From a virus, in IMG/VR virus record IMGVR_UViG_3300032308_002246, positions 109,963 through 173,962 of that record: a stretch of DNA of 64,000 nt; one strand, written 5' to 3'. The translations under genes and the position numbers were made by a program. This document shows, one piece after another, positions 1-64,000 of this stretch (positions within the stretch are counted from its first letter, which is position 1; each line of letters begins with the position of its first letter). The notes beneath the pieces were generated by a model, which was given only the letters and a program-made list of their open reading frames with translations, was not told where the DNA came from and did not search any database.

Positions 1-85
1 CCTGCAGATGTGGCTGATGGAACATTCCAGTTCTAAATAAAAAATCATCTGCCATCACACATTAAGCGTGTGCTAGGTTTTGGGC

Positions 86-571
86 ATGACAGAAAAATCA
101 GCTCCTAAAGAAATTCAAGAAGAAACAATCCTCAATCAGTTGAAGTCCGTTATTGCCAAGAAAGTAGAACGGGCAGAAGTTTTTATTGAGGTCCCAGAAC
201 GCATCGGCGTAAAATTGCTGGTTAGCCCAAATGTTACTCAACAACAAATGAGAGCATGGCAGAAGCAGTGTGGCGGAGATTCTCCTAAGGGGATGGACGC
301 AACAAAGTTTGCATGCACAGTTGTTGGACAAACAACAAAGGGTGTTTTTCTAAACGGCGAAGAAGTTCTTGATGATGGTTGGCCATGCACATTTGGTTCA
401 CCAATCATCTTGGAAATGACAGGTACGACAAAAGCAGTTCCAGACGCAGTTCAAAAGTTTTTTGGTCTGGATGCACATGTTGAAGCAGCAGCTCTTGCAA
501 TCATTGAAGCCTGTGGTTTTGGTGACACAATCTCGGCGGAGGCTACCGAAAACCCTACGAAACGGTCATAG
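86..571 (+). CDS. Tail assembly chaperone (gpG-like)
   Basis: Directly upstream of the tape measure gene. ATG 86 lies 6 nt after an extended -10 (TGcTAGGTT, 71-79). Slippery heptamer near the 3' end. Confidence 0.7.
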   Translation: MTEKSAPKEIQEETILNQLKSVIAKKVERAEVFIEVPERIGVKLLVSPNVTQQQMRAWQKQCGGDSPKGMDATKFACTVVGQTTKGVFLNGEEVLDDGWPCTFGSPIILEMTGTTKAVPDAVQKFFGLDAHVEAAALAIIEACGFGDTISAEATENPTKRS

Positions 572-741
572 AGGAACTTTCCGAAGACCCTCGAGTGGCC
601 GCAGCAGCCAGACTTGGCGAACTGTGGGGAACAGACCCAATCGTAATACTTAACTCGGAGCCAGATGAATGGCTGATTAGGTATGCATGCGCAAAGGTAA
701 TTGAAGCAGACCGTAAACGTGCAGAGAGCGAATCACGCTAA
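550..741 (+). other. Programmed -1 frameshift site (A AAC CCT, 550-556) and gpGT-like extension
   Basis: X XXY YYZ heptamer in the chaperone frame. The -1 frame is open from 553 to TAA 739-741 (PYETVIEELSEDPRVAAAARLGELWGTDP...AESESR) and fills the gap before the tape measure gene. Confidence 0.7.
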
Positions 742-779
742 ACTAGTTGTGTCCTCCTATTGCTATTCTGAGGTAATCC

Positions 780-3700
780 GTGGCTGACGCACGCGCAACG
801 ATAAAAATAAATGTAATCACAGACAAGAAAGATTTTGCGTCTGCGATTGCACAAATGAACGGGCTAAATAGCGCACTCGGAAACGGCTCAACAAACTCAA
901 ATAAATTCACCCAGTCTCTAAATAAGACAACTACTTCTTTTAAAAGCTACTCTGGTGGCGCAATGGGTGCGGTAAAAGCAACCCGTGGTTTCAATAACCA
1001 AACATTGACTTCACAAAAACTTATTGGTGCATTGAATAAATCCATGAGAGCAATATTCTGGATTGTTATTGCATTGGGTATCGAGTTTGCAATAACAGCA
1101 GCCACGCTTGCATCAGTTAATGCAGCATTTACAGTTGGGAGAATGGCCGTCAAGGCCTACCATGTCTCACTAGGACTGCTCGCCGGCGCTCTAGCTTCAG
1201 TTACAGCAGCCATAGGCGTTGGTCTTGCTGCTTTTCAGGAATACACAGCAGCGATGACTGCGTTTAGCTACAAGGGCGTAAACGAACTTGGTGACGGCAT
1301 GGAACAGTCATCGAGCGCAATGAGAAATTTTGCAAAAGATACATCACTTGCAACCATGGGTGTTGTTGCACTAACTCAAGCTTATTCAACTATGGCAAAA
1401 CAGGCACCTGTTAGTGCCGCTCAAAGAAAAGCACTTGCCGGAGCACTTGACTTTACAACTACTGCAGAAGACCCAAAGAAAGCATTCCAGAGTCTTTCTC
1501 AGTTTATTGGATTAGTAACAAAAGCAAAAAAAGTTGACTCAAAAGCAACAAGAGCAGCTCAATCGGTTAGCCCTGAGTTTGCAAAAGCAGTAGCTGGACA
1601 AAAAGATAAATCAGCTGGAGCAATACTTGCGTCTTTGTCAAGTGGACAGTTGGCCACTTCTGCTGGCGTAAGTGGAAACTACAAGATGCAACAAACACTT
1701 GTTGGTCAATTCCAGTCTTTTTTAACAGACCTAGTTGTTCAGCTAACAGACTTTGGTAGAAAACTTTTAGAGCCAGCAAAAGATGTCCTTGATTCTTTTT
1801 ACAAAAACTTTAGAAATGCATTCAGAAGAACAGAAGGAATAATAAGCGGTTTTGCAACAGGCACAATGATGCCTGGATTGATAACAATCGGAAACACAAT
1901 TGAAGAATTTTCAGTAAAACTCCTAAGAGATTATTTACCAAAAATTAGCGGTGGTGCTGATTGGCTAAGAAAAACATTTAGCGACCTAAAAGCATCATTT
2001 GCTCAATTTGTTAATTCCTTAGACAAATTTAGAGCAGGTTCAAAAATAATTACAGACACCTTTGGAGAACCGTTACTTGCGCTATTTAAAGGATTTGGTA
2101 GAAATGCTGAACAACTTGGTTATCTTGCTGAAGACAACGAAGAAGCATTTTTGAAGTGGGGTAAAGCTCTTGAAGGATTAGTATTCTCAATCTTTGATTT
2201 TTTTGCTGCAATGAAAGTTGCTTTCACAGAGGCACTTCCAGTGCTAACACAAATCGTAAATGGACTAGCGTCGTTGATTCGTGGTTTGTCTGCAGTTATA
2301 AGCCTTACTGGAACTCTTGGTGGCGGTGGAGGAAACAGCGGCACGGTAAATGCAGGAATGGGACCAGTCCTATCAGCGGCGCTTACGATGGGTCTCATGT
2401 ATGGAGGATTTAAAGGTAGACGTCGTTTTGGAAGAGGTGGTGGGATAGGAACAAAAACTGGACCCTCAACTGCAAGCAAATATGGTTATCAGCAAGCCGC
2501 AATGAATCAGCCATTGTCCCAGGCTCTATTTGGGCAGTTGGGTTTTGGTGGAGTTATTGGCAGAACCGGTTCTGCTATCTCAGGGGGAAGGAGTTTTGGT
2601 TCAAAAATTTCCGGAGGGTTTACTGCCATGCTGGGTGGGAATTCACGTTCTGTTGCAAATCAAGGAGCTATAGCAGCTAACACAATGTACAGACAGCAAA
2701 CCGGAAGAAATGCTACAAGCGGTCTTACTATCCCGAAGATTGGGGATTTTGACCCATACACAGGTAAAACCATAACTAGCGCAAAAGATTTGGCAGATGC
2801 AAGAAGGGCACGGCGTTCATTAAACCGGCTGACATATAGAGACCTTTTAAAGACCGCAAGAACTGGCGACGCAAGAAATTTGAGCACAAGTGCCGCTGGT
2901 AGCGGTTTTGCAAAAACAACAGTAGGACGAACAAATCCTCTTACTGGCGCAACAATGAATGCCAGACAAGCTGCAATGTTTGGAATTAGAAGCAAGGTTG
3001 GTGGAGCAATGACTGGCCGAGTTGAGGCTATGCAGGCCGGTCTAAGAGGTTCGTTTACGCCTGGCCTTGGAATGGCTGGTTCACTGATTACGGCTTCTGG
3101 TGTTACCTCAAGGATAGGAAATGAAACAGCTCGTTCTGCTGTTGACATGGGCCTTGCCGGTTCATACTTTGGCAAGCGAGGCGCAATAGTTGGTGCCGGA
3201 CTTGGTGTTATGTCTAAAACAACAAACTATTTAGCTGGTTCCATAGCTGGTGGTGCTACAGGCGCACAAATAGCTGGAGTTATAACAGCGGGCCTACCTC
3301 CACAAGCTCAAGCAATTGGTAAGGCTTTAGGTTTTGCTATTGGTACAGCAGTTGGAATATTTACCGTGCGGGCCAGAAGAACAAAAATAGCAAAAGGTGT
3401 AGCTGACGCAATGGTCCAGCAAACTGGAGCGCGCTCTATTGAAGCTCTGTTAAAAAGTCCAATATTGAGCACTGTTAGCGCCACTGCGCAAATTACCAAA
3501 GACACCAAAATATATGATAAAGCAATAGCTATGTCTAGAGGAGGCACTAGTGATTCTGCGGTAAGAGACTACCTGCTTTCGACCGGAACAATAACCCAAC
3601 AGCAAGCACAAGCAATTGACATGAATGACGGTGGTTTTATTGACCAACTTGAGTCAAATAATCTTGCTTTAAAAATGCAGGGCGAGTCTTACAAAAAATT

Positions 3701-5159
3701 TGAAAATAATATCAACGCATTAACCTTATCAACTGGCAAATCAAGAGCTGAAATATTCAAACTAGCCAAGGAAACAGGCGTTAATCTTTTTGATGCTACG
3801 AAGAGTTTAACTCAGAATTTTTCTGACCTTGGACTATCAATGAGAAAAACTGCAGAAGATATAAAAAATGCCATGCAGGATATAAGAACTTCAGCTTTAA
3901 ACGAGCTAGACAAAGTTCGAGCCAGACGTGAGTCTTTTGAAGCGCTGCAATCAAGCCAAAGAGATTTAGCAGAGCTTGGAGCTGGGGCAACACAAGATGA
4001 TTTTGCAAACTACCAAAGAACAATGTCTGATTTTGTTGCTGCTGCATTTCCAGACGACCCAGCAAAACAAATGGCGGTGTTTAGGGGTTTTGCAAGTGGC
4101 TCCATGTTTACTGACCCGAGCTCTCCATTTTTTGGTAATAAAGGTTTAGAAACAGCATTCAACAGAACTCAAGACATTGGTGGTGGTTTGATGATTAGCG
4201 GCAGAAGCGCTGCTCAAGCTGCCGCAAATACGGCATACCAGGGATACGCTTCGAAAATTGCTACTCCGGGTATAAGCGGAATGTTAAATCTTAGTGGAGC
4301 TCAGTTTGCCAGAGGAGATGTTGCTGGCAATGTTATAAATGAAAGAATTGCAGCTGCAATATCTGGTGGAACATTTAACCAAACAGGTTTTGAAGAATTC
4401 TTAAAAACTGGGGATATGACAAATATTACCAACTCCGCAGAAATAATGAAATTGTTAGAAGGTTTTGGTGTTCAGTTTCAGGCAGGAGACGCAACTGCTC
4501 TTCAAACTCAAAACAACCTAGAAGCAGCAATACTTGCTGGAAGCCTCGATAAAGTAGCAACAGAGCTACATCAACAGTTTCTTGATGCTATAGAAACAGG
4601 TTTTGACTCAACTCCAGAGTGGTGGGAAACACAACCAAAGTGGTGGACTGAAATGCTTGCTGCTGGATTTGTTGGTGGTGACACAACTAGTTCAAGACGT
4701 GGCATGATTGGGGATACATCTACATCTAGAACCCTTGGAAGGACTCTTTCAGCGCATTCACGTTTTGATTCAGCTTTAACTGGTTCAAGAAAAATAACAA
4801 GTGCTTTTAGAACATTCGGTCTTGGTTCACCAAGCTCGGACCATGCTGCCGGAAGAGCGTATGACCTAACTGGACAGAATCTTGGACAATATGCGAAGAT
4901 GATTTCTGACTCTGGAGGATTTGCAGAGTTTCACGGTTCTGCCAGTTCTAGACACCTCCATGTTGTTCCACCACTTGGCGATACTAGCGTTACAAGGGTT
5001 TCTTCAGGTAAGGGTTCCTCTTCAAGTGGTGGGGGAGTGGCATTAGCTCCTGTGACAGTAAATGTTTATGGAGCTGAAAATCAGTCTCCACAAGACATCG
5101 CTAGACAGGTAATTCAGGAAATTGAAAGAGCACAAAGAAATTGGAGAGAAAGGTACTAG
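780..5159 (+). CDS. Tape measure protein with C-terminal M15-like peptidoglycan peptidase motif
   Basis: 1459 aa, Ala/Gly-rich helical protein after the chaperone. C-terminal SDHAAGRAYD...HLHV zinc-peptidase-like motif and a typical 'VTVNVYGA...IARQVIQEI' ending. Confidence 0.9.
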   Translation: MADARATIKINVITDKKDFASAIAQMNGLNSALGNGSTNSNKFTQSLNKTTTSFKSYSGGAMGAVKATRGFNNQTLTSQKLIGALNKSMRAIFWIVIALGIEFAITAATLASVNAAFTVGRMAVKAYHVSLGLLAGALASVTAAIGVGLAAFQEYTAAMTAFSYKGVNELGDGMEQSSSAMRNFAKDTSLATMGVVALTQAYSTMAKQAPVSAAQRKALAGALDFTTTAEDPKKAFQSLSQFIGLVTKAKKVDSKATRAAQSVSPEFAKAVAGQKDKSAGAILASLSSGQLATSAGVSGNYKMQQTLVGQFQSFLTDLVVQLTDFGRKLLEPAKDVLDSFYKNFRNAFRRTEGIISGFATGTMMPGLITIGNTIEEFSVKLLRDYLPKISGGADWLRKTFSDLKASFAQFVNSLDKFRAGSKIITDTFGEPLLALFKGFGRNAEQLGYLAEDNEEAFLKWGKALEGLVFSIFDFFAAMKVAFTEALPVLTQIVNGLASLIRGLSAVISLTGTLGGGGGNSGTVNAGMGPVLSAALTMGLMYGGFKGRRRFGRGGGIGTKTGPSTASKYGYQQAAMNQPLSQALFGQLGFGGVIGRTGSAISGGRSFGSKISGGFTAMLGGNSRSVANQGAIAANTMYRQQTGRNATSGLTIPKIGDFDPYTGKTITSAKDLADARRARRSLNRLTYRDLLKTARTGDARNLSTSAAGSGFAKTTVGRTNPLTGATMNARQAAMFGIRSKVGGAMTGRVEAMQAGLRGSFTPGLGMAGSLITASGVTSRIGNETARSAVDMGLAGSYFGKRGAIVGAGLGVMSKTTNYLAGSIAGGATGAQIAGVITAGLPPQAQAIGKALGFAIGTAVGIFTVRARRTKIAKGVADAMVQQTGARSIEALLKSPILSTVSATAQITKDTKIYDKAIAMSRGGTSDSAVRDYLLSTGTITQQQAQAIDMNDGGFIDQLESNNLALKMQGESYKKFENNINALTLSTGKSRAEIFKLAKETGVNLFDATKSLTQNFSDLGLSMRKTAEDIKNAMQDIRTSALNELDKVRARRESFEALQSSQRDLAELGAGATQDDFANYQRTMSDFVAAAFPDDPAKQMAVFRGFASGSMFTDPSSPFFGNKGLETAFNRTQDIGGGLMISGRSAAQAAANTAYQGYASKIATPGISGMLNLSGAQFARGDVAGNVINERIAAAISGGTFNQTGFEEFLKTGDMTNITNSAEIMKLLEGFGVQFQAGDATALQTQNNLEAAILAGSLDKVATELHQQFLDAIETGFDSTPEWWETQPKWWTEMLAAGFVGGDTTSSRRGMIGDTSTSRTLGRTLSAHSRFDSALTGSRKITSAFRTFGLGSPSSDHAAGRAYDLTGQNLGQYAKMISDSGGFAEFHGSASSRHLHVVPPLGDTSVTRVSSGKGSSSSGGGVALAPVTVNVYGAENQSPQDIARQVIQEIERAQRNWRERY

Positions 5160-5161
5160 TT

Positions 5162-6418
5162 ATGGCCATCTCTAGAATAAGGCGCTCAACTACCACATCA
5201 ATAAAAGTTGGAGAGAGAACACCAGTTACAACTGTTTCCACTGGGACCCTAATACGCTCGATGCAACAAATAAATTTGGGCACCGACACACCACTTCAAT
5301 ACGAGTTTCATTTTGGAATATCAACATTTACTCACGATTCAAGTGGCGTTCTTTATACAGAAATTCCAAGGCCATTAAATCTTCCATTAGTTGATGCAAC
5401 TTCGCAAAAACTTGAAAGATGCAGTTTTGAGTTTTTAATAGCAGTTCCATACGATTCACTTGGCAGTTCAATTGATTCGCATATAACACTTTTGCAAGAT
5501 TTTGCAAATGAAGCACGTCCGGTTCAGTTTTATAATGTGCATTCTGCTTTGGCCACAAAAACATGGAATATAGATTCGATTACATTTCAAGTAACTAGGG
5601 TAAACGAGTCTGGAAAAGCAACCGCAGTTACTTGCAATATGTCATTGGTTGAGTCAATTGCAAGGACCGAAAGATTTATACAACTGCCTAAATTTACATA
5701 CACAATACCCAAGGGTGTTGGTTTAAGTGGCACTACAGGAACTGGACCAACTGGAGACAAAACACCACCAGACGGAACAACTAATAGCATAATTAGAATA
5801 CAAGGAACAAGCGCTGGTATTACAGTTGCAACCACAGCAACCAACCATGGTTTAAAAAGCGGCACATATGTGAAGATAACAATGATGCAATCGCTTTCGC
5901 CATCAATACTTGCGCTAAATGCTGGTGGAGCACCGGTGCAGATAACCGTAAGTTCAGTGACTCCAACAAAATTTACCTATCGCAGTCCTGGTGGTGGATT
6001 TTTAGATGATACAGAAATTGCTGCTGGAGATGCAACATACACTGTTACTTCAGCAGTAGCTTCGTCTAGTGCATGGGTTTTTAGTGCACCTGCAAGCTCA
6101 TATCAAAATACTGGGAATACCGCTGCATCAACAACAAAAACTACAAATACAGCAAGTACGACAAAAAAAACAGACGTAGTTGTTACTCTTGACGCAGAAA
6201 TACTAGCTTACGACGGCGTTGGACCATTAACCAAAGACCAAGTTGCCAAATACCTGTATGGTCTAAAATCTAGCAATCAAGATTTGTACAATAGGGAGAT
6301 AGGCAAAACTGATTCAGCTGCTTATCAAAAAGCAGTATCATACTTAACAAAATTGTGGACAGAATACGGTCAAGACATAAGAAAAGTAACACTTCAAGAA
6401 ATAGTTCAGAATATCTGA
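5162..6418 (+). CDS. Tail tube initiator/baseplate-associated protein with an extra beta domain
   Basis: Follows the tape measure gene. The N-terminal ~180 aa resemble a tube-initiator fold, followed by a 'TNHGL..G..V.I' small beta domain. Confidence 0.5.
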   Translation: MAISRIRRSTTTSIKVGERTPVTTVSTGTLIRSMQQINLGTDTPLQYEFHFGISTFTHDSSGVLYTEIPRPLNLPLVDATSQKLERCSFEFLIAVPYDSLGSSIDSHITLLQDFANEARPVQFYNVHSALATKTWNIDSITFQVTRVNESGKATAVTCNMSLVESIARTERFIQLPKFTYTIPKGVGLSGTTGTGPTGDKTPPDGTTNSIIRIQGTSAGITVATTATNHGLKSGTYVKITMMQSLSPSILALNAGGAPVQITVSSVTPTKFTYRSPGGGFLDDTEIAAGDATYTVTSAVASSSAWVFSAPASSYQNTGNTAASTTKTTNTASTTKKTDVVVTLDAEILAYDGVGPLTKDQVAKYLYGLKSSNQDLYNREIGKTDSAAYQKAVSYLTKLWTEYGQDIRKVTLQEIVQNI

Positions 6419-6424
6419 TAGCAA

Positions 6425-7924
6425 ATGGCACAATCAATTTATGAAGGATATCCTTCCGAACCAGAACCAATCATCGCTGGAAATATAAATGTACTTGCTA
6501 GGCCCCAGATTAGAACACGAAAAAAAACTGATGGCTCAATCGTAATTGACCCAGCTGGTCCAGATGTTTCAACTCTAATTACAGCTACTTTAACAAAAAG
6601 AATAAACGGCGAACTTCGTGATATAAATTTACCATTATTGAGTTCAGACGGCAGGACTGTTTACACAGAAGCTCAAGCTTGGGCTCAGTATCAAAAAGAT
6701 GGCCTTCATTTGGGCATATTTGAAAAAGTAAAAAAACAGTATAAATCATCAAACGGAGTATTTGAATCAAAACTCATCGCTGTCATAGCTGCCGAAAAGC
6801 TTTCAGAATTAGAACAGGCAAGAGTAAATGCCTTAATCAAATTAAATTCATCTGCATATAATGGAAATGATTATGCAATATCAGATAGAACAGATATACA
6901 AGAAATACTATCAATATTCAACATAACTGGACTTAGGCAAAGTGAATCAGAAACTCTTGCTAGAAGAATGACATCACTGACAGTAAGTTATTCATCCAAT
7001 GCATCAACCGAGGTTTCAGTTCAATATTTAGACACAAACTACAGTATTTTAGAAAATAGATATTTTGACTTAAGAAGAGATGTCCTCTATCGAGGCAGGT
7101 CATACGAGGTTGGCGAGGTTTCAACTTCTCCTGGCTCTGGCGGGTCACCTGTTGTAAGCATTAGGTGTTGGCCAAAAAATGTTCAGCTGATGAAAAGAGA
7201 TAAAAAACCTGAACTTATTGCTGGAACAAATGGTTTTGAATACGCTCAATCTGTTGCAAGACGTTACAGCATGCCTTTTATTGGCCAAAAAACGGGAAAA
7301 CAACAAGCACTTTTTAAGGCAAGGACATCAAGCGGTGCAGACAGTTCGGTGTGGAATGTTCTGGGCGAGGCAGCTGGACAAAACCAGTATCAATTATTTG
7401 AAGTAGATGGGCAGCTAATTTACGGTTCTCTCCAATGGATGCTTTGGAAGTTTGGATTATCTTCAAAACTATCGCCAAAGGGAACAACACAAAAATATAT
7501 TGATTTGGTCTACAACCCGAATCTACCAAATAACGGTGCCGTTGATACTGAAGTGGAAACAACAATATATTCATATTCGCCAACCGGCGGCGGCCCGTCA
7601 TCAATGGTTTATGACGATACTGGAATAGTGGCAGAAAAGTTAATTACAAAAGTAGAGTCAAAAGCTTTTGAGCTGACAACATGGCCAGAAATAAGAAGGT
7701 CAGAAAATGATGGCCTAGAGGGGGATGGTACGGCTACGTTAAAATCTCCAAATGGAAGATTGATACGACCAGGGCACACTGTTTTCTTTTCGGGAATGCC
7801 AGAGTTTTTTAGAGGTGGATATATAGTAAGCGGTGTTTCATTTTCTGAATTTGATTCTCAACCAGTGCAGATAAATTTTAACACTCCACAAAAACCAAAA
7901 GACCAGAAAAAACCAACAGAGTAG
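6425..7924 (+). CDS. Baseplate hub-like protein
   Basis: Lies between the initiator and spike genes. C-terminal 'IRPGHTV.F.G.....GGYIVSGVSF' is typical of hub proteins. Confidence 0.55.
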   Translation: MAQSIYEGYPSEPEPIIAGNINVLARPQIRTRKKTDGSIVIDPAGPDVSTLITATLTKRINGELRDINLPLLSSDGRTVYTEAQAWAQYQKDGLHLGIFEKVKKQYKSSNGVFESKLIAVIAAEKLSELEQARVNALIKLNSSAYNGNDYAISDRTDIQEILSIFNITGLRQSESETLARRMTSLTVSYSSNASTEVSVQYLDTNYSILENRYFDLRRDVLYRGRSYEVGEVSTSPGSGGSPVVSIRCWPKNVQLMKRDKKPELIAGTNGFEYAQSVARRYSMPFIGQKTGKQQALFKARTSSGADSSVWNVLGEAAGQNQYQLFEVDGQLIYGSLQWMLWKFGLSSKLSPKGTTQKYIDLVYNPNLPNNGAVDTEVETTIYSYSPTGGGPSSMVYDDTGIVAEKLITKVESKAFELTTWPEIRRSENDGLEGDGTATLKSPNGRLIRPGHTVFFSGMPEFFRGGYIVSGVSFSEFDSQPVQINFNTPQKPKDQKKPTE

Positions 7925-7929
7925 GAAAA

Positions 7930-8310
7930 ATGTTAGTACCTTCAACTCCAAGATACTCAGTATCAAACTCTTCTAAAGCAAGCAGTTCTCCATTAATTCC
8001 AAATAGCGTTTTTGTTGGTCGGGTTGTTAGAATAAGTGGAGGAGTTTTTGTAAACGTTCCAAAGCTTGCACAGAACCAGATATTCGGTCCATGTAAAGTT
8101 TTTTCAAAATACCCGTCAATTGGCGACAGTGTTTTGGTGGGTTTTCTTGATGGGGCCAAAACAGAACTTGCAGTTTTTGGTGCTCAGTCAACAAATAAAA
8201 GGATTTCCGGCATTGACGACCCAGTATTAGCATCAGATGCTGCAACAAAAAAATATGTTGATGACGAAATACTTGAGCTAAAAGCCTGGGTTCAAGCAAA
8301 CTTTGATTAA
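7930..8310 (+). CDS. Baseplate spike/gpV-like protein
   Basis: OB-fold-like 'GRVV...V.VP...P.IGDSVLVGF' plus 'DAATKKYVD'. Confidence 0.6.
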   Translation: MLVPSTPRYSVSNSSKASSSPLIPNSVFVGRVVRISGGVFVNVPKLAQNQIFGPCKVFSKYPSIGDSVLVGFLDGAKTELAVFGAQSTNKRISGIDDPVLASDAATKKYVDDEILELKAWVQANFD

Positions 8311-8328
8311 GAATGAGAGAATGTATAT

Positions 8329-8625
8329 ATGCCTTTGCTAAAATTTCCACTTACATTTGACCAGTCCGGTACAGCTGAGTTAATTGAAGACGGCGACACC
8401 GCACAATACGACCAGGTTATAGCGCTTACAATGCGTACTATCCCAGGTGAACACCCGCTTGAGCCTGCATATGGGACAATTGACCCAACATTTGAAGCCG
8501 GTGAACCGCAGGGTTTTAGACAGTCAATTAATTCTTTTTGGCCCGAAATAATAGTTACGTCAATTGATAGAGGAAGACCAGATTCAAATGGTACAGATAG
8601 AATAAATGTCTCTTATGAATTGTAG
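8329..8625 (+). CDS. Baseplate wedge gp25/gpW-like protein
   Basis: 'T.PGEHPL.PAYG' matches the gp25-like motif; 98 aa; upstream of baseplate J. Confidence 0.75.
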   Translation: MPLLKFPLTFDQSGTAELIEDGDTAQYDQVIALTMRTIPGEHPLEPAYGTIDPTFEAGEPQGFRQSINSFWPEIIVTSIDRGRPDSNGTDRINVSYEL

Positions 8626-8630
8626 GGAAA

Positions 8631-10133
8631 ATGCCGTCGCCTGACTTTAGTACATACATTGATTTTTCTGGTTTTGACGAACAACCAGCTGCTGTTTATC
8701 AAGATGCTGTTGCGTATGCTCAAACAGCTTTGCCAGAATTCAACCCACGGCCCGGCACGATAGAAGATGCAATTTTGCAGGCCGGAGCGTATGTTGGGGC
8801 ATTGTCAATAGGCGCAATCAACAGACTCCCAAACGGTTTGGTTGAAGGCATTTTAAAAATTATGGGTGTTACCAGAATAGAGTCAACTGCTGGAACGGTT
8901 GATGTAGAAATTGAATTTTTTGATGCAGGGCAAACTGTAGATGCTGGAACACTTTTTGTTTACGATTATTTTGATGGCTCACAAGTAATACAATTGCCTT
9001 TTGTTTTGACTGATGCGGTAACGGCTGCTGAGGCTGAAACAACAGTAACAACAACATTGACATCATTGATAAATGGTGTAATACCATCAATTGCTATAGG
9101 CACACAGTTCTTGCCCGCATCTCCTAGCTCTGTAATATTTTCTTGCACTACGACATCTGTAGTTTCTCAAGGCGATTCAAGCGAAACAGAAACTCAGTTC
9201 CTAAATAGGGCAGCAACATATCTTCAGTCTTTGAGTTCAACACTCAATACAGCAACACAGATTGAAAACTATGTACTTTTAAATTATTCAAATGTAAAAA
9301 GATGCAAAGTTTACGACCTTGTTCGCCCAACCGCTTTTACCGCAACATCTGGAAATGGTTACCACTTAGGCACTTCAGCAAGCGCATATGTAAACCCAGC
9401 TTTTGCTTCATCTGCTTCTGCTCATCCTGGTACTACATATAGGTTTATAACACCAGAGTTCTATGGAGATACAACATACTCCGACACATTCCCAAGCGGT
9501 GTTTACACGACTGTTTCTGACGGCTTAAGTCTAAATGCGGCACAGTCGCTATTAACATACACTGACAATGTTTCATCAACGGCTTCAGTTGGAGAATATG
9601 TTGATGTTGTGATGATGGACACGCTCTTGTCAAGCTATACGGAAAACAACGAAGAGCCTGGATATTTTGCAATTTTTGTAATTGGAGAAGATGGGCTTCC
9701 AGTCGGTAGAGAAACAAAAAATATAATCAAATCAGATATTAAATCACGGGTTTCAGCTGGATTGATTTTTGATGTGATTGACGCATCCGTTTATTATTTA
9801 AATGTTAATGCGACTATTGCAGTAAGGGCTGGTTTTAACTCAACGACAGTTTCTACGGATGTCAAAACAGAGATTGAATCTTTTATTTCTCCCAATCAAT
9901 GGCCTCAATTTGATTCATCCTTAAGAATATTTGACTTAGTTGGTCGAATACTTTCTGTTGAGGGTGTTCAGTATGTTTCGGCAATTAGTACATCAATTCC
10001 AGACTATCCAGATGTGCCGTATGGAAATAATTTATTGGTTCAAGAAATAACAACCGGGGCAACAGTTACATCCTATGAATCCTTATACGTCGGAACCCTG
10101 CCTCAAGCAGTTGTGGAAATTATTGTTTTGTAA
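8631..10133 (+). CDS. Baseplate J-like protein
   Basis: 'G.R...TAG.V', 'G.SSETETQFLNRA', 'ILSVEGVQYV' and gene order. Confidence 0.8.
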   Translation: MPSPDFSTYIDFSGFDEQPAAVYQDAVAYAQTALPEFNPRPGTIEDAILQAGAYVGALSIGAINRLPNGLVEGILKIMGVTRIESTAGTVDVEIEFFDAGQTVDAGTLFVYDYFDGSQVIQLPFVLTDAVTAAEAETTVTTTLTSLINGVIPSIAIGTQFLPASPSSVIFSCTTTSVVSQGDSSETETQFLNRAATYLQSLSSTLNTATQIENYVLLNYSNVKRCKVYDLVRPTAFTATSGNGYHLGTSASAYVNPAFASSASAHPGTTYRFITPEFYGDTTYSDTFPSGVYTTVSDGLSLNAAQSLLTYTDNVSSTASVGEYVDVVMMDTLLSSYTENNEEPGYFAIFVIGEDGLPVGRETKNIIKSDIKSRVSAGLIFDVIDASVYYLNVNATIAVRAGFNSTTVSTDVKTEIESFISPNQWPQFDSSLRIFDLVGRILSVEGVQYVSAISTSIPDYPDVPYGNNLLVQEITTGATVTSYESLYVGTLPQAVVEIIVL

Positions 10134-11374
10134 TGGCTTCAGTTTTTAATCGCCTAACTGGTTCTGCTTCAACCCTTTCCTCACTTGGTGGTTCTGAAGA
10201 GTGGTATGTTTCCGGTGCGTCATACACAAACTTGTTGAATTCAGATATACGAGTTGGAAGTGAATTTAAACAAGTTGAACTAACCCCAACCGCAAGCGCA
10301 TGCTATTTACGAATTGACTCGGTAAACATGGATGCTTCCGACTATCAGTACGCTGCCCAAATGACTTTTGGCGTCAACATGCCAGCTGGTGGAGAAATCA
10401 ATGTAAAAATATTTGATGATGGAAGTCAAATAGAATCTTATGGTTTAACGAATTTTACAATCCCGCCAACAACAAGCTCCCTTTATTCAAGTTCTCTCCA
10501 AAATCCAGCTTGGCGGGTATACAGAACAAACGAAATGTATGTTCCAAGCTACAACGGAGCACATCCAGTAGTTTCAATTGAGATTGAATTCATTCCAGAT
10601 AATCAATCAGACAAGATATATTTTACAAGTCCGATTCTTTGCAGCTCTACTGATGCTGCAAGATTTGGAGAAGCATTGCTTCAGATGGTCAGGCATATTC
10701 CTGTTGAATACCTTGACACAGGAGACATTCAGCAAAATCCCGATTATGCTCTGCAACGTTTTGTTGATGTTGCTTTTGAGGGTCTTGATAGAGCCCTTAA
10801 GCAGTCTTTTTCTTTTCAACACTACGACATCTCTGAGGGCTACGACGAAAACGACATCCGGACAAAAAGTTATCTTGTCAATCCAGATGTAGCAGATACA
10901 GACGAATTAAAGTGGCTTGCTCAATTCGCCGGCACTGAACCAATTTCAAAACTTGAATCAAGCGCTGACCCATCTGACCCATTTATTCTTGGAGAGACTG
11001 AGGGAGATGGATTTAGTACTCTTAACGGTGGAGACGCTTTGAGATTCACCACATCAGCTCTTCTTGAGCCACCCTCAAATACCGCTGAACTACAAAAAGA
11101 GTTTTTGCAATGGCAAGCAACAAATGGGTATTACGGAATTAACGCAGGTTCGATTACAGCTGTTGAAGAAGCGGTAAAAAGATTGATGATTGGAGAGCAA
11201 CAGGTATCAATAACCCTCCAGCATGACGGCCCTTTTACCGTTTTGATAGAGACCCCATGGGAGCAAACATACGGAGCTTCCGAGGAAAAAGTTGGAGAAT
11301 CGCTGAGCGTTGTTGAGGAAGCAATTTCTTATGCAAAGCCAATCGGGGTAAAAGTAACACATGTATTAACATAG
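10133..11374 (+). CDS. Baseplate wedge gpI-like protein
   Basis: 'NPD.A...LKWLAQFAG', 'GSITAVEEAVK' and C-terminal 'KPIGVKV'. Confidence 0.65.
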   Translation: MASVFNRLTGSASTLSSLGGSEEWYVSGASYTNLLNSDIRVGSEFKQVELTPTASACYLRIDSVNMDASDYQYAAQMTFGVNMPAGGEINVKIFDDGSQIESYGLTNFTIPPTTSSLYSSSLQNPAWRVYRTNEMYVPSYNGAHPVVSIEIEFIPDNQSDKIYFTSPILCSSTDAARFGEALLQMVRHIPVEYLDTGDIQQNPDYALQRFVDVAFEGLDRALKQSFSFQHYDISEGYDENDIRTKSYLVNPDVADTDELKWLAQFAGTEPISKLESSADPSDPFILGETEGDGFSTLNGGDALRFTTSALLEPPSNTAELQKEFLQWQATNGYYGINAGSITAVEEAVKRLMIGEQQVSITLQHDGPFTVLIETPWEQTYGASEEKVGESLSVVEEAISYAKPIGVKVTHVLT

Positions 11375-11381
11375 GGGGCAC

Positions 11382-11636
11382 ATGGAAGAAGATGACAAGA
11401 AAAACATGAAGTACGACTTTGATTCTTTTGTTCGTGACTCTCTTCCCAACAAGCTCGTATCCAATTTTATAATTGTTGCCGAAATAGTAAATGAAGCCGG
11501 AACGGAACTTTCAATATCTTGCTCGACTTCAATGACCCCATGGCTTGCTTCTGGCATGCTCAGGTCAGCCGAGGACATGATATTAAGCGGTGAAAACAGC
11601 TTTATGGATGAAGGCTTTAGTGAAGAAGAAGAGTAG
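11382..11636 (+). CDS. Small acidic hypothetical protein
   Basis: ORF with a GGGGG SD-like site, in the operon. Confidence 0.5.
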   Translation: MEEDDKKNMKYDFDSFVRDSLPNKLVSNFIIVAEIVNEAGTELSISCSTSMTPWLASGMLRSAEDMILSGENSFMDEGFSEEEE

Positions 11637-11701
11637 GTCTAGTCGCCTAAAAAGTGCGATTGTTAATCTAAACTCTTAATAGTAAATAATTGGAGTACAA
11701 A

Positions 11702-12118
11702 ATGTCAATGGTTGCAGGAAGATACAATATAACTTGTCAGCAGGGTTCTACTTTTGACATGCAGCTGACCCTTCAGTACACAAATCCCGACTATCCAGCT
11801 GAGTGCGCTGATGTCAATGTTTGCCCAGAGTTTCTTGTTTGGGACCTAACCGGATATACAGCAAGAATGCAGGTAAGAAAGTACATTGATTCTGCAACTG
11901 CAATAGCCACACTGAATACGGAAAACCTCTCTAGTTTTAGAATTACTCTTGGTAATCCAGACCCAGAAGATGGGACTATTTCTCTTTTTATGCGCGCCGA
12001 AGACACCAGAGCGATAACCACATCTGGGGTTTATGACATTGAAATAATTGCGCCAAATAACGAAGTTGACAGAATACTCCAAGGCGAATTTATTCTTTCA
12101 CCAGAGGTAACGCGATGA
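11702..12118 (+). CDS. Tail/baseplate accessory (fibre attachment-type) protein
   Basis: 'QGSTF...DLTGYTARMQVR...GVYDIEI...RILQG.F...PEVT' pattern common in phage structural modules. Confidence 0.6.
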   Translation: MSMVAGRYNITCQQGSTFDMQLTLQYTNPDYPAECADVNVCPEFLVWDLTGYTARMQVRKYIDSATAIATLNTENLSSFRITLGNPDPEDGTISLFMRAEDTRAITTSGVYDIEIIAPNNEVDRILQGEFILSPEVTR

Positions 12119-12549
12119 CCGAAAATGTAGTCCAAGTAATAACTACGGAGACCCCCAACAGGGTTCTTATCACCACAACTCGTGCACCAGCTGTACAACA
12201 GTTCACCTACCAAGTCCAGGTTTTTACCGTTCCAGGAACCCTAAGCGTAGGAACCGGAAGGGCAAAGTTCTATATTCCAGGCCCAATAACACTCGGAAAT
12301 GTCAGAGCTTCTGTGGGCACAGCCCCAACAGGTGCAGACATAACTATAGATGTAAACAAAAACGGAACTACCGTTTTTACAACGCAAACAAACAGGCCAA
12401 AAATTTTTGCTGGCCAAACTCTCGTGTCAACATCTACGCCAAATATTACAGAATTCACTACCGGTGATTTTATAACAGTTGACATTGACTCAATAGGTTC
12501 TCTTAACCCTGGGAGCGACCTAACAGTTCAAATAGAATTTACTCCTTAG
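12115..12549 (+). CDS. Virion structural protein (beta-sandwich)
   Basis: 'ASVGTAPTGA.I.IDVNKNG...GD.ITVDID.IGS..PG.DL.V' domain seen in phage tail proteins. Confidence 0.55.
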   Translation: MTENVVQVITTETPNRVLITTTRAPAVQQFTYQVQVFTVPGTLSVGTGRAKFYIPGPITLGNVRASVGTAPTGADITIDVNKNGTTVFTTQTNRPKIFAGQTLVSTSTPNITEFTTGDFITVDIDSIGSLNPGSDLTVQIEFTP

Positions 12550-12602
12550 GTGTATTCTAGTATCAAGCGGTATTAACCGGTCCCTAGCACAAAGGTGTCA
12601 TC

Positions 12603-12971
12603 ATGACAATTTCAAATTACTTAGAAGACAAACTACTCGACACCTTGCGTGGTTCGGGTTTAGCTTACTCGTCTGATTCTACTTGGCTCAAGCTTCATAT
12701 CGGAGACCCGGGCGAAGATGGTACTGGCAACCCAGCAACAGAGGCAACTCGTAAGGCTGTTTATTTTTCTGCTGCTTCAACAGGTTCAATGAGTTCTTCA
12801 GCAATAGTTGAATGGACTCTTGTTGCTGCAACAGAAACCTACTCACATTGGTCAATGTGGGATGACGAAACAGCAGGAGACTGCCTCTGGTACGGTTCTC
12901 TTTCTGCAAGCGCTTCTGTTACCGCAGGCGACACTTTCGAGATTACTTCTCTTACACTGACACTCGACTAA
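12603..12971 (+). CDS. Small tail-fibre-associated protein
   Basis: 'SNYLE.KLLD...LH.GDPGE...WD..TAG..L..G.L......GD.F' pattern. Confidence 0.6.
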   Translation: MTISNYLEDKLLDTLRGSGLAYSSDSTWLKLHIGDPGEDGTGNPATEATRKAVYFSAASTGSMSSSAIVEWTLVAATETYSHWSMWDDETAGDCLWYGSLSASASVTAGDTFEITSLTLTLD

Positions 12972-12993
12972 TCCACAAGGGGAGTGACCCCTC

Positions 12994-15900
12994 ATGGATG
13001 AACAAGAGATAATTAGTTTCTCGGAGCCGTTCCGAGGGACGTCGTCGTTCTATGTAGGATTTAAAACAGTATCGGAGGCTGCCTCCGCTGCAGCAAGTGG
13101 TTCTTCGTCTGTATCACAACTTCATACGGCGATAAGAACAGCTTCAGCATCTGCTACATCTGGCCACGCCATTGTCTCTGTTCATATTTCACCACGAGGG
13201 GCCACTGGCTCTGGTTCTGCAACAGCTGGCGACGAAGCAATTGGCTTACATACTGCGCCAAGACAAGCTTCGGCTTCTGCTAATGGAAGCAGCACCTCTA
13301 CTGGTCTACATACAGCACCACGAAGCGCAACAGGAAGTGGAACAGGCTCTTCAAGCAATATAAGTGAAGTAATAACATTCCTTAGAGCTGCAAGCGCATC
13401 AGGTGGTGCAACCGCAAGCGACGAAGCAATTGGCCTTCACACGGCCCCAAGAGGGGCAACTGGTTCTGGTCAGTCTAGTGAATCATCAACAAGAGTTAGA
13501 ACAGCTGTTGTTTCGGCTACCGGTTCTGCAACAAGTGGTTCAACTGCAATTGGTCTGCACACTGCTCCAAGAACAGCAACTGCAGATGGACAGTCAAGTG
13601 AATCTGCAACAAGACTCATCATTTCACCAAGAAGCGTTACTGGTTCAGGAAATGGCGATTCATTTGTTTCCGCCCTTCATACACACCTCAGAACTGCTTC
13701 GGCTAGCGGTTTAGGTACATCCAATAACTCAATCCTTTACTCAAACCTCAGAACTGCTCAAGGTTCAGGTTCCGCAACTGCAGGTGACACTGCATTAATT
13801 CTTCATTCGAGTCTCAGAACTGCCAGTGCTTCTGGAAGCGGTTCTGAAAGTTCATCATCATTCAAGACTTCAGTCAGAACAGGTTCTGCAGCAGGACAAT
13901 CTTCTGAGTCTTCAAATGGTCTGCATACAGCACCACGAACAGCAAGCGGAAATGGTGATGGAGATTCATCGGTTTCTCAACTGTTCACACATCTCAGAAC
14001 TGCATCTGCTTCTGGAGTCGGTTCGTCGAACAACTCAGTTCTTTATTCAAATATCAGAACTGCTCAAGGTTCTGGTTCTGCAACCGCCGGAGATGAAGCA
14101 ACAATTCTTCACTCTTCACTTAGAACAGCATCTGCTAGTGGGGCAGGTTCAGAAACATCTGAAGAAAAGAGCACATTCTTTAGAACGGCTTCAGCTTCTA
14201 GTGATGGTTCTTCAACATCAGAAGAATTGCGAACCATCTTTAGAACTGGTTCGGCGGCAGGACAGTCTGGCTCGCTTGTATCTTTCAGATACGGAAAAAT
14301 CAGAACTGCTTCTGCATCTGGTGGGGCGACCGCTAACGATGAAGCACTCATCCTTCATACCTCAATCCGAACAGCGAGCGGAGATGGTGATGGCTCTTCA
14401 ACCTCGTCTTCGTTTAAGACTCCTCTAAGAACAGCAAGCGCTTCAGGCCAAGGCTCTGATACGGCGCTTGGTCTGCACGTGGCGCCAAGAACTGCTGATG
14501 GCTCAGGTTCTGGAGATTCATCAGCTTCTATCGTCACTACGTTCATCAGAACTGCAACTGGTTCTGGACTTGGTTCATCCAATAACTCGATTCTGTATTC
14601 GAATATCAGGACAGCTCAGGGTTCTGGTTCTGCGACTGCTGGAGACGAAGCACTCACACTCCATTCCAACCTCAGAACAGCGAGCGCATCTGGCGTTGGC
14701 TCATCAAGCGAGTCTTCATTTAAGACTCCTCTTAGAGCAGCGAGTGCTTCTGGTCAGGGTTCTGAAAGTTCAGACGGACTTCATATTGCACCAAGAACTG
14801 CAGATGGTTCTGGCTCTGGAGATTCGTCGACTTCAATTGTTACTACTTTCATCCGTACGGCATCAGCTGCTGGAATTGGTGGTTCAAACAATACCGTTCT
14901 CTACTCGAATATCAGGACTGCAAATGGTTCTGGTTCAGCAACGGCTGGAGACGAAGCAATTGGATTGCATACTGCTCCACGTTCAGCTGATGGTTCAGGA
15001 AGTGGTTCAGAAAATTCCTCATCATTCAAGACCCCTACAAGAACAGCAAGTGCTAGTGGAAATGGTTCAAGTTCGTCTGACGGATTGCATATTGCTCCGC
15101 GAACAGCAAGTGGTTCTGGAGAGGGTGATTCAACTTCGCAGATTGTTACCACGTTCATCAGAACTGCTTTGGGTTCTGGAGTTGGAACTTCTAATAACTC
15201 AATCCTTTATTCAAACCTTAGAACAGCACAAGGCTCGGGTTCGGCAACGGCTGGCGATGAAGCAATTGGCCTGCACATCGCACCTCGAACGGCAACCGGT
15301 GAAGGAACTGGCAGTTCAAGCGCCTCAATCCTTTATAGCAATCTTCGTGCCGCAAGTGCATCCGGTGGCGCAACAGCTGGAGACGAAGCAGTTGGCCTGC
15401 ATACAGCTCCAAGAAGCGCAACTGGTTCTGGAGCTGGCACAGAGAGTACTGATGAGTTCAAGATTCTTTACAGAACATCTGTATCTGCTGGAATATCAAG
15501 TCAAACAGCAACTGGTCTGCACGTTGCACCAAGAGCTGCTACTGGTTCTGGTTCTGCCACAGCTGGAGACACCGCACTTGGACTTCATATTGCACCAAGA
15601 ACGGCAACCGGAAATGGAACAAGCGGTTCAAGCAATACAACTCTCCAAAGCAATCTTCGTTCAGCAACTGCTTCTGGCGGTGCAACTGCAGGTGATGCAG
15701 CAACTGGTCTTCATATTGCACCAAGAACTGCAGATGGAAATGGAGCTGGAGATTCGGCGACATCAATCTTCACAACATTTATCAGAACCGCATCTGGTTC
15801 TGGTTTTGGGAATTCAAACAACACCATCTTGTACTCAAACCTCAGGACAGCTTTGGGTACTGGTTCTGCGACTGCCGGCGATGAAGCAGTTGGATTGCAT

Positions 15901-16329
15901 TCACATCTTCGAAATGCAACCGGCGAAGGAACCAGCGGTCAAAGTGCCTCAAGTCTTCAAAGCAATCTCCGTCAGGCAACAGCATCTGGTGGTGCCACGG
16001 CTGGCGATGAAGCAATTGGTCTACACATTGCGCCGAGAGACGCAAGTGGAGATGGAACTGGTTCTTCATCAATAGGTCAATTGCTGTCAGTTCTAAGAAC
16101 AGCTTCGGCAAACGGTCAAAGCTCGCAGTCAACAACAGAAAGTAGAAGCGTTCCTCTTTCGGCAACTGGAACTGGTGGAGCAACTGCTGGTGACGAGGCG
16201 ATTGGACTACACATCGCACCTAGAACCGCAACTGGAACTGGTGTATCCGGAGGATTTGCAACTTATGACCAAGACCCAGTATCTGGTATTACAGCTGGAT
16301 ACTGGGGTATTCAAGCCCTTGTTAGTTGA
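12994..16329 (+). CDS. Ala/Ser/Gly/Thr-rich repetitive fibre protein (about 22-24 aa repeats)
   Basis: Dozens of R[TSA]A[ST][AG]SG.G... units, often with GLH[TI]APR or ILYSN[LI]R. Confidence 0.7.
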   Translation: MDEQEIISFSEPFRGTSSFYVGFKTVSEAASAAASGSSSVSQLHTAIRTASASATSGHAIVSVHISPRGATGSGSATAGDEAIGLHTAPRQASASANGSSTSTGLHTAPRSATGSGTGSSSNISEVITFLRAASASGGATASDEAIGLHTAPRGATGSGQSSESSTRVRTAVVSATGSATSGSTAIGLHTAPRTATADGQSSESATRLIISPRSVTGSGNGDSFVSALHTHLRTASASGLGTSNNSILYSNLRTAQGSGSATAGDTALILHSSLRTASASGSGSESSSSFKTSVRTGSAAGQSSESSNGLHTAPRTASGNGDGDSSVSQLFTHLRTASASGVGSSNNSVLYSNIRTAQGSGSATAGDEATILHSSLRTASASGAGSETSEEKSTFFRTASASSDGSSTSEELRTIFRTGSAAGQSGSLVSFRYGKIRTASASGGATANDEALILHTSIRTASGDGDGSSTSSSFKTPLRTASASGQGSDTALGLHVAPRTADGSGSGDSSASIVTTFIRTATGSGLGSSNNSILYSNIRTAQGSGSATAGDEALTLHSNLRTASASGVGSSSESSFKTPLRAASASGQGSESSDGLHIAPRTADGSGSGDSSTSIVTTFIRTASAAGIGGSNNTVLYSNIRTANGSGSATAGDEAIGLHTAPRSADGSGSGSENSSSFKTPTRTASASGNGSSSSDGLHIAPRTASGSGEGDSTSQIVTTFIRTALGSGVGTSNNSILYSNLRTAQGSGSATAGDEAIGLHIAPRTATGEGTGSSSASILYSNLRAASASGGATAGDEAVGLHTAPRSATGSGAGTESTDEFKILYRTSVSAGISSQTATGLHVAPRAATGSGSATAGDTALGLHIAPRTATGNGTSGSSNTTLQSNLRSATASGGATAGDAATGLHIAPRTADGNGAGDSATSIFTTFIRTASGSGFGNSNNTILYSNLRTALGTGSATAGDEAVGLHSHLRNATGEGTSGQSASSLQSNLRQATASGGATAGDEAIGLHIAPRDASGDGTGSSSIGQLLSVLRTASANGQSSQSTTESRSVPLSATGTGGATAGDEAIGLHIAPRTATGTGVSGGFATYDQDPVSGITAGYWGIQALVS

Positions 16330-16352
16330 GATGAAGTAAACTAGGAGTAATC

Positions 16353-19300
16353 ATGGCAGCATATACACGCAAACAATATTCGGGCGCTGCTCGTAATACG
16401 ACTACAACAACACTCTTGACGAATGTTGGAACAACAGTTGACATTACAGCGACCACTGGATGGCCATCTATTGCTGGCATCCCTTTTTATGTTGTAATCA
16501 GCCCATCTTCAATCTACGAAGAAAAGTGTCTTGCAACCATATCTGGCTCAACCCTCACTCTTGATAGAGCAAAAGATGACACTACTGCGTCAGAGCACCC
16601 AATCGGCTCAGTTATTTACCCAGTATTTACCGCAAACGACGCAGATGAAGCAAACGAACTTGTCTCAAAACTTACTACTACAGGCGACCTTCTCACCACG
16701 GACGGAACCAATCTGCTCCGTTTGGGAGTTGGCGAAGATGGCTACTTTCTAAAAGCAAGTAGTTCTGCATCAGCTGGTATCGAGTGGGCCTCAATCCCGA
16801 CAATCAACAACCTCAATGACATTGGCGATGTAACAATCAATGATGTTGAAGAATCAGATTTTCTTGTTTACAAAGCCTCGGCTTCTGCATGGATTAACGA
16901 AACAATCCACTTCATCACCGTCTCCGACACAGAGCCAACTGATGAAATAAGACAAGGCGACCTGTGGTACAACTCAAGTGAACTTGAGCTTTATACCTAT
17001 TACTCAAACAATTGGGTGCAAGTAACCCTCACCCCAGAATTTCTGAAAGTTGAAGAACTTGACAACGTTTACATTGACAACGCAAATGCTGGCGATGTTC
17101 TAACTTTTGACGGCCTTGACTGGTACAACGACAATGTAGTCAGTCTTTTGGGGCCAGATATATCTGCGGAAACCGTAACGGCTTCAGTATTCACTGGAAA
17201 CTTAACTGGAAACTCCGACACGGCAACTGCGTTAGAAACACCACGGACAATATCCCTATCTGGTGATGTTTCTGGCTCGGTTTCTTTTGACGGCTCACAA
17301 GATGTTTCCATATCTGCAACAGTTCAAATAAACTCCATAACCCTTGGAACCGACACAACTGGCAACTATGTAAATGATGTCGTAGCTGGAACCGGAATCT
17401 CAGTTACTCACACACCTGGAGAAGGTTCATCAGCAACTGTCGCAATCAATGCAACACTAGACAACCTTTCAGATGTAACTGTTCCATCTCCAACCTCTGG
17501 AGATTTCTTGAAGTGGAACGGTACGGCTTGGGTTAATGACCCAATCAACCTTGGCACCGATACTGCTGGGAATTACATGTCTGACCTTACACAGGGCACT
17601 GGTGTAACGATTACCCACACACCTGGCGAAGGCTCAAATGCAACTATCGCAATTGGTCAAGCAGTAGCGACTTCTTCGTCAGTACAGTTTGCTGCTGTTA
17701 CTGCGCCACTAGTTGGCAATGCATCAACGGCTTCAGCATTGCAAACAGCACGGGCTATCTCGTTGACTGGCGATGTTTCTGGTTCTGTTTCATTTGATGG
17801 TTCTGCAAATGCAAGCATCACTGCAACGATTCAGCCAAACTCCGTAGCTTTGGGCACGGATACAACTGGCAACTATATGTCTGACCTCACACAAGGCACT
17901 GGTGTAACGATTACGCACACACCTGGGGAAGGTTCCAATGCAACCATTGCGATTGGACAGGCTGTTGCAACTAGTTCTTCAGTTTCGTTTGCAAGACTAG
18001 AAACTACGGGAGATGTTTTAGTCGGCGGAAATTTAACCGTCAATGGAACTACCACGACATTAAACACCGAGACGTTATTGGTTGAAGACAACATAGTTGT
18101 TTTGAACTCTGGAATTACAGGTTCACCAACACTTAACTCTGGAATTGAAGTTGAGCGTGGAACTTCGGATAACGTATCAATGCGTTGGAATGAGTCAACA
18201 GACCGCTGGGAATTCACTAACGACGGAAGTGCATACAATAACGTCCTTCTGAAGAGCGATATCAGCTTGAATGATATCTCTGACACAGTAATTACGTCTG
18301 CGGCAAACGGTCAACTACTCGAATTTGATGGAACAAACTGGGTTAATGCGGTTCGCCCATCCAGCGAGCCGATGGGGCACGAGAATAAAGCTGACAGCGT
18401 AATTTCGTTCAACGAAGGCACAAGAACATTCTCCATAGCACCAGCATCTACCTCTTTTACGGTTTGGTGTGCTGGAAAACGTTTCGTAAAGACAACAACA
18501 GAAACTGTTCAAATTCCAGATACATCTGGTTTGTATTATATCTACTACAACTCAAGCGGAGTGCTTTCATATAGAACTACATACTTCGTTTGGGATACAG
18601 ACGCACCAACTGCTTATGTTTACTGGAATGAAGTAGACAACAAGGCTTACTTCTTTGCTGATGAACGTCACGGTGTAACACTCGATTGGGCAACACACGA
18701 ATACCTGCACAGAACTCGCGGTGCAGCAATCGCTAATGGATTCGGTGCAAATAACTACATTCTTGATGGCAATGGTTCATTAGATTCTCACGCAAAACTA
18801 GATATTGCTAATGGAACATTCTTTGACGAAGACCTTCAAGTTGACATTGCACATTCCGCAACCCCAACAGCAAATACATGGGAACAAGTACTTCAAGGCA
18901 ATGCAGAGATTCCAGTTTTTTACAGACTAAATAATCACTGGGTAAAGGATTCCGCAACTGAATTCCCAATGAAGCAGGGAACCGACAGGCCAAGATATAA
19001 CCTTAATACTGCTGGAACATGGTCAACACCAGATGTAGCGAATAACCACTTTGGTGTGTCTTGGATTATTGCTACGAATAACCTGAATGAACCAGTTATT
19101 GCAATTCTTGGTCAGGGTTCTTACACTAATAACGGTTCAGCGCAAGCGGAGTTTTACGCTTCACTTGATTTAGATGGATTCCCAATCGTTGAGTTTCGCC
19201 CTCTTTACAAGATTATTTATGAGTGCAAGACTTCATACACAAATACCCCAAGCGCACGAATAACGGATGTTATTGACCTAAGAAGCGTCATTTCTTCAGA

Positions 19301-19952
19301 CCAGGGTGTAGGTACAACACCAGTTTCTGACCACGGTTCAATGACTGGTCTTGCTGATGATGACCACACTCAGTATTTAACCGATGCGCGTCATGATGCT
19401 CTTGACCACACAACGGCAATAGGTTCTGCTTCGCTTGACGACATCGGCAATGTCTCGGCTTCAGCTGCTGCTTCTGGAGACTTTTTAAAGTACGACGGAG
19501 CCAATTGGGTTAATGACCCAATCAACCTTGGCACCGACACTGTCGGCAACTATATGGTCAACGTGTCTGCAAGCACCGGACTCTCAATCTCTCACACTCA
19601 GGGTGAAGGTTCGACTGCGACAATTTCAACAACTGGTGTTCAGACGCTTGGCGCAAAGGCCGGCAACTACACGCTTGCTGCTGGTGATGCTGCAGAAACA
19701 ATCATTATTATGGACTCAAGCTCCGCCAACGACTTGACTGTCCCAAGCGCTTCAGCTGTTGCGTTCGGTACTGGCACAAGCATCACCGTTGTTCAGCGAG
19801 GTACTGGCAAGACAAGAATCCTTGCAGGAGCAGGAGTAACGCTCTTGGCAACTCCTGGTCTTTTCCTAAGGGCAAGATACTCTTCATGCACAATAGTCAA
19901 AACAGAAAATGCAAACGAGTGGTTTGTTATAGGTGACTTGGCGGCATCGTGA
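16353..19952 (+). CDS. Long tail fibre protein ending in the shared C-terminal adaptor-like domain
   Basis: Repeated fibre modules (L.DV...GD.L.WNG..WVN, LGTDT.GNY, RTISL.GDVSGS.SFDGS). C-terminus NYTL...ANDLTVP...WFVIGDLAAS. Confidence 0.85.
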   Translation: MAAYTRKQYSGAARNTTTTTLLTNVGTTVDITATTGWPSIAGIPFYVVISPSSIYEEKCLATISGSTLTLDRAKDDTTASEHPIGSVIYPVFTANDADEANELVSKLTTTGDLLTTDGTNLLRLGVGEDGYFLKASSSASAGIEWASIPTINNLNDIGDVTINDVEESDFLVYKASASAWINETIHFITVSDTEPTDEIRQGDLWYNSSELELYTYYSNNWVQVTLTPEFLKVEELDNVYIDNANAGDVLTFDGLDWYNDNVVSLLGPDISAETVTASVFTGNLTGNSDTATALETPRTISLSGDVSGSVSFDGSQDVSISATVQINSITLGTDTTGNYVNDVVAGTGISVTHTPGEGSSATVAINATLDNLSDVTVPSPTSGDFLKWNGTAWVNDPINLGTDTAGNYMSDLTQGTGVTITHTPGEGSNATIAIGQAVATSSSVQFAAVTAPLVGNASTASALQTARAISLTGDVSGSVSFDGSANASITATIQPNSVALGTDTTGNYMSDLTQGTGVTITHTPGEGSNATIAIGQAVATSSSVSFARLETTGDVLVGGNLTVNGTTTTLNTETLLVEDNIVVLNSGITGSPTLNSGIEVERGTSDNVSMRWNESTDRWEFTNDGSAYNNVLLKSDISLNDISDTVITSAANGQLLEFDGTNWVNAVRPSSEPMGHENKADSVISFNEGTRTFSIAPASTSFTVWCAGKRFVKTTTETVQIPDTSGLYYIYYNSSGVLSYRTTYFVWDTDAPTAYVYWNEVDNKAYFFADERHGVTLDWATHEYLHRTRGAAIANGFGANNYILDGNGSLDSHAKLDIANGTFFDEDLQVDIAHSATPTANTWEQVLQGNAEIPVFYRLNNHWVKDSATEFPMKQGTDRPRYNLNTAGTWSTPDVANNHFGVSWIIATNNLNEPVIAILGQGSYTNNGSAQAEFYASLDLDGFPIVEFRPLYKIIYECKTSYTNTPSARITDVIDLRSVISSDQGVGTTPVSDHGSMTGLADDDHTQYLTDARHDALDHTTAIGSASLDDIGNVSASAAASGDFLKYDGANWVNDPINLGTDTVGNYMVNVSASTGLSISHTQGEGSTATISTTGVQTLGAKAGNYTLAAGDAAETIIIMDSSSANDLTVPSASAVAFGTGTSITVVQRGTGKTRILAGAGVTLLATPGLFLRARYSSCTIVKTENANEWFVIGDLAAS

Positions 19953-20911
19953 TTCCGGGCAATCAAGCCAGTGGTGGAAAGTTTATTGACCCACCAGATT
20001 CAATATCTGTAGTTCCAAACGCTCTAGGCGGTGCCAGCGACATAGTTATCAATCACACTGGTTATAAAGGGAAATCTGGGTCAGTTAAATTCAGGGTCAC
20101 TTCAAACACTGGGGTCAGTTCTGTTTCTGAAGCCACAAGTGGAACGTCTAGGTCCATGTCTCTGACTGGATTAAACAATGGCGTTAGCTACACGTTTTCA
20201 GCAGTCACAATTGAGTCTCAGTCTTCTGTCGAATCTTTATCTGCTGTAACTTCATCTTCATCACTTGTTGCAGGAGTTCCAACTGCCCCAGCTCAACCAA
20301 CTGTTTCTGCTGGTAATGGTCAAGTAACTGTATCGTGGAGCGAACCAGCAAATAACGGTGCAGCTATTACTAGTTATATTGTTTACTGGTCAACATCATC
20401 TGCTGCTATTCAAAGTTGGTCAAACTCGGTAAACACTGGTTCGACATCCACGTCTTATACCGTTACTGGATTAAGCAATGGAACCGCATACTATTTTACA
20501 GTTATTGCAGTCAACGCTACTGGTCAGAGTGCAAGGTCAGCTGTTTCAAGTGGAGCAACACCAGTGGTCCCAGGGCCACCACCTCCTCCGCCATGCTCTT
20601 GTGACGGTGTAGCCAGAAGACAGTACGGTTCATTTGCTCATCTCGACCCAGCCGGTTTTGGTTGGACATGTGACGGAACAACGAGCTACGAGTACTACAC
20701 ATATGGAACATGTGTTGGATGCCCTGGTGAAGGTGGTTACAACGGAGCATTAAGAAACGGTGTTTGTGGTTATGTCGCGCCTGCTCCTCCGCCTCCTTCT
20801 CCTCCGCCCCCTTCTCCTCCACCTCCATCGCCGCCACCCGCTCCTCCTCCTTGCTCAATATGCTGCTCTGGATGCTTTATAGACCCAAAGCTTGGACCAA
20901 TTTGTTGTTAG
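19949..20911 (+). CDS. FN3-domain 'tip' protein with Cys-rich and Ser-Pro4 tail (cassette 1 putative substrate)
   Basis: GTGA overlap with the fibre stop. Two FN3 repeats (GL.NG..Y.F), then PPPPPP, a 6-Cys block, SPPPP repeats and CSICCSGC...ICC. Confidence 0.75.
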   Translation: MIPGNQASGGKFIDPPDSISVVPNALGGASDIVINHTGYKGKSGSVKFRVTSNTGVSSVSEATSGTSRSMSLTGLNNGVSYTFSAVTIESQSSVESLSAVTSSSSLVAGVPTAPAQPTVSAGNGQVTVSWSEPANNGAAITSYIVYWSTSSAAIQSWSNSVNTGSTSTSYTVTGLSNGTAYYFTVIAVNATGQSARSAVSSGATPVVPGPPPPPPCSCDGVARRQYGSFAHLDPAGFGWTCDGTTSYEYYTYGTCVGCPGEGGYNGALRNGVCGYVAPAPPPPSPPPPSPPPPSPPPAPPPCSICCSGCFIDPKLGPICC

Positions 20912-20947
20912 TCTAAAAGACAATCAGAGATACAGTAGGATTTAATC

Positions 20948-21478
20948 ATGAGCAACGCTGAAGAAATTTGGATACCGCGAGAACCAACAGAATCAGAATA
21001 TACATTTCAAGGCTGGTTTAATTGGGAAAACAAATTTGGTGAATTTGGTACTCCTGGATACTGGGATTTTGTAGAACAAACAAAAATTCCGTCTGTTTTT
21101 GGGGACGATAATCCTAGAGATGTTTATTTCACGCTCTATAGACAAGACGGAGACGGCCTGCTTCTAGCAGTAATTCTTAGATACCGTGATGAATCAGGGG
21201 AGCTTCATCCACTTTTAATGCTGGTTCATCCAGACCATCGGGGGAAGGGAATTGCAACTCAAGTGCTTCTTCGCATGGAAGAAAAATTTATCAACGAAGA
21301 AGCCCATGTATATGGGTACACGGTAGAGGACTTTCGAGCACTACCAAGAGCAGAACGAGCCGCTTTGGTTATTCCTCCAAAATGGGACGTACCAACCAAT
21401 GAAGCTGGAGCGGGTTTTGCAACCCATGCAAGCAAGATGTTTTATACGGTTGAAAAAGATTTCACAGTAGAGCCGTAA
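20948..21478 (+). CDS. GNAT family N-acetyltransferase
   Basis: Acetyl-CoA motif A 'VHPDHRGKGIATQVL' and downstream 'N.AG..F'. Confidence 0.8.
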   Translation: MSNAEEIWIPREPTESEYTFQGWFNWENKFGEFGTPGYWDFVEQTKIPSVFGDDNPRDVYFTLYRQDGDGLLLAVILRYRDESGELHPLLMLVHPDHRGKGIATQVLLRMEEKFINEEAHVYGYTVEDFRALPRAERAALVIPPKWDVPTNEAGAGFATHASKMFYTVEKDFTVEP

Positions 21479-21479
21479 G

Positions 21480-21707
21480 ATGTCTGCCTATCAGGAGTGG
21501 AAGAAAAAACTTGGAGATACACGCCCGTGGGATGTTGTTAACCCAAACATAGAAAAAACCACAGATGAAGAGGCAGAAAGAAGATTTTCGATTTGCCGAG
21601 AATGTCCAAGCCTGCTTGCGGTCACCAGCCAGTGCAGAGAATGCGGATGCTTCATGAAGTTAAAGGTGAAGATACAAGAAGCAACGTGCCCCTTGCAAAA
21701 GTGGTAG
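21480..21707 (+). CDS. Small six-Cys protein (DUF6171-like), copy 1
   Basis: R..IC..CP.L.....C.ECGCFM..K......CP..KW. Confidence 0.7.
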   Translation: MSAYQEWKKKLGDTRPWDVVNPNIEKTTDEEAERRFSICRECPSLLAVTSQCRECGCFMKLKVKIQEATCPLQKW

Positions 21708-21734
21708 CCCCAACCAGAATGTAAGGGTTTTGCA

Positions 21735-22322
21735 ATGAAGTACATCAACGTAAATGGCGTATGTGTTTACAGGAATGCAATTATCAATCCCTCTGAGATA
21801 ATAGAAGCCTCTGAGCTGTTAAGCATCTCGAAAGACAGCCGAGGCGATTGGACCAAATCGACAGTAATTGACACCGAGGGGAAGGTCTTTGTTTCTGAAG
21901 TAAGGACAAACCAGTTGATGTTCACCCCAACGCCAACTCAAAGGGGGGACGAGTCGTCGGCAGAGGTTATGCTGGCGAATAAAATTCACGAATATGTGAT
22001 TCCTTGTGTCCAAAACTTTGCGGCGAAATTTGGTCTTTCAATCAAGTTCCAATCTACAAACGGATATCAAATTCTCAAGTATTCAGTTAACGAACATTAC
22101 GTATCCCACCTTGATGATGGTGAAAAAACCAGACGGTACGCTTCTGCCGTTGCATACCTAAACGACGACTACGAAGGTGGCGAACTATATTTTCAGGATT
22201 TGAATTTCACATATCAGCCGGTAGCCGGGGATGTTGTAATTTTCCCATCTGGAGCACCATTTAGGCATGAGGCAAAACCCGTAATCAGCGGCATAAAGTA
22301 CTCAATAGCTAACTGGTGGTAA
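21735..22322 (+). CDS. 2OG-Fe(II) oxygenase, prolyl 4-hydroxylase-like
   Basis: HLD...YLNDDYEGGEL.F...H...KYS. Confidence 0.9.
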   Translation: MKYINVNGVCVYRNAIINPSEIIEASELLSISKDSRGDWTKSTVIDTEGKVFVSEVRTNQLMFTPTPTQRGDESSAEVMLANKIHEYVIPCVQNFAAKFGLSIKFQSTNGYQILKYSVNEHYVSHLDDGEKTRRYASAVAYLNDDYEGGELYFQDLNFTYQPVAGDVVIFPSGAPFRHEAKPVISGIKYSIANWW

Positions 22323-22384
22323 AAAGCCAGCGAAAACAACAGACTAGAGCCGATTAAAGACCGTCTTGTGAGATAATTAGCCGT

Positions 22385-22567
22385 ATGCCAATCGTCTTCC
22401 CACAATCGCCGTCAATAAATGACGAATTTTCTGTTGCAGGTAAATCTTGGAGCTGGAACGGGTTCCGTTGGCAAAGATTTAAATCTGCGATAATTGACGG
22501 CGGGTTTGCCAACATTGAAATAAATGTTTCAGACGACGAACTAATTGCTGACGGAGGCGATGCTTAA
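22385..22567 (+). CDS. Small tail-associated protein
   Basis: 'FP.SP..ND.....K.W.WNG.RW' domain, also found at the start of 29775; 'DGG' motifs. Confidence 0.55.
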   Translation: MPIVFPQSPSINDEFSVAGKSWSWNGFRWQRFKSAIIDGGFANIEINVSDDELIADGGDA

Positions 22568-25500
22568 TGGCTTATAAGAAAATACTCTTTCGCCGCGATA
22601 CGTCTTCAAATTGGGCTAGCGCAAACCCTATTTTGGCTGCTGGTGAAATCGGTCTTGAGTCCAACACCAACAAGATAAAACTTGGTAATGGCTCGACTAG
22701 ATGGAATGCCCTGTCGTATTTTTACGGAAGTCTTGACACTACTGGAATTGACGCACTTAGCGACGTAGTCATAACAAGTGCACAAAATGGCGATTTTCTT
22801 CGCTGGAACGGAACTGCCTGGGTAAACGACCCGGTCAATCTTGGGGATGACACGGTCGGCAGCTTTGTCCAGAACCTTGTTGCTGGAACCGGCGTAACGC
22901 TAACCAACAACACTGGCGAAAAGGCTACTCCAACCGTGGCTATTGGCCAGGCTGTTGCAACTTCATCTTCTGTACAATTTGCCGCAGTTACTGCACCAGT
23001 TATCGGTAACGCAAGCACCGCAAGCTCGCTGCAAACAGCGCGAACAATTCAAGTTAGCGGCGATGTTTCTGGTTCTGCATCTTTTGATGGTTCACAAAAC
23101 ATAAACATCACTTCGGAAATCCAGCCAAACTCGGTAGCTCTTGGCACTGACACCACTGGTGATTACGTAACCTCACTTGTTGCTGGAACTGGCGTTACCC
23201 TTAGCAATAACTCAGGTGAATCAGCATCACCAACTATTGCAATTGGCCAAGAAGTAGCAACCTCATCATCCGTTACATTTGCTCACATTAATGGAAACGT
23301 AACAGGAAATTTGACAGGAAATGCCTCAACCGCTGCTGCACTACAAACACCTCGAACTATTTCTCTTACTGGTGATTTGTCTGGTTCTGTGTCATTTGAT
23401 GGTTCAAACAATGTTTCAATTACCACTACGATTGAACCAAACTCTGTAGCTCTTGGCACCGACACAACCGGAAACTACATGGCCGAAGTTACTGGTGGCA
23501 CTGGTATAACAGTTACCCACACCCCAGGTGAAGGTTCAAACGCAACAATATCAATCGGGCAGGCTGTAACAACAGCAGATACACCAACTTTTGCTGGAGC
23601 ATACCTAGACGCAATAAGAGTCGGTGTTACAAACGCTAATACGATTGACACTGCATCTGGTGGTTTGACTCTTGACTCAACTGGTGGAACAACAACTGTT
23701 GATGACAACTTGGTAGTTACTGGAACGCTGACAGTATCTGGTTCTGTTGCATACATAAGCACAACCAACTTAGAAGTTGGAGACAGTGTAATTATTCTTA
23801 ATCACGATGAAACTGGGTCTCCATCTCAGAACGCCGGTATAGAGATTGAACGCGGAACATCAACAAATGTCGTTCTTCATTACAACGAAACTTCTGATGT
23901 TTGGGAATTAACCAACAATGGTTCTACTTATTCTCCAATCGAAACTACTTCGACAGTAGAAACAAAGATTAAGCAACAGCTGTGGCTTAATGACGTATAT
24001 GCCGCAACAACTGGCGTGCTTCCAAACTCTCCTACATATACCGCTGGCAGCGCAGACGCAAACGGTGGAACTGGTGTTGGAGCAAAACTCACAGCAACAA
24101 CAAACGGAGAACTATCAATTGACGGCGCTCCAGCCGCTTTGAACTACCGAGTTCTAGTCAAGGACCAAGCCAACAATTTACACAACGGAATCTACAAAGT
24201 AACCGCAGCTGGTTCACCATCTACAACATGGGAACTGACAAGAGCAGCAGACTTTGATAACTCAACATTTGGTCAGGTTACTTACGGAAAATCAGTAAGA
24301 ATAGCGACTGGCGATATAAACATATTGCAAACTTTCATCCTCACGTCGTTTGGTACTGTTTACCTAAACGAGCTTGAGGAAATGGTTCACGTAATTGGGA
24401 CTGACCCAATTTCATGGTCTCAAGCGAGCGGCAAGGCAGTTCTGATTCCAGGCAATGGTTTGGAAATAACAAACAATGTTCTGGCGCTTCCATCAATCAC
24501 TCAGTCGAATACAGCATCAACGTCCGGTGGTTTTAATTTTGTACAGGGCGTAAACGTTGACTCATATGGTCGCTTACTTGGTGTTACAACAAATGATGTT
24601 CTTATTGACTTGGGCATAAATACTCAGGGCGACTATGTACAAAGCGTCTCTGCTTCAGTTAATACTGGCATTACAGTTTCTGGAACTGGCGAGGGCGCAA
24701 CTGTATCTGTTGGTTCAAATGCAACTCCAGACAACACAATTAACGCAATAGTTATGCGTGATGGAAGCGGAAACTTTATTGCTGGGAACATTACAGCAGA
24801 ACTGACTGGAAACGCTTCATCAGCGAACACCCTTTATGCCACACGTTCAATCGGTTTAACCGGAGACCTAAGCGGCTCTGTTTCGTTCGACGGTTCTCAA
24901 GATGTTGTTATAAATGCAATAATTGAATCAAACTCAATCGCTCTTGGTGGTGACACAACTGGCGACTATGTAAGCACGATTACTCAGGGCACTGGTGTAA
25001 CGGTGACTGGCGGTACTGGTGAGACATCAACGCCAACAATCGCAATTGGTCAAGATGTTGGCACCAGCTCTTCCGTAACTTTCGCACAAGTTAATGCACT
25101 TCTTGTCGGAAACGTAAATGGAAACGTAACTGGGAATGTCACTGGAAACGTTAATGGAAACGTCACTGGAACCCTAACTGGAAATGTTTTTGGAAATGTT
25201 ACTGGTAGTTCTGGAACCGTAACCTCAATAGGCACGCATGGACTGGATGCGCTTTCAGACGTAACTGCTCCGTCGCCAGCATCGGGCGAGTTCTTGAAAT
25301 GGAACGGCTCTGCTTGGGTGCCAGATGTAATCGATTTGTCAACAGACACAAGTGGAAACTTTGTTTCCTCAATCAATGCTGGAACTGGTGTTTCGCTTAC
25401 GAACGGTGTTGCCCAAGAAGCTGGAACACCAACCATAAACATTGGTCAGGCTATAGGCACAACAAATTCACCGTCGTTTGCAAACCTTTCAGTAGGTAAT

Positions 25501-26694
25501 GCACAGGTAAACGCAACAAATCTTACCTATAGCGGTGGCACCAACCTTGCTACAGTAACCGCCATTGACCACGGTCTTGCCATTGGGGCAAGGATAACGG
25601 TATCAGGAGCGACTCAAACTGGATACAACGGAACATATTCAATCGTTTCGGTTCCAACTTCTTCAACATTTACATACCAACCAGCAGTTGGTCCATCTGC
25701 AAACATAGCCTCTGGCACATATTTGGTTTATGTTGCTGGCGCTATAACTTTTGAAGGTTCAACTGATGACTCGTTTGAAACAACGATTGTTGCTACAGAC
25801 CCAACGGCAGACAGAATTATTTCTTTGCCAGATGCGACAACTCAATTAGTTGGTAGAGACACAACAGATACTCTTACGAACAAAACTCTAACAAGCCCAA
25901 CTATCACTGGTGTATCACCAGTAATCACTTTGGGTGGAGATTTGAGTGGTTCAGCTACATTCACAGACCTTGGCAACGCAACGCTTACAGCGACAATCGC
26001 TGCAAACTCTGTGGCTCTTGGAACAGATACAACCGGTAGCTACGTTGAAAGCCTTGTACAGGGTACTGGTGTTACAATCATCAACAACTCAGGCGAAAGT
26101 GCAACACCGACAATCTCCATTGGTCAGGCAGTTGGGACCAGTGCATGCGTTCAGTTTGACACTTTGACTGTAACAAACCTGTTTGCAACAAACAGCCAGT
26201 CAAGCAATGCGTCTGAGCTGAATGTTTCGGACAGCAAGATTGTTTTGAATGCAGGAACTACTGGCGCTCCAACGGTTAATGGTTCTATCATCATTGATAG
26301 AGGCTCAAGTGCAAGCGTTGAAATTCGATGGAACGAAACCAGTGACAGATGGGAAGCAACATCTGACGGCACGACATACACTCAAATAGCTGCTGGCGCA
26401 AAAATGACCATTGGAGAAACACCTCCTTCGTCGCCAGCAAATGGTGACTTCTGGTTTGAGTCGGACTCCGCTATCACGTTCGTTTATTACGACTCGTACT
26501 GGGTTCAAATTGGTTCATCCGGAATTGGTGCTGTAACAACGGCATCCGCTCCATCTAACCCTGCAAACGGCCAAATATGGTTCAATAGCACAACCGACGA
26601 AATGTATGTTTATTATGACGGCGCATGGGTCCTGGTAAATAGCGCAACTAACACCAGTGACATAGAAATTGCGTCTATCATGGGAGCGTATTAA
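22567..26694 (+). CDS. Long tail fibre protein with Mtd/hyaluronidase-N-like N-terminal domain
   Basis: N-terminal 'RRDT..NW...NPILA.GEIG.E..T..K.G.G...W..L.Y'. Same shaft modules as 16353, plus (GNV[TN])n. Confidence 0.85.
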   Translation: MAYKKILFRRDTSSNWASANPILAAGEIGLESNTNKIKLGNGSTRWNALSYFYGSLDTTGIDALSDVVITSAQNGDFLRWNGTAWVNDPVNLGDDTVGSFVQNLVAGTGVTLTNNTGEKATPTVAIGQAVATSSSVQFAAVTAPVIGNASTASSLQTARTIQVSGDVSGSASFDGSQNINITSEIQPNSVALGTDTTGDYVTSLVAGTGVTLSNNSGESASPTIAIGQEVATSSSVTFAHINGNVTGNLTGNASTAAALQTPRTISLTGDLSGSVSFDGSNNVSITTTIEPNSVALGTDTTGNYMAEVTGGTGITVTHTPGEGSNATISIGQAVTTADTPTFAGAYLDAIRVGVTNANTIDTASGGLTLDSTGGTTTVDDNLVVTGTLTVSGSVAYISTTNLEVGDSVIILNHDETGSPSQNAGIEIERGTSTNVVLHYNETSDVWELTNNGSTYSPIETTSTVETKIKQQLWLNDVYAATTGVLPNSPTYTAGSADANGGTGVGAKLTATTNGELSIDGAPAALNYRVLVKDQANNLHNGIYKVTAAGSPSTTWELTRAADFDNSTFGQVTYGKSVRIATGDINILQTFILTSFGTVYLNELEEMVHVIGTDPISWSQASGKAVLIPGNGLEITNNVLALPSITQSNTASTSGGFNFVQGVNVDSYGRLLGVTTNDVLIDLGINTQGDYVQSVSASVNTGITVSGTGEGATVSVGSNATPDNTINAIVMRDGSGNFIAGNITAELTGNASSANTLYATRSIGLTGDLSGSVSFDGSQDVVINAIIESNSIALGGDTTGDYVSTITQGTGVTVTGGTGETSTPTIAIGQDVGTSSSVTFAQVNALLVGNVNGNVTGNVTGNVNGNVTGTLTGNVFGNVTGSSGTVTSIGTHGLDALSDVTAPSPASGEFLKWNGSAWVPDVIDLSTDTSGNFVSSINAGTGVSLTNGVAQEAGTPTINIGQAIGTTNSPSFANLSVGNAQVNATNLTYSGGTNLATVTAIDHGLAIGARITVSGATQTGYNGTYSIVSVPTSSTFTYQPAVGPSANIASGTYLVYVAGAITFEGSTDDSFETTIVATDPTADRIISLPDATTQLVGRDTTDTLTNKTLTSPTITGVSPVITLGGDLSGSATFTDLGNATLTATIAANSVALGTDTTGSYVESLVQGTGVTIINNSGESATPTISIGQAVGTSACVQFDTLTVTNLFATNSQSSNASELNVSDSKIVLNAGTTGAPTVNGSIIIDRGSSASVEIRWNETSDRWEATSDGTTYTQIAAGAKMTIGETPPSSPANGDFWFESDSAITFVYYDSYWVQIGSSGIGAVTTASAPSNPANGQIWFNSTTDEMYVYYDGAWVLVNSATNTSDIEIASIMGAY

Positions 26695-26710
26695 ATGACT
26701 GGAGCAATCA

Positions 26711-27016
26711 ATGGCTAATTCAGCTAAAGCACTATTTAGAGGCGCCGCTACGACAAATACAAGCACGACTCTTTACACCGTGCCATCCTCGACTACAACG
26801 ATAGTGACGAACATAATTGTCACAAATACGGCTGCAACGGATGGAACTTTTACGCTGTCGCTAGACGATGTTGCACTTGCATCTGCCGTAGTGGTTCCAG
26901 CAAAGGGTATTTTCACCCTTGACATCAAACAGGTTTTAGCTACAACAGAAACAATTAAGGGTGGCGCTAATGCCACCTCTATCAGCTTCCACATCAGTGG
27001 AATGGAGATTGCATAA
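26711..27016 (+). CDS. Small tail-associated protein
   Basis: 'TTLYTVP...T.V.NI.V.N...FHISG.EI' pattern typical of fibre-adjacent genes. Confidence 0.55.
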   Translation: MANSAKALFRGAATTNTSTTLYTVPSSTTTIVTNIIVTNTAATDGTFTLSLDDVALASAVVVPAKGIFTLDIKQVLATTETIKGGANATSISFHISGMEIA

Positions 27017-29772
27017 TGGCAGCAAACCAAATCCCTGCAGGTCTGACACCAATAACACCTGAAGAGGTGTTGATTGACCCAGTCCAAAAGCTACGCATCT
27101 CTCAGCCTCAGGCGCTGATTGACACCGACTTTGAATATGGTACCCAGATTTCAAAGTGGGAAAACCATATAAATGTTGGAGCTCGACCATTCGTTTTTGA
27201 CACAGCTTCGCCAATTTCGGGCATAACCGCAATTACAATGAGCACTTCTTCAAGAACTGTAACCGTGTCACTTCCAAGCACTGCAGGCATTGCTGTTGGA
27301 ACTCCAATTTCGGTAAGAGACACATACCTTGCTATTGCAAACGGCAACTACTTGGTTGAGTCTGTTACATCAAACACTTCGTTTACATACACAGGCAAAG
27401 CCGTGAACACTGGCTCAGTTACATCAATTCTTGATGCAAACAAGACGTTAATTTTTACTGGTTCACTTTATTCTGGTGCTCAAATCGGTGGAGCTCCAAC
27501 TGTTTCATACTCTGGAAACGCAGTTACCGTAACAACAACAATCCCCCACGGTTTGTCTCTTGGTAATGAAGTAGCCATCACGGGTATAACAACTTCGGGA
27601 ACAAACCCTCCAAACGGTTCAAACTTCGTTGCAAGAATTATCAGCGCAACTCAATTTGTTGTTTATGTTCCGGCAACACCAACAGGAACACTGACGGCAA
27701 CTTCTGCTGCTGTATATGTCGTTCCGTCTGGTCAGTTTTTGCACAGACCATTTGACGGCGGTGTTATCTTCACGAATAACGGCACTTCAAACTATGAATC
27801 AGCAATTCGTCAAACTCGTCGTTACTTCCGTTACCAGTCAGGTAAGGGTATCCAGATGTCATCTGGAACTCTGTTGAAGCCAGCTCTACAGGTTGACTCA
27901 TTGACTTATTCAGCCGGAACCGGTCTCGTAACTGTACAGACAAAAGAAAAGCACAACCTCTATCCAGGTTCCGTAATCGTTACTTTTGGCGCGACAGAAG
28001 CTGGGTACAACGGTACTTTCTCTGTTTACACAATCACTGGTTATAACACCTTTACATACACCCCTCAATCAACGCCATCAGCAGCAACCGCTTCTGGGCC
28101 ATACTACATAACCGTTACTGGATGGTATGGTAATGAAAACCGACTCGGATTGTTTGATGACCAAAACGGAGTGTTCTTTGAGTTTGACGGTCAGACACTT
28201 TACGCAGTTAAGCGCTCATCAACTTTCCAAATTTCTGGCAAAGTAACGGCCACACTTGGTTCTTGCACCATTACTCAAACAAATGCTGCATTCCCGACAA
28301 GATTTTCAAAACAACTTGTCATCGGAGACAGAATTGTTCTCCGTGGAGCGTCTTACAGAATTACAGACATAGCAAGCGACACCTCAATGACGATTAGTCC
28401 TGCGTATCGTGGAGCAACAACCGACTACGTAATCTGCTCAAGAACCGTAGACGAAAGATACGCACAATCAGAGTGGAACCTTGACAAGCTTGATGGAACC
28501 GGAGCATCTGGTTATAACGTCGACCTTTCCAAGATGCAAATGTTCTATATTGACTACTCTTGGTATGGAGCTGGCGCTATCCGCTGGGGTATGCGTGCAA
28601 CAAATGGCAAGGTAACTTACTGCCACAAGATTGCCAACAACAACACCAACTCTGAAGCGTACATGCGTTCGGGAAACCTTCCAGCAAGATACGAGACGGT
28701 TTCGAATCCTCCGTTTACATACATGGCAGCATCGCTTGCAAATAATGGTGTAACCATGACAGTAAACAGCACAGCTGGGTTTCCTAACTCTGGGACTCTT
28801 GCGTGTTTCAACCAGACACATGGTTACGAATACATCAACTACACAGGCAAAACAGCAACCACGTTCACTGGTTTGACAAGACAGCAAACAGGAAACGCTT
28901 CACTAGCTTTAACAATTGCAGCTGGGTCAAATGATGGAACCGTAGCTTCGACTTCTGGTCTCCAGGTTGGACAAAGAGTTAGCGCAACCGCTGTTCCAGA
29001 CGGAACATTTATCCAGGAAATCAATGGATTGAATGTCAAGTTGAGTGCTGCGGTGACCGGTGCTAACCCAACGGTGAACGTAATCCCAATGGGAACAAAC
29101 GCTGCAATCGCTTGGACCTACTCAGCAACAAACCCAATCGGTGTTGAACTTGCTTTCCCAACATATGCTCCATCCATTTCTCACTGGGGTACTTCAGCAA
29201 TCATGGACGGCCGTTACGACGATGATAAGTCGCTCGTGTTCACATACGGTTCGGCTTCGGCTGTTACTGTAGCTGCTGGCGCAACGAACGCTCTTCTTGC
29301 AATCAGAGTTGCTCCTTCAGCGGATAACGGTACTTCTGCAGCATTTGGCGAAAGAGAACTTATCAACAGAATGCAGTTGGTTCTACGAGCATTGGACGTA
29401 ACAACAACAACGGCTTCGGCAAACTTGTTGATTACTGCTGTGCTAAACGGTGTTCCTTCGGGAGCTAGAACATGGGCCAAGCCATACACTGTTACTTCGT
29501 CACTTGCTCAAGTAGCAGACTATGGTGGTACAACAACAACTGTTTCTGGTGGTGAAGTGACTGGTGGTTTCTTTGTAGGCACTGGTGCAAACTCTATTGA
29601 CCTTGCAGCAGTTAGAGACCTTGGTAACTCAATTCTTGGAGGCGGTGGAACGACGACGACGGCTGGCATCTATCCAGACGGTCCAGACGTCATTCACGTT
29701 CTCGTGCGTAACCTCGGTGCCGCATCGGTAACCGTGTTCGCTCGTCTCTCATGGACTGAAGCACAGGCTTAA
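27016..29772 (+). CDS. Large virion structural/fibre protein
   Basis: Repeated 'HGL..G..V.I.G.....NG...V.....T.FTY' beta modules; 'RQT.RYFRYQSGKG'; 'YSWYGAG.IR.G' lectin-like segment. Confidence 0.7.
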   Translation: MAANQIPAGLTPITPEEVLIDPVQKLRISQPQALIDTDFEYGTQISKWENHINVGARPFVFDTASPISGITAITMSTSSRTVTVSLPSTAGIAVGTPISVRDTYLAIANGNYLVESVTSNTSFTYTGKAVNTGSVTSILDANKTLIFTGSLYSGAQIGGAPTVSYSGNAVTVTTTIPHGLSLGNEVAITGITTSGTNPPNGSNFVARIISATQFVVYVPATPTGTLTATSAAVYVVPSGQFLHRPFDGGVIFTNNGTSNYESAIRQTRRYFRYQSGKGIQMSSGTLLKPALQVDSLTYSAGTGLVTVQTKEKHNLYPGSVIVTFGATEAGYNGTFSVYTITGYNTFTYTPQSTPSAATASGPYYITVTGWYGNENRLGLFDDQNGVFFEFDGQTLYAVKRSSTFQISGKVTATLGSCTITQTNAAFPTRFSKQLVIGDRIVLRGASYRITDIASDTSMTISPAYRGATTDYVICSRTVDERYAQSEWNLDKLDGTGASGYNVDLSKMQMFYIDYSWYGAGAIRWGMRATNGKVTYCHKIANNNTNSEAYMRSGNLPARYETVSNPPFTYMAASLANNGVTMTVNSTAGFPNSGTLACFNQTHGYEYINYTGKTATTFTGLTRQQTGNASLALTIAAGSNDGTVASTSGLQVGQRVSATAVPDGTFIQEINGLNVKLSAAVTGANPTVNVIPMGTNAAIAWTYSATNPIGVELAFPTYAPSISHWGTSAIMDGRYDDDKSLVFTYGSASAVTVAAGATNALLAIRVAPSADNGTSAAFGERELINRMQLVLRALDVTTTTASANLLITAVLNGVPSGARTWAKPYTVTSSLAQVADYGGTTTTVSGGEVTGGFFVGTGANSIDLAAVRDLGNSILGGGGTTTTAGIYPDGPDVIHVLVRNLGAASVTVFARLSWTEAQA

Positions 29773-29774
29773 TC

Positions 29775-30554
29775 ATGGCAGCGATTGACTTCCCAGCAGA
29801 TGCTCAATCCGGCGACCAGCACGTAAGCGCTGGCAAGACCTGGACATATAACGGTTCTGGTTGGGTGCTAGTAACTATCCCGACAGCAATGTTTACAGCA
29901 GACTCGGTAAGCGGCTCGTCTCTTGTTGATGGAACCGTTGGGTTGCAAAAAATATTTAACGAAGGAGCAGGTCAGATAATCGTTTTTAACGGTTCTGGAG
30001 TTGCAACTGCAGTTGACTCAACTGGCGATGTGGTGATAAACGCTTCCGGTGTTTCTGCTATTTCTGCAGGAGCAATTGTTAATGCTGACGTAAATGCTTC
30101 TGCGGCAATCGATAAAACAAAGATTGCTGGAACAGCGGTTGTTCTTACGGACTCGTCTGTAGTCACCTCGACAATGATTGCTGACTCAACAATCGTTGAT
30201 GGCGACATCAGTGCTACAGCAAATATTGCTCAGGGAAAAATCGCAGATATCTTGACAAACGCGCAAGCCGCAAGCTACACACTTGTACTCGCCGACAAGA
30301 ATAAGATTGTCGAAATGGGTGTTGGTTCCGCAAACGACTTGACCGTCCCCCCAAACTCATCAGTGGCCTTTCCAATCGGCAGCCAAATTCAGGTTCTCCA
30401 GACAGGGACTGGTAAGACAAGAATTTTGGCAGGCGCTGGTGTCACCGTGAACGCAACTCCAGGAGTGTTCATGAGGGCGCAGTGGTCAGCTGTTACGCTA
30501 CTAAAGAGAGCATCAGATACTTGGGTGGCAACGGGAGACCTTTCGGCTTCATAA
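29775..30554 (+). CDS. Short fibre/adaptor ending in the shared C-terminal domain (cassette 2)
   Basis: 'IVNADVNASAAI..TK' repeats, then SYTLVLAD...ANDLTVP...TWVATGDLSAS, homologous to the end of 16353. Confidence 0.75.
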   Translation: MAAIDFPADAQSGDQHVSAGKTWTYNGSGWVLVTIPTAMFTADSVSGSSLVDGTVGLQKIFNEGAGQIIVFNGSGVATAVDSTGDVVINASGVSAISAGAIVNADVNASAAIDKTKIAGTAVVLTDSSVVTSTMIADSTIVDGDISATANIAQGKIADILTNAQAASYTLVLADKNKIVEMGVGSANDLTVPPNSSVAFPIGSQIQVLQTGTGKTRILAGAGVTVNATPGVFMRAQWSAVTLLKRASDTWVATGDLSAS

Positions 30555-30557
30555 CTT

Positions 30558-31592
30558 ATGGCAGTTTCAAGCAACAACCAAATCGATTCTGGAGGTAAAG
30601 CCCCTTCAGCGCCAACGATTGGTACCCCACTGCTTGCAACAGGAACTTCAGCAAGCGTAGTTTTCACCCCATCGACATATATTGGTAAAGGCACAGTAAC
30701 CTACAGAGCCGCTGCAGACTCCGGTCAAACTGCTACTGGTAATAGCAGCCCAATTGTTATCACTGGGTTGACGCAGGGTTCAACAAGAACATTTACTGTT
30801 ACGGCTGTTTCGTCAAACGGAGTTGAAACATCTTCCGAAGTAAGTGCCTCGCTGGTTATGGGAGTTGGTCCATCTGCACCAACAATCGGAACAGCAGTCA
30901 TAGTTCAGAACGTGGACAGAGCAATTGATGTTCCGTACACCGCAGGAGCAACTGGGACAAACCCAACAGTAACCTATACGGCAACATCAAGTCCTAGTGG
31001 ATTAACCGCTACCGGTGCAAGCCCAATACGCATAACTGGACTCACGGCAGGAACCGCATACACATTTACGGTTTCAGCTTCTACGGAATTTGGAACTGCA
31101 ACTTCCGCCGCTTCCAACTCGGTGACAGCTGGAAATAGACCTGGTGCTCCGACTATTGGTACCGCTACTGGCGGAAACGCTCAAGCGACTGTCACATACA
31201 CCGCAGGAGCTGCTGGGACGGGCGCTACGACATTTACGGCCATTTCATCTCCAGGGAACGTTCAGGCCTCTGGAGCGTCTCCTATCACCGTTACAGGCCT
31301 CACCAACGGCCAAGCATACACTTTCACTGTAAGAGCAACCAACTCCTATGGATTTCAGACCTCTGGGTCTTCAAACTCCGTAACACCAGTTGCCCCTCCG
31401 TACTTCCCACCGTTCTTTCCGCCGTTTTTCCCACCTTACTTTCCGCCGTTTTTCCCACCATTTTTCCCTCCGTATTTCCCACCATTCTTTCCTCCTTTCT
31501 TTCCTCCTTATTTCCCACCCTTCTTCCCGCCTTTCTTTCCACCATTCTTTCCGCCATTCTTCCCGCCGTACTTCCCTCCGAGGTTCAAGTAG
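30558..31592 (+). CDS. FN3-domain 'tip' protein with (PP[FY]F)16 tail (cassette 2 putative substrate)
   Basis: Three FN3-like repeats (P.APTIGT...SPI..TGLT.G..YTF.V.A), then 16 tetrapeptide units. Confidence 0.8.
   Translation: MAVSSNNQIDSGGKAPSAPTIGTPLLATGTSASVVFTPSTYIGKGTVTYRAAADSGQTATGNSSPIVITGLTQGSTRTFTVTAVSSNGVETSSEVSASLVMGVGPSAPTIGTAVIVQNVDRAIDVPYTAGATGTNPTVTYTATSSPSGLTATGASPIRITGLTAGTAYTFTVSASTEFGTATSAASNSVTAGNRPGAPTIGTATGGNAQATVTYTAGAAGTGATTFTAISSPGNVQASGASPITVTGLTNGQAYTFTVRATNSYGFQTSGSSNSVTPVAPPYFPPFFPPFFPPYFPPFFPPFFPPYFPPFFPPFFPPYFPPFFPPFFPPFFPPFFPPYFPPRFK
31395..31586 (+). repeat. Coding 12-nt tandem repeat encoding PPYF/PPFF x16
   Basis: 16 units, the last being PPRF. Synonymous codons vary (CCA/CCG/CCT/CCC, TTC/TTT). 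Confidence 0.95.
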
Positions 31593-31595
31593 AAA

Positions 31596-32174
31596 ATGAA
31601 ATCAATTTATGACATTGACTTGAAGTCATGGGATGGCGAACGAGATGTCCTCAAAGACTGTGAAGGTAAAGTCACACTAATAATCAATACAACTGGTCAT
31701 TGTGGAAATGCGCCACAGTTTGGGATTATTGAGGGTCTTTACCAAAAGTACAAAGACCTTGGATTCAATGTTGTCGCTGTTCCTACAAATGACTTTTGCG
31801 GCAATGGAGTCACTTACGGAGAATACGCAGACGGCGTAAAAGATGCAAAGCACGCTCGAGATTATGGTGTCAATGAATGGAACGCTTCGTTTGATTTTTC
31901 GGAGCTAGTTGTATCTTGGCATGAAAAGCTAGAGGAAAAGCAAAATACCCCCCATGAGCTTTACCAAAATCTTATGACCAATGAGGAAAAAAGACTAAAG
32001 CAAGACATGACTGGGAACTTTGAAAAGTTTTTAATCAACAAAAAAGGAGAAAGAGTAGCAAGACTCACCAACGGTGTACTACTTGAATATGCGTACAATG
32101 ACGGTTATTGCGAGTCTCCAGAAGTTGAGCTTGAAAAACTATCTAAAATGATTGAAGACGAGTTGGCAAAATGA
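31596..32174 (+). CDS. Glutathione peroxidase-like protein
   Basis: GKVTLIIN..GHCGN.PQF, VPTNDF, GNFEKFLI.K.G. Confidence 0.8.
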   Translation: MKSIYDIDLKSWDGERDVLKDCEGKVTLIINTTGHCGNAPQFGIIEGLYQKYKDLGFNVVAVPTNDFCGNGVTYGEYADGVKDAKHARDYGVNEWNASFDFSELVVSWHEKLEEKQNTPHELYQNLMTNEEKRLKQDMTGNFEKFLINKKGERVARLTNGVLLEYAYNDGYCESPEVELEKLSKMIEDELAK

Positions 32175-33064
32175 CGACAATTGACACATATCTAAAAGGT
32201 GACTACAAAAAAGCTTACGAAGTTATTCACCCCATTTCCCTTTATGACATCCCTATTGCTTCTGCGGATGGAAAAGTAACAGATTTATTTGCTGACAGAA
32301 AAGGCAAAGTAACGCTTATATTCAACTGTGCTGCTGGTTGCGGAAATATCCCACAGCACGGAGTTATTGAGCAGCTGAACCAGCGCTATGCAAATGAAAA
32401 AGACTTTGACATCATTGCAGTAGTTGTTGATGACTTTCAGTGCCACGGATACAAAGAATTCCAAGATGGGATTGCCTCGTACTGTCAAACAGTTGGCCTT
32501 GACATGTCGGTTGGTGAATTTGCCAAAAAGTATGCTGAGGAAAATTTTGGCACCACTTTTGAGTTCTCAGAACTCACAAATGCCAGATTTGACAAAGTTA
32601 CATATGAATCAGATTTTGCGCCAAATACGAGCATAAACCAAACACAAAATTCTCTTTGGTACTACCTAACCGAGGGCTATAAGGCAACAGTTAACAAACT
32701 TGGCATACCCTACACAGGAGAAGTTGTTCCTTGGTCAAACGGACAAGAGGAGTACCTAGGTGGAGATGCTACAAAAGCATTCCCAATAACAGGAAATTTT
32801 ACAAAATTTTTGATTGATAGAACCGGAACTAAAACAAAGCGATACTCCAACGGCTTTCTTCTTGGAGAGCGAGATGTTGATGGCGAAATTTATCCTTGGC
32901 TAAACGAAAAGCTTTTAGATGATGGCAAAAAAGACTGGAAACCGTTTACAGGCAAAAAAGAAAACGGTGAGCCATGGGTCGAACCAAGCGCCAAAGGACA
33001 AGGCGTTGAATTATCGCTTGATTTGATTAGCCGTGACATTGAAGATTACCTAGCTCAACAGTAA
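32171..33064 (+). CDS. Glutathione peroxidase-like protein (divergent, with insertions)
   Basis: GKVTLIFNCAAGCGNIPQH...GNFTKFLIDRTG. Confidence 0.7.
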   Translation: MTTIDTYLKGDYKKAYEVIHPISLYDIPIASADGKVTDLFADRKGKVTLIFNCAAGCGNIPQHGVIEQLNQRYANEKDFDIIAVVVDDFQCHGYKEFQDGIASYCQTVGLDMSVGEFAKKYAEENFGTTFEFSELTNARFDKVTYESDFAPNTSINQTQNSLWYYLTEGYKATVNKLGIPYTGEVVPWSNGQEEYLGGDATKAFPITGNFTKFLIDRTGTKTKRYSNGFLLGERDVDGEIYPWLNEKLLDDGKKDWKPFTGKKENGEPWVEPSAKGQGVELSLDLISRDIEDYLAQQ

Positions 33065-33088
33065 TTAAAAACAATGTAGTCTGAGTAC

Positions 33089-33706
33089 ATGGAATCACCA
33101 TGGAAAATACAGCCTGGATTTTTTGGAACTGGTCCTGAAAACATTCATGTAATTAAGGATTTCATTGATAAAAAAGATGTTGAAACCATATCCTCATTTG
33201 CAAAAACCATAAATGAGTGGTCAAACGGCTCAGACGAAGACATCTTTGATGAAAACGGTGTATGCACTTATAGCGCTGCATACTGGAATGACAGGCAGTG
33301 TACTTGGGAAATTCTGCAAAGAATAAATAAAGATGTCTATGATTTGATTGATTTCTATTTAGACAAAATGGCTGTTACTGCAGGCGAAATTTTTGGATGC
33401 AAACTACAGAAACGACCCCCCTGCATTGTTAGATGGTTCAAGGGTATTGAACAACGTCCTCATGCTGACAAGCAAATGAACGATGGGTCCCCAAATCCTT
33501 TCCCCACATACGATATAAACTCGCTTTTCTACTGGAATAATGACTTTGAAGGTGGCGAGCTTTATTACCCACAGCACGATGTTGTCGTGAAGCCAGAGCC
33601 TGGGCTAGCCGTAATCCACCCCGGAGACATAAACTATCTACACGGTGTCAAGCTCGTTACGAGCGGGGAGCGATACACCTCTCCGGCATTCTTTACAGTG
33701 GAGTGA
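33089..33706 (+). CDS. 2OG-Fe(II) oxygenase, P4H-like
   Basis: HAD...YWNNDFEGGEL...LHGV...RY. Confidence 0.9.
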   Translation: MESPWKIQPGFFGTGPENIHVIKDFIDKKDVETISSFAKTINEWSNGSDEDIFDENGVCTYSAAYWNDRQCTWEILQRINKDVYDLIDFYLDKMAVTAGEIFGCKLQKRPPCIVRWFKGIEQRPHADKQMNDGSPNPFPTYDINSLFYWNNDFEGGELYYPQHDVVVKPEPGLAVIHPGDINYLHGVKLVTSGERYTSPAFFTVE

Positions 33707-33707
33707 C

Positions 33708-34370
33708 ATGGGACAAGAACCGCGTTTTATAAATACTCCAAGAATTGGATTGTTTGTTGATTACTTGCCAAAAGAAGAATGGGAAGTAGTAAAAGAATAC
33801 TGCGAAAACAATGAGGCAAAATTTGAGTTCGTTGGGCACAATCCTGAAATTGGATGGAAAAAGAAAACACACTCACGTCACCCAGAGATAACTTTTCAAA
33901 CATCTTTTCTCCCAACCAAAGAGGAAATTGACTCCGGTGGTTACATGACCAATGGCGATAACTACAAGATTTCCATGCATGAACCAGCAGACGAGCAGGT
34001 TAAAAAAATATTGCTATGGATGTTGATAAATGTTAGAGACACAATAAAAACAACCTACGGCAATAAAACATACTTTGAAAGCGGCCCATGGTTGTCAATG
34101 GCCAAAGAAGGCGACAACATGGGGTTGCACTGCGATGGCGTGTTTCTGGACAAAGTTGGAGCTGTTACTGATTTTTCATGCGTTTACTATGTGAACGACG
34201 AATATGAAGGCGGAGAAATTTACATGCCAATTCTTGGCGTAGCTATTAAACCTAAAGCCAATTCTCTTCTAATTTGGTCTCACACTTGGCATGAAGACAT
34301 GGCTCACGGAGTTAGGCCAATCATTTCTGGAACTCGTTATATGTCGCAAGGGTTCTTTACCACTGTATAG
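33708..34370 (+). CDS. 2OG-Fe(II) oxygenase, P4H-like
   Basis: HCD...YVNDEYEGGEI...AHGV...RY. Start moved to ATG 33708. Confidence 0.88.
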   Translation: MGQEPRFINTPRIGLFVDYLPKEEWEVVKEYCENNEAKFEFVGHNPEIGWKKKTHSRHPEITFQTSFLPTKEEIDSGGYMTNGDNYKISMHEPADEQVKKILLWMLINVRDTIKTTYGNKTYFESGPWLSMAKEGDNMGLHCDGVFLDKVGAVTDFSCVYYVNDEYEGGEIYMPILGVAIKPKANSLLIWSHTWHEDMAHGVRPIISGTRYMSQGFFTTV

Positions 34371-34379
34371 ACTGTTGGC

Positions 34380-35045
34380 ATGAAAACAGAAATACTTAGT
34401 GACCCGCGCCTTGGGGTTCTTGTATACAAGAATGCACTGCCTAAAGAACTGGACATCATAAATAGGCTTGAGTCAACTATCGGAGACAGCACGACGATGC
34501 CTTTCATGTGGTGCGAGGCTCTTGTTGGTTATTCACAAAAGATGCCAGAGTATCGAGACTGTGTTGACTGCAAAATTGGACAGGTCCACATGGACCATCT
34601 GCACCATTACCCACAGTTCGCAGAGCTAAAGAACATTTACAACGACACGGCGAATGCAATCCGCGCATGCATGAATGATTATCAAAGCCGCTACAACATA
34701 AATATGGAGTATATGGAGGCAATTAACTTCGTTCGATACGGAGCGAATCAGCACTTCCAGGTCCACACTGACCACGGGTTTTCTTATACTTGCACAGTTT
34801 CTTCTGTCGTCTACTTCAATGACGACTATGAAGGCGGTGAGCTCTGGTTCCCTTACCTAGATTTGACATTCAAACCAGAAACTGGGGACATAGTGATGTT
34901 CCCGTCAACATTTATTTATGCACATGCTGCAAAACCAGTTACCAGCGGCGTTAAGTACTCTGGAGTAACGATGTTTGATTACAACGACAGGAATCACGAC
35001 ATCAAGGGAAGCTACGACGGAGTAAAGGCTCCAGCTGCTCAGTAG
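34380..35045 (+). CDS. 2OG-Fe(II) oxygenase, P4H-like
   Basis: HTD...YFNDDYEGGEL...AHAA...KYS. Confidence 0.9.
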   Translation: MKTEILSDPRLGVLVYKNALPKELDIINRLESTIGDSTTMPFMWCEALVGYSQKMPEYRDCVDCKIGQVHMDHLHHYPQFAELKNIYNDTANAIRACMNDYQSRYNINMEYMEAINFVRYGANQHFQVHTDHGFSYTCTVSSVVYFNDDYEGGELWFPYLDLTFKPETGDIVMFPSTFIYAHAAKPVTSGVKYSGVTMFDYNDRNHDIKGSYDGVKAPAAQ

Positions 35046-35593
35046 TGGCTGTTGTAGGCATCTACTCTCCGGGGGCTATGGGTTCTACCCTTGCTTATTC
35101 CTGTTCTGTAAATGGCCACAAAACAATATGGGCATCAGAGGGTCGTTCTGAAAAAACATTAATCCGTGCAAAAAAATTTGGCATAGAAGATGTCGTTTCA
35201 CTTGAAAACCTTTTGGGAAAAAGCGATTTTATATTCTCGATTGCCAGCAACTTTGACGCATTTGAATTTGCTCGTGTTATTGCATCAATGAGTTTCAAAG
35301 GAATCTATGTTGACTTCAATACCATGTATACAGATACCGACGGAACCGAACTTGAGAACATACTCACCCCAAATAAAATAAAGTACGTTGAAGGCGCACT
35401 TCGTGGCTGGCCAGTAAAAGAACCAGGAGAAGAAATAACCAGCGAGAAAACAATGTATCTATCTGGTCTACATGCGAATACAGTAAAAGAACTATTTGGA
35501 AATTTTTGGAGAATAAGAACCATGCCCAAATCAGCAAAATTGTTAAACCGAGTACTTGCAGAGGAGTTGGCGATTATCTATGGTCAAGGTTAA
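35045..35593 (+). CDS. NAD(P)-binding Rossmann protein (6PGD/HIBADH N-domain-like)
   Basis: VGIYSPGAMGS.LA, 'SDFIFSI', 'YVDFNT', 'YVEGA'. Confidence 0.7.
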   Translation: MAVVGIYSPGAMGSTLAYSCSVNGHKTIWASEGRSEKTLIRAKKFGIEDVVSLENLLGKSDFIFSIASNFDAFEFARVIASMSFKGIYVDFNTMYTDTDGTELENILTPNKIKYVEGALRGWPVKEPGEEITSEKTMYLSGLHANTVKELFGNFWRIRTMPKSAKLLNRVLAEELAIIYGQG

Positions 35594-36284
35594 TCTAAAG
35601 AGAACATACGATAATCCACCAGAAATAAGACAGTCACGAATAAACCGTGACTGGATGGATGAAACATATAAAAAGCACGCATACCAGTGCTTGCCAATGA
35701 CTTTTGCAAATGTATACGGATGGGAGCTAGTGCTCCCGCAGACAGTTATTGCTCAATGGGACGGCGGCAACACTGTTCCTACGATTCTTGAGGGCGAATC
35801 ATACGGTGGCAGACAGTTGGCCTACGGCGGAATAATAGGCATGGTTTCATTCTCTACAGGGTGGATTTTTGGGACAGACACTGGATACGAAACATTTATT
35901 GGTGGCTCACCCAACTATGTTAGAGAAGATGCACAGGCACTATCCGCAATCATTCCGAGTAGCTGGTGGCCAGATGAGTTCCAAATGAACTGGAAGATAA
36001 ACAAAGTAGGAGAACCAGTTGTTTTTGAAGCCGGTATGCCTTTTATGTTTTTTTCAATATTTGAAAGCAATGTATTAGAAAATGTAGATTTCACTGTTGA
36101 TAACCTTTGGGATGATAAAGAGCTAATGGATTCTCGACAAAAATACGGTGACTTGAAAATGAAGAACAATCAAGAGCAGCCATGGACCTGGACAAAAGGC
36201 ATAAAAACAGGACTTGATGCTGACGGCAACAAGATTGGTCCAACATTTACAGGGATGCCAAAACTGCAAATTCCAGGACAATAA
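35580..36284 (+). CDS. DUF6065-like protein
   Basis: 'R.WMD....HAYQCLP...AN..GWE...G.PN.......L..II...W....F.MNW.......V.F..G.P'. Recognised from memory. Confidence 0.65.
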   Translation: MVKVNLKRTYDNPPEIRQSRINRDWMDETYKKHAYQCLPMTFANVYGWELVLPQTVIAQWDGGNTVPTILEGESYGGRQLAYGGIIGMVSFSTGWIFGTDTGYETFIGGSPNYVREDAQALSAIIPSSWWPDEFQMNWKINKVGEPVVFEAGMPFMFFSIFESNVLENVDFTVDNLWDDKELMDSRQKYGDLKMKNNQEQPWTWTKGIKTGLDADGNKIGPTFTGMPKLQIPGQ

Positions 36285-36286
36285 CA

Positions 36287-36904
36287 ATGTCAATGCTTGA
36301 CTATAAAAATCTACTGCTTAAAAACATACATGTTATTGATAATTTTGCAACTGGTGAAGAATTATCAAAAATTCTTGATAGGTGTTATGAATTCTCAGAA
36401 TGGGACAACACCTGGCAGGAGTATGTAGGCGGTCAGGGATATACCGAAAGACCAGATTGCCAAGAAAGAAAAGACGTATCTTCTAGGGCATTGTCTTTGG
36501 TTTCCGCAACAGTCGGCAGGAGATTGTGTTTTCTTTATGAACCATACCTAAGAAAATACCCACCTGGCTCTTATCTAAAAATGCATGCGGATGCAGAGGG
36601 TTATTATGGAAGCAATCCAGAACCACTGAAAAACTACGACCCCACAAACCAAATGTCAGAAGTTCTAAATGAATGTTCATCAATTCTTTACCTGAATGAA
36701 GACTACGAAGGTGGAGAATTGTACTTTGAAGAATTTGACATGTTGATTAAACCCAAAGCCAATCAGCTGGTTTTCTTTCCAAGTGGCTCCGAATTTAGAC
36801 ATGAAGTGAAGCCGGTAATTAGTGGTGATAGATACACACTTGCGTCTTTTTATACGACTGATAAGCTGGTTGGCCTTCACGAGAAAATACGAGAACTTAT
36901 ATGA
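36287..36904 (+). CDS. 2OG-Fe(II) oxygenase, P4H-like
   Basis: HAD...YLNEDYEGGEL...RHEV...RY. Confidence 0.9.
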   Translation: MSMLDYKNLLLKNIHVIDNFATGEELSKILDRCYEFSEWDNTWQEYVGGQGYTERPDCQERKDVSSRALSLVSATVGRRLCFLYEPYLRKYPPGSYLKMHADAEGYYGSNPEPLKNYDPTNQMSEVLNECSSILYLNEDYEGGELYFEEFDMLIKPKANQLVFFPSGSEFRHEVKPVISGDRYTLASFYTTDKLVGLHEKIRELI

Positions 36905-37116
36905 AACTTGGAAAATACGACTCTCTTATGGCAAAAAACAGAGCTGCGCGATTCTTGGCTGCGTCAATAGGGGAGACGAGCCAGTTGATGACTCTCGAGA
37001 ATATGTCTCTTGTCTATTCTGGGGAAAACCCATATGAAGAAGGAACCATAGAGCACAATGCCTTCAGGCTGTTGTCTAGCGAGTATTCAGCATTGGAAGC
37101 CCTAAAAAATGGATGA
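36901..37116 (+). CDS. Small hypothetical protein
   Basis: ATGA-coupled ORF in the enzyme operon. Confidence 0.55.
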   Translation: MKLGKYDSLMAKNRAARFLAASIGETSQLMTLENMSLVYSGENPYEEGTIEHNAFRLLSSEYSALEALKNG

Positions 37117-37297
37117 GCCACAGGATTTTAAAATGAGCACCAGAAAAGGTGAAGCCATAACAGACACCGAAGAGTGGGATAACGAGATTATTGAATGGGA
37201 CCCAAGCACTGGTGTTTACTATGTTGCTGGTAAGCCGGTATCAATGTGTCAGGGTGTAGCAATGTTTGATGTTAAGGATAATGATGAGCAAGTATGA
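37109..37297 (+). CDS. Small acidic hypothetical protein
   Basis: Overlap-coupled ORF. Confidence 0.5.
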   Translation: MDEPQDFKMSTRKGEAITDTEEWDNEIIEWDPSTGVYYVAGKPVSMCQGVAMFDVKDNDEQV

Positions 37298-37565
37298 CCC
37301 TGTTGCTGATTTAGAGTATCGCTCCGAGCAGCTAGCAGCATATCTATTCATTCTTGGATTTGATGAATCACGCTTTGACGAGGTCACGATTGACGACTGT
37401 ATTAATGCGATTAGAGATAGGTACCGCTACGACCATGACACGGAAATCGATTCAGATGTAAAAGACTACATAAAAAGACAGAACATTACACTTACAAGAA
37501 ATGTCCGTCGTGCTTGGTTTGATGTACAAGTAGCATTGCATGAGGTGCAAAATGGAACAAAGTAA
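37281..37565 (+). CDS. Small helical hypothetical protein
   Basis: AAGGA SD before ATG 37281; overlap-coupled. Confidence 0.55.
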   Translation: MMSKYDPVADLEYRSEQLAAYLFILGFDESRFDEVTIDDCINAIRDRYRYDHDTEIDSDVKDYIKRQNITLTRNVRRAWFDVQVALHEVQNGTK

Positions 37566-38286
37566 AAGATACGAACCAGAGGTTTCTTTTGACTTCAGTT
37601 CACTGCAGTTTGACTGGGAACAATATGCAGACCAGTGCAACCGCGAGGATGGTGGGCATTCTGTTGCTATAGCTGAATATCTTTTTAACAAGGTTGGCAT
37701 TGATAGGAGAAACATTGCCACAGGTGGAGCAAGCGACTACGAGTTTGTAGTTCACTACCCAAGACCAAACCTGTCAAGTGCTTATGGTCAAGCTCAATGG
37801 ATGTCCATCCTCATGATTCTCGGCATCATGGATATATCCAAAAAGAAAAATGTATTGGCAGTTTCTGGTGGTTTAGATAGATTTAGGCTGAAGGTGTTCA
37901 AGTCGCTACACGGCGCAAACATCACATTTCTGAATAACAAAAAACTTAGTTTGTACGAAAAATTCCAAGACCCTATTGACGACTACAACGTTGTAACTAT
38001 GCAGGATTTTGAGAAACACCCAAACAACAAGTACGACATGATGCTTTCGTGGTCTCAGGACATGGAGAATCCACTGATTCCAATAAGTTCTTTTGTAGAC
38101 AGACTTGAAGACAATGGAATTCTGATAATTCAAAACACATCTGACAGCATGTTTTTATACAACAATCACACCAAAGCAACACCAATTTGGGGATATCACG
38201 AAGCTCTTAAAAATATTGGCGGCTGCAGTGTCTACCATATTCCAGTTTTTTACGGAATCACAATCGTTGTAAAGAGCGCAACATGA
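37552..38286 (+). CDS. Class I SAM-dependent methyltransferase-like protein
   Basis: 'KKNVLAVSGG', 'KYDMML', 'L..NGILIIQN' and terminal 'G.TIVVK' as in O-methyltransferase folds; degenerate. Confidence 0.55.
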   Translation: MEQSKRYEPEVSFDFSSLQFDWEQYADQCNREDGGHSVAIAEYLFNKVGIDRRNIATGGASDYEFVVHYPRPNLSSAYGQAQWMSILMILGIMDISKKKNVLAVSGGLDRFRLKVFKSLHGANITFLNNKKLSLYEKFQDPIDDYNVVTMQDFEKHPNNKYDMMLSWSQDMENPLIPISSFVDRLEDNGILIIQNTSDSMFLYNNHTKATPIWGYHEALKNIGGCSVYHIPVFYGITIVVKSAT

Positions 38287-38957
38287 TTATAAAAGATAAT
38301 GCACTAGCTGATTCTTTATATCAAGAACTGCTATCAGATGATGCTTTTTTCCCTGAGTCAATGGGTTCTGACGAGAGATTAGCAACAGAGCTCAATTCAT
38401 ATCACTACGAAAAATCTAGTTGTTTTGCTCCCTATATGTTTTGGGATGGATGGTGGGCAACCCCAGCAAACACATTGAGGAAGAAAGTTGTTCAAGCAAT
38501 TTGGGAAGACAACCTCCCATGCGATACAAGCGAAATACTTGGAATCGAGTATTGGACAAGAACTTATCTACCTGGCCAGTATCTGGATGTGCATGTTGAT
38601 GAGGATACATTTCTTTATCAGGAATCAAAAACATTTAGCGGTCCGTTGACAGGCTCAATACTCTACGGAGTAGATAATGACAATGGTGGTTTTGTAGAAA
38701 TATACAACAAAGCAGTTTTGAAAGATGGAGAAAAATTAGCTATTGAAGCAGAAAGCATAAACTCTTTGTTGGTTCCGGTAGAAGAGCGAGAGAGAATAGC
38801 CTACAAAGGGAACCGTGTAATTATTTTTGATACCGGCCATGTGGTTCATGGAACAACTCCAGCAAAGAGTGGAATCAGGCAAGTAATGGTAACAAATGTA
38901 TGGCATCGCAACAATCCCCCAACAGCTCTAAAGTTGGGAGAATTTTTTTATGAGTGA
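38283..38957 (+). CDS. 2OG-Fe(II) oxygenase
   Basis: GIEYW...HVDED...GG...NRVIIFD...HG....G.R....N.W. Confidence 0.8.
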   Translation: MIIKDNALADSLYQELLSDDAFFPESMGSDERLATELNSYHYEKSSCFAPYMFWDGWWATPANTLRKKVVQAIWEDNLPCDTSEILGIEYWTRTYLPGQYLDVHVDEDTFLYQESKTFSGPLTGSILYGVDNDNGGFVEIYNKAVLKDGEKLAIEAESINSLLVPVEERERIAYKGNRVIIFDTGHVVHGTTPAKSGIRQVMVTNVWHRNNPPTALKLGEFFYE

Positions 38958-39852
38958 TGTTAAAAAGGTAAACCTTTTATCAATTGACATATTTAAAACA
39001 AAAATTAATGACATTGACAACCAGCGGCTGTTGCAAGAGATTTTAAAATCAACCAATGATATTGATGATTCATTTATTGAAAATAAATATCATACTTATT
39101 ATGAAGACAAAAGGTATCCGTTTGGTTCTGCTGAGTCGGAAAAACTAATAAACAAGTTGGCAGAAGCAGTTTCTGGTTCTTTAAACAAAGAAATGGTGCT
39201 TAGTAGCATTTGGACACTAACTCTTGGTTATGGACAGTCGGTATCTGCTCACTCGCATAAATCAAACACTCACCTTCGTCCAGAAGAGTACTTTTCAATT
39301 GCCTATTACCCAAGCGCCCCCAAGGGAAGCGCAGACTTGATATTTATGGTTAATGCCGGAAACACTATAGAAAAGTCTGTTGAACTAACACCGGAAACTG
39401 GTGACCTAATTATTTTCAACTCTTATTTAATGCATATGACCAATAGGCACGGCAATAAAGAAGAACCTCGAGTCGTTATAAGCGCAAATTTTTCTCCGAA
39501 ATACCCGAATTCAACACCAACTCAGGATTGGAGCGCTTACGCAAGACACCCAGAGGACAGTGAAATTATCTACGATAAACGTTACTCATTAACGATACGT
39601 ACTCCCTTTGGCAAGGAAGATGCAACACTTGGAATCAAAGGTGATATTGCGGAAATATTTAATCCAACCGGAAAATACTTTATAGAAAAATTTATTGAAA
39701 CAGAAGATTCATTCAGTTCTGAATTTTCTGTTGATGTGCCAATGGTTACCACTGTTAGTATTCAGTTGTCGTTTACTGAAAACAGGGCCATTGAGGGCTC
39801 TATTTTTATTGGTGAATTTGCTAAATACCATGTGAGTGGGGTGGTGTTGTGA
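38950..39852 (+). CDS. Putative 2OG-Fe(II) oxygenase (HxH type) with C-terminal extra domain
   Basis: W.......HSH...S.AYY......L.F...P..GDLIIF.SYL.H......R.VISAN. Confidence 0.75.
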   Translation: MSDVKKVNLLSIDIFKTKINDIDNQRLLQEILKSTNDIDDSFIENKYHTYYEDKRYPFGSAESEKLINKLAEAVSGSLNKEMVLSSIWTLTLGYGQSVSAHSHKSNTHLRPEEYFSIAYYPSAPKGSADLIFMVNAGNTIEKSVELTPETGDLIIFNSYLMHMTNRHGNKEEPRVVISANFSPKYPNSTPTQDWSAYARHPEDSEIIYDKRYSLTIRTPFGKEDATLGIKGDIAEIFNPTGKYFIEKFIETEDSFSSEFSVDVPMVTTVSIQLSFTENRAIEGSIFIGEFAKYHVSGVVL

Positions 39853-40460
39853 GCGAGTCTATTTACAACATCCCAATAAATTCAATTGACGGAGATAAAG
39901 ATATGCTATCAGGCCTCAATGGAATGGTTACATTGTTCTTCCCTTTTGCTTCAAAAGCTGGGTATGAGCCAAAATGCAGCCGTGTTTGGTCTTATGCTAG
40001 AACTTCCAGAAAGCTCTGGGAGATGCAAAAGCTGCACGAAATGTTTGAAAACTTCTCTGTTGTTGGGGTACCAACAAATCAGTTTTGGAACATGGAGCCT
40101 TTGGAAAATGAACAGATATCAAAATTTATAAAAGAAACATACCCATTCGTCAAGTTTCCAATTACTGAAAAAGTGGTTATAAACGGAGATGACGAGCATG
40201 CAATCTGTTCGCATATGAAGGGTTATACCAAGCGACTTGTTGACGACACAAAAGCTGGTAACAGCTTTGCTGCATCACAGGGTCAAAATCTTGCTGGTGG
40301 AGCTGTACACAAAATACCCGCTTATTACGAAAAGTTTGTAGTCAGCAAAGAAGGTCGACAGGTCTACAGATTTGGGTTTGCTACTAAACCCTTGGCAGAC
40401 AGGGTTGAAACCACTGACATGGATATGACTGTAATTCAGGCAGTACAATCATTACTATGA
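39849..40460 (+). CDS. Glutathione peroxidase-like protein lacking the canonical peroxidatic Cys
   Basis: ASKAGY in place of ASxCG; VPTNQF...EP; FPITEKV.ING...H; YEKFVV...G. Confidence 0.7.
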   Translation: MSESIYNIPINSIDGDKDMLSGLNGMVTLFFPFASKAGYEPKCSRVWSYARTSRKLWEMQKLHEMFENFSVVGVPTNQFWNMEPLENEQISKFIKETYPFVKFPITEKVVINGDDEHAICSHMKGYTKRLVDDTKAGNSFAASQGQNLAGGAVHKIPAYYEKFVVSKEGRQVYRFGFATKPLADRVETTDMDMTVIQAVQSLL

Positions 40461-41317
40461 GCGATTTCAACTTCAAACCAGAGCATCTTGGTGGCGGAAC
40501 AGTAATTTTTAAGGATGCAATTAATGTTCCACAAAAAGAGGCATTTGAACATCTTGACCGGATGAAAGATGAAGCATTCAGTAACTCATACACAATCGTT
40601 AAGAATGAAGAAGGTAATCCACTCCACGCAATAAACAAAGGCGGGTTCATATATGACCTTGAAGATATGGATAGAGCTCCAATACGAATTGGCAACTTGG
40701 ATATTCCATTCTTTCAAGAATGTGAAAAAGCAATTTACGGTGCCCTACTTCGCTACATCGAGATGTTTCCAGCTGTACTGCAGTGCCTTTGGTGGAAGAG
40801 CCCTGGCCATGTTTTGCGTTATGCCAAGAGCGGTGGACTTGGTTTTCATGCAGACAATGATGTCAACTATAGATATGGGAGAGAACCCAAAGAGCAACAC
40901 GCAACCAGAAATGTGTTATCAGCTCTCGTGTATCTAAACGACTGCACCGATGATGAATCTATTGAGTACTCATTTTCCGGAGGTCACATGACGATTCCAT
41001 ACTTTGATATTGACCTAGCTCCATCAACTGGGGCAATAGTTCTTATGCCTGCAAACTATATTGGCGCTCATCAAATCCACGAAGTAACTAGGGGTGTTAG
41101 ATATTCATACTTGACATGGTTTGCTCAAGGCTCCGAAGACCCAGAACGCGGGTGTTCTCCGGCTCACCCAGAAGAGACCATGTTCCAGAACAACGGGCAA
41201 TGGTGGCTTCCATCAATTCTCAAGGATTACGAAAACTACATAATTGAAAAGTACGGTTCTTTGTTAAATGCCCCACAGGAAAAAGTAGATTACCTGAGCA
41301 GGGCCAACGACCACTAA
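40457..41317 (+). CDS. 2OG-Fe(II) oxygenase (LGGG subfamily)
   Basis: HLGGG.V.F; HADND; YLND; AHQI...RYSY. Confidence 0.88.
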   Translation: MSDFNFKPEHLGGGTVIFKDAINVPQKEAFEHLDRMKDEAFSNSYTIVKNEEGNPLHAINKGGFIYDLEDMDRAPIRIGNLDIPFFQECEKAIYGALLRYIEMFPAVLQCLWWKSPGHVLRYAKSGGLGFHADNDVNYRYGREPKEQHATRNVLSALVYLNDCTDDESIEYSFSGGHMTIPYFDIDLAPSTGAIVLMPANYIGAHQIHEVTRGVRYSYLTWFAQGSEDPERGCSPAHPEETMFQNNGQWWLPSILKDYENYIIEKYGSLLNAPQEKVDYLSRANDH

Positions 41318-41637
41318 ATCTTTTTTGTAAACATCTTTTCAGTTACAAATAAATGCTTTGCAAGAGTACTTGATGAGTGAATTATCCCAAGTGGATTTGG
41401 AACATTAAATTCGTTGAGGATGTCTGCCATCTTCCCGTTTGCAATGTCATCCCAAAAAGCCATCATTGCTTCCGCTCCAGTGCGGCCAGCTATGTAGTAT
41501 TTTTCTTCAATTTGACCCGGGAGAACATTGTCTGCCCAGTGGTTGTAACCATCTTTTTCTACCATGTTTGGCAGCTTGGCAAACTCCTGGACCATAATTT
41601 CTGTCCACCGATTGAATGCGTCGTTCTTTTCGCTCAT
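41314..41637 (-). CDS. Hypothetical protein, antisense within the oxygenase array
   Basis: 107 aa from ATG 41637 (MSEKNDAF...). Stop overlaps the stop of 40457. TATGAT lies 6 nt upstream. Confidence 0.6.
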   Translation of the reverse strand: MSEKNDAFNRWTEIMVQEFAKLPNMVEKDGYNHWADNVLPGQIEEKYYIAGRTGAEAMMAFWDDIANGKMADILNEFNVPNPLGIIHSSSTLAKHLFVTEKMFTKKI

Positions 41638-41655
41638 TCGGCTATCATACACCGT
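41638..41655. promoter_or_regulatory. Putative bidirectional leaderless promoter (overlapping -10 boxes)
   Basis: TATCAT (+, 41643-41648) lies 7 nt before ATG 41656. TATGAT (-, 41649-41644) lies 6 nt before ATG 41637. Confidence 0.6.
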
Positions 41656-42528
41656 ATGAATCAAGAGCATAAGTTCAACGATGTAGAGCCACATCACCTC
41701 GGTGGTGGGGTTGTCGTTTTCCGTGGAGCTATTTCATTTGATAACAAATGGGCAAGCTCCTTTGCTGAGAAGCAGGTATCCAAAGAACGTTCTCAGATGT
41801 ACGACGAGGCGGTAGACCCAGAGACGGGGGAGCCCGCATTTATAAACAGGAGCGGGTATTACTTTGATGCTGAGGGAATGAACCAGATGCCTCGACGTGG
41901 TTCACAAATACACATGGATGCGGATGAAGAAGTTAGAGGTTTCTTGGATTTTATTGAGAAATCAAAAGACTCATATCTCCTGAAGTACTTTTACCTTTTC
42001 CCTCTGGCATACAAAAATGTTTGGTGGAAAGTAAAGGGGCATCTTGTCTCGTACTCCGTTGAAAACGGCGGAAAGTTTTTGGGCCCACACTCCGACACGA
42101 GTGCTGACTATGCTTACGGTTTCCCCCATCCGCACGACCAGCTAGCTACTAGAAACACAATCTCATGCATTGTTTATCTAAATGATGATTTTGAGGGCGG
42201 ACATCACTACTTCAATTATCTTGAAATTGACTATAAGCCTTCTGCTGGTGACATTTTGATGTTTCCATCAAACTACATGGCAGCTCATGAAGTAAAGGAA
42301 ACAACGGGTGGAAGTCGATACACATATCTTGGTTGGTATTCGCACGGCACGCCAAATAAAGAGGTCAATGAGCATATAGTTGACCCAGTTGAGTTTCCAG
42401 AAATGGCAAAAACTGCAACCAATGTTTATATGCCAACGCTTCGTTATGATTTTGCCGAATACCTTAACAAAGTTGACCCAGGCAAAACATCATTTGGGCA
42501 CAGTCTGGTAGAAAGTATGCACTCATGA
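41656..42528 (+). CDS. 2OG-Fe(II) oxygenase (LGGG subfamily)
   Basis: HLGGGVVVF; HSD; YLNDDFEGG; AHEV...RY. Start moved to ATG 41656. Confidence 0.88.
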   Translation: MNQEHKFNDVEPHHLGGGVVVFRGAISFDNKWASSFAEKQVSKERSQMYDEAVDPETGEPAFINRSGYYFDAEGMNQMPRRGSQIHMDADEEVRGFLDFIEKSKDSYLLKYFYLFPLAYKNVWWKVKGHLVSYSVENGGKFLGPHSDTSADYAYGFPHPHDQLATRNTISCIVYLNDDFEGGHHYFNYLEIDYKPSAGDILMFPSNYMAAHEVKETTGGSRYTYLGWYSHGTPNKEVNEHIVDPVEFPEMAKTATNVYMPTLRYDFAEYLNKVDPGKTSFGHSLVESMHS

Positions 42529-43259
42529 TAGTAAAACATCTTGGGAATGGAATAATGCTTTTTGAAGATGTATTAGACACATCCCCCCTTGAGTCGTATC
42601 TTGAAAGAATTTTTGCAGAAAATTCAAGCGCTACAAACGGAGTCAATATTGACTCATCTCAAAATGACGGTGGATACACCGTACAGGAAGCTCATATTTC
42701 AGAATTACCAATTAGGTTTCACGGACTCTCCGGTAGTTCTGAATTTACAAAAGACGTCACAAAATCAATTGATGATGCGTTGTACAAGTGCTTAGTTGAG
42801 TACTGTCGAGTTTTCCCTTTAGCAATTGACTGTATAAAGTGGAGAACTAGCGGCCAGATTGCATCTTACTCGGTAGGGCAGAACATTGGCCCACATAGCG
42901 ACTGCGCGCTTCCGTATGATGCCGATGGCAATGTTTTAAACTCATTCCCTCTTCACAACACTCTTACTGGCTCAATGGTTTTAAGTGAAAATCACGAGGG
43001 TGGAGCAATAAAATTTAGACCCTGGGGGATAACTTCAAATCCAAAAATTGGCTCAGTTTTGATTTACCCATCATCTTTCATGGGTTGTCATGAAGTTGAG
43101 CAAGTAACTTCTGGTGTTAGAAATGTTTATCTGCAGTGGTTCTGTCAAGGAAAACCAGAGATGCAAATTTTAGAAAATAACAAATTGGACAATCTTGCAA
43201 CCGACGCAAAAAACTGCGGACAAGGCTATGTTCATGTTGGAATTATTCAACAGAATTAA
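42525..43259 (+). CDS. 2OG-Fe(II) oxygenase (LGGG subfamily)
   Basis: HLGNG; HSD; EGG.I.F; CHEV...R. Confidence 0.85.
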   Translation: MIVKHLGNGIMLFEDVLDTSPLESYLERIFAENSSATNGVNIDSSQNDGGYTVQEAHISELPIRFHGLSGSSEFTKDVTKSIDDALYKCLVEYCRVFPLAIDCIKWRTSGQIASYSVGQNIGPHSDCALPYDADGNVLNSFPLHNTLTGSMVLSENHEGGAIKFRPWGITSNPKIGSVLIYPSSFMGCHEVEQVTSGVRNVYLQWFCQGKPEMQILENNKLDNLATDAKNCGQGYVHVGIIQQN

Positions 43260-44326
43260 TACAAACTGTTGTGTTCTTTGCCGCGTTGCTCGTTATCGTA
43301 TACCACCTGAGAATGTGAGTAGGCTTTCTTTAGACCGTTTTCACCCTCAAGTGTTCTATTTTGGTAAACAGGGTTTGCCTTAAACATCCCGTTTGCGTCT
43401 TTTGCCGCATCGCCATTTCCCATGAATTCAGTTTTTAGGCAGTAATACTTGTAGTCATCGTACAGGTTGTCTATGAAGTGTGGTCTACACCATCCATCGT
43501 TGTCTTCAGGTTCAGAAATGTTGATTCCTACGTCGTCATGACTGCTTCCTTGACTAAAGAATTCAAGGTACCCATACCGGACACCCTTCTTTACTGGTTC
43601 AACACCGTGGGTGGCCATAAAGTTTGCTGGGAAAATAACCACATCACCAGTCTTTGGGACATTCTTTATTCCCAAGTAAGGGAATACAAGCTCTCCTCCG
43701 GTGTAGTTTTCTCCGTTTAGCTCTGATTCGTCTTCTACGCAGTCATTGAGATAGAGCATTACTGCTAGCACTTGGCGCATTTGTATTTGTCCGCGTGGAA
43801 CAAAACGCTCGCCGTTTGTTGCTCTGTAATTTGAGTCGTTGTCGTTGTGTATTCCAAGGAAAGCACCCTCGTCGTATCTCATGGCGTGACCCTTTGTGCG
43901 CCACCATATTGTTCCCAAAACCATAGGGAATTCATCAACATATCTAAGAAGACACTTGTAAATCATGTCTTCCCAGTACCTGAATACCTCAATCATTTCT
44001 GGTTTTGTTTCAGAGTTGACCACTTCAAGAAGTCTTACTGGGACCATCTGGACTTGTTCTGGCGAAAACTTATTACCGTCTTCATTAATGGCGTATAGAT
44101 TTCCCTCTTCGTCATGGTCCCATGTCCAGCGCTGTTCATGAGCTGATTTTGAATGTTCGTCAATGTACGGAAGAAGCGTACTTCTATCAATGTTTACTAC
44201 GCCGGGGAACCTGAGTACGCCGCCACCGAGGTCTTCGTATGGCATGTTAAAGATTTCAGAGACAGCTTCGTTGTTACGGACATCAGGTGTGGTTCCGTAA
44301 AATCTGTTGTCTTTTATCTTTTCCAT
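43256..44326 (-). CDS. 2OG-Fe(II) oxygenase (LGGG subfamily)
   Basis: DLGGG; HNDND; YLND; GGEL.F; THGV...RY. Start taken as ATG 44326. Confidence 0.88.
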   Translation of the reverse strand: MEKIKDNRFYGTTPDVRNNEAVSEIFNMPYEDLGGGVLRFPGVVNIDRSTLLPYIDEHSKSAHEQRWTWDHDEEGNLYAINEDGNKFSPEQVQMVPVRLLEVVNSETKPEMIEVFRYWEDMIYKCLLRYVDEFPMVLGTIWWRTKGHAMRYDEGAFLGIHNDNDSNYRATNGERFVPRGQIQMRQVLAVMLYLNDCVEDESELNGENYTGGELVFPYLGIKNVPKTGDVVIFPANFMATHGVEPVKKGVRYGYLEFFSQGSSHDDVGINISEPEDNDGWCRPHFIDNLYDDYKYYCLKTEFMGNGDAAKDANGMFKANPVYQNRTLEGENGLKKAYSHSQVVYDNEQRGKEHNSLY

Positions 44327-44328
44327 AG

Positions 44329-44931
44329 CTACTCTCGCCAAAATTGAATCAAACTGAATCTAGCACCTGCAGTCACTTCCGTAATTCCATGGTAGTTCAA
44401 GTCAGCGTTGAATATAAGTGCTTCTCCAGCTTTGAGTTTGATGTCTATGTCAATATTGGGGTTCTCCATCGTCCCCGTCAAATAGAACTGCGTGTGGCCG
44501 CCTTCGTAATCGTCGTTTAAGCATATAGCCGACGAGTAGAGAATCCTGCCCATGCCGTAATCGCCATCTCCACCGTCCGTATGAACCTTGTGGGATTGAC
44601 CAGTAGTTTGGCTTTTAATCGTGAAGCCTGGGTTTGGGAAAAACGGAACATCCAAGTTTATTCCTGTTTTAAGCATGTACTCGCTGGTTAGTCTTCTGTA
44701 TACCGCAGAGAGTATTGAAGCAAGCTTAAAGCCCCCAACGCTCGAAGAATTGCTCATTAAGTAGGTGGGAAAAATGTTGCGCTCATCACTGGAAGGACTT
44801 TTATATTCCAGCGAGTTTACAGAACTCATAATTTTTGATAAGAGTCGACCACTTATTAGTTGTCCTAGGTAAATTCCAGAACCATTTGGGCCTATTTCTT
44901 TCAACATTTCTACATTATCCGTCTTTACCAC
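44329..44931 (-). CDS. 2OG-Fe(II) oxygenase, P4H-like
   Basis: HTD...CLNDDYEGG...YHGI...RFS. Start uncertain (GTG 44931 assumed). Confidence 0.85.
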   Translation of the reverse strand: MVKTDNVEMLKEIGPNGSGIYLGQLISGRLLSKIMSSVNSLEYKSPSSDERNIFPTYLMSNSSSVGGFKLASILSAVYRRLTSEYMLKTGINLDVPFFPNPGFTIKSQTTGQSHKVHTDGGDGDYGMGRILYSSAICLNDDYEGGHTQFYLTGTMENPNIDIDIKLKAGEALIFNADLNYHGITEVTAGARFSLIQFWRE

Positions 44932-45152
44932 TTTCCAAGCGGGCATGTAGCGGCCTGAAGTTTTACTTTCAGTTTCATAAAACAACCACACTCTTTACAT
45001 TGCTTTGTTAAAGCCAACAAGCTTGGGCATGACTCGCAAATAGAATATCTACTAGAAGAAACTTCATCTGAAACGTGCTTTGCATTTGGATTCACTGCAT
45101 CCCAAGGGCGTGTTGTACCAAGTTTTTTCTTGTACTCCTGCCATGGCGTCAT
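44925..45152 (-). CDS. Small six-Cys protein (DUF6171-like), copy 2
   Basis: 75 aa MTPWQEYKKKLGTTRPWD...CKECGCFMKLKVK...CPLGKW; close paralog of 21480. Confidence 0.75.
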   Translation of the reverse strand: MTPWQEYKKKLGTTRPWDAVNPNAKHVSDEVSSSRYSICESCPSLLALTKQCKECGCFMKLKVKLQAATCPLGKW

Positions 45153-45156
45153 TTTT

Positions 45157-45471
45157 TTATTGATTCCTAGCTTCCTCGATTGAATCATTGTACTGTTTAT
45201 AAGCAACCTGACAAACTGAACGGTAGTTCATTAAAGCTGAAATGTAAGCCATGACTGGGTCTATTGAGAGTTCTTCAAATTCATCTATTTGTCGAATAAA
45301 CTCTTCAACATTTTCTTTTAGTTTATTGATAATTTCCGTTTTCAAAGTTTCCAAAACGCTATTGTCATCTTCCAAAAAACCAAATATGCGAATAGCTTCC
45401 TGTTGGGCGAGAGGAATCATCTCGTCGTTTTCTTCAAAAAAAACACCCTGTGATGTATGTACGATTCTCAT
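45157..45471 (-). CDS. Hypothetical helical protein
   Basis: AGGAG SD; in cassette 3. Confidence 0.55.
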   Translation of the reverse strand: MRIVHTSQGVFFEENDEMIPLAQQEAIRIFGFLEDDNSVLETLKTEIINKLKENVEEFIRQIDEFEELSIDPVMAYISALMNYRSVCQVAYKQYNDSIEEARNQ

Positions 45472-45485
45472 GCTTTTCTCCTAAT

Positions 45486-45800
45486 TTATTGTTGCGATTT
45501 TGCAATTTTGTATTTGGTGTAGTTGTTGTTTACAGAATACGAATAGGCTGTCAATGCTTTAATGTACACGTCAAGATTGCTCATATCAAGATTTCCGTGT
45601 TTATGAAATTCTTGTGCAGTTTTATTGGCAGAATCAGCAAAACCGACAGCAAGCTCATTTATTAATTCGCTAACGAACCATGGAAATTCATCAAAGATAG
45701 GAAATAATTTTTTATCTTCCGAAACATATATGTATTCATCACCGTATTTTATTAATACTGCAGTTGAAGTATGTACGACCGAAGGTTTTTTAGCGTTCAT
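45486..45800 (-). CDS. Hypothetical protein
   Basis: ATG 45800 (MNAKK) overlaps the upstream gene; in cassette 3. Confidence 0.5.
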   Translation of the reverse strand: MNAKKPSVVHTSTAVLIKYGDEYIYVSEDKKLFPIFDEFPWFVSELINELAVGFADSANKTAQEFHKHGNLDMSNLDVYIKALTAYSYSVNNNYTKYKIAKSQQ

Positions 45801-45957
45801 TTTCTTTGCCCCATTTGCCAATAGGGCATTCAGCTGATTTTACATGTGTTTTTATTCTCATAAAACAACCGCACTCTTTGCATGTATATGTTCTCTTAAA
45901 GAGTCTTGGACACTGAGAACATATATCGAGTCTTTTTTTGGCGTAATCTATTTCCAT
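45790..45957 (-). CDS. Small six-Cys protein (DUF6171-like), copy 3; not in the ORF track
   Basis: Manual translation: MEIDYAKKRLDICSQCPRLFKRTYTCKECGCFMRIKTHVKSAECPIGKWGKENER (55 aa). Confidence 0.75.
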   Translation of the reverse strand: MEIDYAKKRLDICSQCPRLFKRTYTCKECGCFMRIKTHVKSAECPIGKWGKENER

Positions 45958-45969
45958 AAGCAATGATTA

Positions 45970-46917
45970 CTATAGCGGCTGATAGTCGAAATCGTCAACA
46001 GTCGAGGCCTGGGTCCCATTTGTAACCGGGTAAAGCGTTATTCCGTATGCTTTTGCTTTTGCCGCCGTTGCGAGACTTACATCGTGGGTTGTCGCTGCAT
46101 CACCGTTTAGAACTGATTGAATTCGCACGGTCTCTGAAGATGGTGTATCTGTACTCACTTGAACATAATCGAAGTATCTAGAAGAGCTTGTAGTGTCTGC
46201 TTTGCTTGTGCTATTTACAACCGTAACAGTTCCGCCACTTGATTTAATTGTTCTAATCCAATATCTGTAGTATGTAGTTGTTCCGGAAACAGTGTAAGAG
46301 TATGAACCAACACCTACCTGCGTATTATTTTCACATTGACAGGCAAGGCCATTGTTAACAAAATAACACCCACCACCGCATACATTTGCACATCCACCTC
46401 CAGTGGATTGACCATTACATGATGGGTCAGGTCCACATGAGCCGCATGGGCTGGAGCATGGCTGATAAAAAGCGCACGGTCCACTTCCCCCAGTACATGC
46501 ATTGTTTGAGCATGTGCAAGTTGGGTATCCTGAACAAACCGAATAACCACCAGGGCAACCATTGCAGGCATATTCAGTATAGCTATATGGGACTCCATAT
46601 GTGTCTCTATCAGTTACCGCGGCATACCAATTATTTGAGTTTTCAACCCAAAATGCAGCACCCCAGCCAAATTGGCCTGTTGTTCCGTATCCTATGCGCG
46701 TTCTTGCATACGTAACACCAGTTTTAATGGAGGCCAAAGGATATGAAGACGCTGCAGTAGCTGTTGATGCCCTGTTGCTTGATACACCCCATGTGCCTCG
46801 AGTATTTTGCCAAGACTTTGTGCCTGTCCCTACAAGCGTACTTCCGCTGTCTGTTCTATTGAAATTATCAATAAAAGCTTTTAATTTTGTAACAATAGAT
46901 ACAATTCCAGGAATCAT
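45970..46917 (-). CDS. Lectin-like 'tip' protein with a 16-Cys insert (cassette 3 putative substrate)
   Basis: ATGA overlap with the upstream fibre stop. Starts MIPGIV; 'DNFNRTD...W....GTW' beta-sandwich; central Cys/Gly-rich block. Confidence 0.7.
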   Translation of the reverse strand: MIPGIVSIVTKLKAFIDNFNRTDSGSTLVGTGTKSWQNTRGTWGVSSNRASTATAASSYPLASIKTGVTYARTRIGYGTTGQFGWGAAFWVENSNNWYAAVTDRDTYGVPYSYTEYACNGCPGGYSVCSGYPTCTCSNNACTGGSGPCAFYQPCSSPCGSCGPDPSCNGQSTGGGCANVCGGGCYFVNNGLACQCENNTQVGVGSYSYTVSGTTTYYRYWIRTIKSSGGTVTVVNSTSKADTTSSSRYFDYVQVSTDTPSSETVRIQSVLNGDAATTHDVSLATAAKAKAYGITLYPVTNGTQASTVDDFDYQPL

Positions 46918-48107
46918 GTTGTAAGGTTCCCTACCGCCACCCATGTATTTGTTGCTCGCTTAATCAATGTAGCACAAGCCCATTGACCCTGAAGTTTTAG
47001 ACCAGAATCATAAGCATTTATGGTTACGCCACTTCCCTGCAGTGTTACCAAATATGTGCCGGTTGTTTGAAGAACATCGACTCTGTCGCCAATAGCAAAG
47101 TTGGCGTCATTTGCCGATGTTATTGTGACAGTAACATTTGCTGATGTCGGGCCAACTTCAATAAGTTTTCCGAGGTCGGCAACAAGTATGTTGTAATTAT
47201 TCGATGTTAGAGTTACCGCTGTTCCAGCACCAGTTGACCTAAAACCAGCGCGCGCCGCTCCAGCAGCAAGGTCTGTTGTGGAAACAGAGTTTGCTAAGTT
47301 TAATTTTGAATACGAAATTGATGCTGACGCACTAATATCGGAATCAACAATAACACTGGCTGAAATCGCTGTAACACCAGTGTCTGAAATTGTTACATCT
47401 CCAGACTCCGCAACGGCAGTCGGAACGCCAGAAGAGTTGTAGACAATAATGTTTCCAGCAGTGCTTGTTGCCAATTTTGACAAAGCAATAGACGCAGATG
47501 CGCTTATGTCTTCGTTGACAATAGTTCCATTTACTATATTTGCTGATGCAATAGTTATTGCGGTTGGGAGTGCCCCTGTAGCAAGTTTTGACAAATCAAT
47601 AGACGCAGAAGCATTTATATCAGCATTGACAATTGTTCCGTCAAGAATTTTATCACTTGTAACTGAACCAGTTGCAAGTTTTGCTTCTGTTATAGCGCCG
47701 TCTTCAACTTCAGCTGTTTGAACTTCTCCTGAACCACCGGTTATGACCCAATCATCGCTTGTTCTTTTAATTAAGGTTACTCTTGTCCATTGAGATGAGA
47801 TTGTCGTTAGACCGCCCTCGGCTGCAACTGTTACGCCTGGTGCACCAGCAATACTCAATGAACCTGTAGAAACGAGAAGAACATCAACCCTGTCTCCAAT
47901 TTCAAAAGTAACAGCGGCGTTGGTCGGTATTGTCAGAGTAATTGACCCAGAGTTTGAGAACTCCAAAAGCTTTCCTCTGTCGGTAGCTACAAGTGTGTAG
48001 CTTGTTCCAGTCTGGACATTTTTTGTAAAATTAAAATCGCTTGCCTGGAGCGTATTCATCTGTGAGGCCGTTAGTGTCTGGCCAGCTGCAAACGTCTGAA
48101 TTGTCAT
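46914..48107 (-). CDS. Short fibre/adaptor with two copies of the shared domain (cassette 3)
   Basis: SYTLVATDRGK...WVITGG and YNILVADLGK...TWVAVGNLTT flank 'IVN.DI.ASASI..SKL' repeats. Confidence 0.75.
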   Translation of the reverse strand: MTIQTFAAGQTLTASQMNTLQASDFNFTKNVQTGTSYTLVATDRGKLLEFSNSGSITLTIPTNAAVTFEIGDRVDVLLVSTGSLSIAGAPGVTVAAEGGLTTISSQWTRVTLIKRTSDDWVITGGSGEVQTAEVEDGAITEAKLATGSVTSDKILDGTIVNADINASASIDLSKLATGALPTAITIASANIVNGTIVNEDISASASIALSKLATSTAGNIIVYNSSGVPTAVAESGDVTISDTGVTAISASVIVDSDISASASISYSKLNLANSVSTTDLAAGAARAGFRSTGAGTAVTLTSNNYNILVADLGKLIEVGPTSANVTVTITSANDANFAIGDRVDVLQTTGTYLVTLQGSGVTINAYDSGLKLQGQWACATLIKRATNTWVAVGNLTT

Positions 48108-48313
48108 TTTTTTCCTCTGTCAAGAGTTGCGATAGTGCAAAAGATTTCTTGGCTTGACTTACATATTAACACTGTAACCAATTTTTATAGATAGAAAGAA
48201 AAATGCATCTCTGTAAATTGGCGTGCTTGCTACCATTTTACTATGTTTTGCATATTTTTTGTAGCTACTAAAAAATGCTAGAATTGGAGGCATTTTTTCA
48301 CCCTGGAGGATAG

Positions 48314-51300
48314 ATGTTTGGTCAGCGACGACGCATAAACAAGCCCGCAGCCATCATGGCTGTTCCATCTGTATTTTTTTTGCTTATTGGAATTTTTGGT
48401 TTTTCTGCCCCGGTGCAAGCAACATTTACCACAAATACACAAATATCCAATGGACAAGCATTCCTTCAGGGAGAATTTGCTGAAGTAGGCGTACGAGCGA
48501 ACGGCGCATTTGGCTCAACAAGTGTTCCTTCTGGCTTTCATGCCAACCCACCAAACTGTCTTGGTTTCCGTGTTGACCGTGAAATGGACGGATGGGGAGC
48601 CACAACAGACGACGGCGACTACTTCTGTCCAGGCTCACCGTTTGAGGGCTGGCAAATGAAGGTTGCTGGGAGTATTGGCAAAAACGACCACGGTCAAACA
48701 GGTATTGCAGGTGCAGTTTCTGACATCCAAGACTCTGGCTCATCTCAGTGCGTTTCTTGGAACAGCGCAAGCCCATACAACGGTGTGAGCGTCTCGCAAA
48801 GATACTGCGTGCCTACAGCAGGGCAAGCACTTCATACGGATGTGACTCTCACCAACACGACTGGCTCTGCAATAGAAAATGTTTTTTTCGGTCGAGGCTT
48901 TGACCCAGACAACGCAACTGGTTCTGGCGCTATGACTTGTGCTGGTGGAACTGTTAGTACATCAATGTTCCAGTCCTGCAACGGCGTAACTGGCCAGGGA
49001 ACGGAAGCACAGGCTACAGCAAGGTGGGGAAATAACGCATTTATTGCACTTCAATCATTTGATGCTCGTGCTCGTGTTGCCCGACAAGCTGGTGGATTTT
49101 CTTCCCCAGACCCTGCTGATATTTGGAACGCTGGAAACACACTTGCAACTAGCGGAACATACCTCGGCAATGTTGGTGAAATGTATGCAGACGCTGGAAT
49201 ATACGTTGCCTTGAATGTGCCAACACTTGGTGCTGGCTCTTCAACATCGTTCCGCATTAGCTATGTGCTTTCAGCAGATGGGAACAATGCTCCAGTTCTT
49301 GGCTCACCGGTTGTGAGTGGCATTGGCCAGACATCTGCAACTGTTGCCTCAACAGTCAACCCAAAGGGTTTTTCTACTACAGCAGAATTGGTCTACTCAA
49401 CTGACCCAGATTTTGGAACTTCTAGCACAGTGTCAATGGGAACTTTTAGTGGCTCAGATGAAGTAGCTATTAATGCAGAGATTACTGGTCTTGACCCAAG
49501 CGAAATCTACTATGCAAAGATTGTTGCAACCAACGAGACTGGTGAAACAGAATCTGCAGTATTTGAATTTGAGACCCTTGCGGCTACTGCCCCAATAGTC
49601 TCTTCCGAAGAGCCAACGGTAACTGTTGATGACGGCCCTGTAACCCTATCTGGAACCTTGAACCCCAATGGATTTAGTTCTACAGCTGTATTTCAATACA
49701 GCACGACGGCTGACTTCTCTGGAACTGTCGTTGACATTCCGGTCTCTGGAACTTTTACTGGGACATCTCTTTCAACTGTATCGACTGTAGTTTCTGGTTT
49801 GACTAGCTCGACCACTTATTACTTCAGACTAAAAGTAACCAATGCTTCAGGTTCGGCGTATGGTTCAACTATTTCTTTTGTTCCTGCCGACATCCCTGCA
49901 CCAACATCGTTGGTTGTGACAAGACTTGAAGATACGACTGCTAATGGGACTCTGCGTTGGGCAATAACGCAAGCAAACGCTACTGCTGGAGGTATATACG
50001 ACTCAATCACATTTAGTATTGATGGGACAATATCTCTTGCTAGTGCACTACCACAGATAACTCAAAATGTGACAATTACCGGCAACGGAAGAACGCAAAC
50101 CATCATTGATGGAAACAACCTGTACCGCATATTTAATGTTCCATCTGGCAGAAGCCTAACCGTATCCGATATGACTCTTAAACAAGGACAAAATGTTTAC
50201 GGTGGACTTATATATAATTCCCAAGGAACGGTTGTTGCAACAAATATCAGATTTACAGCAATGACTGGTGGTAGCGCTGTTTGGAATAATGCTGCTGGCT
50301 CAACAGCAACATACACCAACTCAACATTTGACTACCTGAGCATCGGTATTGGTGGAGACCACGGCTCAACCCCACAGCTTCCGGCTGGAGTTACAACTTG
50401 GGCAGACCAAACAGATTCTGCTTTCCAAAACAAAACATATGTAAATAATTGCGTATTTAGCAATAACGGTTCTGGTATAAACACCCAGCGCTTTACAAAA
50501 GTGCAAAACTCAACATTTACAAATAACTCTTATGGAGCAAACATTCAAGGCTTGAATCGTGGTCAGGTTTTAAATTCAACATTTACAAACAATGGAATCG
50601 GCGTTTATCATAACGGTTGGATACCAACTACATTCAATATGGGAACCGACAACCGACTAATTAGTGGAAATACTTTTACAACAAACGGAATAGCCATTTA
50701 TCTTGACGACACATACAACAATGGTCAAAAGAACCAAAGTTGGTCAACAGTAATTGGCAACTCGTGGGATGCTTCAGGTGTATGGATTCGTCACTATCAA
50801 TGGAATGGAACTACCCAAGTTGAAGGGACTGCTCGTCCATATACAACTGGAACAGTGTTTACACAAAGCTCCAATGCTTTCCCTGACACAATTGGCGCCC
50901 CATCAAACCTAACGGCAACTGATACTGGTTCTGGAATCCTCCTTGACTGGGATGCGCCTACATCTGGTGGATACTTGCCTGAACGCTATGCCGTTAGTTG
51001 GTCAGGAAGTCTTGGCGGTGGTGGAATAGCAACAGGAAACGTTGGTGGCGCAAATGCCTTGAATACATCTATCGAAATCCCGTACTCAACCATATATTCA
51101 TTTGGTGAACAAGGAGAAACATTCCCGTTCTACATTCGTTCCGATAACGACACATTCTCAAAGTATTCAGCTAATTCAAATACTGTGTCAATCCAGGTTG
51201 GTGTTTCTTCAAGCACTACGACTACTAGTAGTTCAGTTCCTACAAGTAGTTTAGTTCCTACAAGTAGTTCGTTGCCAGTGGCACCAGAAGAATCGACAAC

Positions 51301-52558
51301 GACCACAGAGCCAGAGGTAGTTGTCGTCCCTGTATCGCCTGAGCCAGGCACCACAGTCCCAGAAGACACCACCCCAGAAACAGAAGAGACGCTGCCTGAA
51401 GAAACAGAAACAACAGAGACACTGCCAGATACGACAGATGAAACAGTGCCATCAGAAACAGAAACGGAAACAGAATCAGGTCCATCTGAAGAGTCTACCC
51501 CTGAATCAGAGGAGGTTGCAATTGTTATTGACAGCCTTCCAGATGATGCAACACCAGAAGAAATCGCAGAAGCAGTATTTGAGGCCATAGATGGGGCCAC
51601 AGCAGAAGAAATCGGTGCAGTTCTTGAGTCCGTATTTGAGGAAGCAACATCTGACGAGGTGGTTGCAATTCTTTCTACTGTATTTGAAGATGCTTCGTCT
51701 GCAGAAATCGTATCAATACTCTCCGAAACATTTGTCGATGGTGCCACTGACGAAGAAGTAGCAGCCGTTACTGAAGCACTTCTATCTGATGGAATAACTG
51801 AAGAAGCTGTATCAACGCTTATTGATGTTCTCGAGAGTGGAGTGATTGATGAATCACAGGTTGAGGCTGTTGTTGAAGCAATTCTCGCAGAGGAAATAAG
51901 CGAAGAAGTAGCCACCGAACTTGCGACAAGCGCTGCTGTTATTCAGAACATTACGGCAGAACAAGCAACTGACATCTTCCAATCAGTTCCGGTTGGGGAA
52001 CTGTCTGCAGAAGATGGTTCAGCAATCGTTGATGCAGTTCAAGACGCCCCCACCGAGGTTAAGGAATCGTTCGAAGAGGAAATCAACATCTTCACTGGAG
52101 TGTTTGACGACTATGTCCCACTTGATTCAACGATAGATGTTGGAACAAGAAGAAGCGTTATTGCTGTAAACTTGGTAACCAGCACTGTGGCTTTGGCTTC
52201 AGCTGCGGGTGGATTGCCAACCCCATCTTCATCAACCTCAACCCCTAAGCAAGACCTGGCTGCTCGTAAGCCGGAGGACGAAGAGACTGAAGAAGGTGGA
52301 GCAATCGAAGGCGAAGGCCCAGATTGGATAAAACGGATATCTATTTACAAATACGAAGATGGAGTAAGAGTTATGGACTGGAAAAACTTTGCAAGAAAGT
52401 TTGTTTACGGAATTATGGCATCTGGATTTACACTTGCTGGCGCGACGGTCATGTACTTCACGCTGTCTGGTTTGACCCAACAAATTGCCCTTTGGGGAAC
52501 ACTTCTTGCTTTCACTGGCTCAATGTATCTGCATATGAAAGAACCAGATAGCGAGTAG
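48314..52558 (+). CDS. Large secreted, membrane-anchored surface protein (FN3, beta-helix, acidic stalk)
   Basis: Signal peptide ending PVQA; FN3 repeats; 'GTLRWAI..AN' and (NSTF.NN)n beta-helix; Glu/Thr/Pro linker; C-terminal hydrophobic helices. Confidence 0.7.
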   Translation: MFGQRRRINKPAAIMAVPSVFFLLIGIFGFSAPVQATFTTNTQISNGQAFLQGEFAEVGVRANGAFGSTSVPSGFHANPPNCLGFRVDREMDGWGATTDDGDYFCPGSPFEGWQMKVAGSIGKNDHGQTGIAGAVSDIQDSGSSQCVSWNSASPYNGVSVSQRYCVPTAGQALHTDVTLTNTTGSAIENVFFGRGFDPDNATGSGAMTCAGGTVSTSMFQSCNGVTGQGTEAQATARWGNNAFIALQSFDARARVARQAGGFSSPDPADIWNAGNTLATSGTYLGNVGEMYADAGIYVALNVPTLGAGSSTSFRISYVLSADGNNAPVLGSPVVSGIGQTSATVASTVNPKGFSTTAELVYSTDPDFGTSSTVSMGTFSGSDEVAINAEITGLDPSEIYYAKIVATNETGETESAVFEFETLAATAPIVSSEEPTVTVDDGPVTLSGTLNPNGFSSTAVFQYSTTADFSGTVVDIPVSGTFTGTSLSTVSTVVSGLTSSTTYYFRLKVTNASGSAYGSTISFVPADIPAPTSLVVTRLEDTTANGTLRWAITQANATAGGIYDSITFSIDGTISLASALPQITQNVTITGNGRTQTIIDGNNLYRIFNVPSGRSLTVSDMTLKQGQNVYGGLIYNSQGTVVATNIRFTAMTGGSAVWNNAAGSTATYTNSTFDYLSIGIGGDHGSTPQLPAGVTTWADQTDSAFQNKTYVNNCVFSNNGSGINTQRFTKVQNSTFTNNSYGANIQGLNRGQVLNSTFTNNGIGVYHNGWIPTTFNMGTDNRLISGNTFTTNGIAIYLDDTYNNGQKNQSWSTVIGNSWDASGVWIRHYQWNGTTQVEGTARPYTTGTVFTQSSNAFPDTIGAPSNLTATDTGSGILLDWDAPTSGGYLPERYAVSWSGSLGGGGIATGNVGGANALNTSIEIPYSTIYSFGEQGETFPFYIRSDNDTFSKYSANSNTVSIQVGVSSSTTTTSSSVPTSSLVPTSSSLPVAPEESTTTTEPEVVVVPVSPEPGTTVPEDTTPETEETLPEETETTETLPDTTDETVPSETETETESGPSEESTPESEEVAIVIDSLPDDATPEEIAEAVFEAIDGATAEEIGAVLESVFEEATSDEVVAILSTVFEDASSAEIVSILSETFVDGATDEEVAAVTEALLSDGITEEAVSTLIDVLESGVIDESQVEAVVEAILAEEISEEVATELATSAAVIQNITAEQATDIFQSVPVGELSAEDGSAIVDAVQDAPTEVKESFEEEINIFTGVFDDYVPLDSTIDVGTRRSVIAVNLVTSTVALASAAGGLPTPSSSTSTPKQDLAARKPEDEETEEGGAIEGEGPDWIKRISIYKYEDGVRVMDWKNFARKFVYGIMASGFTLAGATVMYFTLSGLTQQIALWGTLLAFTGSMYLHMKEPDSE

Positions 52559-52653
52559 ATACTTTATTTAGTAGCCTAATTTTATGCGACTTTTGTTGTA
52601 AAATTTAGGAGCGCTATACGGCGTTTCTAGCAATTTTACGAAAAGAGTTGACA

Positions 52654-53418
52654 ATGAGTAAATTAGCTTGGGACTATATCGTTCCGGTCGTTCTTCCAAA
52701 AGACCTTAAGGGCATTGAGCCGGGCAAACTTCCAGCAAACCTTTTGCGGGCTGTTCCAGGTGGCGGGAAGATGCATTGGATTGCCGCGTCTGCGTGGACG
52801 GCAATGGTTGAAAAAGCAAAAGCCGCAGGAATTGAACTAAAACCCACGTCAAGCGGTGACACATATCGAGATTACGAAAGCCAAAAAAGAGGCTTCCTCA
52901 CCAGATACCAACTTGAACCAGTGGCTGGGACTAGCACCAAAACATTTGAGGGCAAAACTTGGTACCTCAAGAAAGGTATGGCTATGTTGGCCACGCCTGG
53001 TAAGTCGCAGCACAACCTTGGGTTGGCTGTCGATGTTCATTCAGCTTCAGAACCAAAACGTCTTAACTGGTTGATTGCAAATGTAAAAGAATTTGGTTTC
53101 TCGTGGGAAGTTGTTCCTTCTGAACCATGGCATCTTCGATATGTAAATGGCGATAATGTTCCAGCATCTGTGAAAGCATGGATGGATGCAAACGGGGTTG
53201 TTGCTCCAGCAGCAGGAGCACCCGTAACAGCAGCAGGAGCTCGTGGAGAGCACACGGCACTCCAGGAAGCTCTAAAGGCTAAAGGTTTCTATAAGGGCAA
53301 TATAGATGGAGCTATGTCCCCAGCTTTGCAAGAAGCCGTCAAAGCTTTCAAGGTTGCAAACAAGCTTGCAGCTGACTCAGTCGTAGGTCCAAAAGTAAAA
53401 GAATTGCTTGGACTGTAA
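52654..53418 (+). CDS. Endolysin: M15 peptidase plus peptidoglycan-binding domain
   Basis: YR....Q, SQHNLGLAVD, EPWH; C-terminal LQ.AL...G...G..DG......AVK.F.....L.AD..VGP. Confidence 0.88.
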   Translation: MSKLAWDYIVPVVLPKDLKGIEPGKLPANLLRAVPGGGKMHWIAASAWTAMVEKAKAAGIELKPTSSGDTYRDYESQKRGFLTRYQLEPVAGTSTKTFEGKTWYLKKGMAMLATPGKSQHNLGLAVDVHSASEPKRLNWLIANVKEFGFSWEVVPSEPWHLRYVNGDNVPASVKAWMDANGVVAPAAGAPVTAAGARGEHTALQEALKAKGFYKGNIDGAMSPALQEAVKAFKVANKLAADSVVGPKVKELLGL

Positions 53419-53423
53419 GAGCC

Positions 53424-53672
53424 ATGACCGAGATAATCGTTGCCGCTGTTGGCGTTATTGGATTAATCGCCGTTGCTTTAATCGAACAGGGCAGGCGTTC
53501 TTCTAAAACAATGTGGGAAGAAAATAAAGCAGACCACAATTATGTTGTAGAAAAAATTGAAAGTCTAGGGAAAAACCTTGGGCGCTCAATAGATAGAACA
53601 AATAAATCAGTTGAGCGTATCGAGGACAAGCTTGATACGCATATTCGAGACCATGCAGTAGGAGACCTCTAA
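53424..53672 (+). CDS. Membrane protein of the lysis cassette (TM plus coiled coil)
   Basis: N-terminal TM; 'V..IEDKLD.HI.DH'. Confidence 0.6.
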   Translation: MTEIIVAAVGVIGLIAVALIEQGRRSSKTMWEENKADHNYVVEKIESLGKNLGRSIDRTNKSVERIEDKLDTHIRDHAVGDL

Positions 53673-53905
53673 TGGCAAGCGGAAAACCAGCTAAAAGAAA
53701 TGTATCTAATACAACTGTTTCAGCACCAAAAATTGATGACGGAATAAATGTTCTTTATGTTGGAGCTGGTAAGTCTGTATTTCATAAATGCCCAGAATGC
53801 TCTAGGTCTACCGGTAAGGGGATTGTAAGAGAGTATAAAAATGAGCTTTACTGCTCACGTAGTTGCGTTATGTCGCATAAGTCAAAAGTGGAAGTTCCAG
53901 TATGA
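53672..53905 (+). CDS. Small zinc-finger-like protein
   Basis: CPEC...YCSRSC. Confidence 0.5.
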   Translation: MASGKPAKRNVSNTTVSAPKIDDGINVLYVGAGKSVFHKCPECSRSTGKGIVREYKNELYCSRSCVMSHKSKVEVPV

Positions 53906-54174
53906 AGAAAGATTTGTTAGTAAATGTATTACTTAGAATTCTTGCTACTTTTGCTGCATCCGGTTTGGGAGTTATCGGTGCAGGAACTATTGCTGGTGTT
54001 CCAGTACTCAAAGCTGTCTTCATGGCTGGAATTGCAGGGGTTGCGGTAGTAATCGAAGGCCTCTCTAGGGCATTCCTAGAGGATGGGAAGCTTTCAAGTT
54101 CTGAAATAAACGATGTCTTTAACAAGGTTGACAAGAAAGCGCCAGCAAAGGCGAAGGCGAATGAAACGGCTTAG
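53902..54174 (+). CDS. Holin-like membrane protein
   Basis: Two hydrophobic helices and a basic C-terminus, near the endolysin. Confidence 0.6.
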   Translation: MKKDLLVNVLLRILATFAASGLGVIGAGTIAGVPVLKAVFMAGIAGVAVVIEGLSRAFLEDGKLSSSEINDVFNKVDKKAPAKAKANETA

Positions 54175-54379
54175 TCTTGTACTTGTATCCATGCTTGCTC
54201 TTGCTTCTTGTGGTTATGACGGAAAGTATCGCTATCCATGCCAAGACCCAGAAAATTGGGGTACCAGTGAATGCGAGCCACCGGAATGCATGGTAGATGG
54301 CGCGTGCACAGAAACGCTGCTTGGATGGGACCCGAACGAAGTAACAGAAACAACAGTGGAAGGAACAATCGCACCATGA
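54161..54379 (+). CDS. Small Cys-containing lipoprotein
   Basis: MKRLSLVLVSMLALASC lipobox; four more Cys. Confidence 0.65.
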   Translation: MKRLSLVLVSMLALASCGYDGKYRYPCQDPENWGTSECEPPECMVDGACTETLLGWDPNEVTETTVEGTIAP

Positions 54380-54657
54380 AACCACGTTTAACATCAGCGG
54401 AATTAGATGCACGCCTTAAGTTTGTTATTGGCTGCATGCTTGGGTTTGTTCTCCTCATTACAACCGTTGGAGTCCTCTGGGCACTCGTATTCGTGACACA
54501 GCCGATTGGAGCACAGGCCGAAAACGACAAGATGTTCTTTGGGGTTCTGTCCTCAGTTGCCACCTTTATTACTGGTACTCTGGCCGGACTGATGATTTCA
54601 ACTGGAAGAAATGCTGAAGACAAAAATGGAAACGGCATCCCAGACAGCGAAGAATAG
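54376..54657 (+). CDS. Two-TM membrane protein
   Basis: ATGA-coupled to the lipoprotein; two TM helices; DKNGNG tail. Confidence 0.6.
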   Translation: MKPRLTSAELDARLKFVIGCMLGFVLLITTVGVLWALVFVTQPIGAQAENDKMFFGVLSSVATFITGTLAGLMISTGRNAEDKNGNGIPDSEE

Positions 54658-54668
54658 GATGTAGCGTC

Positions 54669-55196
54669 ATGAAAATAGAAAATTTAAGAATTGGAGATAA
54701 AGGTCCTGCAGGTGGAATAATTTTTATCAATCCCACCACACATGGGAATAAGACTGGTTTGTGGTTTGAGGCAGGTCCATGCAGAAACCCAGATTTTGTT
54801 CAAATTCCATGGGCATCCCAATATGGAGATTCTGGTGCTTCTGGAACGACTATTGGCACAGGCAAAAGTAATACAAAACTCATCGCAGCCATGAGCGGAA
54901 ATACAAAAGATAACTGCGCAGCCTCGTATTGCGTTAATTATTCGTGGAACGGATTTTCAGATTGGTTTTTGCCATCAGACAACGAGATGGACCATTTGTT
55001 TGCTCATCGAGACATAGTTGGTGGCTTTGATGATGGCAACTCCTACTGGAGCTCAACGCAGGGTGTTCCAGGCGTGGACTTTACATACGAAAGCGCACAT
55101 GTGCAGATTTTTAGCGCAATTGGGTCTGGTGGATACAATGTAAGCAAGGACAGATTGTACTTTGTCCGCCCAGTTCGCTCTTTTGACAACGAATAA
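54669..55196 (+). CDS. DUF1566/Lcl-type C-type lectin-fold protein
   Basis: IGD.GP.GG..F, DWFLPS..E, YWSST, VRPVRSF. Confidence 0.75.
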   Translation: MKIENLRIGDKGPAGGIIFINPTTHGNKTGLWFEAGPCRNPDFVQIPWASQYGDSGASGTTIGTGKSNTKLIAAMSGNTKDNCAASYCVNYSWNGFSDWFLPSDNEMDHLFAHRDIVGGFDDGNSYWSSTQGVPGVDFTYESAHVQIFSAIGSGGYNVSKDRLYFVRPVRSFDNE

Positions 55197-55441
55197 TGAG
55201 AGTATGGATTGACCAGGACTTATGCACTGGAGATGGTCTTTGCGCGGAGATAGCCCCAGATGTTTTTCATATGATGCCGGACGGTCTTGCGTATGTAAAA
55301 GAAGGGGACAAGATTTATGCGGCCGCTGTGGGGAACCCAGAAGGCGCAGCTGGATTGGCTTCTTTCGCAGACGACAGGCTGGCTGATGTAATTGATGCAG
55401 CCGAAGAATGCCCCGGCGAATGCATCTTTATTGAGCCTTAA
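55196..55441 (+). CDS. Ferredoxin (actinobacterial single-cluster type)
   Basis: V.ID.DLCTGDGLC...APDVF...CPGECI. Confidence 0.85.
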   Translation: MRVWIDQDLCTGDGLCAEIAPDVFHMMPDGLAYVKEGDKIYAAAVGNPEGAAGLASFADDRLADVIDAAEECPGECIFIEP

Positions 55442-55584
55442 CGACCTAGTCGTTCCCTCTCAAAGTTAATCCATTCCTGCTTAGCTGTACTGCTTCCGTA
55501 TGAGTCGTAACCATTTACGGAATTCATGATGAATTTATGGACCAAAAGAATCGCTATTGATGAAAGTATGATGAATGTGAGCAT
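55438..55584 (-). CDS. Small membrane peptide
   Basis: 48 aa from ATG 55584 (MLTFIILSSIAILLV...); CATAAT 6 nt upstream. Confidence 0.4.
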   Translation of the reverse strand: MLTFIILSSIAILLVHKFIMNSVNGYDSYGSSTAKQEWINFERERLGR

Positions 55585-55662
55585 CTGACTATTATGGCAA
55601 TCAATCTCACAAAAAGATGCAACTATGCTTAGTATCTCAAAATTAGATACCATCAATCTCTT

Positions 55663-56271
55663 TTATCGAATATACATTCCTAATCTTTCGTCTTCATCAT
55701 CATCGTCATCTTTTATAAAAACATAACCATTTGGTGGCTCTATTGGAGAGCCTTTCCATACCGGTATTACCTCTGAATTGCCATGAGAAAAATCAGGGTT
55801 GTTTCTTAAATGTATTTCTATCAATTTTCCGCCTATGAACTCACAGTTCAACGTTTTATACCTCAGTGGGATTAGCCCGATGAATTGTGGCAACGGATGC
55901 GTTTTTTCAGTTTTAACCCATTTTGTAAATTTTTTGTATGGGTCCTTTTCGTCTTTATCTCCAATAACTGAAAGTATTGGGTTGTATTTTTTGTAATCAA
56001 CACTTATGTGCTCACCTTCAAAAACTTCACACCAGAACTCCCCAGGGTGTAAAGCAGATGTGCCTTTTTCTAGATACTCAACCCTTGCAAATAGACCCAT
56101 GCCGTACATGTTGGATATTGGCTTTACAAAATAGTTTCCTGGTTTTGGAACGTCCATCCCCCTTGGGCCGCAAATATAGCCAGCCTTTCTTGAAACTATT
56201 AGTTTGTCAAAAATCCACAAGTCCTCAAGAGCGCAATTCTTCCATGCGTTTATTTCCTGGGTGTGTTCCAT
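55663..56271 (-). CDS. ATP-grasp-like protein
   Basis: FVKP..N..GMG, E.F.GEH.SVD, N.EFI....IE.HLR.NPDF. Confidence 0.55.
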   Translation of the reverse strand: MEHTQEINAWKNCALEDLWIFDKLIVSRKAGYICGPRGMDVPKPGNYFVKPISNMYGMGLFARVEYLEKGTSALHPGEFWCEVFEGEHISVDYKKYNPILSVIGDKDEKDPYKKFTKWVKTEKTHPLPQFIGLIPLRYKTLNCEFIGGKLIEIHLRNNPDFSHGNSEVIPVWKGSPIEPPNGYVFIKDDDDDEDERLGMYIR

Positions 56272-56413
56272 TATCTAATTTTACCTTATATCACAAATGT
56301 TTTGAAAGCTAAACAAATTACATTTCTTAGAACATTGATGCATGGGATAGACTAATCATGTAGGCCCATGTAAAGAGTTGGGTCATTTTTTTTAGATTTA
56401 TCTCAGGTGGAAA

Positions 56414-56773
56414 ATGTCTGAATCAACAATGACATGGCACGAAGACGGCCACTCATTCTGCGTAACGATTGATAAGTCTTTTGCTATGCCAAGCATGTTT
56501 CATTGTCCGAACAGGCTTGATGAAACAGCAGCTTGCATGCATGAAGGTGATTGCATTGTTGAACACTTTGTAAATGTTTATGGTTTTGAATGCAATGTTG
56601 GAGTAACTGAAGTTTCTGGTCCAGTAGAAGTTGCATGGACGATTGTCGGAGATATTAGCGACCCGGATAATTGCCAGGTTTGGATTATCCCTGTGCAGGA
56701 CGAATTCTTCTCTGCTTGGGCAACAGGGCAAAAAACCGTTGCAGAAACAGGCGAACAAGGCATCTCTGAGTAA
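56414..56773 (+). CDS. Hypothetical protein
   Basis: AGGTGG SD; Cys-containing ORF. Confidence 0.55.
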   Translation: MSESTMTWHEDGHSFCVTIDKSFAMPSMFHCPNRLDETAACMHEGDCIVEHFVNVYGFECNVGVTEVSGPVEVAWTIVGDISDPDNCQVWIIPVQDEFFSAWATGQKTVAETGEQGISE

Positions 56774-56801
56774 AAGCTTTTCGTCTAGTAATGTTCAAAT
56801 T

Positions 56802-57176
56802 ATGAACAAATCGCAAATCAAATGGGACATGTACGTAAGAGCTCTTAGAGAATTCATAGCTACTAACAACCATTCAGAAGTTCCTTCTGGTTTTGTTTAC
56901 GAGCTAGATGGAAACAGTTTGAAGCTCGGAGCTTGGGTTGGTTATATTCGAGCAAGAGGAAGAACCAACAATCTTTCAACAGCAAAGCACCAAGAGCTTT
57001 CTTCTATTGATACATGGTTTTGGGACCAACGCAAGCCTGGCCCATATGGCGACAAGAATAGAGATGTTTCAATTCTCGAAGCCAGAAAGTCTGGCAAAAG
57101 CCTTCAGTCAATCGCAAACGAATGGAATCTCTCTAGACAAAGAGTGCACCAGATTGTCCGGAGGTTGGACAAGTGA
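56802..57176 (+). CDS. Helicase-associated (HA) domain plus HTH DNA-binding protein
   Basis: W..Y..L..F....H..VP.......LG.WV...R and GKSLQSIA....LSRQRVHQI. Confidence 0.7.
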   Translation: MNKSQIKWDMYVRALREFIATNNHSEVPSGFVYELDGNSLKLGAWVGYIRARGRTNNLSTAKHQELSSIDTWFWDQRKPGPYGDKNRDVSILEARKSGKSLQSIANEWNLSRQRVHQIVRRLDK

Positions 57177-57382
57177 AACTTTTTGCCGGCTTTGTAACGC
57201 TTCTTGTAATTACTGGGATATACAACATATCCCTGCAGGTATTTTTGTTTATCATGAGAAGCGCAGATATAACTGCTATTGACATACCGACATCCCACTC
57301 ATATGCAGCCATACTCATTTTGATGTTTTGCAGACTGGTTGATAGAGCTTCTTACGGTCGAATCAAACCGGACCTCGGTTAG
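57173..57382 (+). CDS. Small membrane protein
   Basis: GTGA-coupled; two hydrophobic segments. Confidence 0.45.
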   Translation: MKLFAGFVTLLVITGIYNISLQVFLFIMRSADITAIDIPTSHSYAAILILMFCRLVDRASYGRIKPDLG

Positions 57383-58041
57383 TTCAAGCTTTTTGTAATC
57401 AACGGCATATTTTTATCAAGGGCATCAGCTGAACCTTTTGATACAGATGTGAACATATCGTTCAAGCATTGCCCCCACTTATCGTCTGAATCAATGTTTT
57501 GTGTGTCCACATCTGCTTCGCCGTACTCAATCATTTCGCCGTCGTGATATGTCTCCCACACAGCAAACATATTCATTTGCTCTATTGCGTGAATACCAAT
57601 CAAGACAGATGGAAAAAGAGATGAAACTTTAGCCATGAGCCCTGGGCATGTGCACCACGGGCTCTCAAATTTGAAAGAAAATGAGTCTGAGCAATTAGAA
57701 AGCGCTTCCTCGTCAATCTGAATGTAAGAAGCTCCCCATTTTGTTCCATAGTTCTTGATTTGCCATTCAAACCAGTCCCTTGCTCCAAACTTGGCCAAAT
57801 TTTCTTCTTGTTTGTTCTTAAGCCATAAGTCTTTTTCCTCTTGGCTCCATTCAGGGATAATCGAAGCGTGCGGGGTTTCTGCCAGCTCGTCCGGAACTGG
57901 GAACAGTTGATTGATATCCCAACCACTTTCTTCTTCATACTTCCCACGCGTGGACTTATCAACCCTAAACGAATTTATCATTCGCTTAATTTCTTTTTCT
58001 TCTCCGCGGACTTCAACGAATTGCGAGCACCAAGTTGGCAT
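57379..58041 (-). CDS. DUF1281/YubB-like ferredoxin-fold protein
   Basis: MP.WC, DW..W...NYGTKWG, F.F.SPW, FP.V. Confidence 0.7.
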   Translation of the reverse strand: MPTWCSQFVEVRGEEKEIKRMINSFRVDKSTRGKYEEESGWDINQLFPVPDELAETPHASIIPEWSQEEKDLWLKNKQEENLAKFGARDWFEWQIKNYGTKWGASYIQIDEEALSNCSDSFSFKFESPWCTCPGLMAKVSSLFPSVLIGIHAIEQMNMFAVWETYHDGEMIEYGEADVDTQNIDSDDKWGQCLNDMFTSVSKGSADALDKNMPLITKSLN

Positions 58042-58100
58042 TTTATTTCTCCCTTACGAAAATACACAAAAAACAATAAGAATTGCAACTACAGCTGCCA

Positions 58101-58517
58101 TCAGACTTCCTTTCCCTCTACCCACTTGCCGTTATCTGCTACATAGTAATTCACGCCCTTAGTTGGTGCAAGTTTTCCTTCTTCGTCCATTTTGTACTGG
58201 CCAAACGACTCAGTACCCTTCCATGCCCAGTTGCAACAAGGGGCATCACTCTCGCACGGGTGCAAAGCCTTGCCGATTGATTTATGCAATCGAGGAAAAA
58301 GCTGAAGAAATTTAACCACACAGTCATGGCACAGAATCCACTGCCTGCTCTCTTCTTTATTGAACAGCCAATCAATGTTGTCGTCAAATCCGCCGTAGTA
58401 ACCAAACGAGTCAAAAGGCATGACCCATCCGTTGTCCGGATAGTTTTCTTGTTGGGTTGCTAAACAGCTACTCCCGCATCCAGAGCATTCAATATTTTTG
58501 TGTTTTGATGCACTCAC
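58101..58517 (-). CDS. Hypothetical Cys-rich (zinc-binding) protein
   Basis: CSGC...GYYGGF.D...LCHDC. Confidence 0.55.
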   Translation of the reverse strand: MSASKHKNIECSGCGSSCLATQQENYPDNGWVMPFDSFGYYGGFDDNIDWLFNKEESRQWILCHDCVVKFLQLFPRLHKSIGKALHPCESDAPCCNWAWKGTESFGQYKMDEEGKLAPTKGVNYYVADNGKWVEGKEV

Positions 58518-58882
58518 CTGTCATCCCTCGTTCCTGCTCCAACCATCCAGCAGCCATCATCAATGAGTGACTCAGCAAGCCACCCAACGATTGAGACCAA
58601 CTGTTTTTCTGTAATTTCCCAATCCCTACACTGTTGCACAAAATATCCATCGGCGATTTCCGACCAGATATTTGCCACAGCATCAGCCCCGGTTACGCCG
58701 AGTGTGTAGTAGTTCTCACGCAAGATTTCAAAAATCTCGTAGTGCTCCGTTTCTTTCTCTAATGAGTTTTTGATTTTTCCTTTGAGCTCGGCAATCTCTC
58801 GTCGAAGACTGTCGTTTTCTCCACGCACAAAGTTGTACGAGTTTGTAAGTGTGGCCAAAGCTTCTTTGGTTTTCACTTGCAC
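58514..58882 (-). CDS. Hypothetical protein
   Basis: Coupled ORF in the minus-strand operon. Confidence 0.5.
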   Translation of the reverse strand: MQVKTKEALATLTNSYNFVRGENDSLRREIAELKGKIKNSLEKETEHYEIFEILRENYYTLGVTGADAVANIWSEIADGYFVQQCRDWEITEKQLVSIVGWLAESLIDDGCWMVGAGTRDDR

Positions 58883-59205
58883 TCCTCAAAAACTTGGCCG
58901 CCGTCAGTCATCCGTAATTCACAGCTTGGATGAGTAGGAAGATAAACGGTGTCTCCAATTGTCAAATCTGTGCCATAGACATTTACAAGTTTGTCTACGA
59001 CATTCCTCGTATTGCCTTCGCAGTGTTCACGTGCAATCCAGTAGAGCGTGTCGCCCTCTTTGATTGTGATTGGTGCACCATCACAGAAGAACTCGTTGTC
59101 TTTGATTGACAGTTGCTCCATGTATGAGTAAGCAAAAAAAAAGCTGCTCAGTGCTGAAAAAATAATTACCAGCGACTTGAAAAGTCGGTACGAATTTTCG
59201 CTCAT
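58873..59205 (-). CDS. Membrane-anchored LysM-domain protein (YneA/ChiZ-like architecture)
   Basis: N-terminal TM, then ITIKEGDTLYWIA...L.IGDTVYLP. Confidence 0.7.
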   Translation of the reverse strand: MSENSYRLFKSLVIIFSALSSFFFAYSYMEQLSIKDNEFFCDGAPITIKEGDTLYWIAREHCEGNTRNVVDKLVNVYGTDLTIGDTVYLPTHPSCELRMTDGGQVFEECK

Positions 59206-59207
59206 TA

Positions 59208-59489
59208 TTAGAACTCTCCTTCTGTGGCCTTGCCACCGTTTTTCTTGTAGTGCTCCACGGCATCGCCAATCATCTTGAAGTACGAACCGGACTCGACTAC
59301 TACGCCTTCTGGACGCTCAACAATCGTCCAGACAACATACTTAGAGTATGCGTCCTTGAGAAGAAGAAACACACCAATGTGGTACGGGTATGTGCCATCT
59401 CCCCCATCACTTTTTTTTGTTGAGGCAATGAGCAGGGCATCTTGCTTCTCCATCAGCATTCCAGGTTCAACCAGCTTGATTGTTTCCAT
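59208..59489 (-). CDS. Hypothetical protein
   Basis: GGAG SD before ATG 59489. Confidence 0.5.
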   Translation of the reverse strand: METIKLVEPGMLMEKQDALLIASTKKSDGGDGTYPYHIGVFLLLKDAYSKYVVWTIVERPEGVVVESGSYFKMIGDAVEHYKKNGGKATEGEF

Positions 59490-59491
59490 GA

Positions 59492-59902
59492 TTACTCTCC
59501 GTCCTCTTCTTGTCCAATTTTTGCAACGCACACAGACACGACTTCTTTGACGCTTGTTGCCTCGTCGGCGATTGACTGCTCAATCATTCCGATTGAGACG
59601 GCGCTCTCAAAAAGCTCGCTATCAATGGTTGTCTTTGTGACCTTGCGAAGCTGAGTCGGCTTCAAGAGCTTTGAGAGAACATCAAGGCTGTAGCTAGAGC
59701 GCATTGCGCGACGGATATAGACCTTGACGGTGCTCTGAGAGGTGATTACCTGCTCAACACCCTCTCGTGCACACGCTTCCATGAAAGCTGCTTCTGCGTC
59801 ACGCTTTTCACGGTTTGCTTTTTCTGCAACTGCACGCTTCTGCACAAGCTCGGATGCGGCTTGGGCTGCACTGAGTTTTGATGGTTTTTTGGTGGTTTTC
59901 AT
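59492..59902 (-). CDS. Hypothetical protein
   Basis: AAGGA SD; helical N-terminus. Confidence 0.55.
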   Translation of the reverse strand: MKTTKKPSKLSAAQAASELVQKRAVAEKANREKRDAEAAFMEACAREGVEQVITSQSTVKVYIRRAMRSSYSLDVLSKLLKPTQLRKVTKTTIDSELFESAVSIGMIEQSIADEATSVKEVVSVCVAKIGQEEDGE

Positions 59903-59923
59903 TTTGTTCCTTTTTGGGTTTGA

Positions 59924-60181
59924 TTATTTGGTTTTCTTAGATACGCACGTTGGGCAAAATGCGTGAACTGTGCTGAGCTTGTCTTTGATAACAAACTCCC
60001 ACTTGCCGTAGAAGTGCTGGTCGTCAGCCATGTCGAGGATGAGCGAGTCAACATCTGTGTAGCAATATGCACCTGAGTTATCGCAGGTATAGCAATGAGC
60101 CCTAACAACTTTTTCGCTGCCGGCCATTTCTGCCCTGAGGCTTGCACCGTTGAATCGTGCGCTTGCGTAGAGACTCTTCAT
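59924..60181 (-). CDS. Hypothetical zinc-binding protein
   Basis: CYTC...FCPTC; AAGGA SD. Confidence 0.5.
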   Translation of the reverse strand: MKSLYASARFNGASLRAEMAGSEKVVRAHCYTCDNSGAYCYTDVDSLILDMADDQHFYGKWEFVIKDKLSTVHAFCPTCVSKKTK

Positions 60182-60289
60182 TGACTTTCCTTTTGCTAAT
60201 AGTGGTGCCTTGAAATGTACAAGGGCCAAGGGGGAATTGCAACTACTAAATAAAATTTGTTTAATATTTATTCAATTGGTGATATATCA

Positions 60290-60724
60290 CTAAAATGGGG
60301 TGTCTTCCTCAAAAGATGCGCTGAATATGGTCGAGAATCGCATGATATCGGGCAGCTTTTTTAGCTCAGAATAGTTGATTGAGAGCACGTTCCGACCTGC
60401 CACTTTTGTCTTTGCTATTAAACCCGCGGAAACAAGCTGTGAAATGCACTTTTGGACCGCCCCCTCGGTTACGCCAAGGTAGATGGACAGGGCTCGCTGG
60501 GTGGTGTGGGGGTTCTCTGAAATGGCCACCAGAGTCCTGCCTAGGGCGTTTAGGAGTCCGATTTCGTCTGGCCGGGCGTACGATATCAGCCGGTGCTTCT
60601 GGAGCTCGTCCATAACGGCAAGCTTGACCTCGTCAGCCATCTTGGGGTCTATCAGCTTATTGATTGATTCAACGAGCGCATCAGCAATGACGTGGCGCTT
60701 GTACTTGTTCTCATCCTGGTCCAC
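60290..60724 (-). CDS. Winged-helix (MarR-like) transcriptional regulator
   Basis: 'L..I.ENP..TQR.LS..LGVT..AV...I..L...GLI.K...GR'; AAGGAG SD before GTG 60724. Confidence 0.75.
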   Translation of the reverse strand: MDQDENKYKRHVIADALVESINKLIDPKMADEVKLAVMDELQKHRLISYARPDEIGLLNALGRTLVAISENPHTTQRALSIYLGVTEGAVQKCISQLVSAGLIAKTKVAGRNVLSINYSELKKLPDIMRFSTIFSASFEEDTPF

Positions 60725-60799
60725 AGCTACTCCTTGACACGAATTACACATGTGTTATTATTTGACAACAACAACAACAGAGTCAAATGGGGAGACCAC

Positions 60800-61084
60800 A
60801 TGACAGTGTTAGGTGACAGGTTAGCAAAGCTTTCTACATCAAACAAGCACATACCTTGTCCGATGGCAAAGCTTCTAAAAAGTTTGGATACAGATACGGC
60901 TGTTGCTCTTATTGATGTCATGTCAAAAGAAGAGATACCAACACGCACAATCCACCAAGAGCTTCACAATGCCGGCATCCCGATAGCCAGGGAATCAATC
61001 CAGGTGTTCAGGAAGAACAATTGCGCATGTGCAAATGAAGATAAGTGCAACATCAATGAAATAACCAATGGGGGAACAAAGTGA
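60800..61084 (+). CDS. Hypothetical protein (possible HTH/Cys motif) upstream of the phosphoesterase
   Basis: GGAG SD; C......CAC pattern. Confidence 0.5.
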   Translation: MTVLGDRLAKLSTSNKHIPCPMAKLLKSLDTDTAVALIDVMSKEEIPTRTIHQELHNAGIPIARESIQVFRKNNCACANEDKCNINEITNGGTK

Positions 61085-62298
61085 CTAAACCAAACAACAA
61101 AATCGCAACTGGTGTTAACAAGATAAAACAAGACCACCAGAAAAAAGAATCAAGCAAGAAGATGCTTAACGCAATCGAGCAGATGATATCTAAGAAGGGA
61201 ATTGACTTTGACAGTATCGGAAGCATAGACAGAATCTCTTTGTACCAGACTGTCACCAAGGACGAAGAGGGCAACACGGAGATTCACGACCTCCAAGCTG
61301 TTCAGCTTTCTCCAACATGGGACAGCGGTCCACAGTGGAAACTCCCAGAACCAGGGCCTCTGTTACAAATACAAAAGTCAACAGTTGCTCCGAAGAAGAA
61401 CACAAGCCTAAAAATGGCACTGATAGTTCCTGATATCCAGTTCGGTTATTACCGTGATAGAGACTTGAACTTAGTGCCTACTCATGACGAGCGTGCTATC
61501 GCTATTGTTCTTGCTGTTGCAAAGCGATACCAACCAGACCAAATAATTTGCCTGGGAGACAATCTTGACTTGCCAGAAATGAGCAAGTACAGACTGAGCC
61601 CGGCTTTTGCAAACACAACGCAGGCATCAATTGATAGAGCGACAACATTCTGCGCAGAGATGCGAGAAGCTGCTCCTCACGCAAAGATAGTTTGGCTTGC
61701 CGGCAACCACGAAGAGCGTTTGACGAATTACTTGCTTGATAATGCAAAGGCGGCATTCGGAATCAACCGTGGCAATACTCCTGAGGGCTGGCCAGACCTT
61801 TCTGTTCCAAACCTCTTGCGTATGGATGAGTATGGCGTGCAATATCTCGATGGGTACCCAACTGGTTACTACCTCATCAATGACCAGCTTGCATGTATAC
61901 ACGGAGACAAGGTTCGCTCTAACGGGTCAACTGCTCACATGTATCTAAACGCAGAGAAGCTTTCAGTTATCTACGGCCACATCCATAGAAACGAAATGGC
62001 TTACAAAACACGACGCGACCACGACGGCCCTAGAACAATCATGGCCGCATCGCCTGGAACACTCGCACGAGTTGACGGAGCGGTGCCATCCACAAAGGGT
62101 GGGATAGACGTCTATGGACGACCAAAGACAGTCGTAGAGAATTGGCAACAAGGGTTCGCTCTTGTCCACTTCCAATCAACTGGCAAGCAGTTCTTCAACT
62201 ACGAGCCGGCGATGATATACGACGGTTGGTGCATCTTCCGTGGAGAAGAGTTTGACGGCAGAAAGTCAAAAGCTCCTACCCTGAAGCCGGTTAAATAA
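61081..62298 (+). CDS. Calcineurin-like metallophosphoesterase
   Basis: PD.Q, LGD.LD, GNHE, HG, GH.H motifs. Confidence 0.85.
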   Translation: MTKPNNKIATGVNKIKQDHQKKESSKKMLNAIEQMISKKGIDFDSIGSIDRISLYQTVTKDEEGNTEIHDLQAVQLSPTWDSGPQWKLPEPGPLLQIQKSTVAPKKNTSLKMALIVPDIQFGYYRDRDLNLVPTHDERAIAIVLAVAKRYQPDQIICLGDNLDLPEMSKYRLSPAFANTTQASIDRATTFCAEMREAAPHAKIVWLAGNHEERLTNYLLDNAKAAFGINRGNTPEGWPDLSVPNLLRMDEYGVQYLDGYPTGYYLINDQLACIHGDKVRSNGSTAHMYLNAEKLSVIYGHIHRNEMAYKTRRDHDGPRTIMAASPGTLARVDGAVPSTKGGIDVYGRPKTVVENWQQGFALVHFQSTGKQFFNYEPAMIYDGWCIFRGEEFDGRKSKAPTLKPVK

Positions 62299-62365
62299 CC
62301 TCGTTAGATAAACGGCGCGTAATCCAATCCATGTTTCTTAGACCCTGCTTATAAGAAAGCTCTAT

Positions 62366-62989
62366 ATGACGACAATACTGGCAATACAGGGAGACGGCTT
62401 CTGCATGGTAGCCACAGACTCTCGCATAGTGGATATAGACAGCTCAGGTGTAGGTTCAGCCTCGGTATTAGGGGACAACATCAAGAAGGTCGTGCAGAAC
62501 GGACCGTACTTGATAGGAGCAGCTGGAGATGTTCGAGCAATCAACATTGTCTCGTTTGCCTTCAATCCCCCGATACCCAAGGTAACGCTCAAAGGGAACT
62601 TATTGGATAAGTTCATTACCAATGAGTTCATACCAGCACTCCGTAAGTGCTTTGAGGAAGCTGGATACGCAACATCGGCGAATGAGTCCACAAAGCTAGC
62701 TGAGTTTGATTCCCAGATACTCGTTGTTGTTAATGGGCAGGCTTATGTGATTGGTGGGGACTACTCATGGGCAAGCGACTCTAACGGGTTGTATGCACTG
62801 GGGTCTGGAGCTGCTTATGCGATGGGAGCGATGCTGGCAATAGTTCCCACAAAGAGGCACAACATAGCCTGCAAGAACTTCCTCCTTAAAGCTTTAGGCA
62901 TAGCCACAAAGTGTGACCCGTTCACCGGACCTCCGTATCACACACTGATACAAGAGCGCCAGCAAATCAGGACGCGCACTAAAAAGTAG
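62366..62989 (+). CDS. Ntn-hydrolase, HslV/proteasome-beta-like protease
   Basis: N-terminal MTT, ATDSR, K, A.GSG..YA.GA, D..TG. Confidence 0.8.
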   Translation: MTTILAIQGDGFCMVATDSRIVDIDSSGVGSASVLGDNIKKVVQNGPYLIGAAGDVRAINIVSFAFNPPIPKVTLKGNLLDKFITNEFIPALRKCFEEAGYATSANESTKLAEFDSQILVVVNGQAYVIGGDYSWASDSNGLYALGSGAAYAMGAMLAIVPTKRHNIACKNFLLKALGIATKCDPFTGPPYHTLIQERQQIRTRTKK

Positions 62990-63029
62990 CCATAATAGTT
63001 TCTACACAAAAGAATAGGGGTAGAAACAT

Positions 63030-63416
63030 ATGAGCGAAATTGAATCAGAAAATGTATCTATAGAGACTAAAGAGGAAAGAGACTCTAAGAATAAAAGTGT
63101 AAGAAGAAATTTACAAGACATAGCTAGTGGTATTGCTATACAAAGATACGACTGGATGGACCTAGCAAGATGCAAGGGACGTACAGAAGACATGTTTCCC
63201 AAAGGGCATAAGGACATTAGCTACATTCAGGGGGCTAGAGAGATGTGCTCGTACTGCACCGTTCGACCACAGTGCCTGGAGTATGCACTAGAGTTTCCAC
63301 CTGCTGACATGCACGGGGTATGGGCAGGGATGACATCAAGACAGTTAGCGGCCGAACAACGAAGGAGAGGAATCACACCGACTAAGCCAACGCTTAGCCA
63401 GATGTGGAACGACTAA
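63030..63416 (+). CDS. whiB: WhiB family transcriptional regulator
   Basis: W...ARC......FP......A..MC..C.V...CL.YAL......GVWAG. Confidence 0.9.
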   Translation: MSEIESENVSIETKEERDSKNKSVRRNLQDIASGIAIQRYDWMDLARCKGRTEDMFPKGHKDISYIQGAREMCSYCTVRPQCLEYALEFPPADMHGVWAGMTSRQLAAEQRRRGITPTKPTLSQMWND

Positions 63417-63658
63417 TGAGTAAGAAGAATCATGTGGTGCCAGTAGTGATGAATGAGTACCAGTACAAGATGATGTGCCGGCTACTAACTGGGAAGATGG
63501 CTGAGCTCAAGATGAGCCAGAGGGTTGGAACAACGGAGTACAACGAGACGAAGGAGACTCTGGAGCGACTTCAGAACGCTTATGAGAAGACGCTCGAGTT
63601 TGAACAGAAGAACTGGAGACTGCAGTTTGTACGACCAGATGGGATGCCGAGCAAGTAA
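63416..63658 (+). CDS. Hypothetical protein
   Basis: TAATG-coupled to whiB. Confidence 0.5.
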   Translation: MSKKNHVVPVVMNEYQYKMMCRLLTGKMAELKMSQRVGTTEYNETKETLERLQNAYEKTLEFEQKNWRLQFVRPDGMPSK

Positions 63659-63878
63659 AGACGAATTGGGGGCAAAAAAGTAAGCCGCCGTGTCAGATTT
63701 TTGTTGCTGACCCCTCGTTTTGTATTTGCATTTTGTGTGCGAATAAATCTATGCGACAATAAGTGCACGTCGTAATAAATCTACGTGAGGAAAAGTATGC
63801 TGCTTCCAGGATTGCCATGCAGGTGCCCGTTCATACCGGTTCATCCTGTGTGCGGTGAGAAAGAAGAAGAAGACTGAG

Positions 63879-63950
63879 AGCCCGCTCTCGGGATTGAACC
63901 GAGGACCACTGCATTACAAGTGCAGAGCTCTACCACTGAGCTAAACGGGC
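63879..63950 (-). tRNA. tRNA-Thr(UGU)
   Basis: GCCCGTTTAGCTCAGTGGTAGAGC...CTGCA-CTTGTAA-TGCAG...CTCGG-TTCAATC-CCGAG-AGCGGGC-T; complete cloverleaf, no encoded CCA. Confidence 0.93.
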
Positions 63951-63952
63951 TT

Positions 63953-64000
63953 GTCACGCAGTCCGGGAGTCGAACCCAGAGACCGTCCGTTAGATTCCAC
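63953..64000 (-). tRNA. 3' part of a second tRNA-like gene, truncated by the window edge
   Basis: T-arm CTGGG-TTCGACT-CCCGG; anticodon arm not resolvable. Confidence 0.45.

Follow-up and report, generated by a model that had tools for sequence, protein, structure and literature searches.

Fibre-tip genes with adjoining enzyme genes in an uncultured T4-like phage: a candidate system for phage-encoded modification of virion tip proteins

Why does a phage carry oxygenases and other enzyme genes directly behind the genes of its fibre tips? The question arises from a 64,000-nucleotide stretch of the IMG/VR record IMGVR_UViG_3300032308_002246 (positions 109,963 to 173,962), referred to here as the window. 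Its source is an uncultured T4-like aquatic phage with a 174 kb genome and terminal repeats, in which no psbA or hli genes were found. A megablast search of GenBank phages with 20 kb returned no match, a tblastn search of the same phages with DUF6065 returned none either, and a synteny comparison with S-PM2 did not reveal the cassette. In the window the T4 late-promoter consensus TATAAATA is found a single time, where 1.7 copies would be expected. An earlier note, made from the sequence alone, had proposed that three small tip proteins dock on a shared fibre domain and are chemically matured by enzymes encoded next to them.

The three loci share one order: a fibre gene first, then a tightly coupled gene for a tip protein of 315-344 aa, then enzyme genes. 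The fibre genes encode the long fibre protein P0001 (16353..19952, plus strand; 1199 aa; PHROG tail-fibre/virion matches), the short fibre protein P0002 (29775..30554, plus strand; 259 aa; AF2 model with a pLDDT of 90.8) and P0003 (46914..48107, minus strand; 397 aa). Each ends in a β domain of about 100 aa, termed here the knob, at residues ~1095-1199, ~155-259 and ~290-397, respectively. Alignment and HMM bear out this common C-terminal domain in all three proteins, as the earlier note had it. A fourth copy at the N-terminus of P0003 (residues 20-128) had been overlooked, and no further knob beyond these four came up when the complete genome of 173,962 bp was scanned with the HMM. The copies are 26-50% identical to that of P0001, with 15 invariant columns in the alignment, and the domain belongs to no Pfam family. 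In every locus examined, all of them found via the domain, the knob ends 0-2 aa short of the stop codon, and in most of these a tightly coupled variable gene lies 3' of the knob-ending gene. Two further structural genes lie between the first two loci: a second long fibre protein of 1375 aa (22567..26694, plus strand), identified by PHROG tail-fibre matches and negative with the domain HMM, and a 918-aa virion structural protein (27016..29772, plus strand; phrog_5838, E 1e-269), which by tblastn is ~44% identical to structural proteins of S-PM2/S-RSM4.

The tip proteins differ in fold and in the low-complexity segment that each carries. Tip 1 (P0004; 19949..20911, plus strand) comprises an SGGK N-terminus, FN3 domains (Pfam fn3, E 2.6e-17) and a Pro-rich tail with two to three SPPPP motifs, 12 Cys lying within the final 105 aa of the protein; its orthologues carry different Pro-rich/Cys tails. 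Tip 2 (P0005; 30558..31592, plus strand) comprises an SGGK N-terminus, three FN3-like domains (Pfam fn3, E 1.8e-11) and a (PP[FYR]F)16-K tail. The 16 repeats of this tail are encoded by 14 distinct 12-nt units that vary synonymously, which argues that the tail is kept at the protein level. Tip 3 (P0006; 45970..46917, minus strand; 315 aa from MIPGIV) is predicted to be a ConA-like lectin jelly roll with a hypervariable loop of 16 Cys (residues 118-195), as judged by an alignment of 37 homologues, an AF2 model and fold matches to lectins, CBMs and actinophage tail proteins. Foldseek matches of this model in the PDB are weak and limited to lectins and CBMs (E at least 1e-3), those in a viral library are clearer, and the Pfam fn3 profile does not match. 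Composition counts agree with the three low-complexity segments described in the earlier note. Its proposal that the tip N-termini are related holds for tips 1 and 2, which have the SGGK motif and the first FN3-like domain in common, and fails for tip 3, which shares the MIPG start alone with them and is otherwise unrelated, not a homologue.

The coupling of fibre and tip genes was also as described: a GTGA overlap at 19949-19952, a 3-nt gap (30554/30558) and an ATGA overlap, the last provided that tip 3 starts at MIPGIV (46917), a start supported by 36 homologues. A CGGA junction is seen in relatives; aragorn listed six ordinary tRNAs and nothing that accounts for this junction. A role of the tips as fibre chaperones of the Tfa/gp38-like kind was rejected as the main reading, as the FN3 and lectin folds and the hypervariable tails resemble those of displayed adhesins.

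Fibres of the T2/S16 type are capped by a separate adhesin, gp38. The loci described here resemble these fibres, and likewise the branched CBA120 TSP and T4 gp10 complexes, in that the distal protein has a gene of its own behind the fibre gene; unlike the T2/S16 case, the tips bear no sequence relation to gp38, and none of the three has a Pfam or PHROG match to a gp38-type adhesin. The best fold match of the knob domain, spanning its entire length, is the C-terminal knob of the Pa223 capsid spike gp52 (Z 13.4, 104 aa), followed by a KP1 baseplate protein (Z 9.7) and residues 79-180 of CBA120 TSP4 (Z 8.5). The TSP4 match falls on the XD1 module (residues 80-178), a fold found also in gp10 and gp9, whereas the XD2 and XD3 modules are absent among the fold matches. 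In CBA120 and T4 gp10 docking takes place via XD2 and XD3, and the role described for XD1 is that of a spacer (PMC8825819). The nearest solved folds are thus a terminal knob and a spacer rather than known docking modules. Putative docking of the tips on the knob is plausible, and the adaptor role that the earlier note assigned to the domain gains no support from these folds.

Directly behind tip 1, three enzyme genes are wedged between two fibre genes, all on the plus strand. They encode a GNAT acetyltransferase-like protein (20948..21478; PF00583, 27.7 bits against a cut-off of 20.7), found at the equivalent position in related loci L005-L009; a first DUF6171 protein, copy a (21480..21707; 75 aa with six conserved Cys); and a P4H-like 2OG-Fe(II) oxygenase, ox1 (21735..22322; PF13640, E 3.3e-15), with an HxD...H...K motif and best PDB sequence matches to B. 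anthracis P4H. Behind tip 2, and again on the plus strand, the first of two GSHPx-like thiol peroxidase genes (31596-32174 and 32171-33064; PF00255) starts 3 nt past the tip gene. These are followed by the oxygenases ox2, ox3 and ox4 (33089..35045; PF13640, with PDB sequence matches to P3H1, LH3 and P4H), by a 182-aa protein with a weak Rossmann-like match below the cut-off (PF02826, E 9e-4) and DUF6065 (PF19541, E 5e-43), both within 35045..36284, and by the remaining array (36287..43259) of ox5, small ORFs, ox6, ox7, a third GSHPx-like gene (39849-40460), ox8, ox9 and ox10. A 248-aa protein of no assigned family (37540-38286, plus strand) lies inside this array; the earlier note had taken it for a methyltransferase, an identity that finds no Pfam or PHROG match and a best PDB match of E 0.27. 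On the minus strand, DUF6171 copy c (45790-45963) lies directly 3' of tip 3. Between it and copy b (44925-45152, with the start probably at 45152) two proteins of 104 and 111 aa without a family are encoded (the whole group at 44925..45963, minus strand), and beyond copy b the oxygenases ox11 and ox12 (43256..44991, minus strand; PF13640) converge with the plus-strand array.

Profile matches therefore confirm most of the enzyme genes that had been listed behind the tips: one GNAT, three DUF6171, three GSHPx-like, one DUF6065 and at least 13 PF13640/PF13759-type 2OG oxygenases in the window. PF13640 has ten genomic matches above its curated cut-off, all but one of them within the window. Most oxygenases retain HxD...H...[RK]x[ST]. 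The HxD/E...H iron triad with a basic 2OG residue ~10 aa after the second His is clear in ox1, ox2, ox4, ox5, ox8 and ox12 by a simple pattern, which did not resolve the remaining ones. The best solved sequence relatives of ox1, ox2 and ox4 are collagen-type P4H, P3H1 and LH3, the matches being weak (E 1e-4 to 1e-6). The three DUF6171 copies score 36.6, 26.8 and 26.2 bits against a PF19668 cut-off of 27, so that one is clearly over it, one passes only with neighbouring in-frame matches (27.2) and one lies just below; the pattern CxxC...CxxCxC...CP is present and 21 columns are invariant across all three. Among the peroxidase-like proteins, gpx1 and gpx3 exceed the PF00255 cut-off, gpx2 scores 25.2 against 27, and a Cys of gpx1 aligns with the active-site Cys of yeast Hyr1/Gpx3. 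For DUF6065, a PDB sequence search gave no match and a protein-family look-up returned only its own, mostly viral, family.

In related phages the tail type of the tip predicts the next gene, as seen in ~240 metagenomic loci. After dereplication, DUF6171 lies within 1.5 kb downstream of 35 of the 44 tips with Cys-rich tails and of 1 of the 43 with (PPxF)n tails, while an oxygenase lies downstream of 40 of the latter 43. The (PPxF)n tails go with one P4H-like subfamily, that of ox2, and the Cys-rich tails with DUF6171, often joined by radical SAM/SPASM, GT60 or GT61 enzymes. The contrast persists in loci selected by the knob domain only (Fisher p=0.0015 for DUF6171 and p=2e-5 for the ox2 subfamily), and the enzyme neighbour is kept by at least six different tip architectures. 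Conversely, a knob-ending gene lies at most 7 kb upstream of DUF6065 in 37/37 loci that extend that far or further, accompanied by a (PPxF)n ORF in 34/37. From DUF6171, a knob gene is found at most 3.5 kb upstream in 51/66 loci and an upstream tail with at least four Cys in 35/66; genes for PF11397/GT60, GT61, radical SAM/SPASM and sugar-nucleotide epimerases lie 3' of it in related loci. Counted over all loci, 30 carry GT60 and 17 carry radical SAM. All loci are metagenomic and belong to one broad T4-like lineage, and IMG/VR is redundant; since gene order is inherited within the lineage, these counts are not independent events. Gene order, coupling, domain identities and the association of tail type with enzyme are direct observations, and, on this comparative evidence, the link between enzyme genes and tip genes goes well past their merely lying together. 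The enzyme-tip linkage at the centre of the earlier interpretation thus gains support, whereas its adaptor role and its methyltransferase gain none and tip 3 is no homologue of the other two.

The region is best described, with moderate confidence, as three copies of a modular host-recognition cassette, each of which would consist of a fibre gene ending in a widespread trimeric-fibre knob domain, a coupled small surface protein (built either of FN3 domains plus a Pro-rich and/or Cys-rich C-terminal tail or of a lectin-like jelly roll bearing a Cys-rich loop) and enzyme genes acting on that protein. Phage-encoded modification of the virion tip proteins is the reading we somewhat favour, with substrates, chemistry and docking inferred from the gene neighbourhood. 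The P4H-like 2OG oxygenases would hydroxylate prolines in the SPPPP and (PPxF)n tails, which could yield stiffer polyproline-II stalks or new attachment sites, and DUF6171, the GSHPx-like thiol peroxidases and GNAT may help to mature the Cys-rich knots. In related phages, GT60, GT61 and radical SAM/SPASM enzymes might glycosylate or cross-link the tips. The modified tips, displayed on the fibres and possibly held by the knob, would then diversify receptor binding or virion surface chemistry. Besides the shared lineage of the loci, the weak PDB matches of the oxygenases and the knob folds given above, further observations count against modification: to our knowledge PPxF is not among the recognition motifs known for P4H; at least 13 oxygenases are far more than three substrates need; and neither a glycosyltransferase, GT60 (PF11397) included, nor a radical SAM enzyme is present in the window.

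The excess of oxygenases over candidate substrates also favours a different account, which we consider rather unlikely, namely that the genes only share an island: a hypervariable region of T4-like genomes would collect fibre-tip genes as well as oxygenase arrays, and the oxygenases would have other targets, for instance proteins of the host, nucleic acids, small metabolites or the 2OG pool. Nearly all oxygenases of the genome do lie in a single 24-kb stretch; the nearest 2OG oxygenases of cultured marine cyanomyoviruses, which count against the modification reading too, sit among replication genes, not fibre genes; and published proposals for phage 2OG oxygenases concern 2OG/nitrogen status (NtcA) and DNA repair (PMC3037559). 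Co-location leaves unexplained, however, that tail type predicts the neighbouring gene family, with DUF6171 beside Cys-rich tips as counted above, that GT60, GT61 and radical SAM/SPASM enzymes turn up in those very cassettes and that a three-enzyme set stands between two fibre genes.

Long fibre genes adjoin the same enzymes, and it is conceivable, if improbable, that the enzymes modify other parts of the virion or the host envelope, such as the long fibres or host surface polymers during adsorption or lysis, the tips being ordinary unmodified adhesins; the GSHPx-like proteins could then simply clear peroxide from uncoupled oxygenase turnover. The association nevertheless tracks the tail type of the small tip and not the fibre body, and none of the fibre proteins carries a Pro-rich or Cys-rich low-complexity tract. 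We think it very improbable that the tails are RiPP-like core peptides on FN3 scaffolds, tailored and cleaved free rather than displayed on the virion. They are short, hypervariable and Cys-rich or repetitive, radical SAM/SPASM and small Cys-rich partner genes adjoin tails in related loci, and some tips end in Hint/intein-like self-processing domains, but neither a protease nor a leader or recognition element was found, and the carriers have FN3/lectin-like folds that are characteristic of proteins on the virion surface, their genes being translationally coupled to those of the fibres.

The modification reading has partial precedents. The Ser-Pro4 motif of extensins marks plant and algal hydroxyproline-rich glycoproteins, and the SPPPP repeats of tip 1 adjoin a P4H-like gene; the likeness is one of motif, and the phage differs in having no arabinosyltransferase and a bacterial host. 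Chlorovirus PBCV-1, in work attributed to Eriksson et al. in 1999, reportedly has a prolyl 4-hydroxylase that acts on Pro-rich viral sequences. Both viruses encode P4H-type 2OG oxygenases together with Pro-rich repeat proteins as proposed substrates, but PBCV-1 infects eukaryotes and has just one such enzyme, whose gene is not linked to that of the substrate, whereas the phage has more than 10 paralogues directly 3' of fibre-tip genes, with tail-type-specific neighbours. In Che8-type mycobacteriophages, Freeman et al. are said to have described virion glycosylation in 2023. There, phage enzymes encoded beside structural genes alter virion proteins at their C-terminal tails, as is only proposed here; capsid and tail-tube proteins serve as targets and the enzymes are glycosyltransferases alone, in contrast to the window, with fibre tips as candidate targets and oxygenases, GNAT, DUF6171 and thiol peroxidases in place of glycosyltransferases. 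The Skp1 pathway of Dictyostelium and Toxoplasma combines the cytoplasmic P4H PhyA with Gnt1, the Skp1 hydroxyproline GlcNAc-transferase that belongs to GT60 (PMC3515798, PMC11570480). The same P4H and GT60 pairing occurs 3' of tips in related phage loci, with a different substrate, organism and purpose.

A wider proposal, offered tentatively and doubtful as a whole, is that a large uncultured lineage of aquatic T4-like phages matures its adhesins in eukaryote style within the bacterial cytoplasm. Prolines would be hydroxylated, hydroxyproline would in some members be glycosylated, and DUF6171 would form Cys-knots or cross-links together with thiol peroxidases or radical SAM enzymes, with the long-unexplained oxygenase expansions tailoring the hypervariable tip tails and the knob acting as a universal socket for exchangeable tips. 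If true, a substrate link to the tips would give the oxygenase arrays of at least one lineage a concrete, testable role, would extend virion modification from capsid glycosylation in mycobacteriophages to hydroxylation and cross-linking of host-recognition proteins and would provide the first functional context for DUF6171 and DUF6065. Together with the gene coupled to it downstream, the knob domain may offer adhesins a general plug-in point, which bears on predicting and engineering phage host range in laboratory systems; the domain is very common in phage fibres, with ~27,000 cluster representatives.

Each of the three fibre genes P0001, P0002 and P0003 (16353-19952 and 29775-30554, plus strand; 46914-48107, minus strand) ends in the same domain of ~100 aa, hereafter the knob, as the earlier note claimed. 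The junctions to the tip genes that follow (tip 1, P0004, 19949-20911, plus; tip 2, P0005, 30558-31592, plus; tip 3, P0006, 45970-46917, minus) are indeed a GTGA overlap, a 3-nt gap and an ATGA overlap, the last of which requires tip 3 to start at MIPGIV (46917), a start backed by 36 homologues. The low-complexity segments likewise agree with their earlier description in composition and repeat counts: tip 1 has SPPPP repeats and 12 Cys among its last 105 aa, and tip 3 has 16 Cys in aa 118-195. Tip 2 has sixteen PP[FYR]F units spelled by 14 different 12-nt units, and the repeat is thus kept at the protein level. A proposed relationship between the tip N-termini holds for tips 1 and 2, two FN3 homologues that share an SGGK N-terminus, but not for the unrelated tip 3. 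The tip 3 model is a ConA-like lectin jelly roll whose hypervariable Cys loop is of low confidence; it resembles actinophage tail and receptor-binding proteins.

Co-localisation of tip and enzyme genes, which the earlier note proposed to measure, was found in related loci, where the type of tip tail tracks the next enzyme family. The majority of 80 loci collected via the knob domain show the order knob gene, tip, conserved oxygenase array. Of the loci found via DUF6065, 37 extended far enough upstream to be scored; in every one a knob-ending gene lies no more than 7 kb upstream, and 34 of the 37 contain an ORF with a (PPxF)n tail like that of tip 2. Of the 66 usable loci found via DUF6171, 51 carry a knob gene no more than 3.5 kb upstream, 35 a Cys-rich-tailed protein upstream and 33 an oxygenase just downstream. 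When tips were dereplicated by distinct tail sequence, 44 Cys-rich tails were followed by DUF6171 in 35 cases, an oxygenase in 27 and GNAT in 10, whereas the 43 (PPxF)n tails, defined as lacking Cys, were followed by DUF6171 once and an oxygenase 40 times. Within the domain-selected set only, DUF6171 follows 8/15 Cys-rich versus 1/21 (PPxF)n tips (p = 0.0015), and the subfamily of ox2, the first oxygenase (33089-33706) behind the two GSHPx-like genes that come after tip 2, follows 18/21 (PPxF)n versus 2/15 Cys-rich tips (p = 2e-5); these p-values overstate independence because the counts share ancestry and IMG/VR redundancy. The enzyme neighbour is retained by at least six tip architectures.

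Some tips in L013, L037, L062, L063 and L082 end in a Hint/intein-like domain (..THNK, stop) that replaces the Pro-/Cys-rich tail. Matches to Pfam Intein_splicing and Hint_2 lie at E 2e-4 to 3e-3, under the cut-offs; an oxygenase follows in the first four loci and none in L082.

The enzyme genes named earlier are present in the window, except that the methyltransferase was not confirmed: one GNAT, DUF6065, three DUF6171 and three GSHPx-like genes (gpx1 carries a peroxidatic Cys), besides at least 13 2OG oxygenases. The best matches of the oxygenases among solved proteins are collagen-type P4H, P3H1 and LH3, and most keep the catalytic motif. Right behind DUF6171 in related loci lie PF11397 'GlcNAc' glycosyltransferases of GT60, to which the Skp1 hydroxyproline-glycosylating enzyme Gnt1 belongs (PMC3515798, PMC11570480), as well as a GT61 enzyme, radical SAM/SPASM enzymes and sugar-nucleotide epimerases or dehydratases. 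Counted across all the loci, GT60 is present in 30, radical SAM in 17 and the epimerase in 15. No GT60, radical SAM or epimerase gene was found within the 64-kb window. The close relative L178 (same contig as L009 and L092) has a Cys-rich tip, a small ORF, DUF6171, radical SAM, GT60, ox12 and ox11; the equivalent place in the window holds DUF6171c, two small genes of no known family, DUF6171b, ox12 and ox11 (the latter two at 43256-44991, minus). P4H-like and GT60 genes paired beside Pro-rich tails give the strongest indication that the oxygenases act on protein proline.

In related loci (e.g. L183:3743-3988, L174:3765-4001, L178:3716-3961), the interval from the Cys-rich tip to DUF6171 usually holds a conserved ORF of ~80 aa (..FAFVVDGEVA..SSNP..GWxYDG..F), for which no Pfam family was found.

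Published proposals for cyanomyovirus oxygenases invoke 2OG/nitrogen or DNA-repair roles (PMC3037559). In the cultured marine cyanomyoviruses S-SCSM2R and Syn30, the oxygenases nearest to ox4 of the window are interleaved with recombinase, helicase and DNA polymerase genes, a replication context that differs from the fibre-linked arrays of the window lineage. The window's array is also far bigger than three substrates would require. The tailored-tip interpretation keeps its enzyme-substrate linkage, through the neighbour statistics and comparative loci, and loses the methyltransferase and the kinship of tip 3. With the linkage well founded statistically and comparatively and the chemistry putative, the balance inclines slightly towards the tips being substrates of the adjacent enzymes. 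A literature search of limited reach returned no paper in which P4H-like genes of phages are tied to fibre tips, nor any naming DUF6171.

Four knob copies were found in the whole genome by a profile scan, the fourth lying N-terminally in P0003 (aa 20-128), which is therefore knobbed at both ends. A profile search yielded 27,311 cluster representatives (50% identity) at E<1e-3, some with as many as 22 copies in tandem; no Pfam family matches the domain. The knob forms the end of 'minor tail proteins' in Gordonia, Shewanella and Brevundimonas phages and stops 0-2 aa ahead of the stop codon in all loci examined. In most cases the gene that follows is tightly coupled (-31 to +30 nt). It is very variable, encoding FN3, PASTA-(PPFF)n, Gly-rich proteins or jelly rolls, and its product often begins with a short peptide that is hydrophobic or MIPG-like. 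This coupling suggests that the two products form a physical pair. In fold comparisons, the AF2 model of the knob (pLDDT 90.8) comes closest to the C-terminal knob on the trimeric capsid spike of Pa223 (Z 13.4); next come XD1 of CBA120 TSP4 and relatives (Z 8-10) and the repeats with which CpaA and StcE bind glycans. XD1 is a spacer, the docking modules being XD2 and XD3 (PMC8825819). The modelled fold alone gives the adaptor role no support, and the predicted docking of tip on knob is plausible but falls a little short of being the favoured outcome.

In Shewanella phage S0112 (L003), a 749-aa ORF (5315-7564) without annotation in the GenBank record lies right behind a 143-aa knob protein and overlaps the end of its gene, like the coupled tips in other loci.

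In the related loci L022, L034, L036, L042 (10291-10752), L052, L070, L071, L105, L139 and L145, the coding sequence of the PASTA-(PPFF)n tip is split across two frames. An ATG beside the stop of the fibre gene opens ~22 codons, and the conserved body lies in the +1 frame without its own start codon; CGGA stands at the junction in every case (NNN CGG A read on as GGA). The same protein is in a single frame in L016 and L048, as is tip 2 of the window. From the reading frames, the split resembles a programmed +1 frameshift that has been conserved.

The window forms the final 64 kb of its IMG/VR virus record, which is 173,962 bp long, carries direct terminal repeats and has a completeness rating of 100%. 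By its sequence, the source phage is T4-like and belongs to an uncultured lineage, as judged from a 918-aa structural protein that shares ~44% identity with virion proteins of two Synechococcus myoviruses, S-RSM4 and S-PM2, PHROG matches marking baseplate and fibre genes in the window, the finding of neither psbA nor hli in the genome, and no DNA-level match to a cultured phage when 20 kb was compared with GenBank phages. A highly repetitive structural protein of 1111 aa, with seven stretches matching phrog_23524 (E 2e-127), is encoded shortly before the first fibre gene, at 12994-16329.

Follow-up and report, generated by a model that had tools for sequence, protein, structure and literature searches.

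The hosts that a phage can infect are decided by the tips of its tail fibers. Decoration proteins of the T4 Hoc type expose Ig-like domains and attach to the virion via their C-terminus. In secreted glycoside hydrolases, small disulfide-locked carbohydrate-binding modules (CBMs) are carried on Pro/Thr linkers. T4-like cyanophage-type genomes have been known since 2005–2010 to contain multiple genes for 2OG-Fe(II) oxygenases, to which, to our knowledge, no substrate has been assigned. Roles in DNA repair or in 2OG levels have been proposed for oxygenases of this kind (PMC3037559), and the P4H of chlorovirus PBCV-1 acts on that virus’s own Pro-rich repeats (PMC3634087). Phage tails that are locked by disulfide networks are known (PMC10811340).

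The gene described here comes from the 174-kb genome of an uncultured lake phage, which is T4-like and probably infects actinobacteria. It encodes a 320-aa FN3 protein with a Cys-rich tail (19949..20911, stop codon included, from the ORF list; this and all features below lie on the + strand). Translation starts at a GTG that overlaps the TGA of the preceding 1199-aa fiber ORF (GTGA), and orthologues of 92% identity occur in seven viral contigs. Residues 1–207 contain no Cys and the last 113 contain 12. ORFs of at least 150 aa in the window (the whole 64,000-nt stretch of DNA that was analyzed) average 0.84% Cys; the probability of finding at least 12 Cys within 113 aa is 3 × 10−10, so the clustering is not a product of chance. 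The tail runs from a pre-domain hinge, PGPPPPPP (aa 208–215, 20570..20593, by direct reading), through a 60-aa six-Cys block and a spacer of the (SPPPP)3 type to a 19-aa six-Cys end. In relatives the hinge position is occupied by poly-Pro or PFFPPYFPP. All four elements of the layout given in the original prediction are thus present, and its architecture of Cys-rich modules on either side of a Pro spacer, at the C-terminus of a fiber-associated FN3 protein, holds. The same prediction spoke of two mini-domains; there are indeed two Cys-rich modules, but they are unequal, one being a conserved domain family of 45–70 aa and the other an interchangeable end-piece.

The N-terminal body of the protein is conserved and belongs to a fiber module. 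A putative docking motif, MIPGNQASGGKFIDPP, and a first FN3-like domain occupy aa 1–107 (19949..20269), as indicated by motif conservation and PHROG 6977. The motif is kept in eight relatives whose tails differ. A second domain (aa 113–201, 20285..20551) is a clear FN3 domain (Pfam PF00041, E = 2.6 × 10−17, 63.2 bits against a cut-off of 25). Of the two FN3 domains originally proposed, this one passes Pfam; the N-terminal one (aa ∼18–107) falls short of the Pfam threshold and is FN3-like by its motif and by matches to PHROG 6977 (residues 18–204) and to a paralogue. Comparison among relatives indicates that the N-terminal motif and the two FN3-type domains are the constant part of a small accessory protein of the tail-fiber module. 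The 1199-aa protein encoded immediately upstream (16353..19952) is a tail-fiber protein by its PHROG tail-fiber and structural-protein matches. Its residues 1101–1199 are 55% identical to residues 163–259 of the product of ORF 29775, and this shared domain of 99 aa always lies upstream of an FN3 tail-protein gene.

These features bear on which end of the protein faces outward. We propose that the tail would point away from the virion and bind the host surface. A conserved N-terminal motif combined with C-terminal modules that are swapped, and sometimes absent, is the usual signature of a distal end. We also count in favor of this orientation that the start of the tail gene overlaps the stop codon of the fiber gene, and that the last 99 aa of the fiber recur before the paralogous FN3 gene. 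The Cys tail thus probably sits at a fiber tip, as inferred from its sequence. In the opposite arrangement, the tail would be a virion-proximal anchor or an inter-subunit disulfide cross-linker and the FN3 domains would be the exposed adhesive part, as in Hoc. T4 Hoc-type proteins show their Ig-like domains in this manner and attach by the C-terminus, disulfide networks that lock phage tails are known (PMC10811340), and the last Cys lies 1–4 residues from the C-terminus in nearly all tails. Nonetheless, we consider an anchor unlikely: the conserved end is the N-terminal one, the exchanged or missing modules are C-terminal, the even Cys parity of each chain (see below) argues for intrachain pairing, and the same Cys domain is carried by unrelated bodies.

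The six-Cys block is a Tyr- and Gly-rich domain (aa 216–275, 20594..20773) defined from two alignments (A2 and A3), with Cys at positions 216, 218, 241, 255, 258 and 273. An alignment of 45 distinct sequences has 11 invariant positions (C241, G243, Y247, Y249, C258, G262, G263, N265, A267, C273 and G274) and nine near-invariant ones; the invariant tyrosines are listed at 247, 249, 264 and 275. The domain occurs at 40 viral and 41 metagenome loci (∼80 altogether, on viral or lake-metagenome contigs). A contig scan of 185,579 prokaryote genomes returned no cellular homologue, and a profile search of 1.84 billion representatives gave 26 matches, ∼18 of them true. Long multi-repeat profile matches (HYR_4C, Big_3_5) share just a C-[DE]-G-T-x-x-Y-x-Y hairpin and were judged non-homologous to the whole domain. 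One relative (P0003) is 85% identical in the domain and merely 38% identical in the FN3 region, which suggests either module exchange or strong constraint, and the same domain is found on bodies that are unrelated to each other.

Searches of reference collections give the domain no relative. The tail has no match in Pfam (E up to 1), NCBIfam or PHROGs; a PDB sequence search with the tail and the domain profile returned chance-level matches only (RNase H, E = 0.2; PHD finger, E = 1.1); among 50,697 phage records, neither blastn nor tblastn, run with the region and the protein, found a relative beyond FN3; and an ESM Atlas feature search gave no usable match. AF2 was unusable on the domain alone (27 sequences, pLDDT 50.6) and moderate on the whole tail (45 sequences, pLDDT 68.9; 56–75 over the domain). 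This moderate model has no fold match (best Foldseek E = 4.7 against the PDB; no Z ≥ 2 in a wide VIA-align search). By these comparisons the six-Cys block is a newly recognized, phage-only domain family, and it is the new part of the present analysis. The likeness to disulfide-rich toxin peptides suggested earlier finds no counterpart in the PDB sequence or fold searches. Specifically, an inhibitor cystine knot or knottin was not recovered, either by the end-piece spacing (C-x2-CC-x2-C-x9-CC), by Pfam or PDB matches, or by a fold match to the moderate model. Likewise, known CBMs (CBM1, CBM18 and others) gave no Pfam match at E up to 1 and no fold match.

The distribution of cysteines across relatives favors disulfides over metal sites. 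Among 47 distinct tails, whose Cys totals range from 8 to 24, all but one have an even total (46 of 47), and additional cysteines occur strictly pairwise. For example, an extra Cys in the N-loop and an extra Cys at 252 are both present in 30 rows and both absent in 12, and one lineage has lost one Cys of the CxC together with the first Cys of the CxxC. From this covariation, either C216 or C218 is predicted to pair with C255. The tail cysteines are therefore probably structural disulfides, and the disulfide half of the original proposal of disulfide- or metal-stabilized knots stands, as a reading of these even totals and paired gains and losses. On exposure of the virion to oxygen, all twelve Cys would be joined in disulfides. 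If the cysteines instead bound metal, Zn or Fe-S knuckles would be formed from the CxC (216/218) and CxxC (255/258) motifs. Both motifs exist, and the weak, non-significant PHD finger match (E = 1.1) points the same way. We regard metal binding as quite improbable, since Cys counts per domain (6, 8 and 10) step by two and not by four, the lineage that lacks one Cys of each motif still keeps the domain, there is no conserved His, and Pfam gives no zinc-finger family match. Four-ligand Cys/His sets of the zinc-finger or PHD type were not found as conserved units, given the PHD E value and the steps of two.

Phage virion assembly takes place in the reducing cytoplasm. This setting counts against the disulfide reading and is in keeping with metal ligation.

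The protein ends in a 19-aa six-Cys end-piece, CSICCSGCFIDPKLGPICC (aa 302–320, 20852..20908; C-x2-CC-x2-C-x9-CC, ending DPKLGPICC). The same module occurs on three other body or domain types. Elsewhere the tail has another end-piece or lacks one, and there are at least five swappable types. Two further ideas were considered and set aside. As a RiPP precursor, the 19-mer would have neither a leader nor maturation enzymes, and its body is an FN3 structural protein. Targeting by a diversity-generating (DGR) system of the Mtd-like kind was rejected because the 174-kb genome is without a reverse transcriptase (no RVT_1 match).

Between the two Cys-rich modules lies a Pro-rich spacer with (SPPPP)3 (aa 276–301, 20774..20851), in which APAPPPPSPPPPSPPPPSPPPAPPP occupies aa 277–301. 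It consists of A, P and S only and is encoded by a diverged 15-nt tandem repeat (3.1 copies, 87% matches). AF2 models it as an extended segment (pLDDT 83–89), and the spacer would be a stiff polyproline-II rod of ∼8 nm. Relatives of 92% identity carry SPPP, pure poly-Pro or PT in its place, and farther relatives carry PA, APVI, VTPP, VSP, PPSGGGG, poly-G or nothing. By this comparison the composition of the spacer is one that changes quickly in evolution.

This variability bears directly on the plant analogy drawn in the original prediction, in which Ser-Pro4 was a specific extensin-type signal. In a true extensin analogue, Ser-Pro4 would be specifically recognized for hydroxylation and subsequent O-glycosylation, as happens in the hydroxyproline-rich glycoproteins (HRGPs) of plants. 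The three SPPPP units, the P4H-like gene 824 nt downstream and the action of the PBCV-1 P4H on viral Pro-rich repeats (PMC3634087) are all consistent with such a scheme. However, the Ser register is lost even at 92% identity, and elsewhere PA, APVI, VTPP or VSP replace Ser-Pro4 while the enzyme is retained. The genes between the two fibers include no glycosyltransferase, and the Tyr cross-link motifs of extensins (YxY, VYK) are absent from aa 276–301. We therefore consider a true analogue very improbable; as Ser-Pro4 is not conserved among relatives, the extensin likeness is compositional, and the specific signal falls away.

Downstream of the tail gene lies a short cassette of genes. The first encodes a GNAT acetyltransferase-like protein (20948..21478; Pfam PF00583, E = 3.6 × 10−6); in many loci such a gene lies 13–76 nt 3′ of the tail gene, making it a frequent but not a constant neighbor. 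The second encodes a small CxxC...CxxCGC protein of the DUF6171 family (21480..21707; PF19668), for which we found no paper in the literature. DUF6171 is the most constant neighbor: of 29 loci whose tail bears a Cys end-piece, 28 have it <1 kb downstream, and its gene usually abuts an oxygenase gene. DUF6171-oxygenase pairs are also encoded by marine cyanophages without the Cys domain, so the pair exists independently of the FN3-Cys protein. The idea that DUF6171 is a chaperone dedicated to the Cys tail is weakened by these pairs in cyanophages without such a tail and by the three occurrences of the family in the present genome.

The third gene encodes a 195-aa P4H-like 2OG-Fe(II) oxygenase (21735..22322; PF13640, 57.3 bits against a cut-off of 27). 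It contains H125-x-D127, H178 and K188, a collagen-P4H-type pattern with Lys at +10 from the distal His. Its best PDB matches, all of weak similarity, are the B. anthracis P4H structures 5hv0 and 3itq (E = 8 × 10−6), followed by P3H1 and PiuC. The P4H-like gene originally noted ∼0.8 kb downstream is thus in place, starting 824 nt after the stop codon. The next fiber gene (22567..26694), which encodes 1375 aa with an Mtd_N N-terminal domain by Pfam and PHROG searches, closes the cassette.

The fiber-adjacent oxygenase tends to occur only where the spacer is Pro-rich, an observation that is suggestive. Every locus with a Pro-rich spacer (18 of 18) has a P4H-like oxygenase gene within 1.5 kb, as against 7 of 15 loci without one (Fisher p = 4.6 × 10−4, raw). 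On the tree there are three independent losses of the oxygenase, all on lineages without a Pro-rich spacer; a tree-controlled contrast yields four independent pairs, for which a sign test is not significant, and the concordant independent contrasts number about 2–3. As the association reflects only three independent losses, it is suggestive and not proven. Presence and absence also differ cleanly between collinear loci, as between L046 and L045 and between loci with PA, VSP or PPSGGGG spacers and those with poly-G. In L045 the hinge is poly-Pro yet the oxygenase is missing, and the fiber-adjacent oxygenases are not all orthologous across loci. A tail lost with the enzyme kept would have spoken against the original prediction; the trend is the reverse, with lineages that lose the Pro-rich spacer also losing the adjacent oxygenase.

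We conjecture that the P4H-like oxygenase, with its DUF6171 partner, may plausibly hydroxylate the spacer prolines. A serious competing possibility, to which we give a little less than equal weight, is that the three cassette genes (oxygenase, DUF6171 and GNAT) are syntenic passengers acting on DNA, small molecules or other proteins, and that the spacer is an unmodified linker. The marine cyanophages with DUF6171-oxygenase pairs but without such a Cys tail fit this explanation, as do the at least 10 paralogous oxygenases of this genome (mostly in a separate island), the DNA repair or 2OG-level roles proposed for these enzymes (PMC3037559), the loss of significance after phylogenetic control and the seven loci with an enzyme but no Pro-rich post-domain spacer. 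Passengers would not be expected to accompany every Pro-rich spacer, to be lost three times on lineages without such a spacer alone, or to come and go as a single gene in otherwise collinear loci, and the collagen-P4H-type residues, with the Lys at +10 among them, likewise count against this explanation.

Taken together, we lean slightly towards a reading in which the tail is a distal, disulfide-locked, host-binding knob on a stalk, with the oxygenase role as a plausible part of it. The last 113 residues form a knob-on-a-stalk of a poly-Pro hinge, the Cys/Tyr/Gly-rich domain, the spacer and an exchanged end-piece. To judge from the invariant tyrosines, the target may be a glycan, as for small disulfide-locked CBMs on Pro/Thr linkers; because the domain model is moderate and without a fold match, this carbohydrate-binding idea draws on composition. 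A more speculative and rather doubtful extension is that, in this lineage of large aquatic phages, each phage matures its own fiber tips by two post-translational chemistries, Pro hydroxylation (P4H-type enzyme and DUF6171) and oxidative folding of glycan-binding mini-domains. These mini-domains would be disulfide-rich, with up to 24 Cys per tail, and their folding may use the phage’s own glutathione-peroxidase-fold proteins. If true, this extension would provide a protein substrate for the many 2OG-Fe(II) oxygenases of cyanophage-type myoviruses whose genes are so far unexplained, and it would establish a new family of receptor-binding domains. The domain family proposed here as the tip is miniature and disulfide-rich, has no described relative and occurs only in uncultured lake phages. 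It offers a lead on host recognition by phages that probably infect abundant freshwater Actinobacteria, for which there are few cultured models, and the oxygenase-spacer trend gives a concrete lead to the substrate of the fiber-adjacent copy. The analysis also argues against a literal reading of the plant-extensin analogy.

The locus resembles several known systems in part. As with modular phage fiber tips, the gene lies in a fiber module and is translationally coupled to the fiber gene, and a conserved N-terminus precedes C-terminal modules that are shuffled between phages. In place of a trimeric beta-helix, knob or lectin-fold tip, the candidate binder is a disulfide-rich mini-domain of 45–70 aa on a low-complexity stalk, and it is without a Pfam, PHROG or PDB relative. 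The order of body, Pro-rich linker and Gly/Tyr-rich mini-module with even Cys recalls fungal CBM1 and hevein-type CBM18, an analogy of function, as there is no sequence or fold match to any CBM and the Cys spacing differs. Similarly, three SPPPP units beside a P4H-like gene recall plant extensins (Ser-Hyp4 HRGPs). Unlike extensins, the phage protein has three units only, in a motif that varies among relatives, and the phage lacks Tyr cross-link motifs, adjacent glycosyltransferases and a secretory pathway. PBCV-1 likewise encodes both a P4H-type 2OG oxygenase and its own Pro-rich repeats (PMC3634087). Unlike PBCV-1, the present virus is a bacteriophage, its putative P4H is encoded beside a DUF6171 partner gene, and the candidate substrate is a spacer in a putative fiber-tip protein encoded two or three genes upstream.

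The Cys-rich tail belongs to a 320-residue protein whose open reading frame (ORF; 19949–20911, + strand) begins with a GTG that shares bases with the stop codon, TGA, of the 1199-aa fibre gene just upstream (GTGA). Pfam places an FN3 domain at residues 113–201; the N-terminal domain is FN3-like by motif only, so that the two FN3 domains of the original prediction stand as one domain and one motif-level likeness. The tail itself is laid out as claimed: a poly-Pro hinge, PGPPPPPP (residues 208–215), a first block with Cys at 216, 218, 241, 255, 258, and 273, a spacer with three SPPPP units (residues 276–301) encoded by a diverged 15-nt tandem repeat, and a 19-residue end-piece with six Cys (residues 302–320). 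Residues 1–207 contain no Cys and the last 113 contain 12; given a mean Cys content of 0.84% in window ORFs, the probability of 12 Cys in 113 residues is ∼3 × 10−10. The original interpretation is thus supported in part, and the reading we favour is that of a fibre accessory protein whose tail forms a tip module, a disulfide-locked knob on a stalk.

The window is the final 64 kb of a 173,962-bp IMG/VR record with direct terminal repeats and 43.8% GC. Its structural genes are ∼43% identical to their counterparts in T4-like cyanomyoviruses (S-RSM4, S-PM2). The genome also has four WhiB-family genes (whole-genome record G000:C1 17314–17499 (−), 21309–21497 (+), and 39498–39689 (+); window 63153–63344 (+)), a family that is a hallmark of actinobacteria and their phages. 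Because of these four genes the host is likely a lake actinobacterium, and together with the cyanomyovirus-type structural genes they suggest a T4-like myovirus of freshwater Actinobacteria.

Two long fibre genes flank the tail-protein gene. Over its last 99 residues the 1199-aa fibre shares 55% identity with the C-terminus of ORF 29775, which lies directly 5′ of a paralogous FN3 protein, 30558, whose tail is a long PPFF/PPYF stretch. Almost everywhere in related loci, the FN3 tail-protein gene is preceded by a gene ending in this fibre C-terminal domain, and we infer that FN3 proteins dock via their conserved N-terminus onto this distal domain. The second gene pair (window 29775–31592) has the same design, 29775 ending in the ∼100-aa domain of the 1199-aa fibre. 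The ∼64 C-terminal residues of 30558 are PPFF/PPYF repeats without a Cys domain; its orthologue in locus L036 (60% identical) carries a Cys domain inserted between PPYFPP and PSFG repeats. A 1375-aa fibre (window 22567–26694) has an N-terminal Mtd_N domain (major tropism determinant N-terminus); the genome contains no reverse transcriptase and therefore no diversity-generating retroelement is involved. A non-FN3 class of Cys-tail proteins (L016–L018, 5779–6366; L041/L042) shares a conserved GASK..ANAAI..AGF.VG.VS.T region, which in some loci reaches 5′ of the first in-frame ATG, GTG, or TTG.

The first Cys block defines a domain family. Forty loci in viral contigs and 41 in metagenome contigs yielded 45 distinct sequences (alignments A2 and A3), in which C241, G243, Y247, Y249, C258, G262, G263, N265, A267, C273, and G274 are invariant and C216, C218, G253, Y264, G266, G271, Y275, and P278 nearly so. 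Its core consensus is C-[DEV]-G-x-x-[ST]-Y-[EQ]-Y ... C-[PAST]-G-[ET]-G-G-Y-N-[GP]-A ... C-G-Y. No match in Pfam, NCBIfam, PHROG, or PDB sequences covers the domain. Its profile found 26 matches among 1.84 billion representative proteins; the ∼18 true members all sit on phage-like FN3 or fibre-type proteins, and the remainder are repeat proteins sharing one hairpin motif only. With no homologue among 185,579 prokaryote species (one genome each), the domain appears to be phage-only and rare. Protein P0003 is 85% identical in the Cys domain and only 38% in the FN3 part. With a deeper alignment, AF2 gave a beta-rich model of moderate confidence, and searches with Foldseek and VIA-align yielded no solved fold resembling it; at that confidence this is no evidence for a new fold. 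With its invariant tyrosines the domain may present a flat aromatic surface like those that bind sugars, an analogy that no match supports. The stretch C241-D-G-T-T-S-Y-E-Y...C-x-x-C (within window 20594–20773) bears a loose resemblance to the consensus for Asp/Asn beta-hydroxylation in EGF domains, C-x-[DN]-x4-[FY]-x-C-x-C, in a different register; the adjoining enzyme is P4H-type, not AspH-type.

The original prediction left disulfides and metal as alternative stabilisers. Total Cys is even in 46 of 47 distinct tails (range 8–24), with 6, 8, or 10 per Cys domain. An extra N-terminal-loop Cys and an extra Cys at the Y252 position occur together in 30 alignment rows and are both missing in 12, with no mixed state among regular rows. 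In the lineage of L039, P0128, and P0132, one CxC Cys and the first CxxC Cys were lost together. Such pairwise gain and loss favours disulfide partners and disfavours metal, since a four-ligand site would not survive loss of one ligand per motif. As assembly of the virion takes place in a reducing cytoplasm, we infer, rather than establish, that the tail cysteines form disulfides. Three glutathione-peroxidase-fold proteins (PF00255, two above gathering score; window 31596–32171, 32171–33061, and 39849–40457) are encoded next to the paralogous tip gene and inside the oxygenase island; as pure speculation, they could be candidates for helping to oxidise the thiols of Cys-rich virion proteins.

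By sequence comparison, both the spacer and the end-piece are labile as modules. Among orthologues 96–99% identical in the FN3 part, identity is 90–93% in the Cys domain, 69–88% in the spacer, and 78–89% in the end-piece. In L021 the spacer has become (PT)n and the end-piece is swapped for C-x3-C-x-K-G-x-C-x-C-I. Across all loci, post-domain spacers are SPPPP, SPPP, poly-Pro, PT, PA, APVI, VTPP, VSP, PSFG, mixed G/P, poly-G, T-rich, or absent. An end-piece almost the same as the window's, which finishes in DPKLGPICC, is found in L016, L018, and P0122, on a different body and behind a Cys domain of another subtype; orthologues P0009, P0018, and P0023 have an end-piece and lack the first Cys domain. 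Beyond the window's type there are at least four others, and some proteins lack an end-piece altogether. The Ser-Pro4 unit, proposed as an extensin-type motif, is not kept even in the closest relatives.

Downstream of the tail-protein gene follow GNAT, DUF6171, and 2OG-Fe(II) oxygenase genes, the last (21735–22322, +) starting 824 nt downstream, in line with the ∼0.8 kb first noted. Its product matches PF13640, with H125-x-D127, H178, and K188. The comparison covered 33 distinct loci whose downstream sequence spans 1.5 kb or more: all 18 with a Pro-rich post-domain spacer (≥6 Pro within a Cys-free run of ≥14 aa) have an oxygenase gene starting within 1.5 kb, versus 7 of the 15 others (raw Fisher p = 4.6 × 10−4). 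Collinear loci L046 and L045 differ likewise, the former having both an inner PPPP linker and the oxygenase and the latter neither. The oxygenase gene lies directly 3′ of DUF6171 in PA, VSP, and PPSGGGG-spacer loci; poly-G loci L042, L063, and L087 keep GNAT and DUF6171 and lack it. In a tree of the Cys domain plus DUF6171, the oxygenase state switches just three times. Only ∼4 independent pairs exist, and significance is out of reach for a sign test. Seven loci without a Pro-rich post-domain spacer still have the enzyme, most of them with a long poly-Pro hinge ahead of the domain; L045 has a poly-Pro hinge and no enzyme. Marine cyanophages Sf-FS3 and S-SSM7 have DUF6171–oxygenase pairs and no Cys domain. 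Homologues that lose the tail and keep the enzymes, the pattern named as contrary, were not seen, and the spacer–oxygenase loci trend the opposite way. The link is thus suggestive only, and proline hydroxylation of the stalk plausible, if unproven.

Nine further paralogues of this oxygenase, found with an HMM from the window's own copies, occupy a 12-kb island (window 33089–44991). DUF6171, on which we found no literature, is a small CxxC...CxxCGC protein with three copies in the genome (window 21480–21707, 44925–45206 (−), and 45790–45963 (−)). Here and in Sf-FS3 and S-SSM7, its gene is the immediate 5′ neighbour of a 2OG-Fe(II) oxygenase gene, often with an overlap between the two; the regions concerned include L055 (2896–3619) and L057 (2950–3814). 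The protein may serve these enzymes as a partner subunit, and it persists in loci where the oxygenase is lost.

New here are the definition of the Cys domain family, Cys parity and pairwise gain/loss as disulfide evidence, the finding that Ser-Pro4 is not a conserved unit, and a phylogenetically controlled estimate of the enzyme link, for which independent evidence is still thin. In the literature, phage 2OG-Fe(II) oxygenases count as unexplained, and the roles proposed for them concern DNA repair or 2OG levels (PMC3037559); the sole characterised viral P4H is that of chlorovirus PBCV-1 (PMC3634087). The best solved relatives of the 21735 protein are Bacillus anthracis P4H structures (E = 8 × 10−6), and K188 lies ten residues past the distal His, as in collagen-type P4Hs. 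With plant extensins the spacer shares composition only, since Ser-Pro4 is unconserved, the spacer has no Tyr cross-link motif, and the cassette no glycosyltransferase. In fibre proteins, exchange of C-terminal modules behind a constant N-terminus usually marks the end that faces the host; on sequence grounds, we regard the Cys domain as a real, new family inside this known kind of system.

Follow-up and report, generated by a model that had tools for sequence, protein, structure and literature searches.

Chlorovirus PBCV-1 encodes a prolyl 4-hydroxylase together with its own proline-rich repeat ORFs, which are reported to be able to act as substrate of the enzyme (Eriksson et al. 1999, J Biol Chem 274:22131; cited in PMC9301287). 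T4-like cyanophages carry multiple 2OG-Fe(II) oxygenase genes (Sullivan et al. 2010, PMC3037559), and phage S-SCSM1 has 24 copies (PMC9602691). The function of these enzymes in aquatic phages "has not been specifically investigated" (PMC9602691) and has been called "cryptic" (PMC9301287). Metabolic, DNA-repair or regulatory roles have been proposed in the cyanophage papers; no protein substrate is named in them (PMC3037559, PMC9602691). Among mammalian peptides, the PR-39 sequence contains both PPFFPP and PPRFPPRF (PMC3995882).

The DNA described here (the window) is a 64,000-nucleotide stretch, positions 109,963 to 173,962 of IMG/VR record IMGVR_UViG_3300032308_002246; coordinates below are those of the window. 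The source record is complete at 173,962 bp and has terminal repeats; the host of the virus is presumably bacterial. A 918-aa structural protein of this genome is ~43% identical to cyanomyovirus virion proteins (S-RSM4, S-PM2). In the window, a run of proline/aromatic tetrads ends a small fibronectin type III (FN3) protein, and a cluster of oxygenase genes follows it. The tail is the probable substrate of this co-inherited, hydroxylase-like cassette. Tail hydroxylation is the best-supported reading of the comparative data, and it is given about an even chance of being correct.

The repeat tail and its fibre setting

The tail gene (30558..31592, + strand) encodes a protein of 344 aa, in which three FN3 domains are followed by 15 PP[FY]F units, one PPRF unit, a Lys and the stop codon. 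The N-terminal part (30558..31394, + strand) comprises a conserved SGGK motif and the three FN3 domains; the FN3 assignment is supported by a PF00041 match of 44.5 bits (cut-off 25). In the AF2 model these form three beta-sandwich domains with pLDDT >90. The tail has a pLDDT of ~45 in the same model, with no regular secondary structure and no confident structure. It occupies 31395..31592 (198 nt), in frame with the ORF, and reads PPYF-PPFF-PPFF four times, then PPFF twice, PPYF, PPRF, K and TAG. The Pro/aromatic tail is ~64-66 residues long and contains only P, F and Y plus one R and one K. The ATG of the following gene is at 31596, 3 nt past the stop. The unit order, the K-stop end and the 3-nt spacing given in the preliminary description were exact when the letters and the ORF were re-read.

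A degenerate four-unit DNA pattern gave 12 overlapping matches in the tail versus 0 in 100 dinucleotide-preserving shuffles; it has no second site anywhere in the 173,962-bp genome. Tandem Repeats Finder reports periods of 12, 24 and 36 nt in the tail, with matches of only 74-77%. Proline codons are mixed (CCA 10, CCG 12, CCT 9, CCC 1); in neighbouring structural genes 69% are CCA. Phenylalanine is encoded by TTC 17 times and by TTT nine times. Alternative open frames also cross the repeat; these were judged to be a by-product of its C/T-rich composition and were rejected as extra genes.

Two orthologues from IMG/VR with the same architecture, L003 (83% nucleotide identity) and L069 (75%), were used for codon comparison. 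The tail differs from that of L003 by 33 synonymous and 0 non-synonymous codon changes, and from that of L069 by 25 synonymous changes and 1 non-synonymous change. The FN3 part has 22 (L003) and 61 (L069) non-synonymous changes. The number of units (16) and the positions of the Tyr residues are conserved in this comparison. The earlier suggestion that the repeat is maintained at protein level is borne out by these counts. Taken with the kept units, they make the tail the most constrained part of the protein in this lineage; it is not a free-running linker. In alignment A1, the N-terminal motif, the TPVAPP junction and the PPxFK end are all invariant. In the wider clade, tails have between 4 and 21 units. 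The 12-residue super-period noted previously is present here and in L003 but is not a general rule; relatives have 5-unit or irregular super-periods, which rules out a general structural meaning for the 12-residue Tyr period.

The four-unit pattern is found in at least 120 IMG/VR contigs. Among 185,579 prokaryotic genomes it is found in 14 contigs, all MAG-derived. The repeat is a virus-enriched module, and apparently an undescribed one; full-text literature searches found no paper on this repeat in phages. It is carried on at least 12 different N-terminal groups, and its surroundings vary. In the arrangement seen in the window, an N-terminal domain is followed by the repeat and a PPxFK end. 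In others, the repeat is followed by a Hint domain or by a small Cys-rich domain, or a short repeat joins FN3 domains in the interior of large proteins. Relative P0113 has a PT-HINT match (29.9 bits, cut-off 27.7) directly after the repeat. In the three Hint-bearing proteins which can be read confidently, the residue preceding the Hint Cys is Lys; the window's protein also ends in Lys. A separate hexad clade carries ~30 units of [AS]PPxFF and then a Hint-like region starting C-I-P-x-D-T; Pfam recognised no Hint domain in the hexad-clade protein examined.

Directly upstream of the tail gene is a gene (29775..30554, + strand) for a short tail-fibre protein of 259 aa with PHROG minor-tail and tail-fibre C-terminal matches. 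By sequence comparison it has a conserved C-terminal domain of ~100 aa (~30225..30551, + strand). This domain is ~50% identical to the C-termini of minor tail proteins in Gordonia, Ruegeria and Shewanella phages; a comparison with PDB sequences gave nothing meaningful. Where a PPFF gene has an upstream gene (88 loci, upstream proteins of 166-1817 aa), the gene directly 5' ends in this domain in 62 cases. A PP[FY]F-tail fibre-associated protein family is defined here by two features: FN3-type domains with a terminal run of at least three PP[FYH]F units behind them, and a gene position immediately after a fibre gene with the conserved C-terminal domain. The window's protein belongs to it, and L003 and L069 have the identical architecture. 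The tail protein is probably a partner of the fibre encoded directly upstream. Complex prediction for the fibre C-terminal domain (A2) with residues 1-105 of the tail protein (A1) gave no verdict, at scores of 0.00 in both runs, and counts neither for nor against the partnership. In Gordonia phage Lilbeanie, the fibre with the matching domain is followed by a gene for a minor tail protein that has no relation to FN3 or PPFF. The cultured-phage collection gave no matches to 29775..33064 in megablast, nor to the tail protein in tblastn; this is attributed to the low-complexity filter and to a lack of cultured relatives.

A paralogous arrangement is present at 19949..22322 (+ strand). It consists of an FN3/Pro-rich gene, a GNAT gene and a P4H-like oxygenase gene (21735..22322). 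The FN3 protein (19949..20911, + strand) has poly-Pro and SPPPP stretches and Cys-rich knobs. Upstream of it is a 1199-aa fibre (16353..19952), which ends in the same C-terminal domain as the 259-aa fibre (55% identity).

The oxygenase island

Genes in the run formed by the tail gene and the island are separated by 3 nt or overlap. A promoter and terminator scan gave no sites above shuffled sequence, and no convincing terminator was found between genes. The island genes described here are all on the + strand. The first two (31596..32174 and 32171..33064) encode proteins of glutathione-peroxidase fold (PF00255, 44.1 and 25.2 bits). They are accessory rather than core members, being present in 4 of 11 sampled PPFF-clade loci.

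The first core oxygenase type is encoded at 33089..33706; it has 205 aa, an HxD...H motif and a PF13640 match of 25 bits, just under the cut-off. Among solved chains it is closest to collagen prolyl 3-hydroxylase 1, lysyl hydroxylase LH3 and Bacillus anthracis P4H. An additional 2OG-Fe(II) oxygenase (33645..34370; PF13640, 37.8 bits) is a variable member found in few loci. The second core type (34380..35045; PF13640, 48 bits) is a prolyl-4-hydroxylase-like protein of 221 aa. Its motifs are H-x-D and a distal His, with a Lys ~11 residues past the latter, which is the spacing of collagen P4H. Its nearest solved chains are those of B. anthracis P4H, 3ITQ and 5HV0 (E = 6e-6). The tail thus has beside it a gene for a 2OG oxygenase of P4H type in which the HxD...H triad is intact.

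The third core member (35556..36284, probable start ATG 35580) is a DUF6065 protein (PF19541, 147.7 bits). Its AF2 model resembles the dUTPase beta-barrel fold (Foldseek E ~1e-4, target TM-scores 0.56-0.72). No mention of DUF6065 was found in full-text literature searches, and a homologue search returned only close phage-contig relatives. A further P4H/P3H-like oxygenase (36287..36904; PF13640, 51.9 bits) is another variable member, for which prolyl 3-hydroxylase 1 is the closest solved chain (E = 1.2e-7). PF13640 scores are above the cut-off for the genes at 33645, 34380 and 36287. The closest solved relatives of the island enzymes are all peptidyl Pro/Lys hydroxylases, at weak similarity (E = 1e-4 to 1e-7); matches to prolyl 3-hydroxylase 1 have E = 1.2e-7 and 1.6e-4. 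LH3 and PiuC-type hydroxylases are also among the nearest solved relatives. More oxygenase genes lie past 36904, up to 44991. Ten of the eleven PF13640 genes of the genome are located in 21735..44991, directly after the two Pro-rich FN3 proteins. The ORF at 37540 has no Pfam match, and there is no glycosyltransferase among the scanned genes.

Linkage of tail and cassette

PF13640 genes are present in 43 of the 49 PPFF-bearing records, often in 5-11 copies, and these records are only 9-83% complete. Oxygenase positions were scored with a profile built from the window's own oxygenases. Relative to the PPFF gene, the nearest oxygenase is downstream at 80 loci, overlapping at 5 and upstream at 2. 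Twenty-four loci have 3 kb or more on either side of the PPFF gene; in these, 0 oxygenase genes are upstream and 35 are downstream. An oxygenase lies within 3 kb of 23 of 25 K-ended tails, all 11 other short-ended tails, and 12 of 20 PPFF proteins with a further C-terminal domain. A proposed link between tail and enzymes would have been undermined if PPFF-tailed homologues commonly lacked nearby oxygenases. They do not; the oxygenases are nearly always close, and downstream.

An anchored control was made with 80 loci found through homologues of the 918-aa structural gene (55-93% identity), 62 of which have at least 8 kb downstream. All 34 anchored loci with a tail gene have at least four oxygenases within 8 kb. 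Among the 28 without one, 20 have no oxygenase, 8 have one to three, and none has four or more. DUF6065 follows the tail in the anchored loci (36/36 tail-bearing, 0 tail-less). The reverse question, whether oxygenase clusters occur without tails, was addressed through these anchored loci only. Oxygenases were also assigned to types by best match. The 33089 type is found in 31/31 PPFF-clade loci, 10/10 hexad-clade loci, 69 diverse loci and 0 tail-less loci; the 34380 type is found in 27/31, 10/10, 68 and 3, respectively. Two separate clades, PPFF and hexad, carry the same cassette.

If the tail is the substrate, the 344-aa protein would be a small fibre-associated protein of the virion, probably working with the short fibre encoded just upstream. 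The tail would be a proline/aromatic rod of tetrads, most plausibly extended and polyproline-II-like, ~20 nm long, with a conserved PPxFK carboxy-terminus. The cassette would consist of the 33089 and 34380 enzymes (2OG/Fe(II) oxygenases resembling collagen-type peptidyl-prolyl or lysyl hydroxylases) and DUF6065, plus variable oxygenases. Many tail prolines, and perhaps the terminal Lys, would be hydroxylated during late infection; this would make the fibre tip stiffer, or add a function to it, ahead of assembly. The data show the sequence, the selection on it, the family, the order of the genes and their co-occurrence; we infer the virion location, the polyproline-II conformation, the identity of the modified residue and the occurrence of any modification. 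A more specific version is offered tentatively, at somewhat less than an even chance: large uncultured aquatic phages would carry a dedicated, mobile modification cassette of two collagen-type hydroxylases and the dUTPase-fold DUF6065, which would make the repeat a poly-hydroxylated rod, perhaps cross-linked or ligated via the terminal Lys or via the Hint thioester of relatives. The preliminary description had proposed a wider chemistry, with the tail as a multi-site substrate for Pro and Phe/Tyr hydroxylation, O-methylation or crosslinking. The comparative evidence of collagen prolyl/lysyl hydroxylase-like enzymes downstream favours the Pro hydroxylation part. O-methylation has no support, ORF 37540 lacking a Pfam match, and nothing specific speaks for Phe/Tyr chemistry.

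The main rival, less likely than hydroxylation, is that the tail is not modified at all. It could serve the fibre as a rigid spacer, as a strand for docking or as a hydrophobic tip for adhesion, and the island could be adjacent to it by way of an accessory-gene hot spot and clade-level linkage. The equivalent position after the structural gene in S-RSM4 holds the unrelated accessory genes hli, petF, psbA and psbD; this is the region termed hyperplastic in the cyanomyovirus literature (Millard 2009). A hot spot at the same site means that the adjacency of tail and oxygenases could be architectural. The gene directly after the tail gene is highly variable (34 clusters), which fits such a site. 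On the tree of the anchor gene, the tail trait changes only twice. Both changes coincide with the cassette, but a sign test is not significant; the 34/34 versus 0/28 split rests on two independent gains, and two contrasts yield no significance. In many relatives the repeat is a mere linker to Hint, Cys-rich or FN3 domains, and large proteins that have the PPFF run as a short internal linker usually lack the cassette. Oxygenases of the superfamily also occur without such tails (8/28 anchored loci; apparently cultured cyanophages too), and metabolic or DNA-repair roles have been proposed for those of cyanophages (PMC3037559).

Several observations argue against an unmodified tail. Both oxygenase types and DUF6065 recur with the tail in the two clades, while other island genes vary. 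In the diverse set, the 33089 type and DUF6065 are found in 6 of the 13 N-terminal clusters having at least 5 kb of downstream sequence, and the 34380 type in 8 of 13; the clusters without a cassette mostly have the repeat as an internal linker or have a sizeable domain after it. The polarity of 0 upstream against 35 downstream genes is extreme. The second Pro-rich FN3 protein of the genome also has a P4H-like gene just downstream. The enzymes are themselves of the peptidyl-Pro/Lys hydroxylase type.

It is unlikely that the cassette is tied to the fibre module but acts on something else. The enzymes might target the fibre encoded 5' of the tail gene or that fibre's C-terminal domain, the second Pro-rich FN3 protein of the genome, or a surface or ribosomal protein of the host, and DUF6065 might act on a nucleotide; the role of the tail protein would then be that of a co-functioning partner. 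The fibre C-terminal domain is linked to the tail gene as tightly as the enzymes are, the dUTPase-like fold of DUF6065 is not obviously protein-modifying, and bacterial PF13640 proteins include an EF-Tu hydroxylase (the PPHD entry 4IW3 is among the matches). Against this, the fibre C-terminal domain is also present in Gordonia and other phages, and no oxygenase is near it in Lilbeanie, the one neighbourhood examined. The tail is the sole extremely Pro-rich sequence of the immediate module, and its presence predicts the cassette.

The suggestion in the preliminary description of a multi-core peptide precursor, cut in RiPP fashion into cyclic or linear PPFF peptides which are tailored by the oxygenases, is highly improbable: perfect unit repetition lies beside tailoring-type enzymes, and PPFF is present in antamanide and cyclolinopeptide A, but flanked cores and cleavage spacers between units are absent, neighbourhood genes include no protease, macrocyclase or transporter, unit number runs from 4 to >30, and the repeat belongs to a protein with three folded FN3 domains within a tail-fibre module and in relatives lies internally between folded domains, with Hint, Cys-rich or FN3 domains added after it.

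Hydroxylation of the tail can be tested cheaply and concretely at this locus, as it supplies a candidate substrate, a 12-mer which can be synthesised, and two enzymes which track the tail. Candidate tail peptides are PPYFPPFFPPFF and PPFFPPYFPPRFK. If hydroxylation is correct, the expansions of 2OG-Fe(II) oxygenases in aquatic phages, long unexplained, would have in the tail their first protein substrate. The tail would also establish a structural repeat of a new, proline/aromatic kind, and DUF6065 would gain a functional context.

Comparison with known systems

Like the T4-like cyanophages, this phage has a large aquatic, myovirus-type genome with many divergent PF13640 genes clustered beside structural genes. 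It differs in the lack of psbA, which was not found in its genome. In tblastn with the fibre protein, which gave matches only to its C-terminal domain, no Synechococcus or Prochlorococcus phage was among the named groups.

The tail shares with the proline-rich peptides PR-39 and Bac5 a PPxF/PPxR tetrad periodicity and, probably, an extended polyproline-type conformation, which is the conformation of those peptides. PR-39 and Bac5 are short, strongly cationic, free mammalian peptides. The phage tail, with a single Arg and a single Lys, is attached to 278 folded residues in a protein of 344 aa; it does not have the features of a proline-rich antimicrobial peptide.

The likeness to Hint/Hedgehog proteins comes from the relatives, which place a Hint domain directly after the repeat. 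This arrangement suggests processing or activation of the C-terminus of the repeat in such relatives. The window's protein lacks a Hint domain and ends PPRFK at K344.

The resemblance to collagen and extensin lies in long, extended Pro-rich repeats that go with 2OG oxygenases of the PF13640 type; P3H1, LH3 and bacterial P4H are the solved proteins closest to the phage enzymes. The phage tail differs from collagen in having no Gly-X-Y triplets, and there is no Gly in 31395..31592. It differs from extensin in having no Ser-Pro(3-5), YxY or VYK motifs, although SPPPP is found in the paralogous protein (19949..20911). Unlike both, it is uncharged and ~40% Phe.

The likeness to PBCV-1 is that one virus encodes both a collagen-type prolyl hydroxylase and Pro-rich tandem repeats. 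PBCV-1, a eukaryotic giant virus, has repeats of the PAPK type, whereas here the repeats are Pro/aromatic tetrads and the host is presumably bacterial. In addition, the repeat here forms the C-terminus of a fibre protein and is accompanied by two dedicated oxygenase types and DUF6065, and the hydroxylase activity is a predicted one. The pairing of a viral prolyl hydroxylase with Pro-rich repeats was already known from PBCV-1. The repeat itself, its fibre context, the cassette of two oxygenases and DUF6065, and the Hint variants appear to be new. If the tail is hydroxylated as proposed, phages would hydroxylate their own fibre tips; this kind of modification has so far been shown for a chlorovirus only.

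DUF6065 and other genes around the oxygenase island

DUF6065 and the Pro/Phe-tail genes co-occur perfectly. Among the relatives anchored on the 918-aa structural gene, DUF6065 is present in all tail-bearing loci (36/36) and in none of the tail-less loci; in the window, it is encoded at 35556..36284 (+). Every one of its homologues (59-95% identity) is found on a phage-sized contig. No mention of the family was found in the literature. The AF2 model of DUF6065 matches the dUTPase beta-barrel fold at ~10% identity. The oxygenase island also contains a third gene with the glutathione peroxidase (GPx) fold (39849..40460, +; 52.7 bits). Of 11 relatives sampled, only 4 have GPx-fold genes accompanying the tail.

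On the far side of the island, the minus strand encodes a 397-aa protein (46914..48107) and, after it, one of 324 aa (45970..46944) whose central block is densely Cys/Gly-rich. Neither has a Pfam family at significance; they may be another fibre-tip pair, facing the island. In the product of 52648..53418 (+), probably the endolysin, a peptidoglycan-binding domain is joined to a VanY-type D-Ala-D-Ala carboxypeptidase.

Variation in the repeat

In the Pro-Pro-Phe/Tyr-Phe repeat (31395..31592), 37% of the prolines are encoded by CCG, a codon with a 10% share in the structural genes nearby; for Phe, TTC is favoured over TTT. This usage may be a trace of the founding unit's history, or it may reflect selection against repetitiveness at the DNA level. 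In one homologue (P0037), PPYFPPYF is followed by a Ser/His/Arg-rich continuation in another frame to a different stop. The cause is either misassembly or a frameshift arising naturally in the repeat, whose C/T-rich sequence is slippery.

A hexad variant, [AS]PPxFF, is found in a separate phage clade (L174:10826-12505, +; also L178, L182 and L202). Its ~30 units are followed by a Hint-like domain starting C-I-P-x-D-T (not recognised by Pfam in the L174 protein) and an acidic C-terminal extension. Six oxygenases and DUF6065 lie downstream.

Fibres and FN3 proteins

A second Pro-rich FN3 protein is encoded at 19949..20911 (+); its C-terminal part runs from PGPPPPPP through a Cys-rich knob and SPPPP repeats to a Cys-rich end. 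A GNAT gene and then a P4H-like oxygenase (21735..22322) follow on its 3' side. Directly before it is a 1199-aa fibre (16353..19952), which has a C-terminal domain in common with the gene preceding the PPFF protein. In the fibre upstream of the PPFF protein, the C-terminal domain (~100 aa; 30225..30551, +) is unusually highly conserved: its identity to minor tail proteins from phages of Gordonia, Ruegeria, Brevundimonas and Shewanella is ~50%. It belongs to no Pfam family, and by sequence it has no relative of solved structure.

Follow-up and report, generated by a model that had tools for sequence, protein, structure and literature searches.

The gene at 45970..46917 (minus strand) encodes a candidate phage adhesin in which a lectin-like jelly roll is interrupted by a Cys- and Gly-rich insert that is hypervariable among relatives and is probably closed by disulfide bonds. 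The gene lies in the window analyzed here, the final 64 kb (64,000 nucleotides) of a complete IMG/VR genome of 173,962 bp with terminal repeats and a GC content of 43.8%. We propose that its product is a small distal tail-fiber tip protein, in which the two long central strands of the jelly roll would extend as a β-hairpin bearing a Cys/Gly-rich module of 80 residues at its tip. All Cys of this module would be paired, here into eight disulfides, to give a compact cross-linked knob whose non-Cys positions, length, and Cys framework turn over quickly from one relative to the next on a constant scaffold. Most likely, the knob would be the host-contacting, specificity-determining surface, and the lectin body the stable platform displaying it. 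The tip protein would be made together with the upstream fiber protein and with the downstream DUF6171 protein, a six-Cys, Zn-ribbon-like product whose probable partner or substrate in maturation is the knob. Taken as a whole, including the co-production of DUF6171, we regard this explanation as moderately likely.

When its first ATG is used, the tip ORF spans 45970..46944 (minus strand, 324 aa), this in-frame ATG at 46944 lying upstream of M10. The real start is probably at 46917, because every homolog starts at the equivalent of M10, with the sequence MIPGIV. The ATG at 46917-46915 and the TGA that ends the upstream fiber gene share nucleotides in the sequence ATGA, and from these two features of the sequence the product is therefore probably a protein of 315 aa whose translation is coupled to that of its neighbor. 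The neighbor (46914..48107, minus strand) encodes a fiber or "cap" protein of 397 aa that matches the minor tail protein family phrog_8780 (E 1e-26) and tail-fiber PHROGs, and at most of the related loci its C-terminal domain is encoded ahead of the tip gene. Three parts can be distinguished on the minus strand of the tip gene itself. The N-terminal scaffold half (46570..46917, residues 10-125, AF2 pLDDT 80-98) ends in the ascending stalk strand; the insert (46333..46569, A126-C204) comprises 79 aa, of which 16 are Cys and 17 are Gly; and a short linker and the C-terminal scaffold half (45973..46332, residues 205-324, pLDDT 93-97) begin with the descending stalk strand.

An AF2 model built with 43 homologs served to assign the scaffold fold. 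The pLDDT exceeded 90 at residues ~20-127 and 214-324 and was ~40 (38-46) in the insert, which lies between two strands of unusual length (105-127 and 214-236) that pair as a hairpin in the model. A search of the whole model against the PDB with Foldseek gave weak E-values only, because of the disordered insert, and the fold was settled by VIA-align, with alignments covering tip residues ~20-324. The matches were CBM66 (4b1m; VIA Z 15.6, 153 of 165 residues, rmsd 2.8), the C-terminal receptor-binding domain of mycobacteriophage TM4 gp23 (9n6a; Z 15.3), the Douge baseplate protein (8zdo; Z 14.6), CBM2 of the "evolved Dit" of Lactobacillus phage J-1 (5ly8; Z 12.0), and legume lectins (Z ~11), and Z values of 10-15 were also obtained with many lectins, CBMs, and C-terminal domains of GH43 enzymes. 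The scaffold is thus modeled as the two-sheet sandwich of the ConA-like lectin/glucanase (CBM-type jelly roll) fold, an assignment in which we are confident, even though its sequence identity to the structural templates is only 8-13% and Pfam, PHROGs, and NCBIfam returned nothing for the tip protein. This agrees with the original prediction, which had read the protein as a lectin-like β-sandwich whose strands flanking the insert form a hairpin stalk. With 9n6a, 8zdo, 5ly8, and 4b1m, which are phage receptor-binding domains or CBM jelly rolls, the tip protein shares the fold over 153-182 residues (Z 12-15.6) and also the context of a tail-tip module; it differs from them in sequence (8-11% identity) and in its 80-residue insert, which the alignments leave essentially unaligned. 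The best matches among predicted viral structures (BFVD) were proteins of uncultured Caudovirales and minor tail proteins of actinophages, and some relatives (L122 and P0120) are fused to FN3 repeats. We infer a tail-tip location for the protein. Among its homologs, the N-terminal scaffold half is 45-95% identical, and D26, F28, G50, W52, G93, G95, W99, W106, and D112 of the scaffold are invariant.

The insert contains 17 Gly, 16 Cys, 9 Ser, 7 Asn, and 7 Pro, only one charged residue, and no His. Its Cys residues are at positions 127, 130, 137, 143, 145, 150, 157, 163, 167, 170, 176, 185, 189, 193, 202, and 204, it is flanked by YSYT on both sides (120-123 and 215-218), and the rest of the protein is Cys-free, just as had been noted before this analysis from the DNA alone. 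Considering that Cys accounts for 0.86% of residues genome-wide (ORFs of at least 150 aa), about 0.7 would be expected in 79 residues, against the 16 observed. The tip ORF is the sole real long ORF with at least 4% Cys in the 174-kb genome.

Relatives of the tip protein are numerous: one search returned 69 from metagenomes, and an exhaustive profile search gave 607 clusters at 50% identity, of which 320 had E ≤ 1e-10. Among the homologs, the length of the insert ranges from 52 to 142 aa, and both scaffold halves align throughout. Where the scaffolds are 90-100% identical, the inserts are only 76% identical, and below a scaffold identity of about 55% the inserts are at chance level (~20-27%). 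Compared with a 76%-identical relative for which DNA was available (L148), all 16 Cys are conserved, and dN is 0.43 at the non-Cys codons of the insert and 0.15 in the scaffold. Other members of the family carry something else, or nothing, at the same site: in P0120 the two strands are joined directly and the scaffold has no insert, in the Cys-free P0118 the site is occupied by PPSYYAG repeats, and in P0162 by NPPPGG repeats with two Cys pairs closing the base. Judged from these sequences, the insert is genuinely grafted onto the scaffold. The original prediction of a conserved scaffold with a hypervariable insert is borne out by the alignment, in which the insert is not as conserved as the scaffold.

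The number of Cys residues in the insert is even in 74 of the 75 unique full-length near homologs (range 6-20, mode 10), and at least 26 changes in this number were reconstructed by parsimony on a tree for which the scaffold columns alone were used. The retention of an even count through all but one of these changes would be very improbable if parity were free. Close relatives lose or shift Cys pairwise; P0006, for example, lacks the equivalents of both C167 and C202. The same tendency is seen at greater distance, where 118 of 132 full-length representatives, all mutually less than 50% identical, have an even total Cys number (range 0-33; one representative of 1,091 aa has 133 Cys), with most of the Cys falling between 30% and 70% of the chain length. 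Of the 14 representatives with odd totals, several have an uncertain start or one additional Cys in the scaffold. In a distant Cys-rich clade with 10-42 Cys, every complete ORF has an even number, 22 and 24 being the commonest. Whether Cys counts are even or odd is an accepted guide to the use of disulfides (PMC3177088), and an even Cys number kept in evolution, as found for this insert, is expected of a disulfide-rich mini-domain of extracellular type in which all Cys are paired. The even parity, the scarcity of His, and Cys counts that are often not multiples of four together argue for disulfides and against Zn or Fe-S sites, and we consider it probable, from these sequence patterns, that the knob is a disulfide-paired module, in line with the disulfide knob proposed originally.

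Two other readings of the insert have to be weighed against this. Phage virions are assembled in a reducing cytoplasm, where metal-thiolate sites are favored over disulfides, and 16 Cys offer room for four Cys4 sites; together with the two CxxC and two CxC motifs of the insert, this could point to a metal-binding domain with Zn(Cys)4 sites, Fe-S clusters, or a metallothionein-like module. However, metal clusters need no conservation of parity, the Cys framework is not conserved, and counts such as 10, 14, and 22 (10 being the commonest in the near homologs and 22, along with 24, in the distant clade) cannot be divided among Cys4 sites. Only 0.4% of insert residues in the near homologs are His, acidic residues are nearly absent, and the ferredoxin-type spacing CxxCxxC was not found in the insert. 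Nor does the insert correspond to a known Zn-finger, Fe-S, or metallothionein domain: it has no match in Pfam, NCBIfam, or PHROG, and the closest PDB sequences, an EGF pair (E 0.7) and a Kunitz-like protein (E 2), are insignificant. We therefore hold a metal-binding insert to be very unlikely. The insert might instead be a rapidly drifting low-complexity spacer or a stabilizing staple, with binding left to the lectin body or to other fibers. The unrelated PPSYYAG and NPPPGG repeats at the same site in other members are compatible with such a role, as are the other large fibers of this phage and a dN/dS below 1 (0.39 at the non-Cys insert codons; since dS is saturated, this value cannot tell diversifying selection from relaxed constraint). 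Relaxed constraint would likewise make the insert change fast. However, parity kept through at least 26 changes indicates selection on a folded, cross-linked module, and a position at the tip of a hairpin with variability above that of the scaffold is typical of specificity loops. A mere spacer or staple is thus unlikely in our view, and we prefer the disulfide-paired, host-contacting knob, while noting that binding could reside in the lectin body instead of the knob.

Disulfides would not be without precedent in such particles. A 2026 preprint reports ~1,700 disulfides in the virion of the Mycobacterium abscessus actinophage Jabs, a phage with CBM-bearing adhesion devices (PMC13419713), which indicates that disulfide-rich virions of tailed phages exist; a further disulfide-bonded virion is that of the siphovirus with the tail tube protein gp39 (PMC13576161). 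In both, disulfides occur in virion or adhesion-device proteins despite cytoplasmic assembly; they are mostly one or a few conserved stabilizing cross-links, whereas in the tip protein a whole hypervariable mini-domain would be involved. The closest functional analogy to the proposed tip, and it is only an analogy, is the stalk-and-knob of the bovine ultralong CDR H3, in which a β-ribbon stalk on a β-sandwich carries a disulfide-bonded knob whose sequence and Cys pattern are highly diversified and whose Cys are paired (PMC5994613, PMC10523490); both seem to work on one principle. The two differ in that the Ig scaffold is unrelated to the ConA-like scaffold of the tip, in that the bovine knob has 2-4 disulfides compared with the eight proposed for the larger phage knob, and in that the former arises by somatic mutation and folds in the ER, while the latter varies between phage lineages and would be formed in the bacterial cytoplasm.

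A stable lectin-type scaffold with a hypervariable receptor-binding surface also invites comparison with Mtd of the Bordetella phage, the variable protein of a diversity-generating retroelement (DGR), which has a C-type lectin fold. The tip differs from Mtd in that it varies by indels and changes of the Cys framework and in that there is no template repeat. A blastn search with the insert DNA against the whole genome found only the insert itself, and the lack of a second copy excludes the insert as a DGR target.

Immediately downstream of the tip gene, a short-type DUF6171 gene is found at 45790..45963 (minus strand; 57 aa from TTG, or 55 aa from the ATG at 45957). Its product matches PF19668 with 28.6 bits (cutoff, 27) and phrog_13558 with E 1e-16, and the expectation that the next gene encodes a six-Cys, DUF6171-like protein was thereby confirmed. 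The short type starts 7-13 nt past the tip stop and has the motif C-x2-C-x9-C-x2-C-x-C-x12-C-P-x3-W. Two longer paralogs are present in the window. One is at 44925..45206 (minus strand; 75 aa if it starts, as is probable, with the ATG at 45152; PF19668, 27.0 bits), just upstream of P4H-like 2OG oxygenase genes. The other, of 75 aa, is at 21480..21707 (plus strand), directly before a 2OG oxygenase gene. Two genes ahead of it is the gene for a second Cys-knob tip protein (19949..20911, plus strand), with an architecture unlike that of the first tip: it combines FN3 domains and Pro-rich linkers with a C-terminal region that contains 12 Cys. A separate scan of the genome scored the three DUF6171 copies at 36.6, 26.8, and 26.2 bits. 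One R, six Cys, and T, E, G, K, P, and W residues are invariant in 74 DUF6171 sequences, and at 47-69% identity the small protein is far better conserved than the tip (28-35%). The AF2 model of a 56-aa DUF6171 protein (pLDDT 88) consists of one N-terminal helix and short hairpins; it differs from the thioredoxin fold, a structural search with it gave nothing above Z 3, and the sequence has weak, insignificant resemblance to the Zn-ribbon proteins RPB12 and L33 (E ~0.2). The family occurs in cyanophages, in phages of Stenotrophomonas and Rhizobium, and in many uncultured phages, and we found no mention of it in the literature searched.

The association of DUF6171 with Cys-rich tips extends well beyond this genome. 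Among loci with a related tip gene, DUF6171 lies directly 3' of it on the same strand in 54 of 56 from IMG/VR and in all four from metagenomes, with a spacing of −3 to +150 nt in these 58 of 60 loci; the two exceptions are at contig edges. When the search was started from DUF6171, at least 595 IMG/VR matches were obtained, and the gene upstream was usually a homolog of the scaffold with 4-26 Cys. Unrelated Cys-rich tips also precede DUF6171, among them FN3/Pro-rich/Cys knobs and the tips of L072/L086, L133, and L059, and proteins resembling the 19949..20911 product are found upstream of it in L102, L106, and L118. At least six Cys were present in 77% of the genes upstream of DUF6171 versus 15% of other ORFs, a comparison between loci that are phylogenetically not independent. 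The distant Cys-rich clade does not have DUF6171 next to the tip gene, but in all five contigs checked it follows at a distance of ~3 kb, in the same orientation. The 27.8-kb contig of the insert-less P0120 (L152), the sole insert-less control locus, has no DUF6171, and the locus of the Cys-free P0118 was not found in IMG/VR. In the window, no DUF6171 gene follows the Cys-free PPFF tip gene, and the 12-kb oxygenase island past that gene is also without one. Other copies lie elsewhere: in the cultured Stenotrophomonas phage Moby and cyanophage Syn9, DUF6171 is located among small early genes or tRNAs and has no Cys-rich neighbor. Within the distant clade it can also be part of a fusion: G003 and G004 encode a protein of 480 aa that ends in DUF6171 and begins with a part belonging to PF11397, the Skp1-hydroxyproline GlcNAc-transferase family (E 3.5e-27).

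What DUF6171 does at these loci can be read in more than one way. As a knob maturation factor, it would be a small redox-active or metal-dependent chaperone that keeps hold of the reduced knob in the cytoplasm, or catalyzes or templates the formation of its disulfides there, which would be the dedicated folding help of the original prediction. Its position downstream of the tip (58 of 60 loci, all five contigs of the distant clade, and unrelated Cys-rich tips too), the excess of Cys-rich genes upstream of it, its lack with the insert-less P0120 and after the Cys-free PPFF tip, and its own invariant CxxC and CGC motifs would fit this role. However, the copies in Moby and Syn9 lack a Cys-rich neighbor, the helix with Zn-ribbon-like hairpins is not a thioredoxin fold, the compared loci are related, so that their synteny could be inherited, and the insert-less control is one locus. 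Considering that DUF6171 also occurs away from Cys-rich genes in cultured phages, a role as a folding helper is plausible but unproven, and we put it forward only tentatively. The fusion to a glycosyltransferase and the unlinked copies suggest that DUF6171 may be an adaptor of tailoring enzymes and not a redox helper. It would then be a docking module that brings P4H-like 2OG oxygenases and glycosyltransferases to fiber tips, and the knob would be hydroxylated and/or glycosylated. This is favored by the PF11397 fusions, by the position of the two long paralogs directly upstream of P4H-like oxygenases, by 2OG oxygenases adjoining DUF6171 in L029, L089, and L114, and by the 7 Pro and 7 Asn of the insert, but no oxygenase is encoded less than 6 kb away in most of the related loci (L002-L037), the oxygenase island past the PPFF tip has no DUF6171, and no PF11397 gene was found in the phage genome. 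This adaptor, too, is put forward only tentatively. DUF6171 may alternatively be a subunit of the tip or something unrelated. A more far-reaching idea is that DUF6171 is a minimal phage maturation factor whose CxxC and CGC motifs enable multi-disulfide, hypervariable knob adhesins to be made in the reducing cytoplasm, as a counterpart of the cytoplasmic routes to disulfides in poxviruses and other large DNA viruses, and that in some lineages it is coupled to hydroxylation and glycosylation of the tip; we consider this rather improbable.

A tail-fiber gene followed by the gene of an assembly factor or adhesin is known from stf-tfa of lambda, S-U of Mu, and gp37-gp38 of T4. A small gene that directly follows the tip gene, shares its transcript, and is kept as a pair with it is a feature that the DUF6171 loci have in common with these, as a functional analogy only. 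DUF6171 is unlike Tfa and gp38 in having no sequence match to such families (Pfam returned DUF6171 alone), six invariant Cys, a Zn-ribbon-like core, and occurrences off fiber loci.

The phage genome carries four WhiB genes, which indicates an actinobacterial host, and the host is probably an actinobacterium. The nearest relatives of the baseplate J protein are from Gordonia and Arthrobacter phages, with only 23% identity. The identity of a T4-like phage or cyanophage was rejected, since psbA is absent and Gp23 gave no match, although a Gp23 control also gave no match. Searches of 50,697 cultured-phage records with the tip protein (tblastn) and with 5 kb of DNA (megablast) returned no match. 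The same phage encodes several other large fiber proteins. A search for an Erv1/ALR sulfhydryl oxidase gave no match, a negative that carries no weight because the control gave none either. The phage also encodes a thioredoxin, and three GPx-like proteins of thioredoxin fold are encoded in an island neighboring the tip locus; to tie these proteins to the oxidation of the knob would be speculation.

Lectin or CBM jelly rolls on phage tail tips are already familiar. Disulfides in virions of tailed phages are a recent finding (PMC13576161) and are reported to abound in a mycobacteriophage with CBM-bearing adhesion devices (PMC13419713). In the literature searched, we found no description of a hypervariable multi-disulfide knob at a fixed hairpin of a lectin fold, nor of a conserved pairing of a knob tip with DUF6171. 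Host recognition by uncultured freshwater phages is poorly understood, and the present analysis delimits a family of tip proteins that is large (607 clusters at 50% identity), has no name yet, and combines a constant lectin scaffold with an exchangeable module, which in most family members appears to be a disulfide-knotted knob. If this is true, the knob would provide a sequence-level marker of the specificity determinant in such phages and a natural stalk-and-knob display scaffold that is produced in bacteria. It would also give DUF6171 a testable function and raise the question of how viruses build multi-disulfide domains in a reducing cytoplasm.

The window encodes a second Cys-rich protein of the tip type (19949..20911, + strand), built from FN3 domains and poly-Pro linkers, with 12 Cys residues in its C-terminal region. 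Its gene is followed, in order, by a GNAT-sized gene, a paralogue of the small six-Cys protein DUF6171 (21480..21707), and a 2OG oxygenase gene (21735..22322). The oxygenase island, a 12-kb stretch of 2OG oxygenase genes behind a Cys-free tip, contains the genes of three glutathione-peroxidase-like proteins of the thioredoxin fold (31596..32171, 32171..33061, and 39849..40457, + strand). These were matched to NCBIfam PRK10606 with E values of 5e-10 to 5e-19, all far under the family cut-off, and homologues of the third are present in related loci. Near the tip gene, two Cys-poor small proteins of 104 and 111 aa (45157..45471 and 45486..45821, - strand) are encoded between the two DUF6171 genes of this region; no family match was found for either, and the pair, with VHTS and YI.AL..Y motifs in common, appear to be paralogous.

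DUF6171 also occurs in other arrangements. In G003, a genome of the distant Cys-rich clade of the tip family, a full-length DUF6171 domain is fused to a PF11397 glycosyltransferase domain (E = 3.5e-27; Skp1-hydroxyproline GlcNAc-transferase family) in a 480-aa protein (L226:3522-4964, equal to G003:C1:49521-50963), whose gene is adjoined by those of a GT2/TPR protein and a methyltransferase and lies about 3 kb downstream of that of a 22-Cys tip protein. Synechococcus phage S-CBS2 gp034 (L143:3746-4165), immediately preceded on its 5' side by a tail fibre gene, is a DUF6171 protein although it is labelled "RNA polymerase-like protein," a label that probably stems from a Zn-ribbon resemblance to RPB12. 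Proteins of about 210 aa encoded directly 5' of DUF6171 genes (L069:3381-4001, L063:1054-1683, and L082:3325-4011) have at their own C-terminal end a DUF6171-like motif in degenerate form, C-x2-C...C...C-P-x-x-K-W, without CGC. This suggests that the module was duplicated in tandem and then diverged.

Four genes of the WhiB family, matched with E values between 1e-13 and 1e-16, are present in the phage genome (GC content, 43.8%), one in the window (63030..63416, + strand) and three elsewhere (17314-17499, 21309-21497, and 39498-39689 of the whole record), which points to an actinobacterial host.

Some Cys-rich knobs (L113:2140-3633, L133:2908-3567, and P0035-type homologues) contain many copies of a 12-residue motif, C-P-x-G-G-x-L-S-G-T-x-C, which is probably a disulfide-closed hairpin; among them, the Cys count reaches 26 in one 497-aa relative. 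In distant members of the tip family, the hairpin site is occupied by PPSYYAG repeats without Cys (P0118), NPPPGG repeats that are closed off by two pairs of Cys (P0162), or a Tyr/Ala/Gly-rich sequence (P0098), and in P0120 it has no insert. Judged from these sequences, the hairpin site of the family is a general insertion hot-spot, which accepts other low-complexity modules in distant members.
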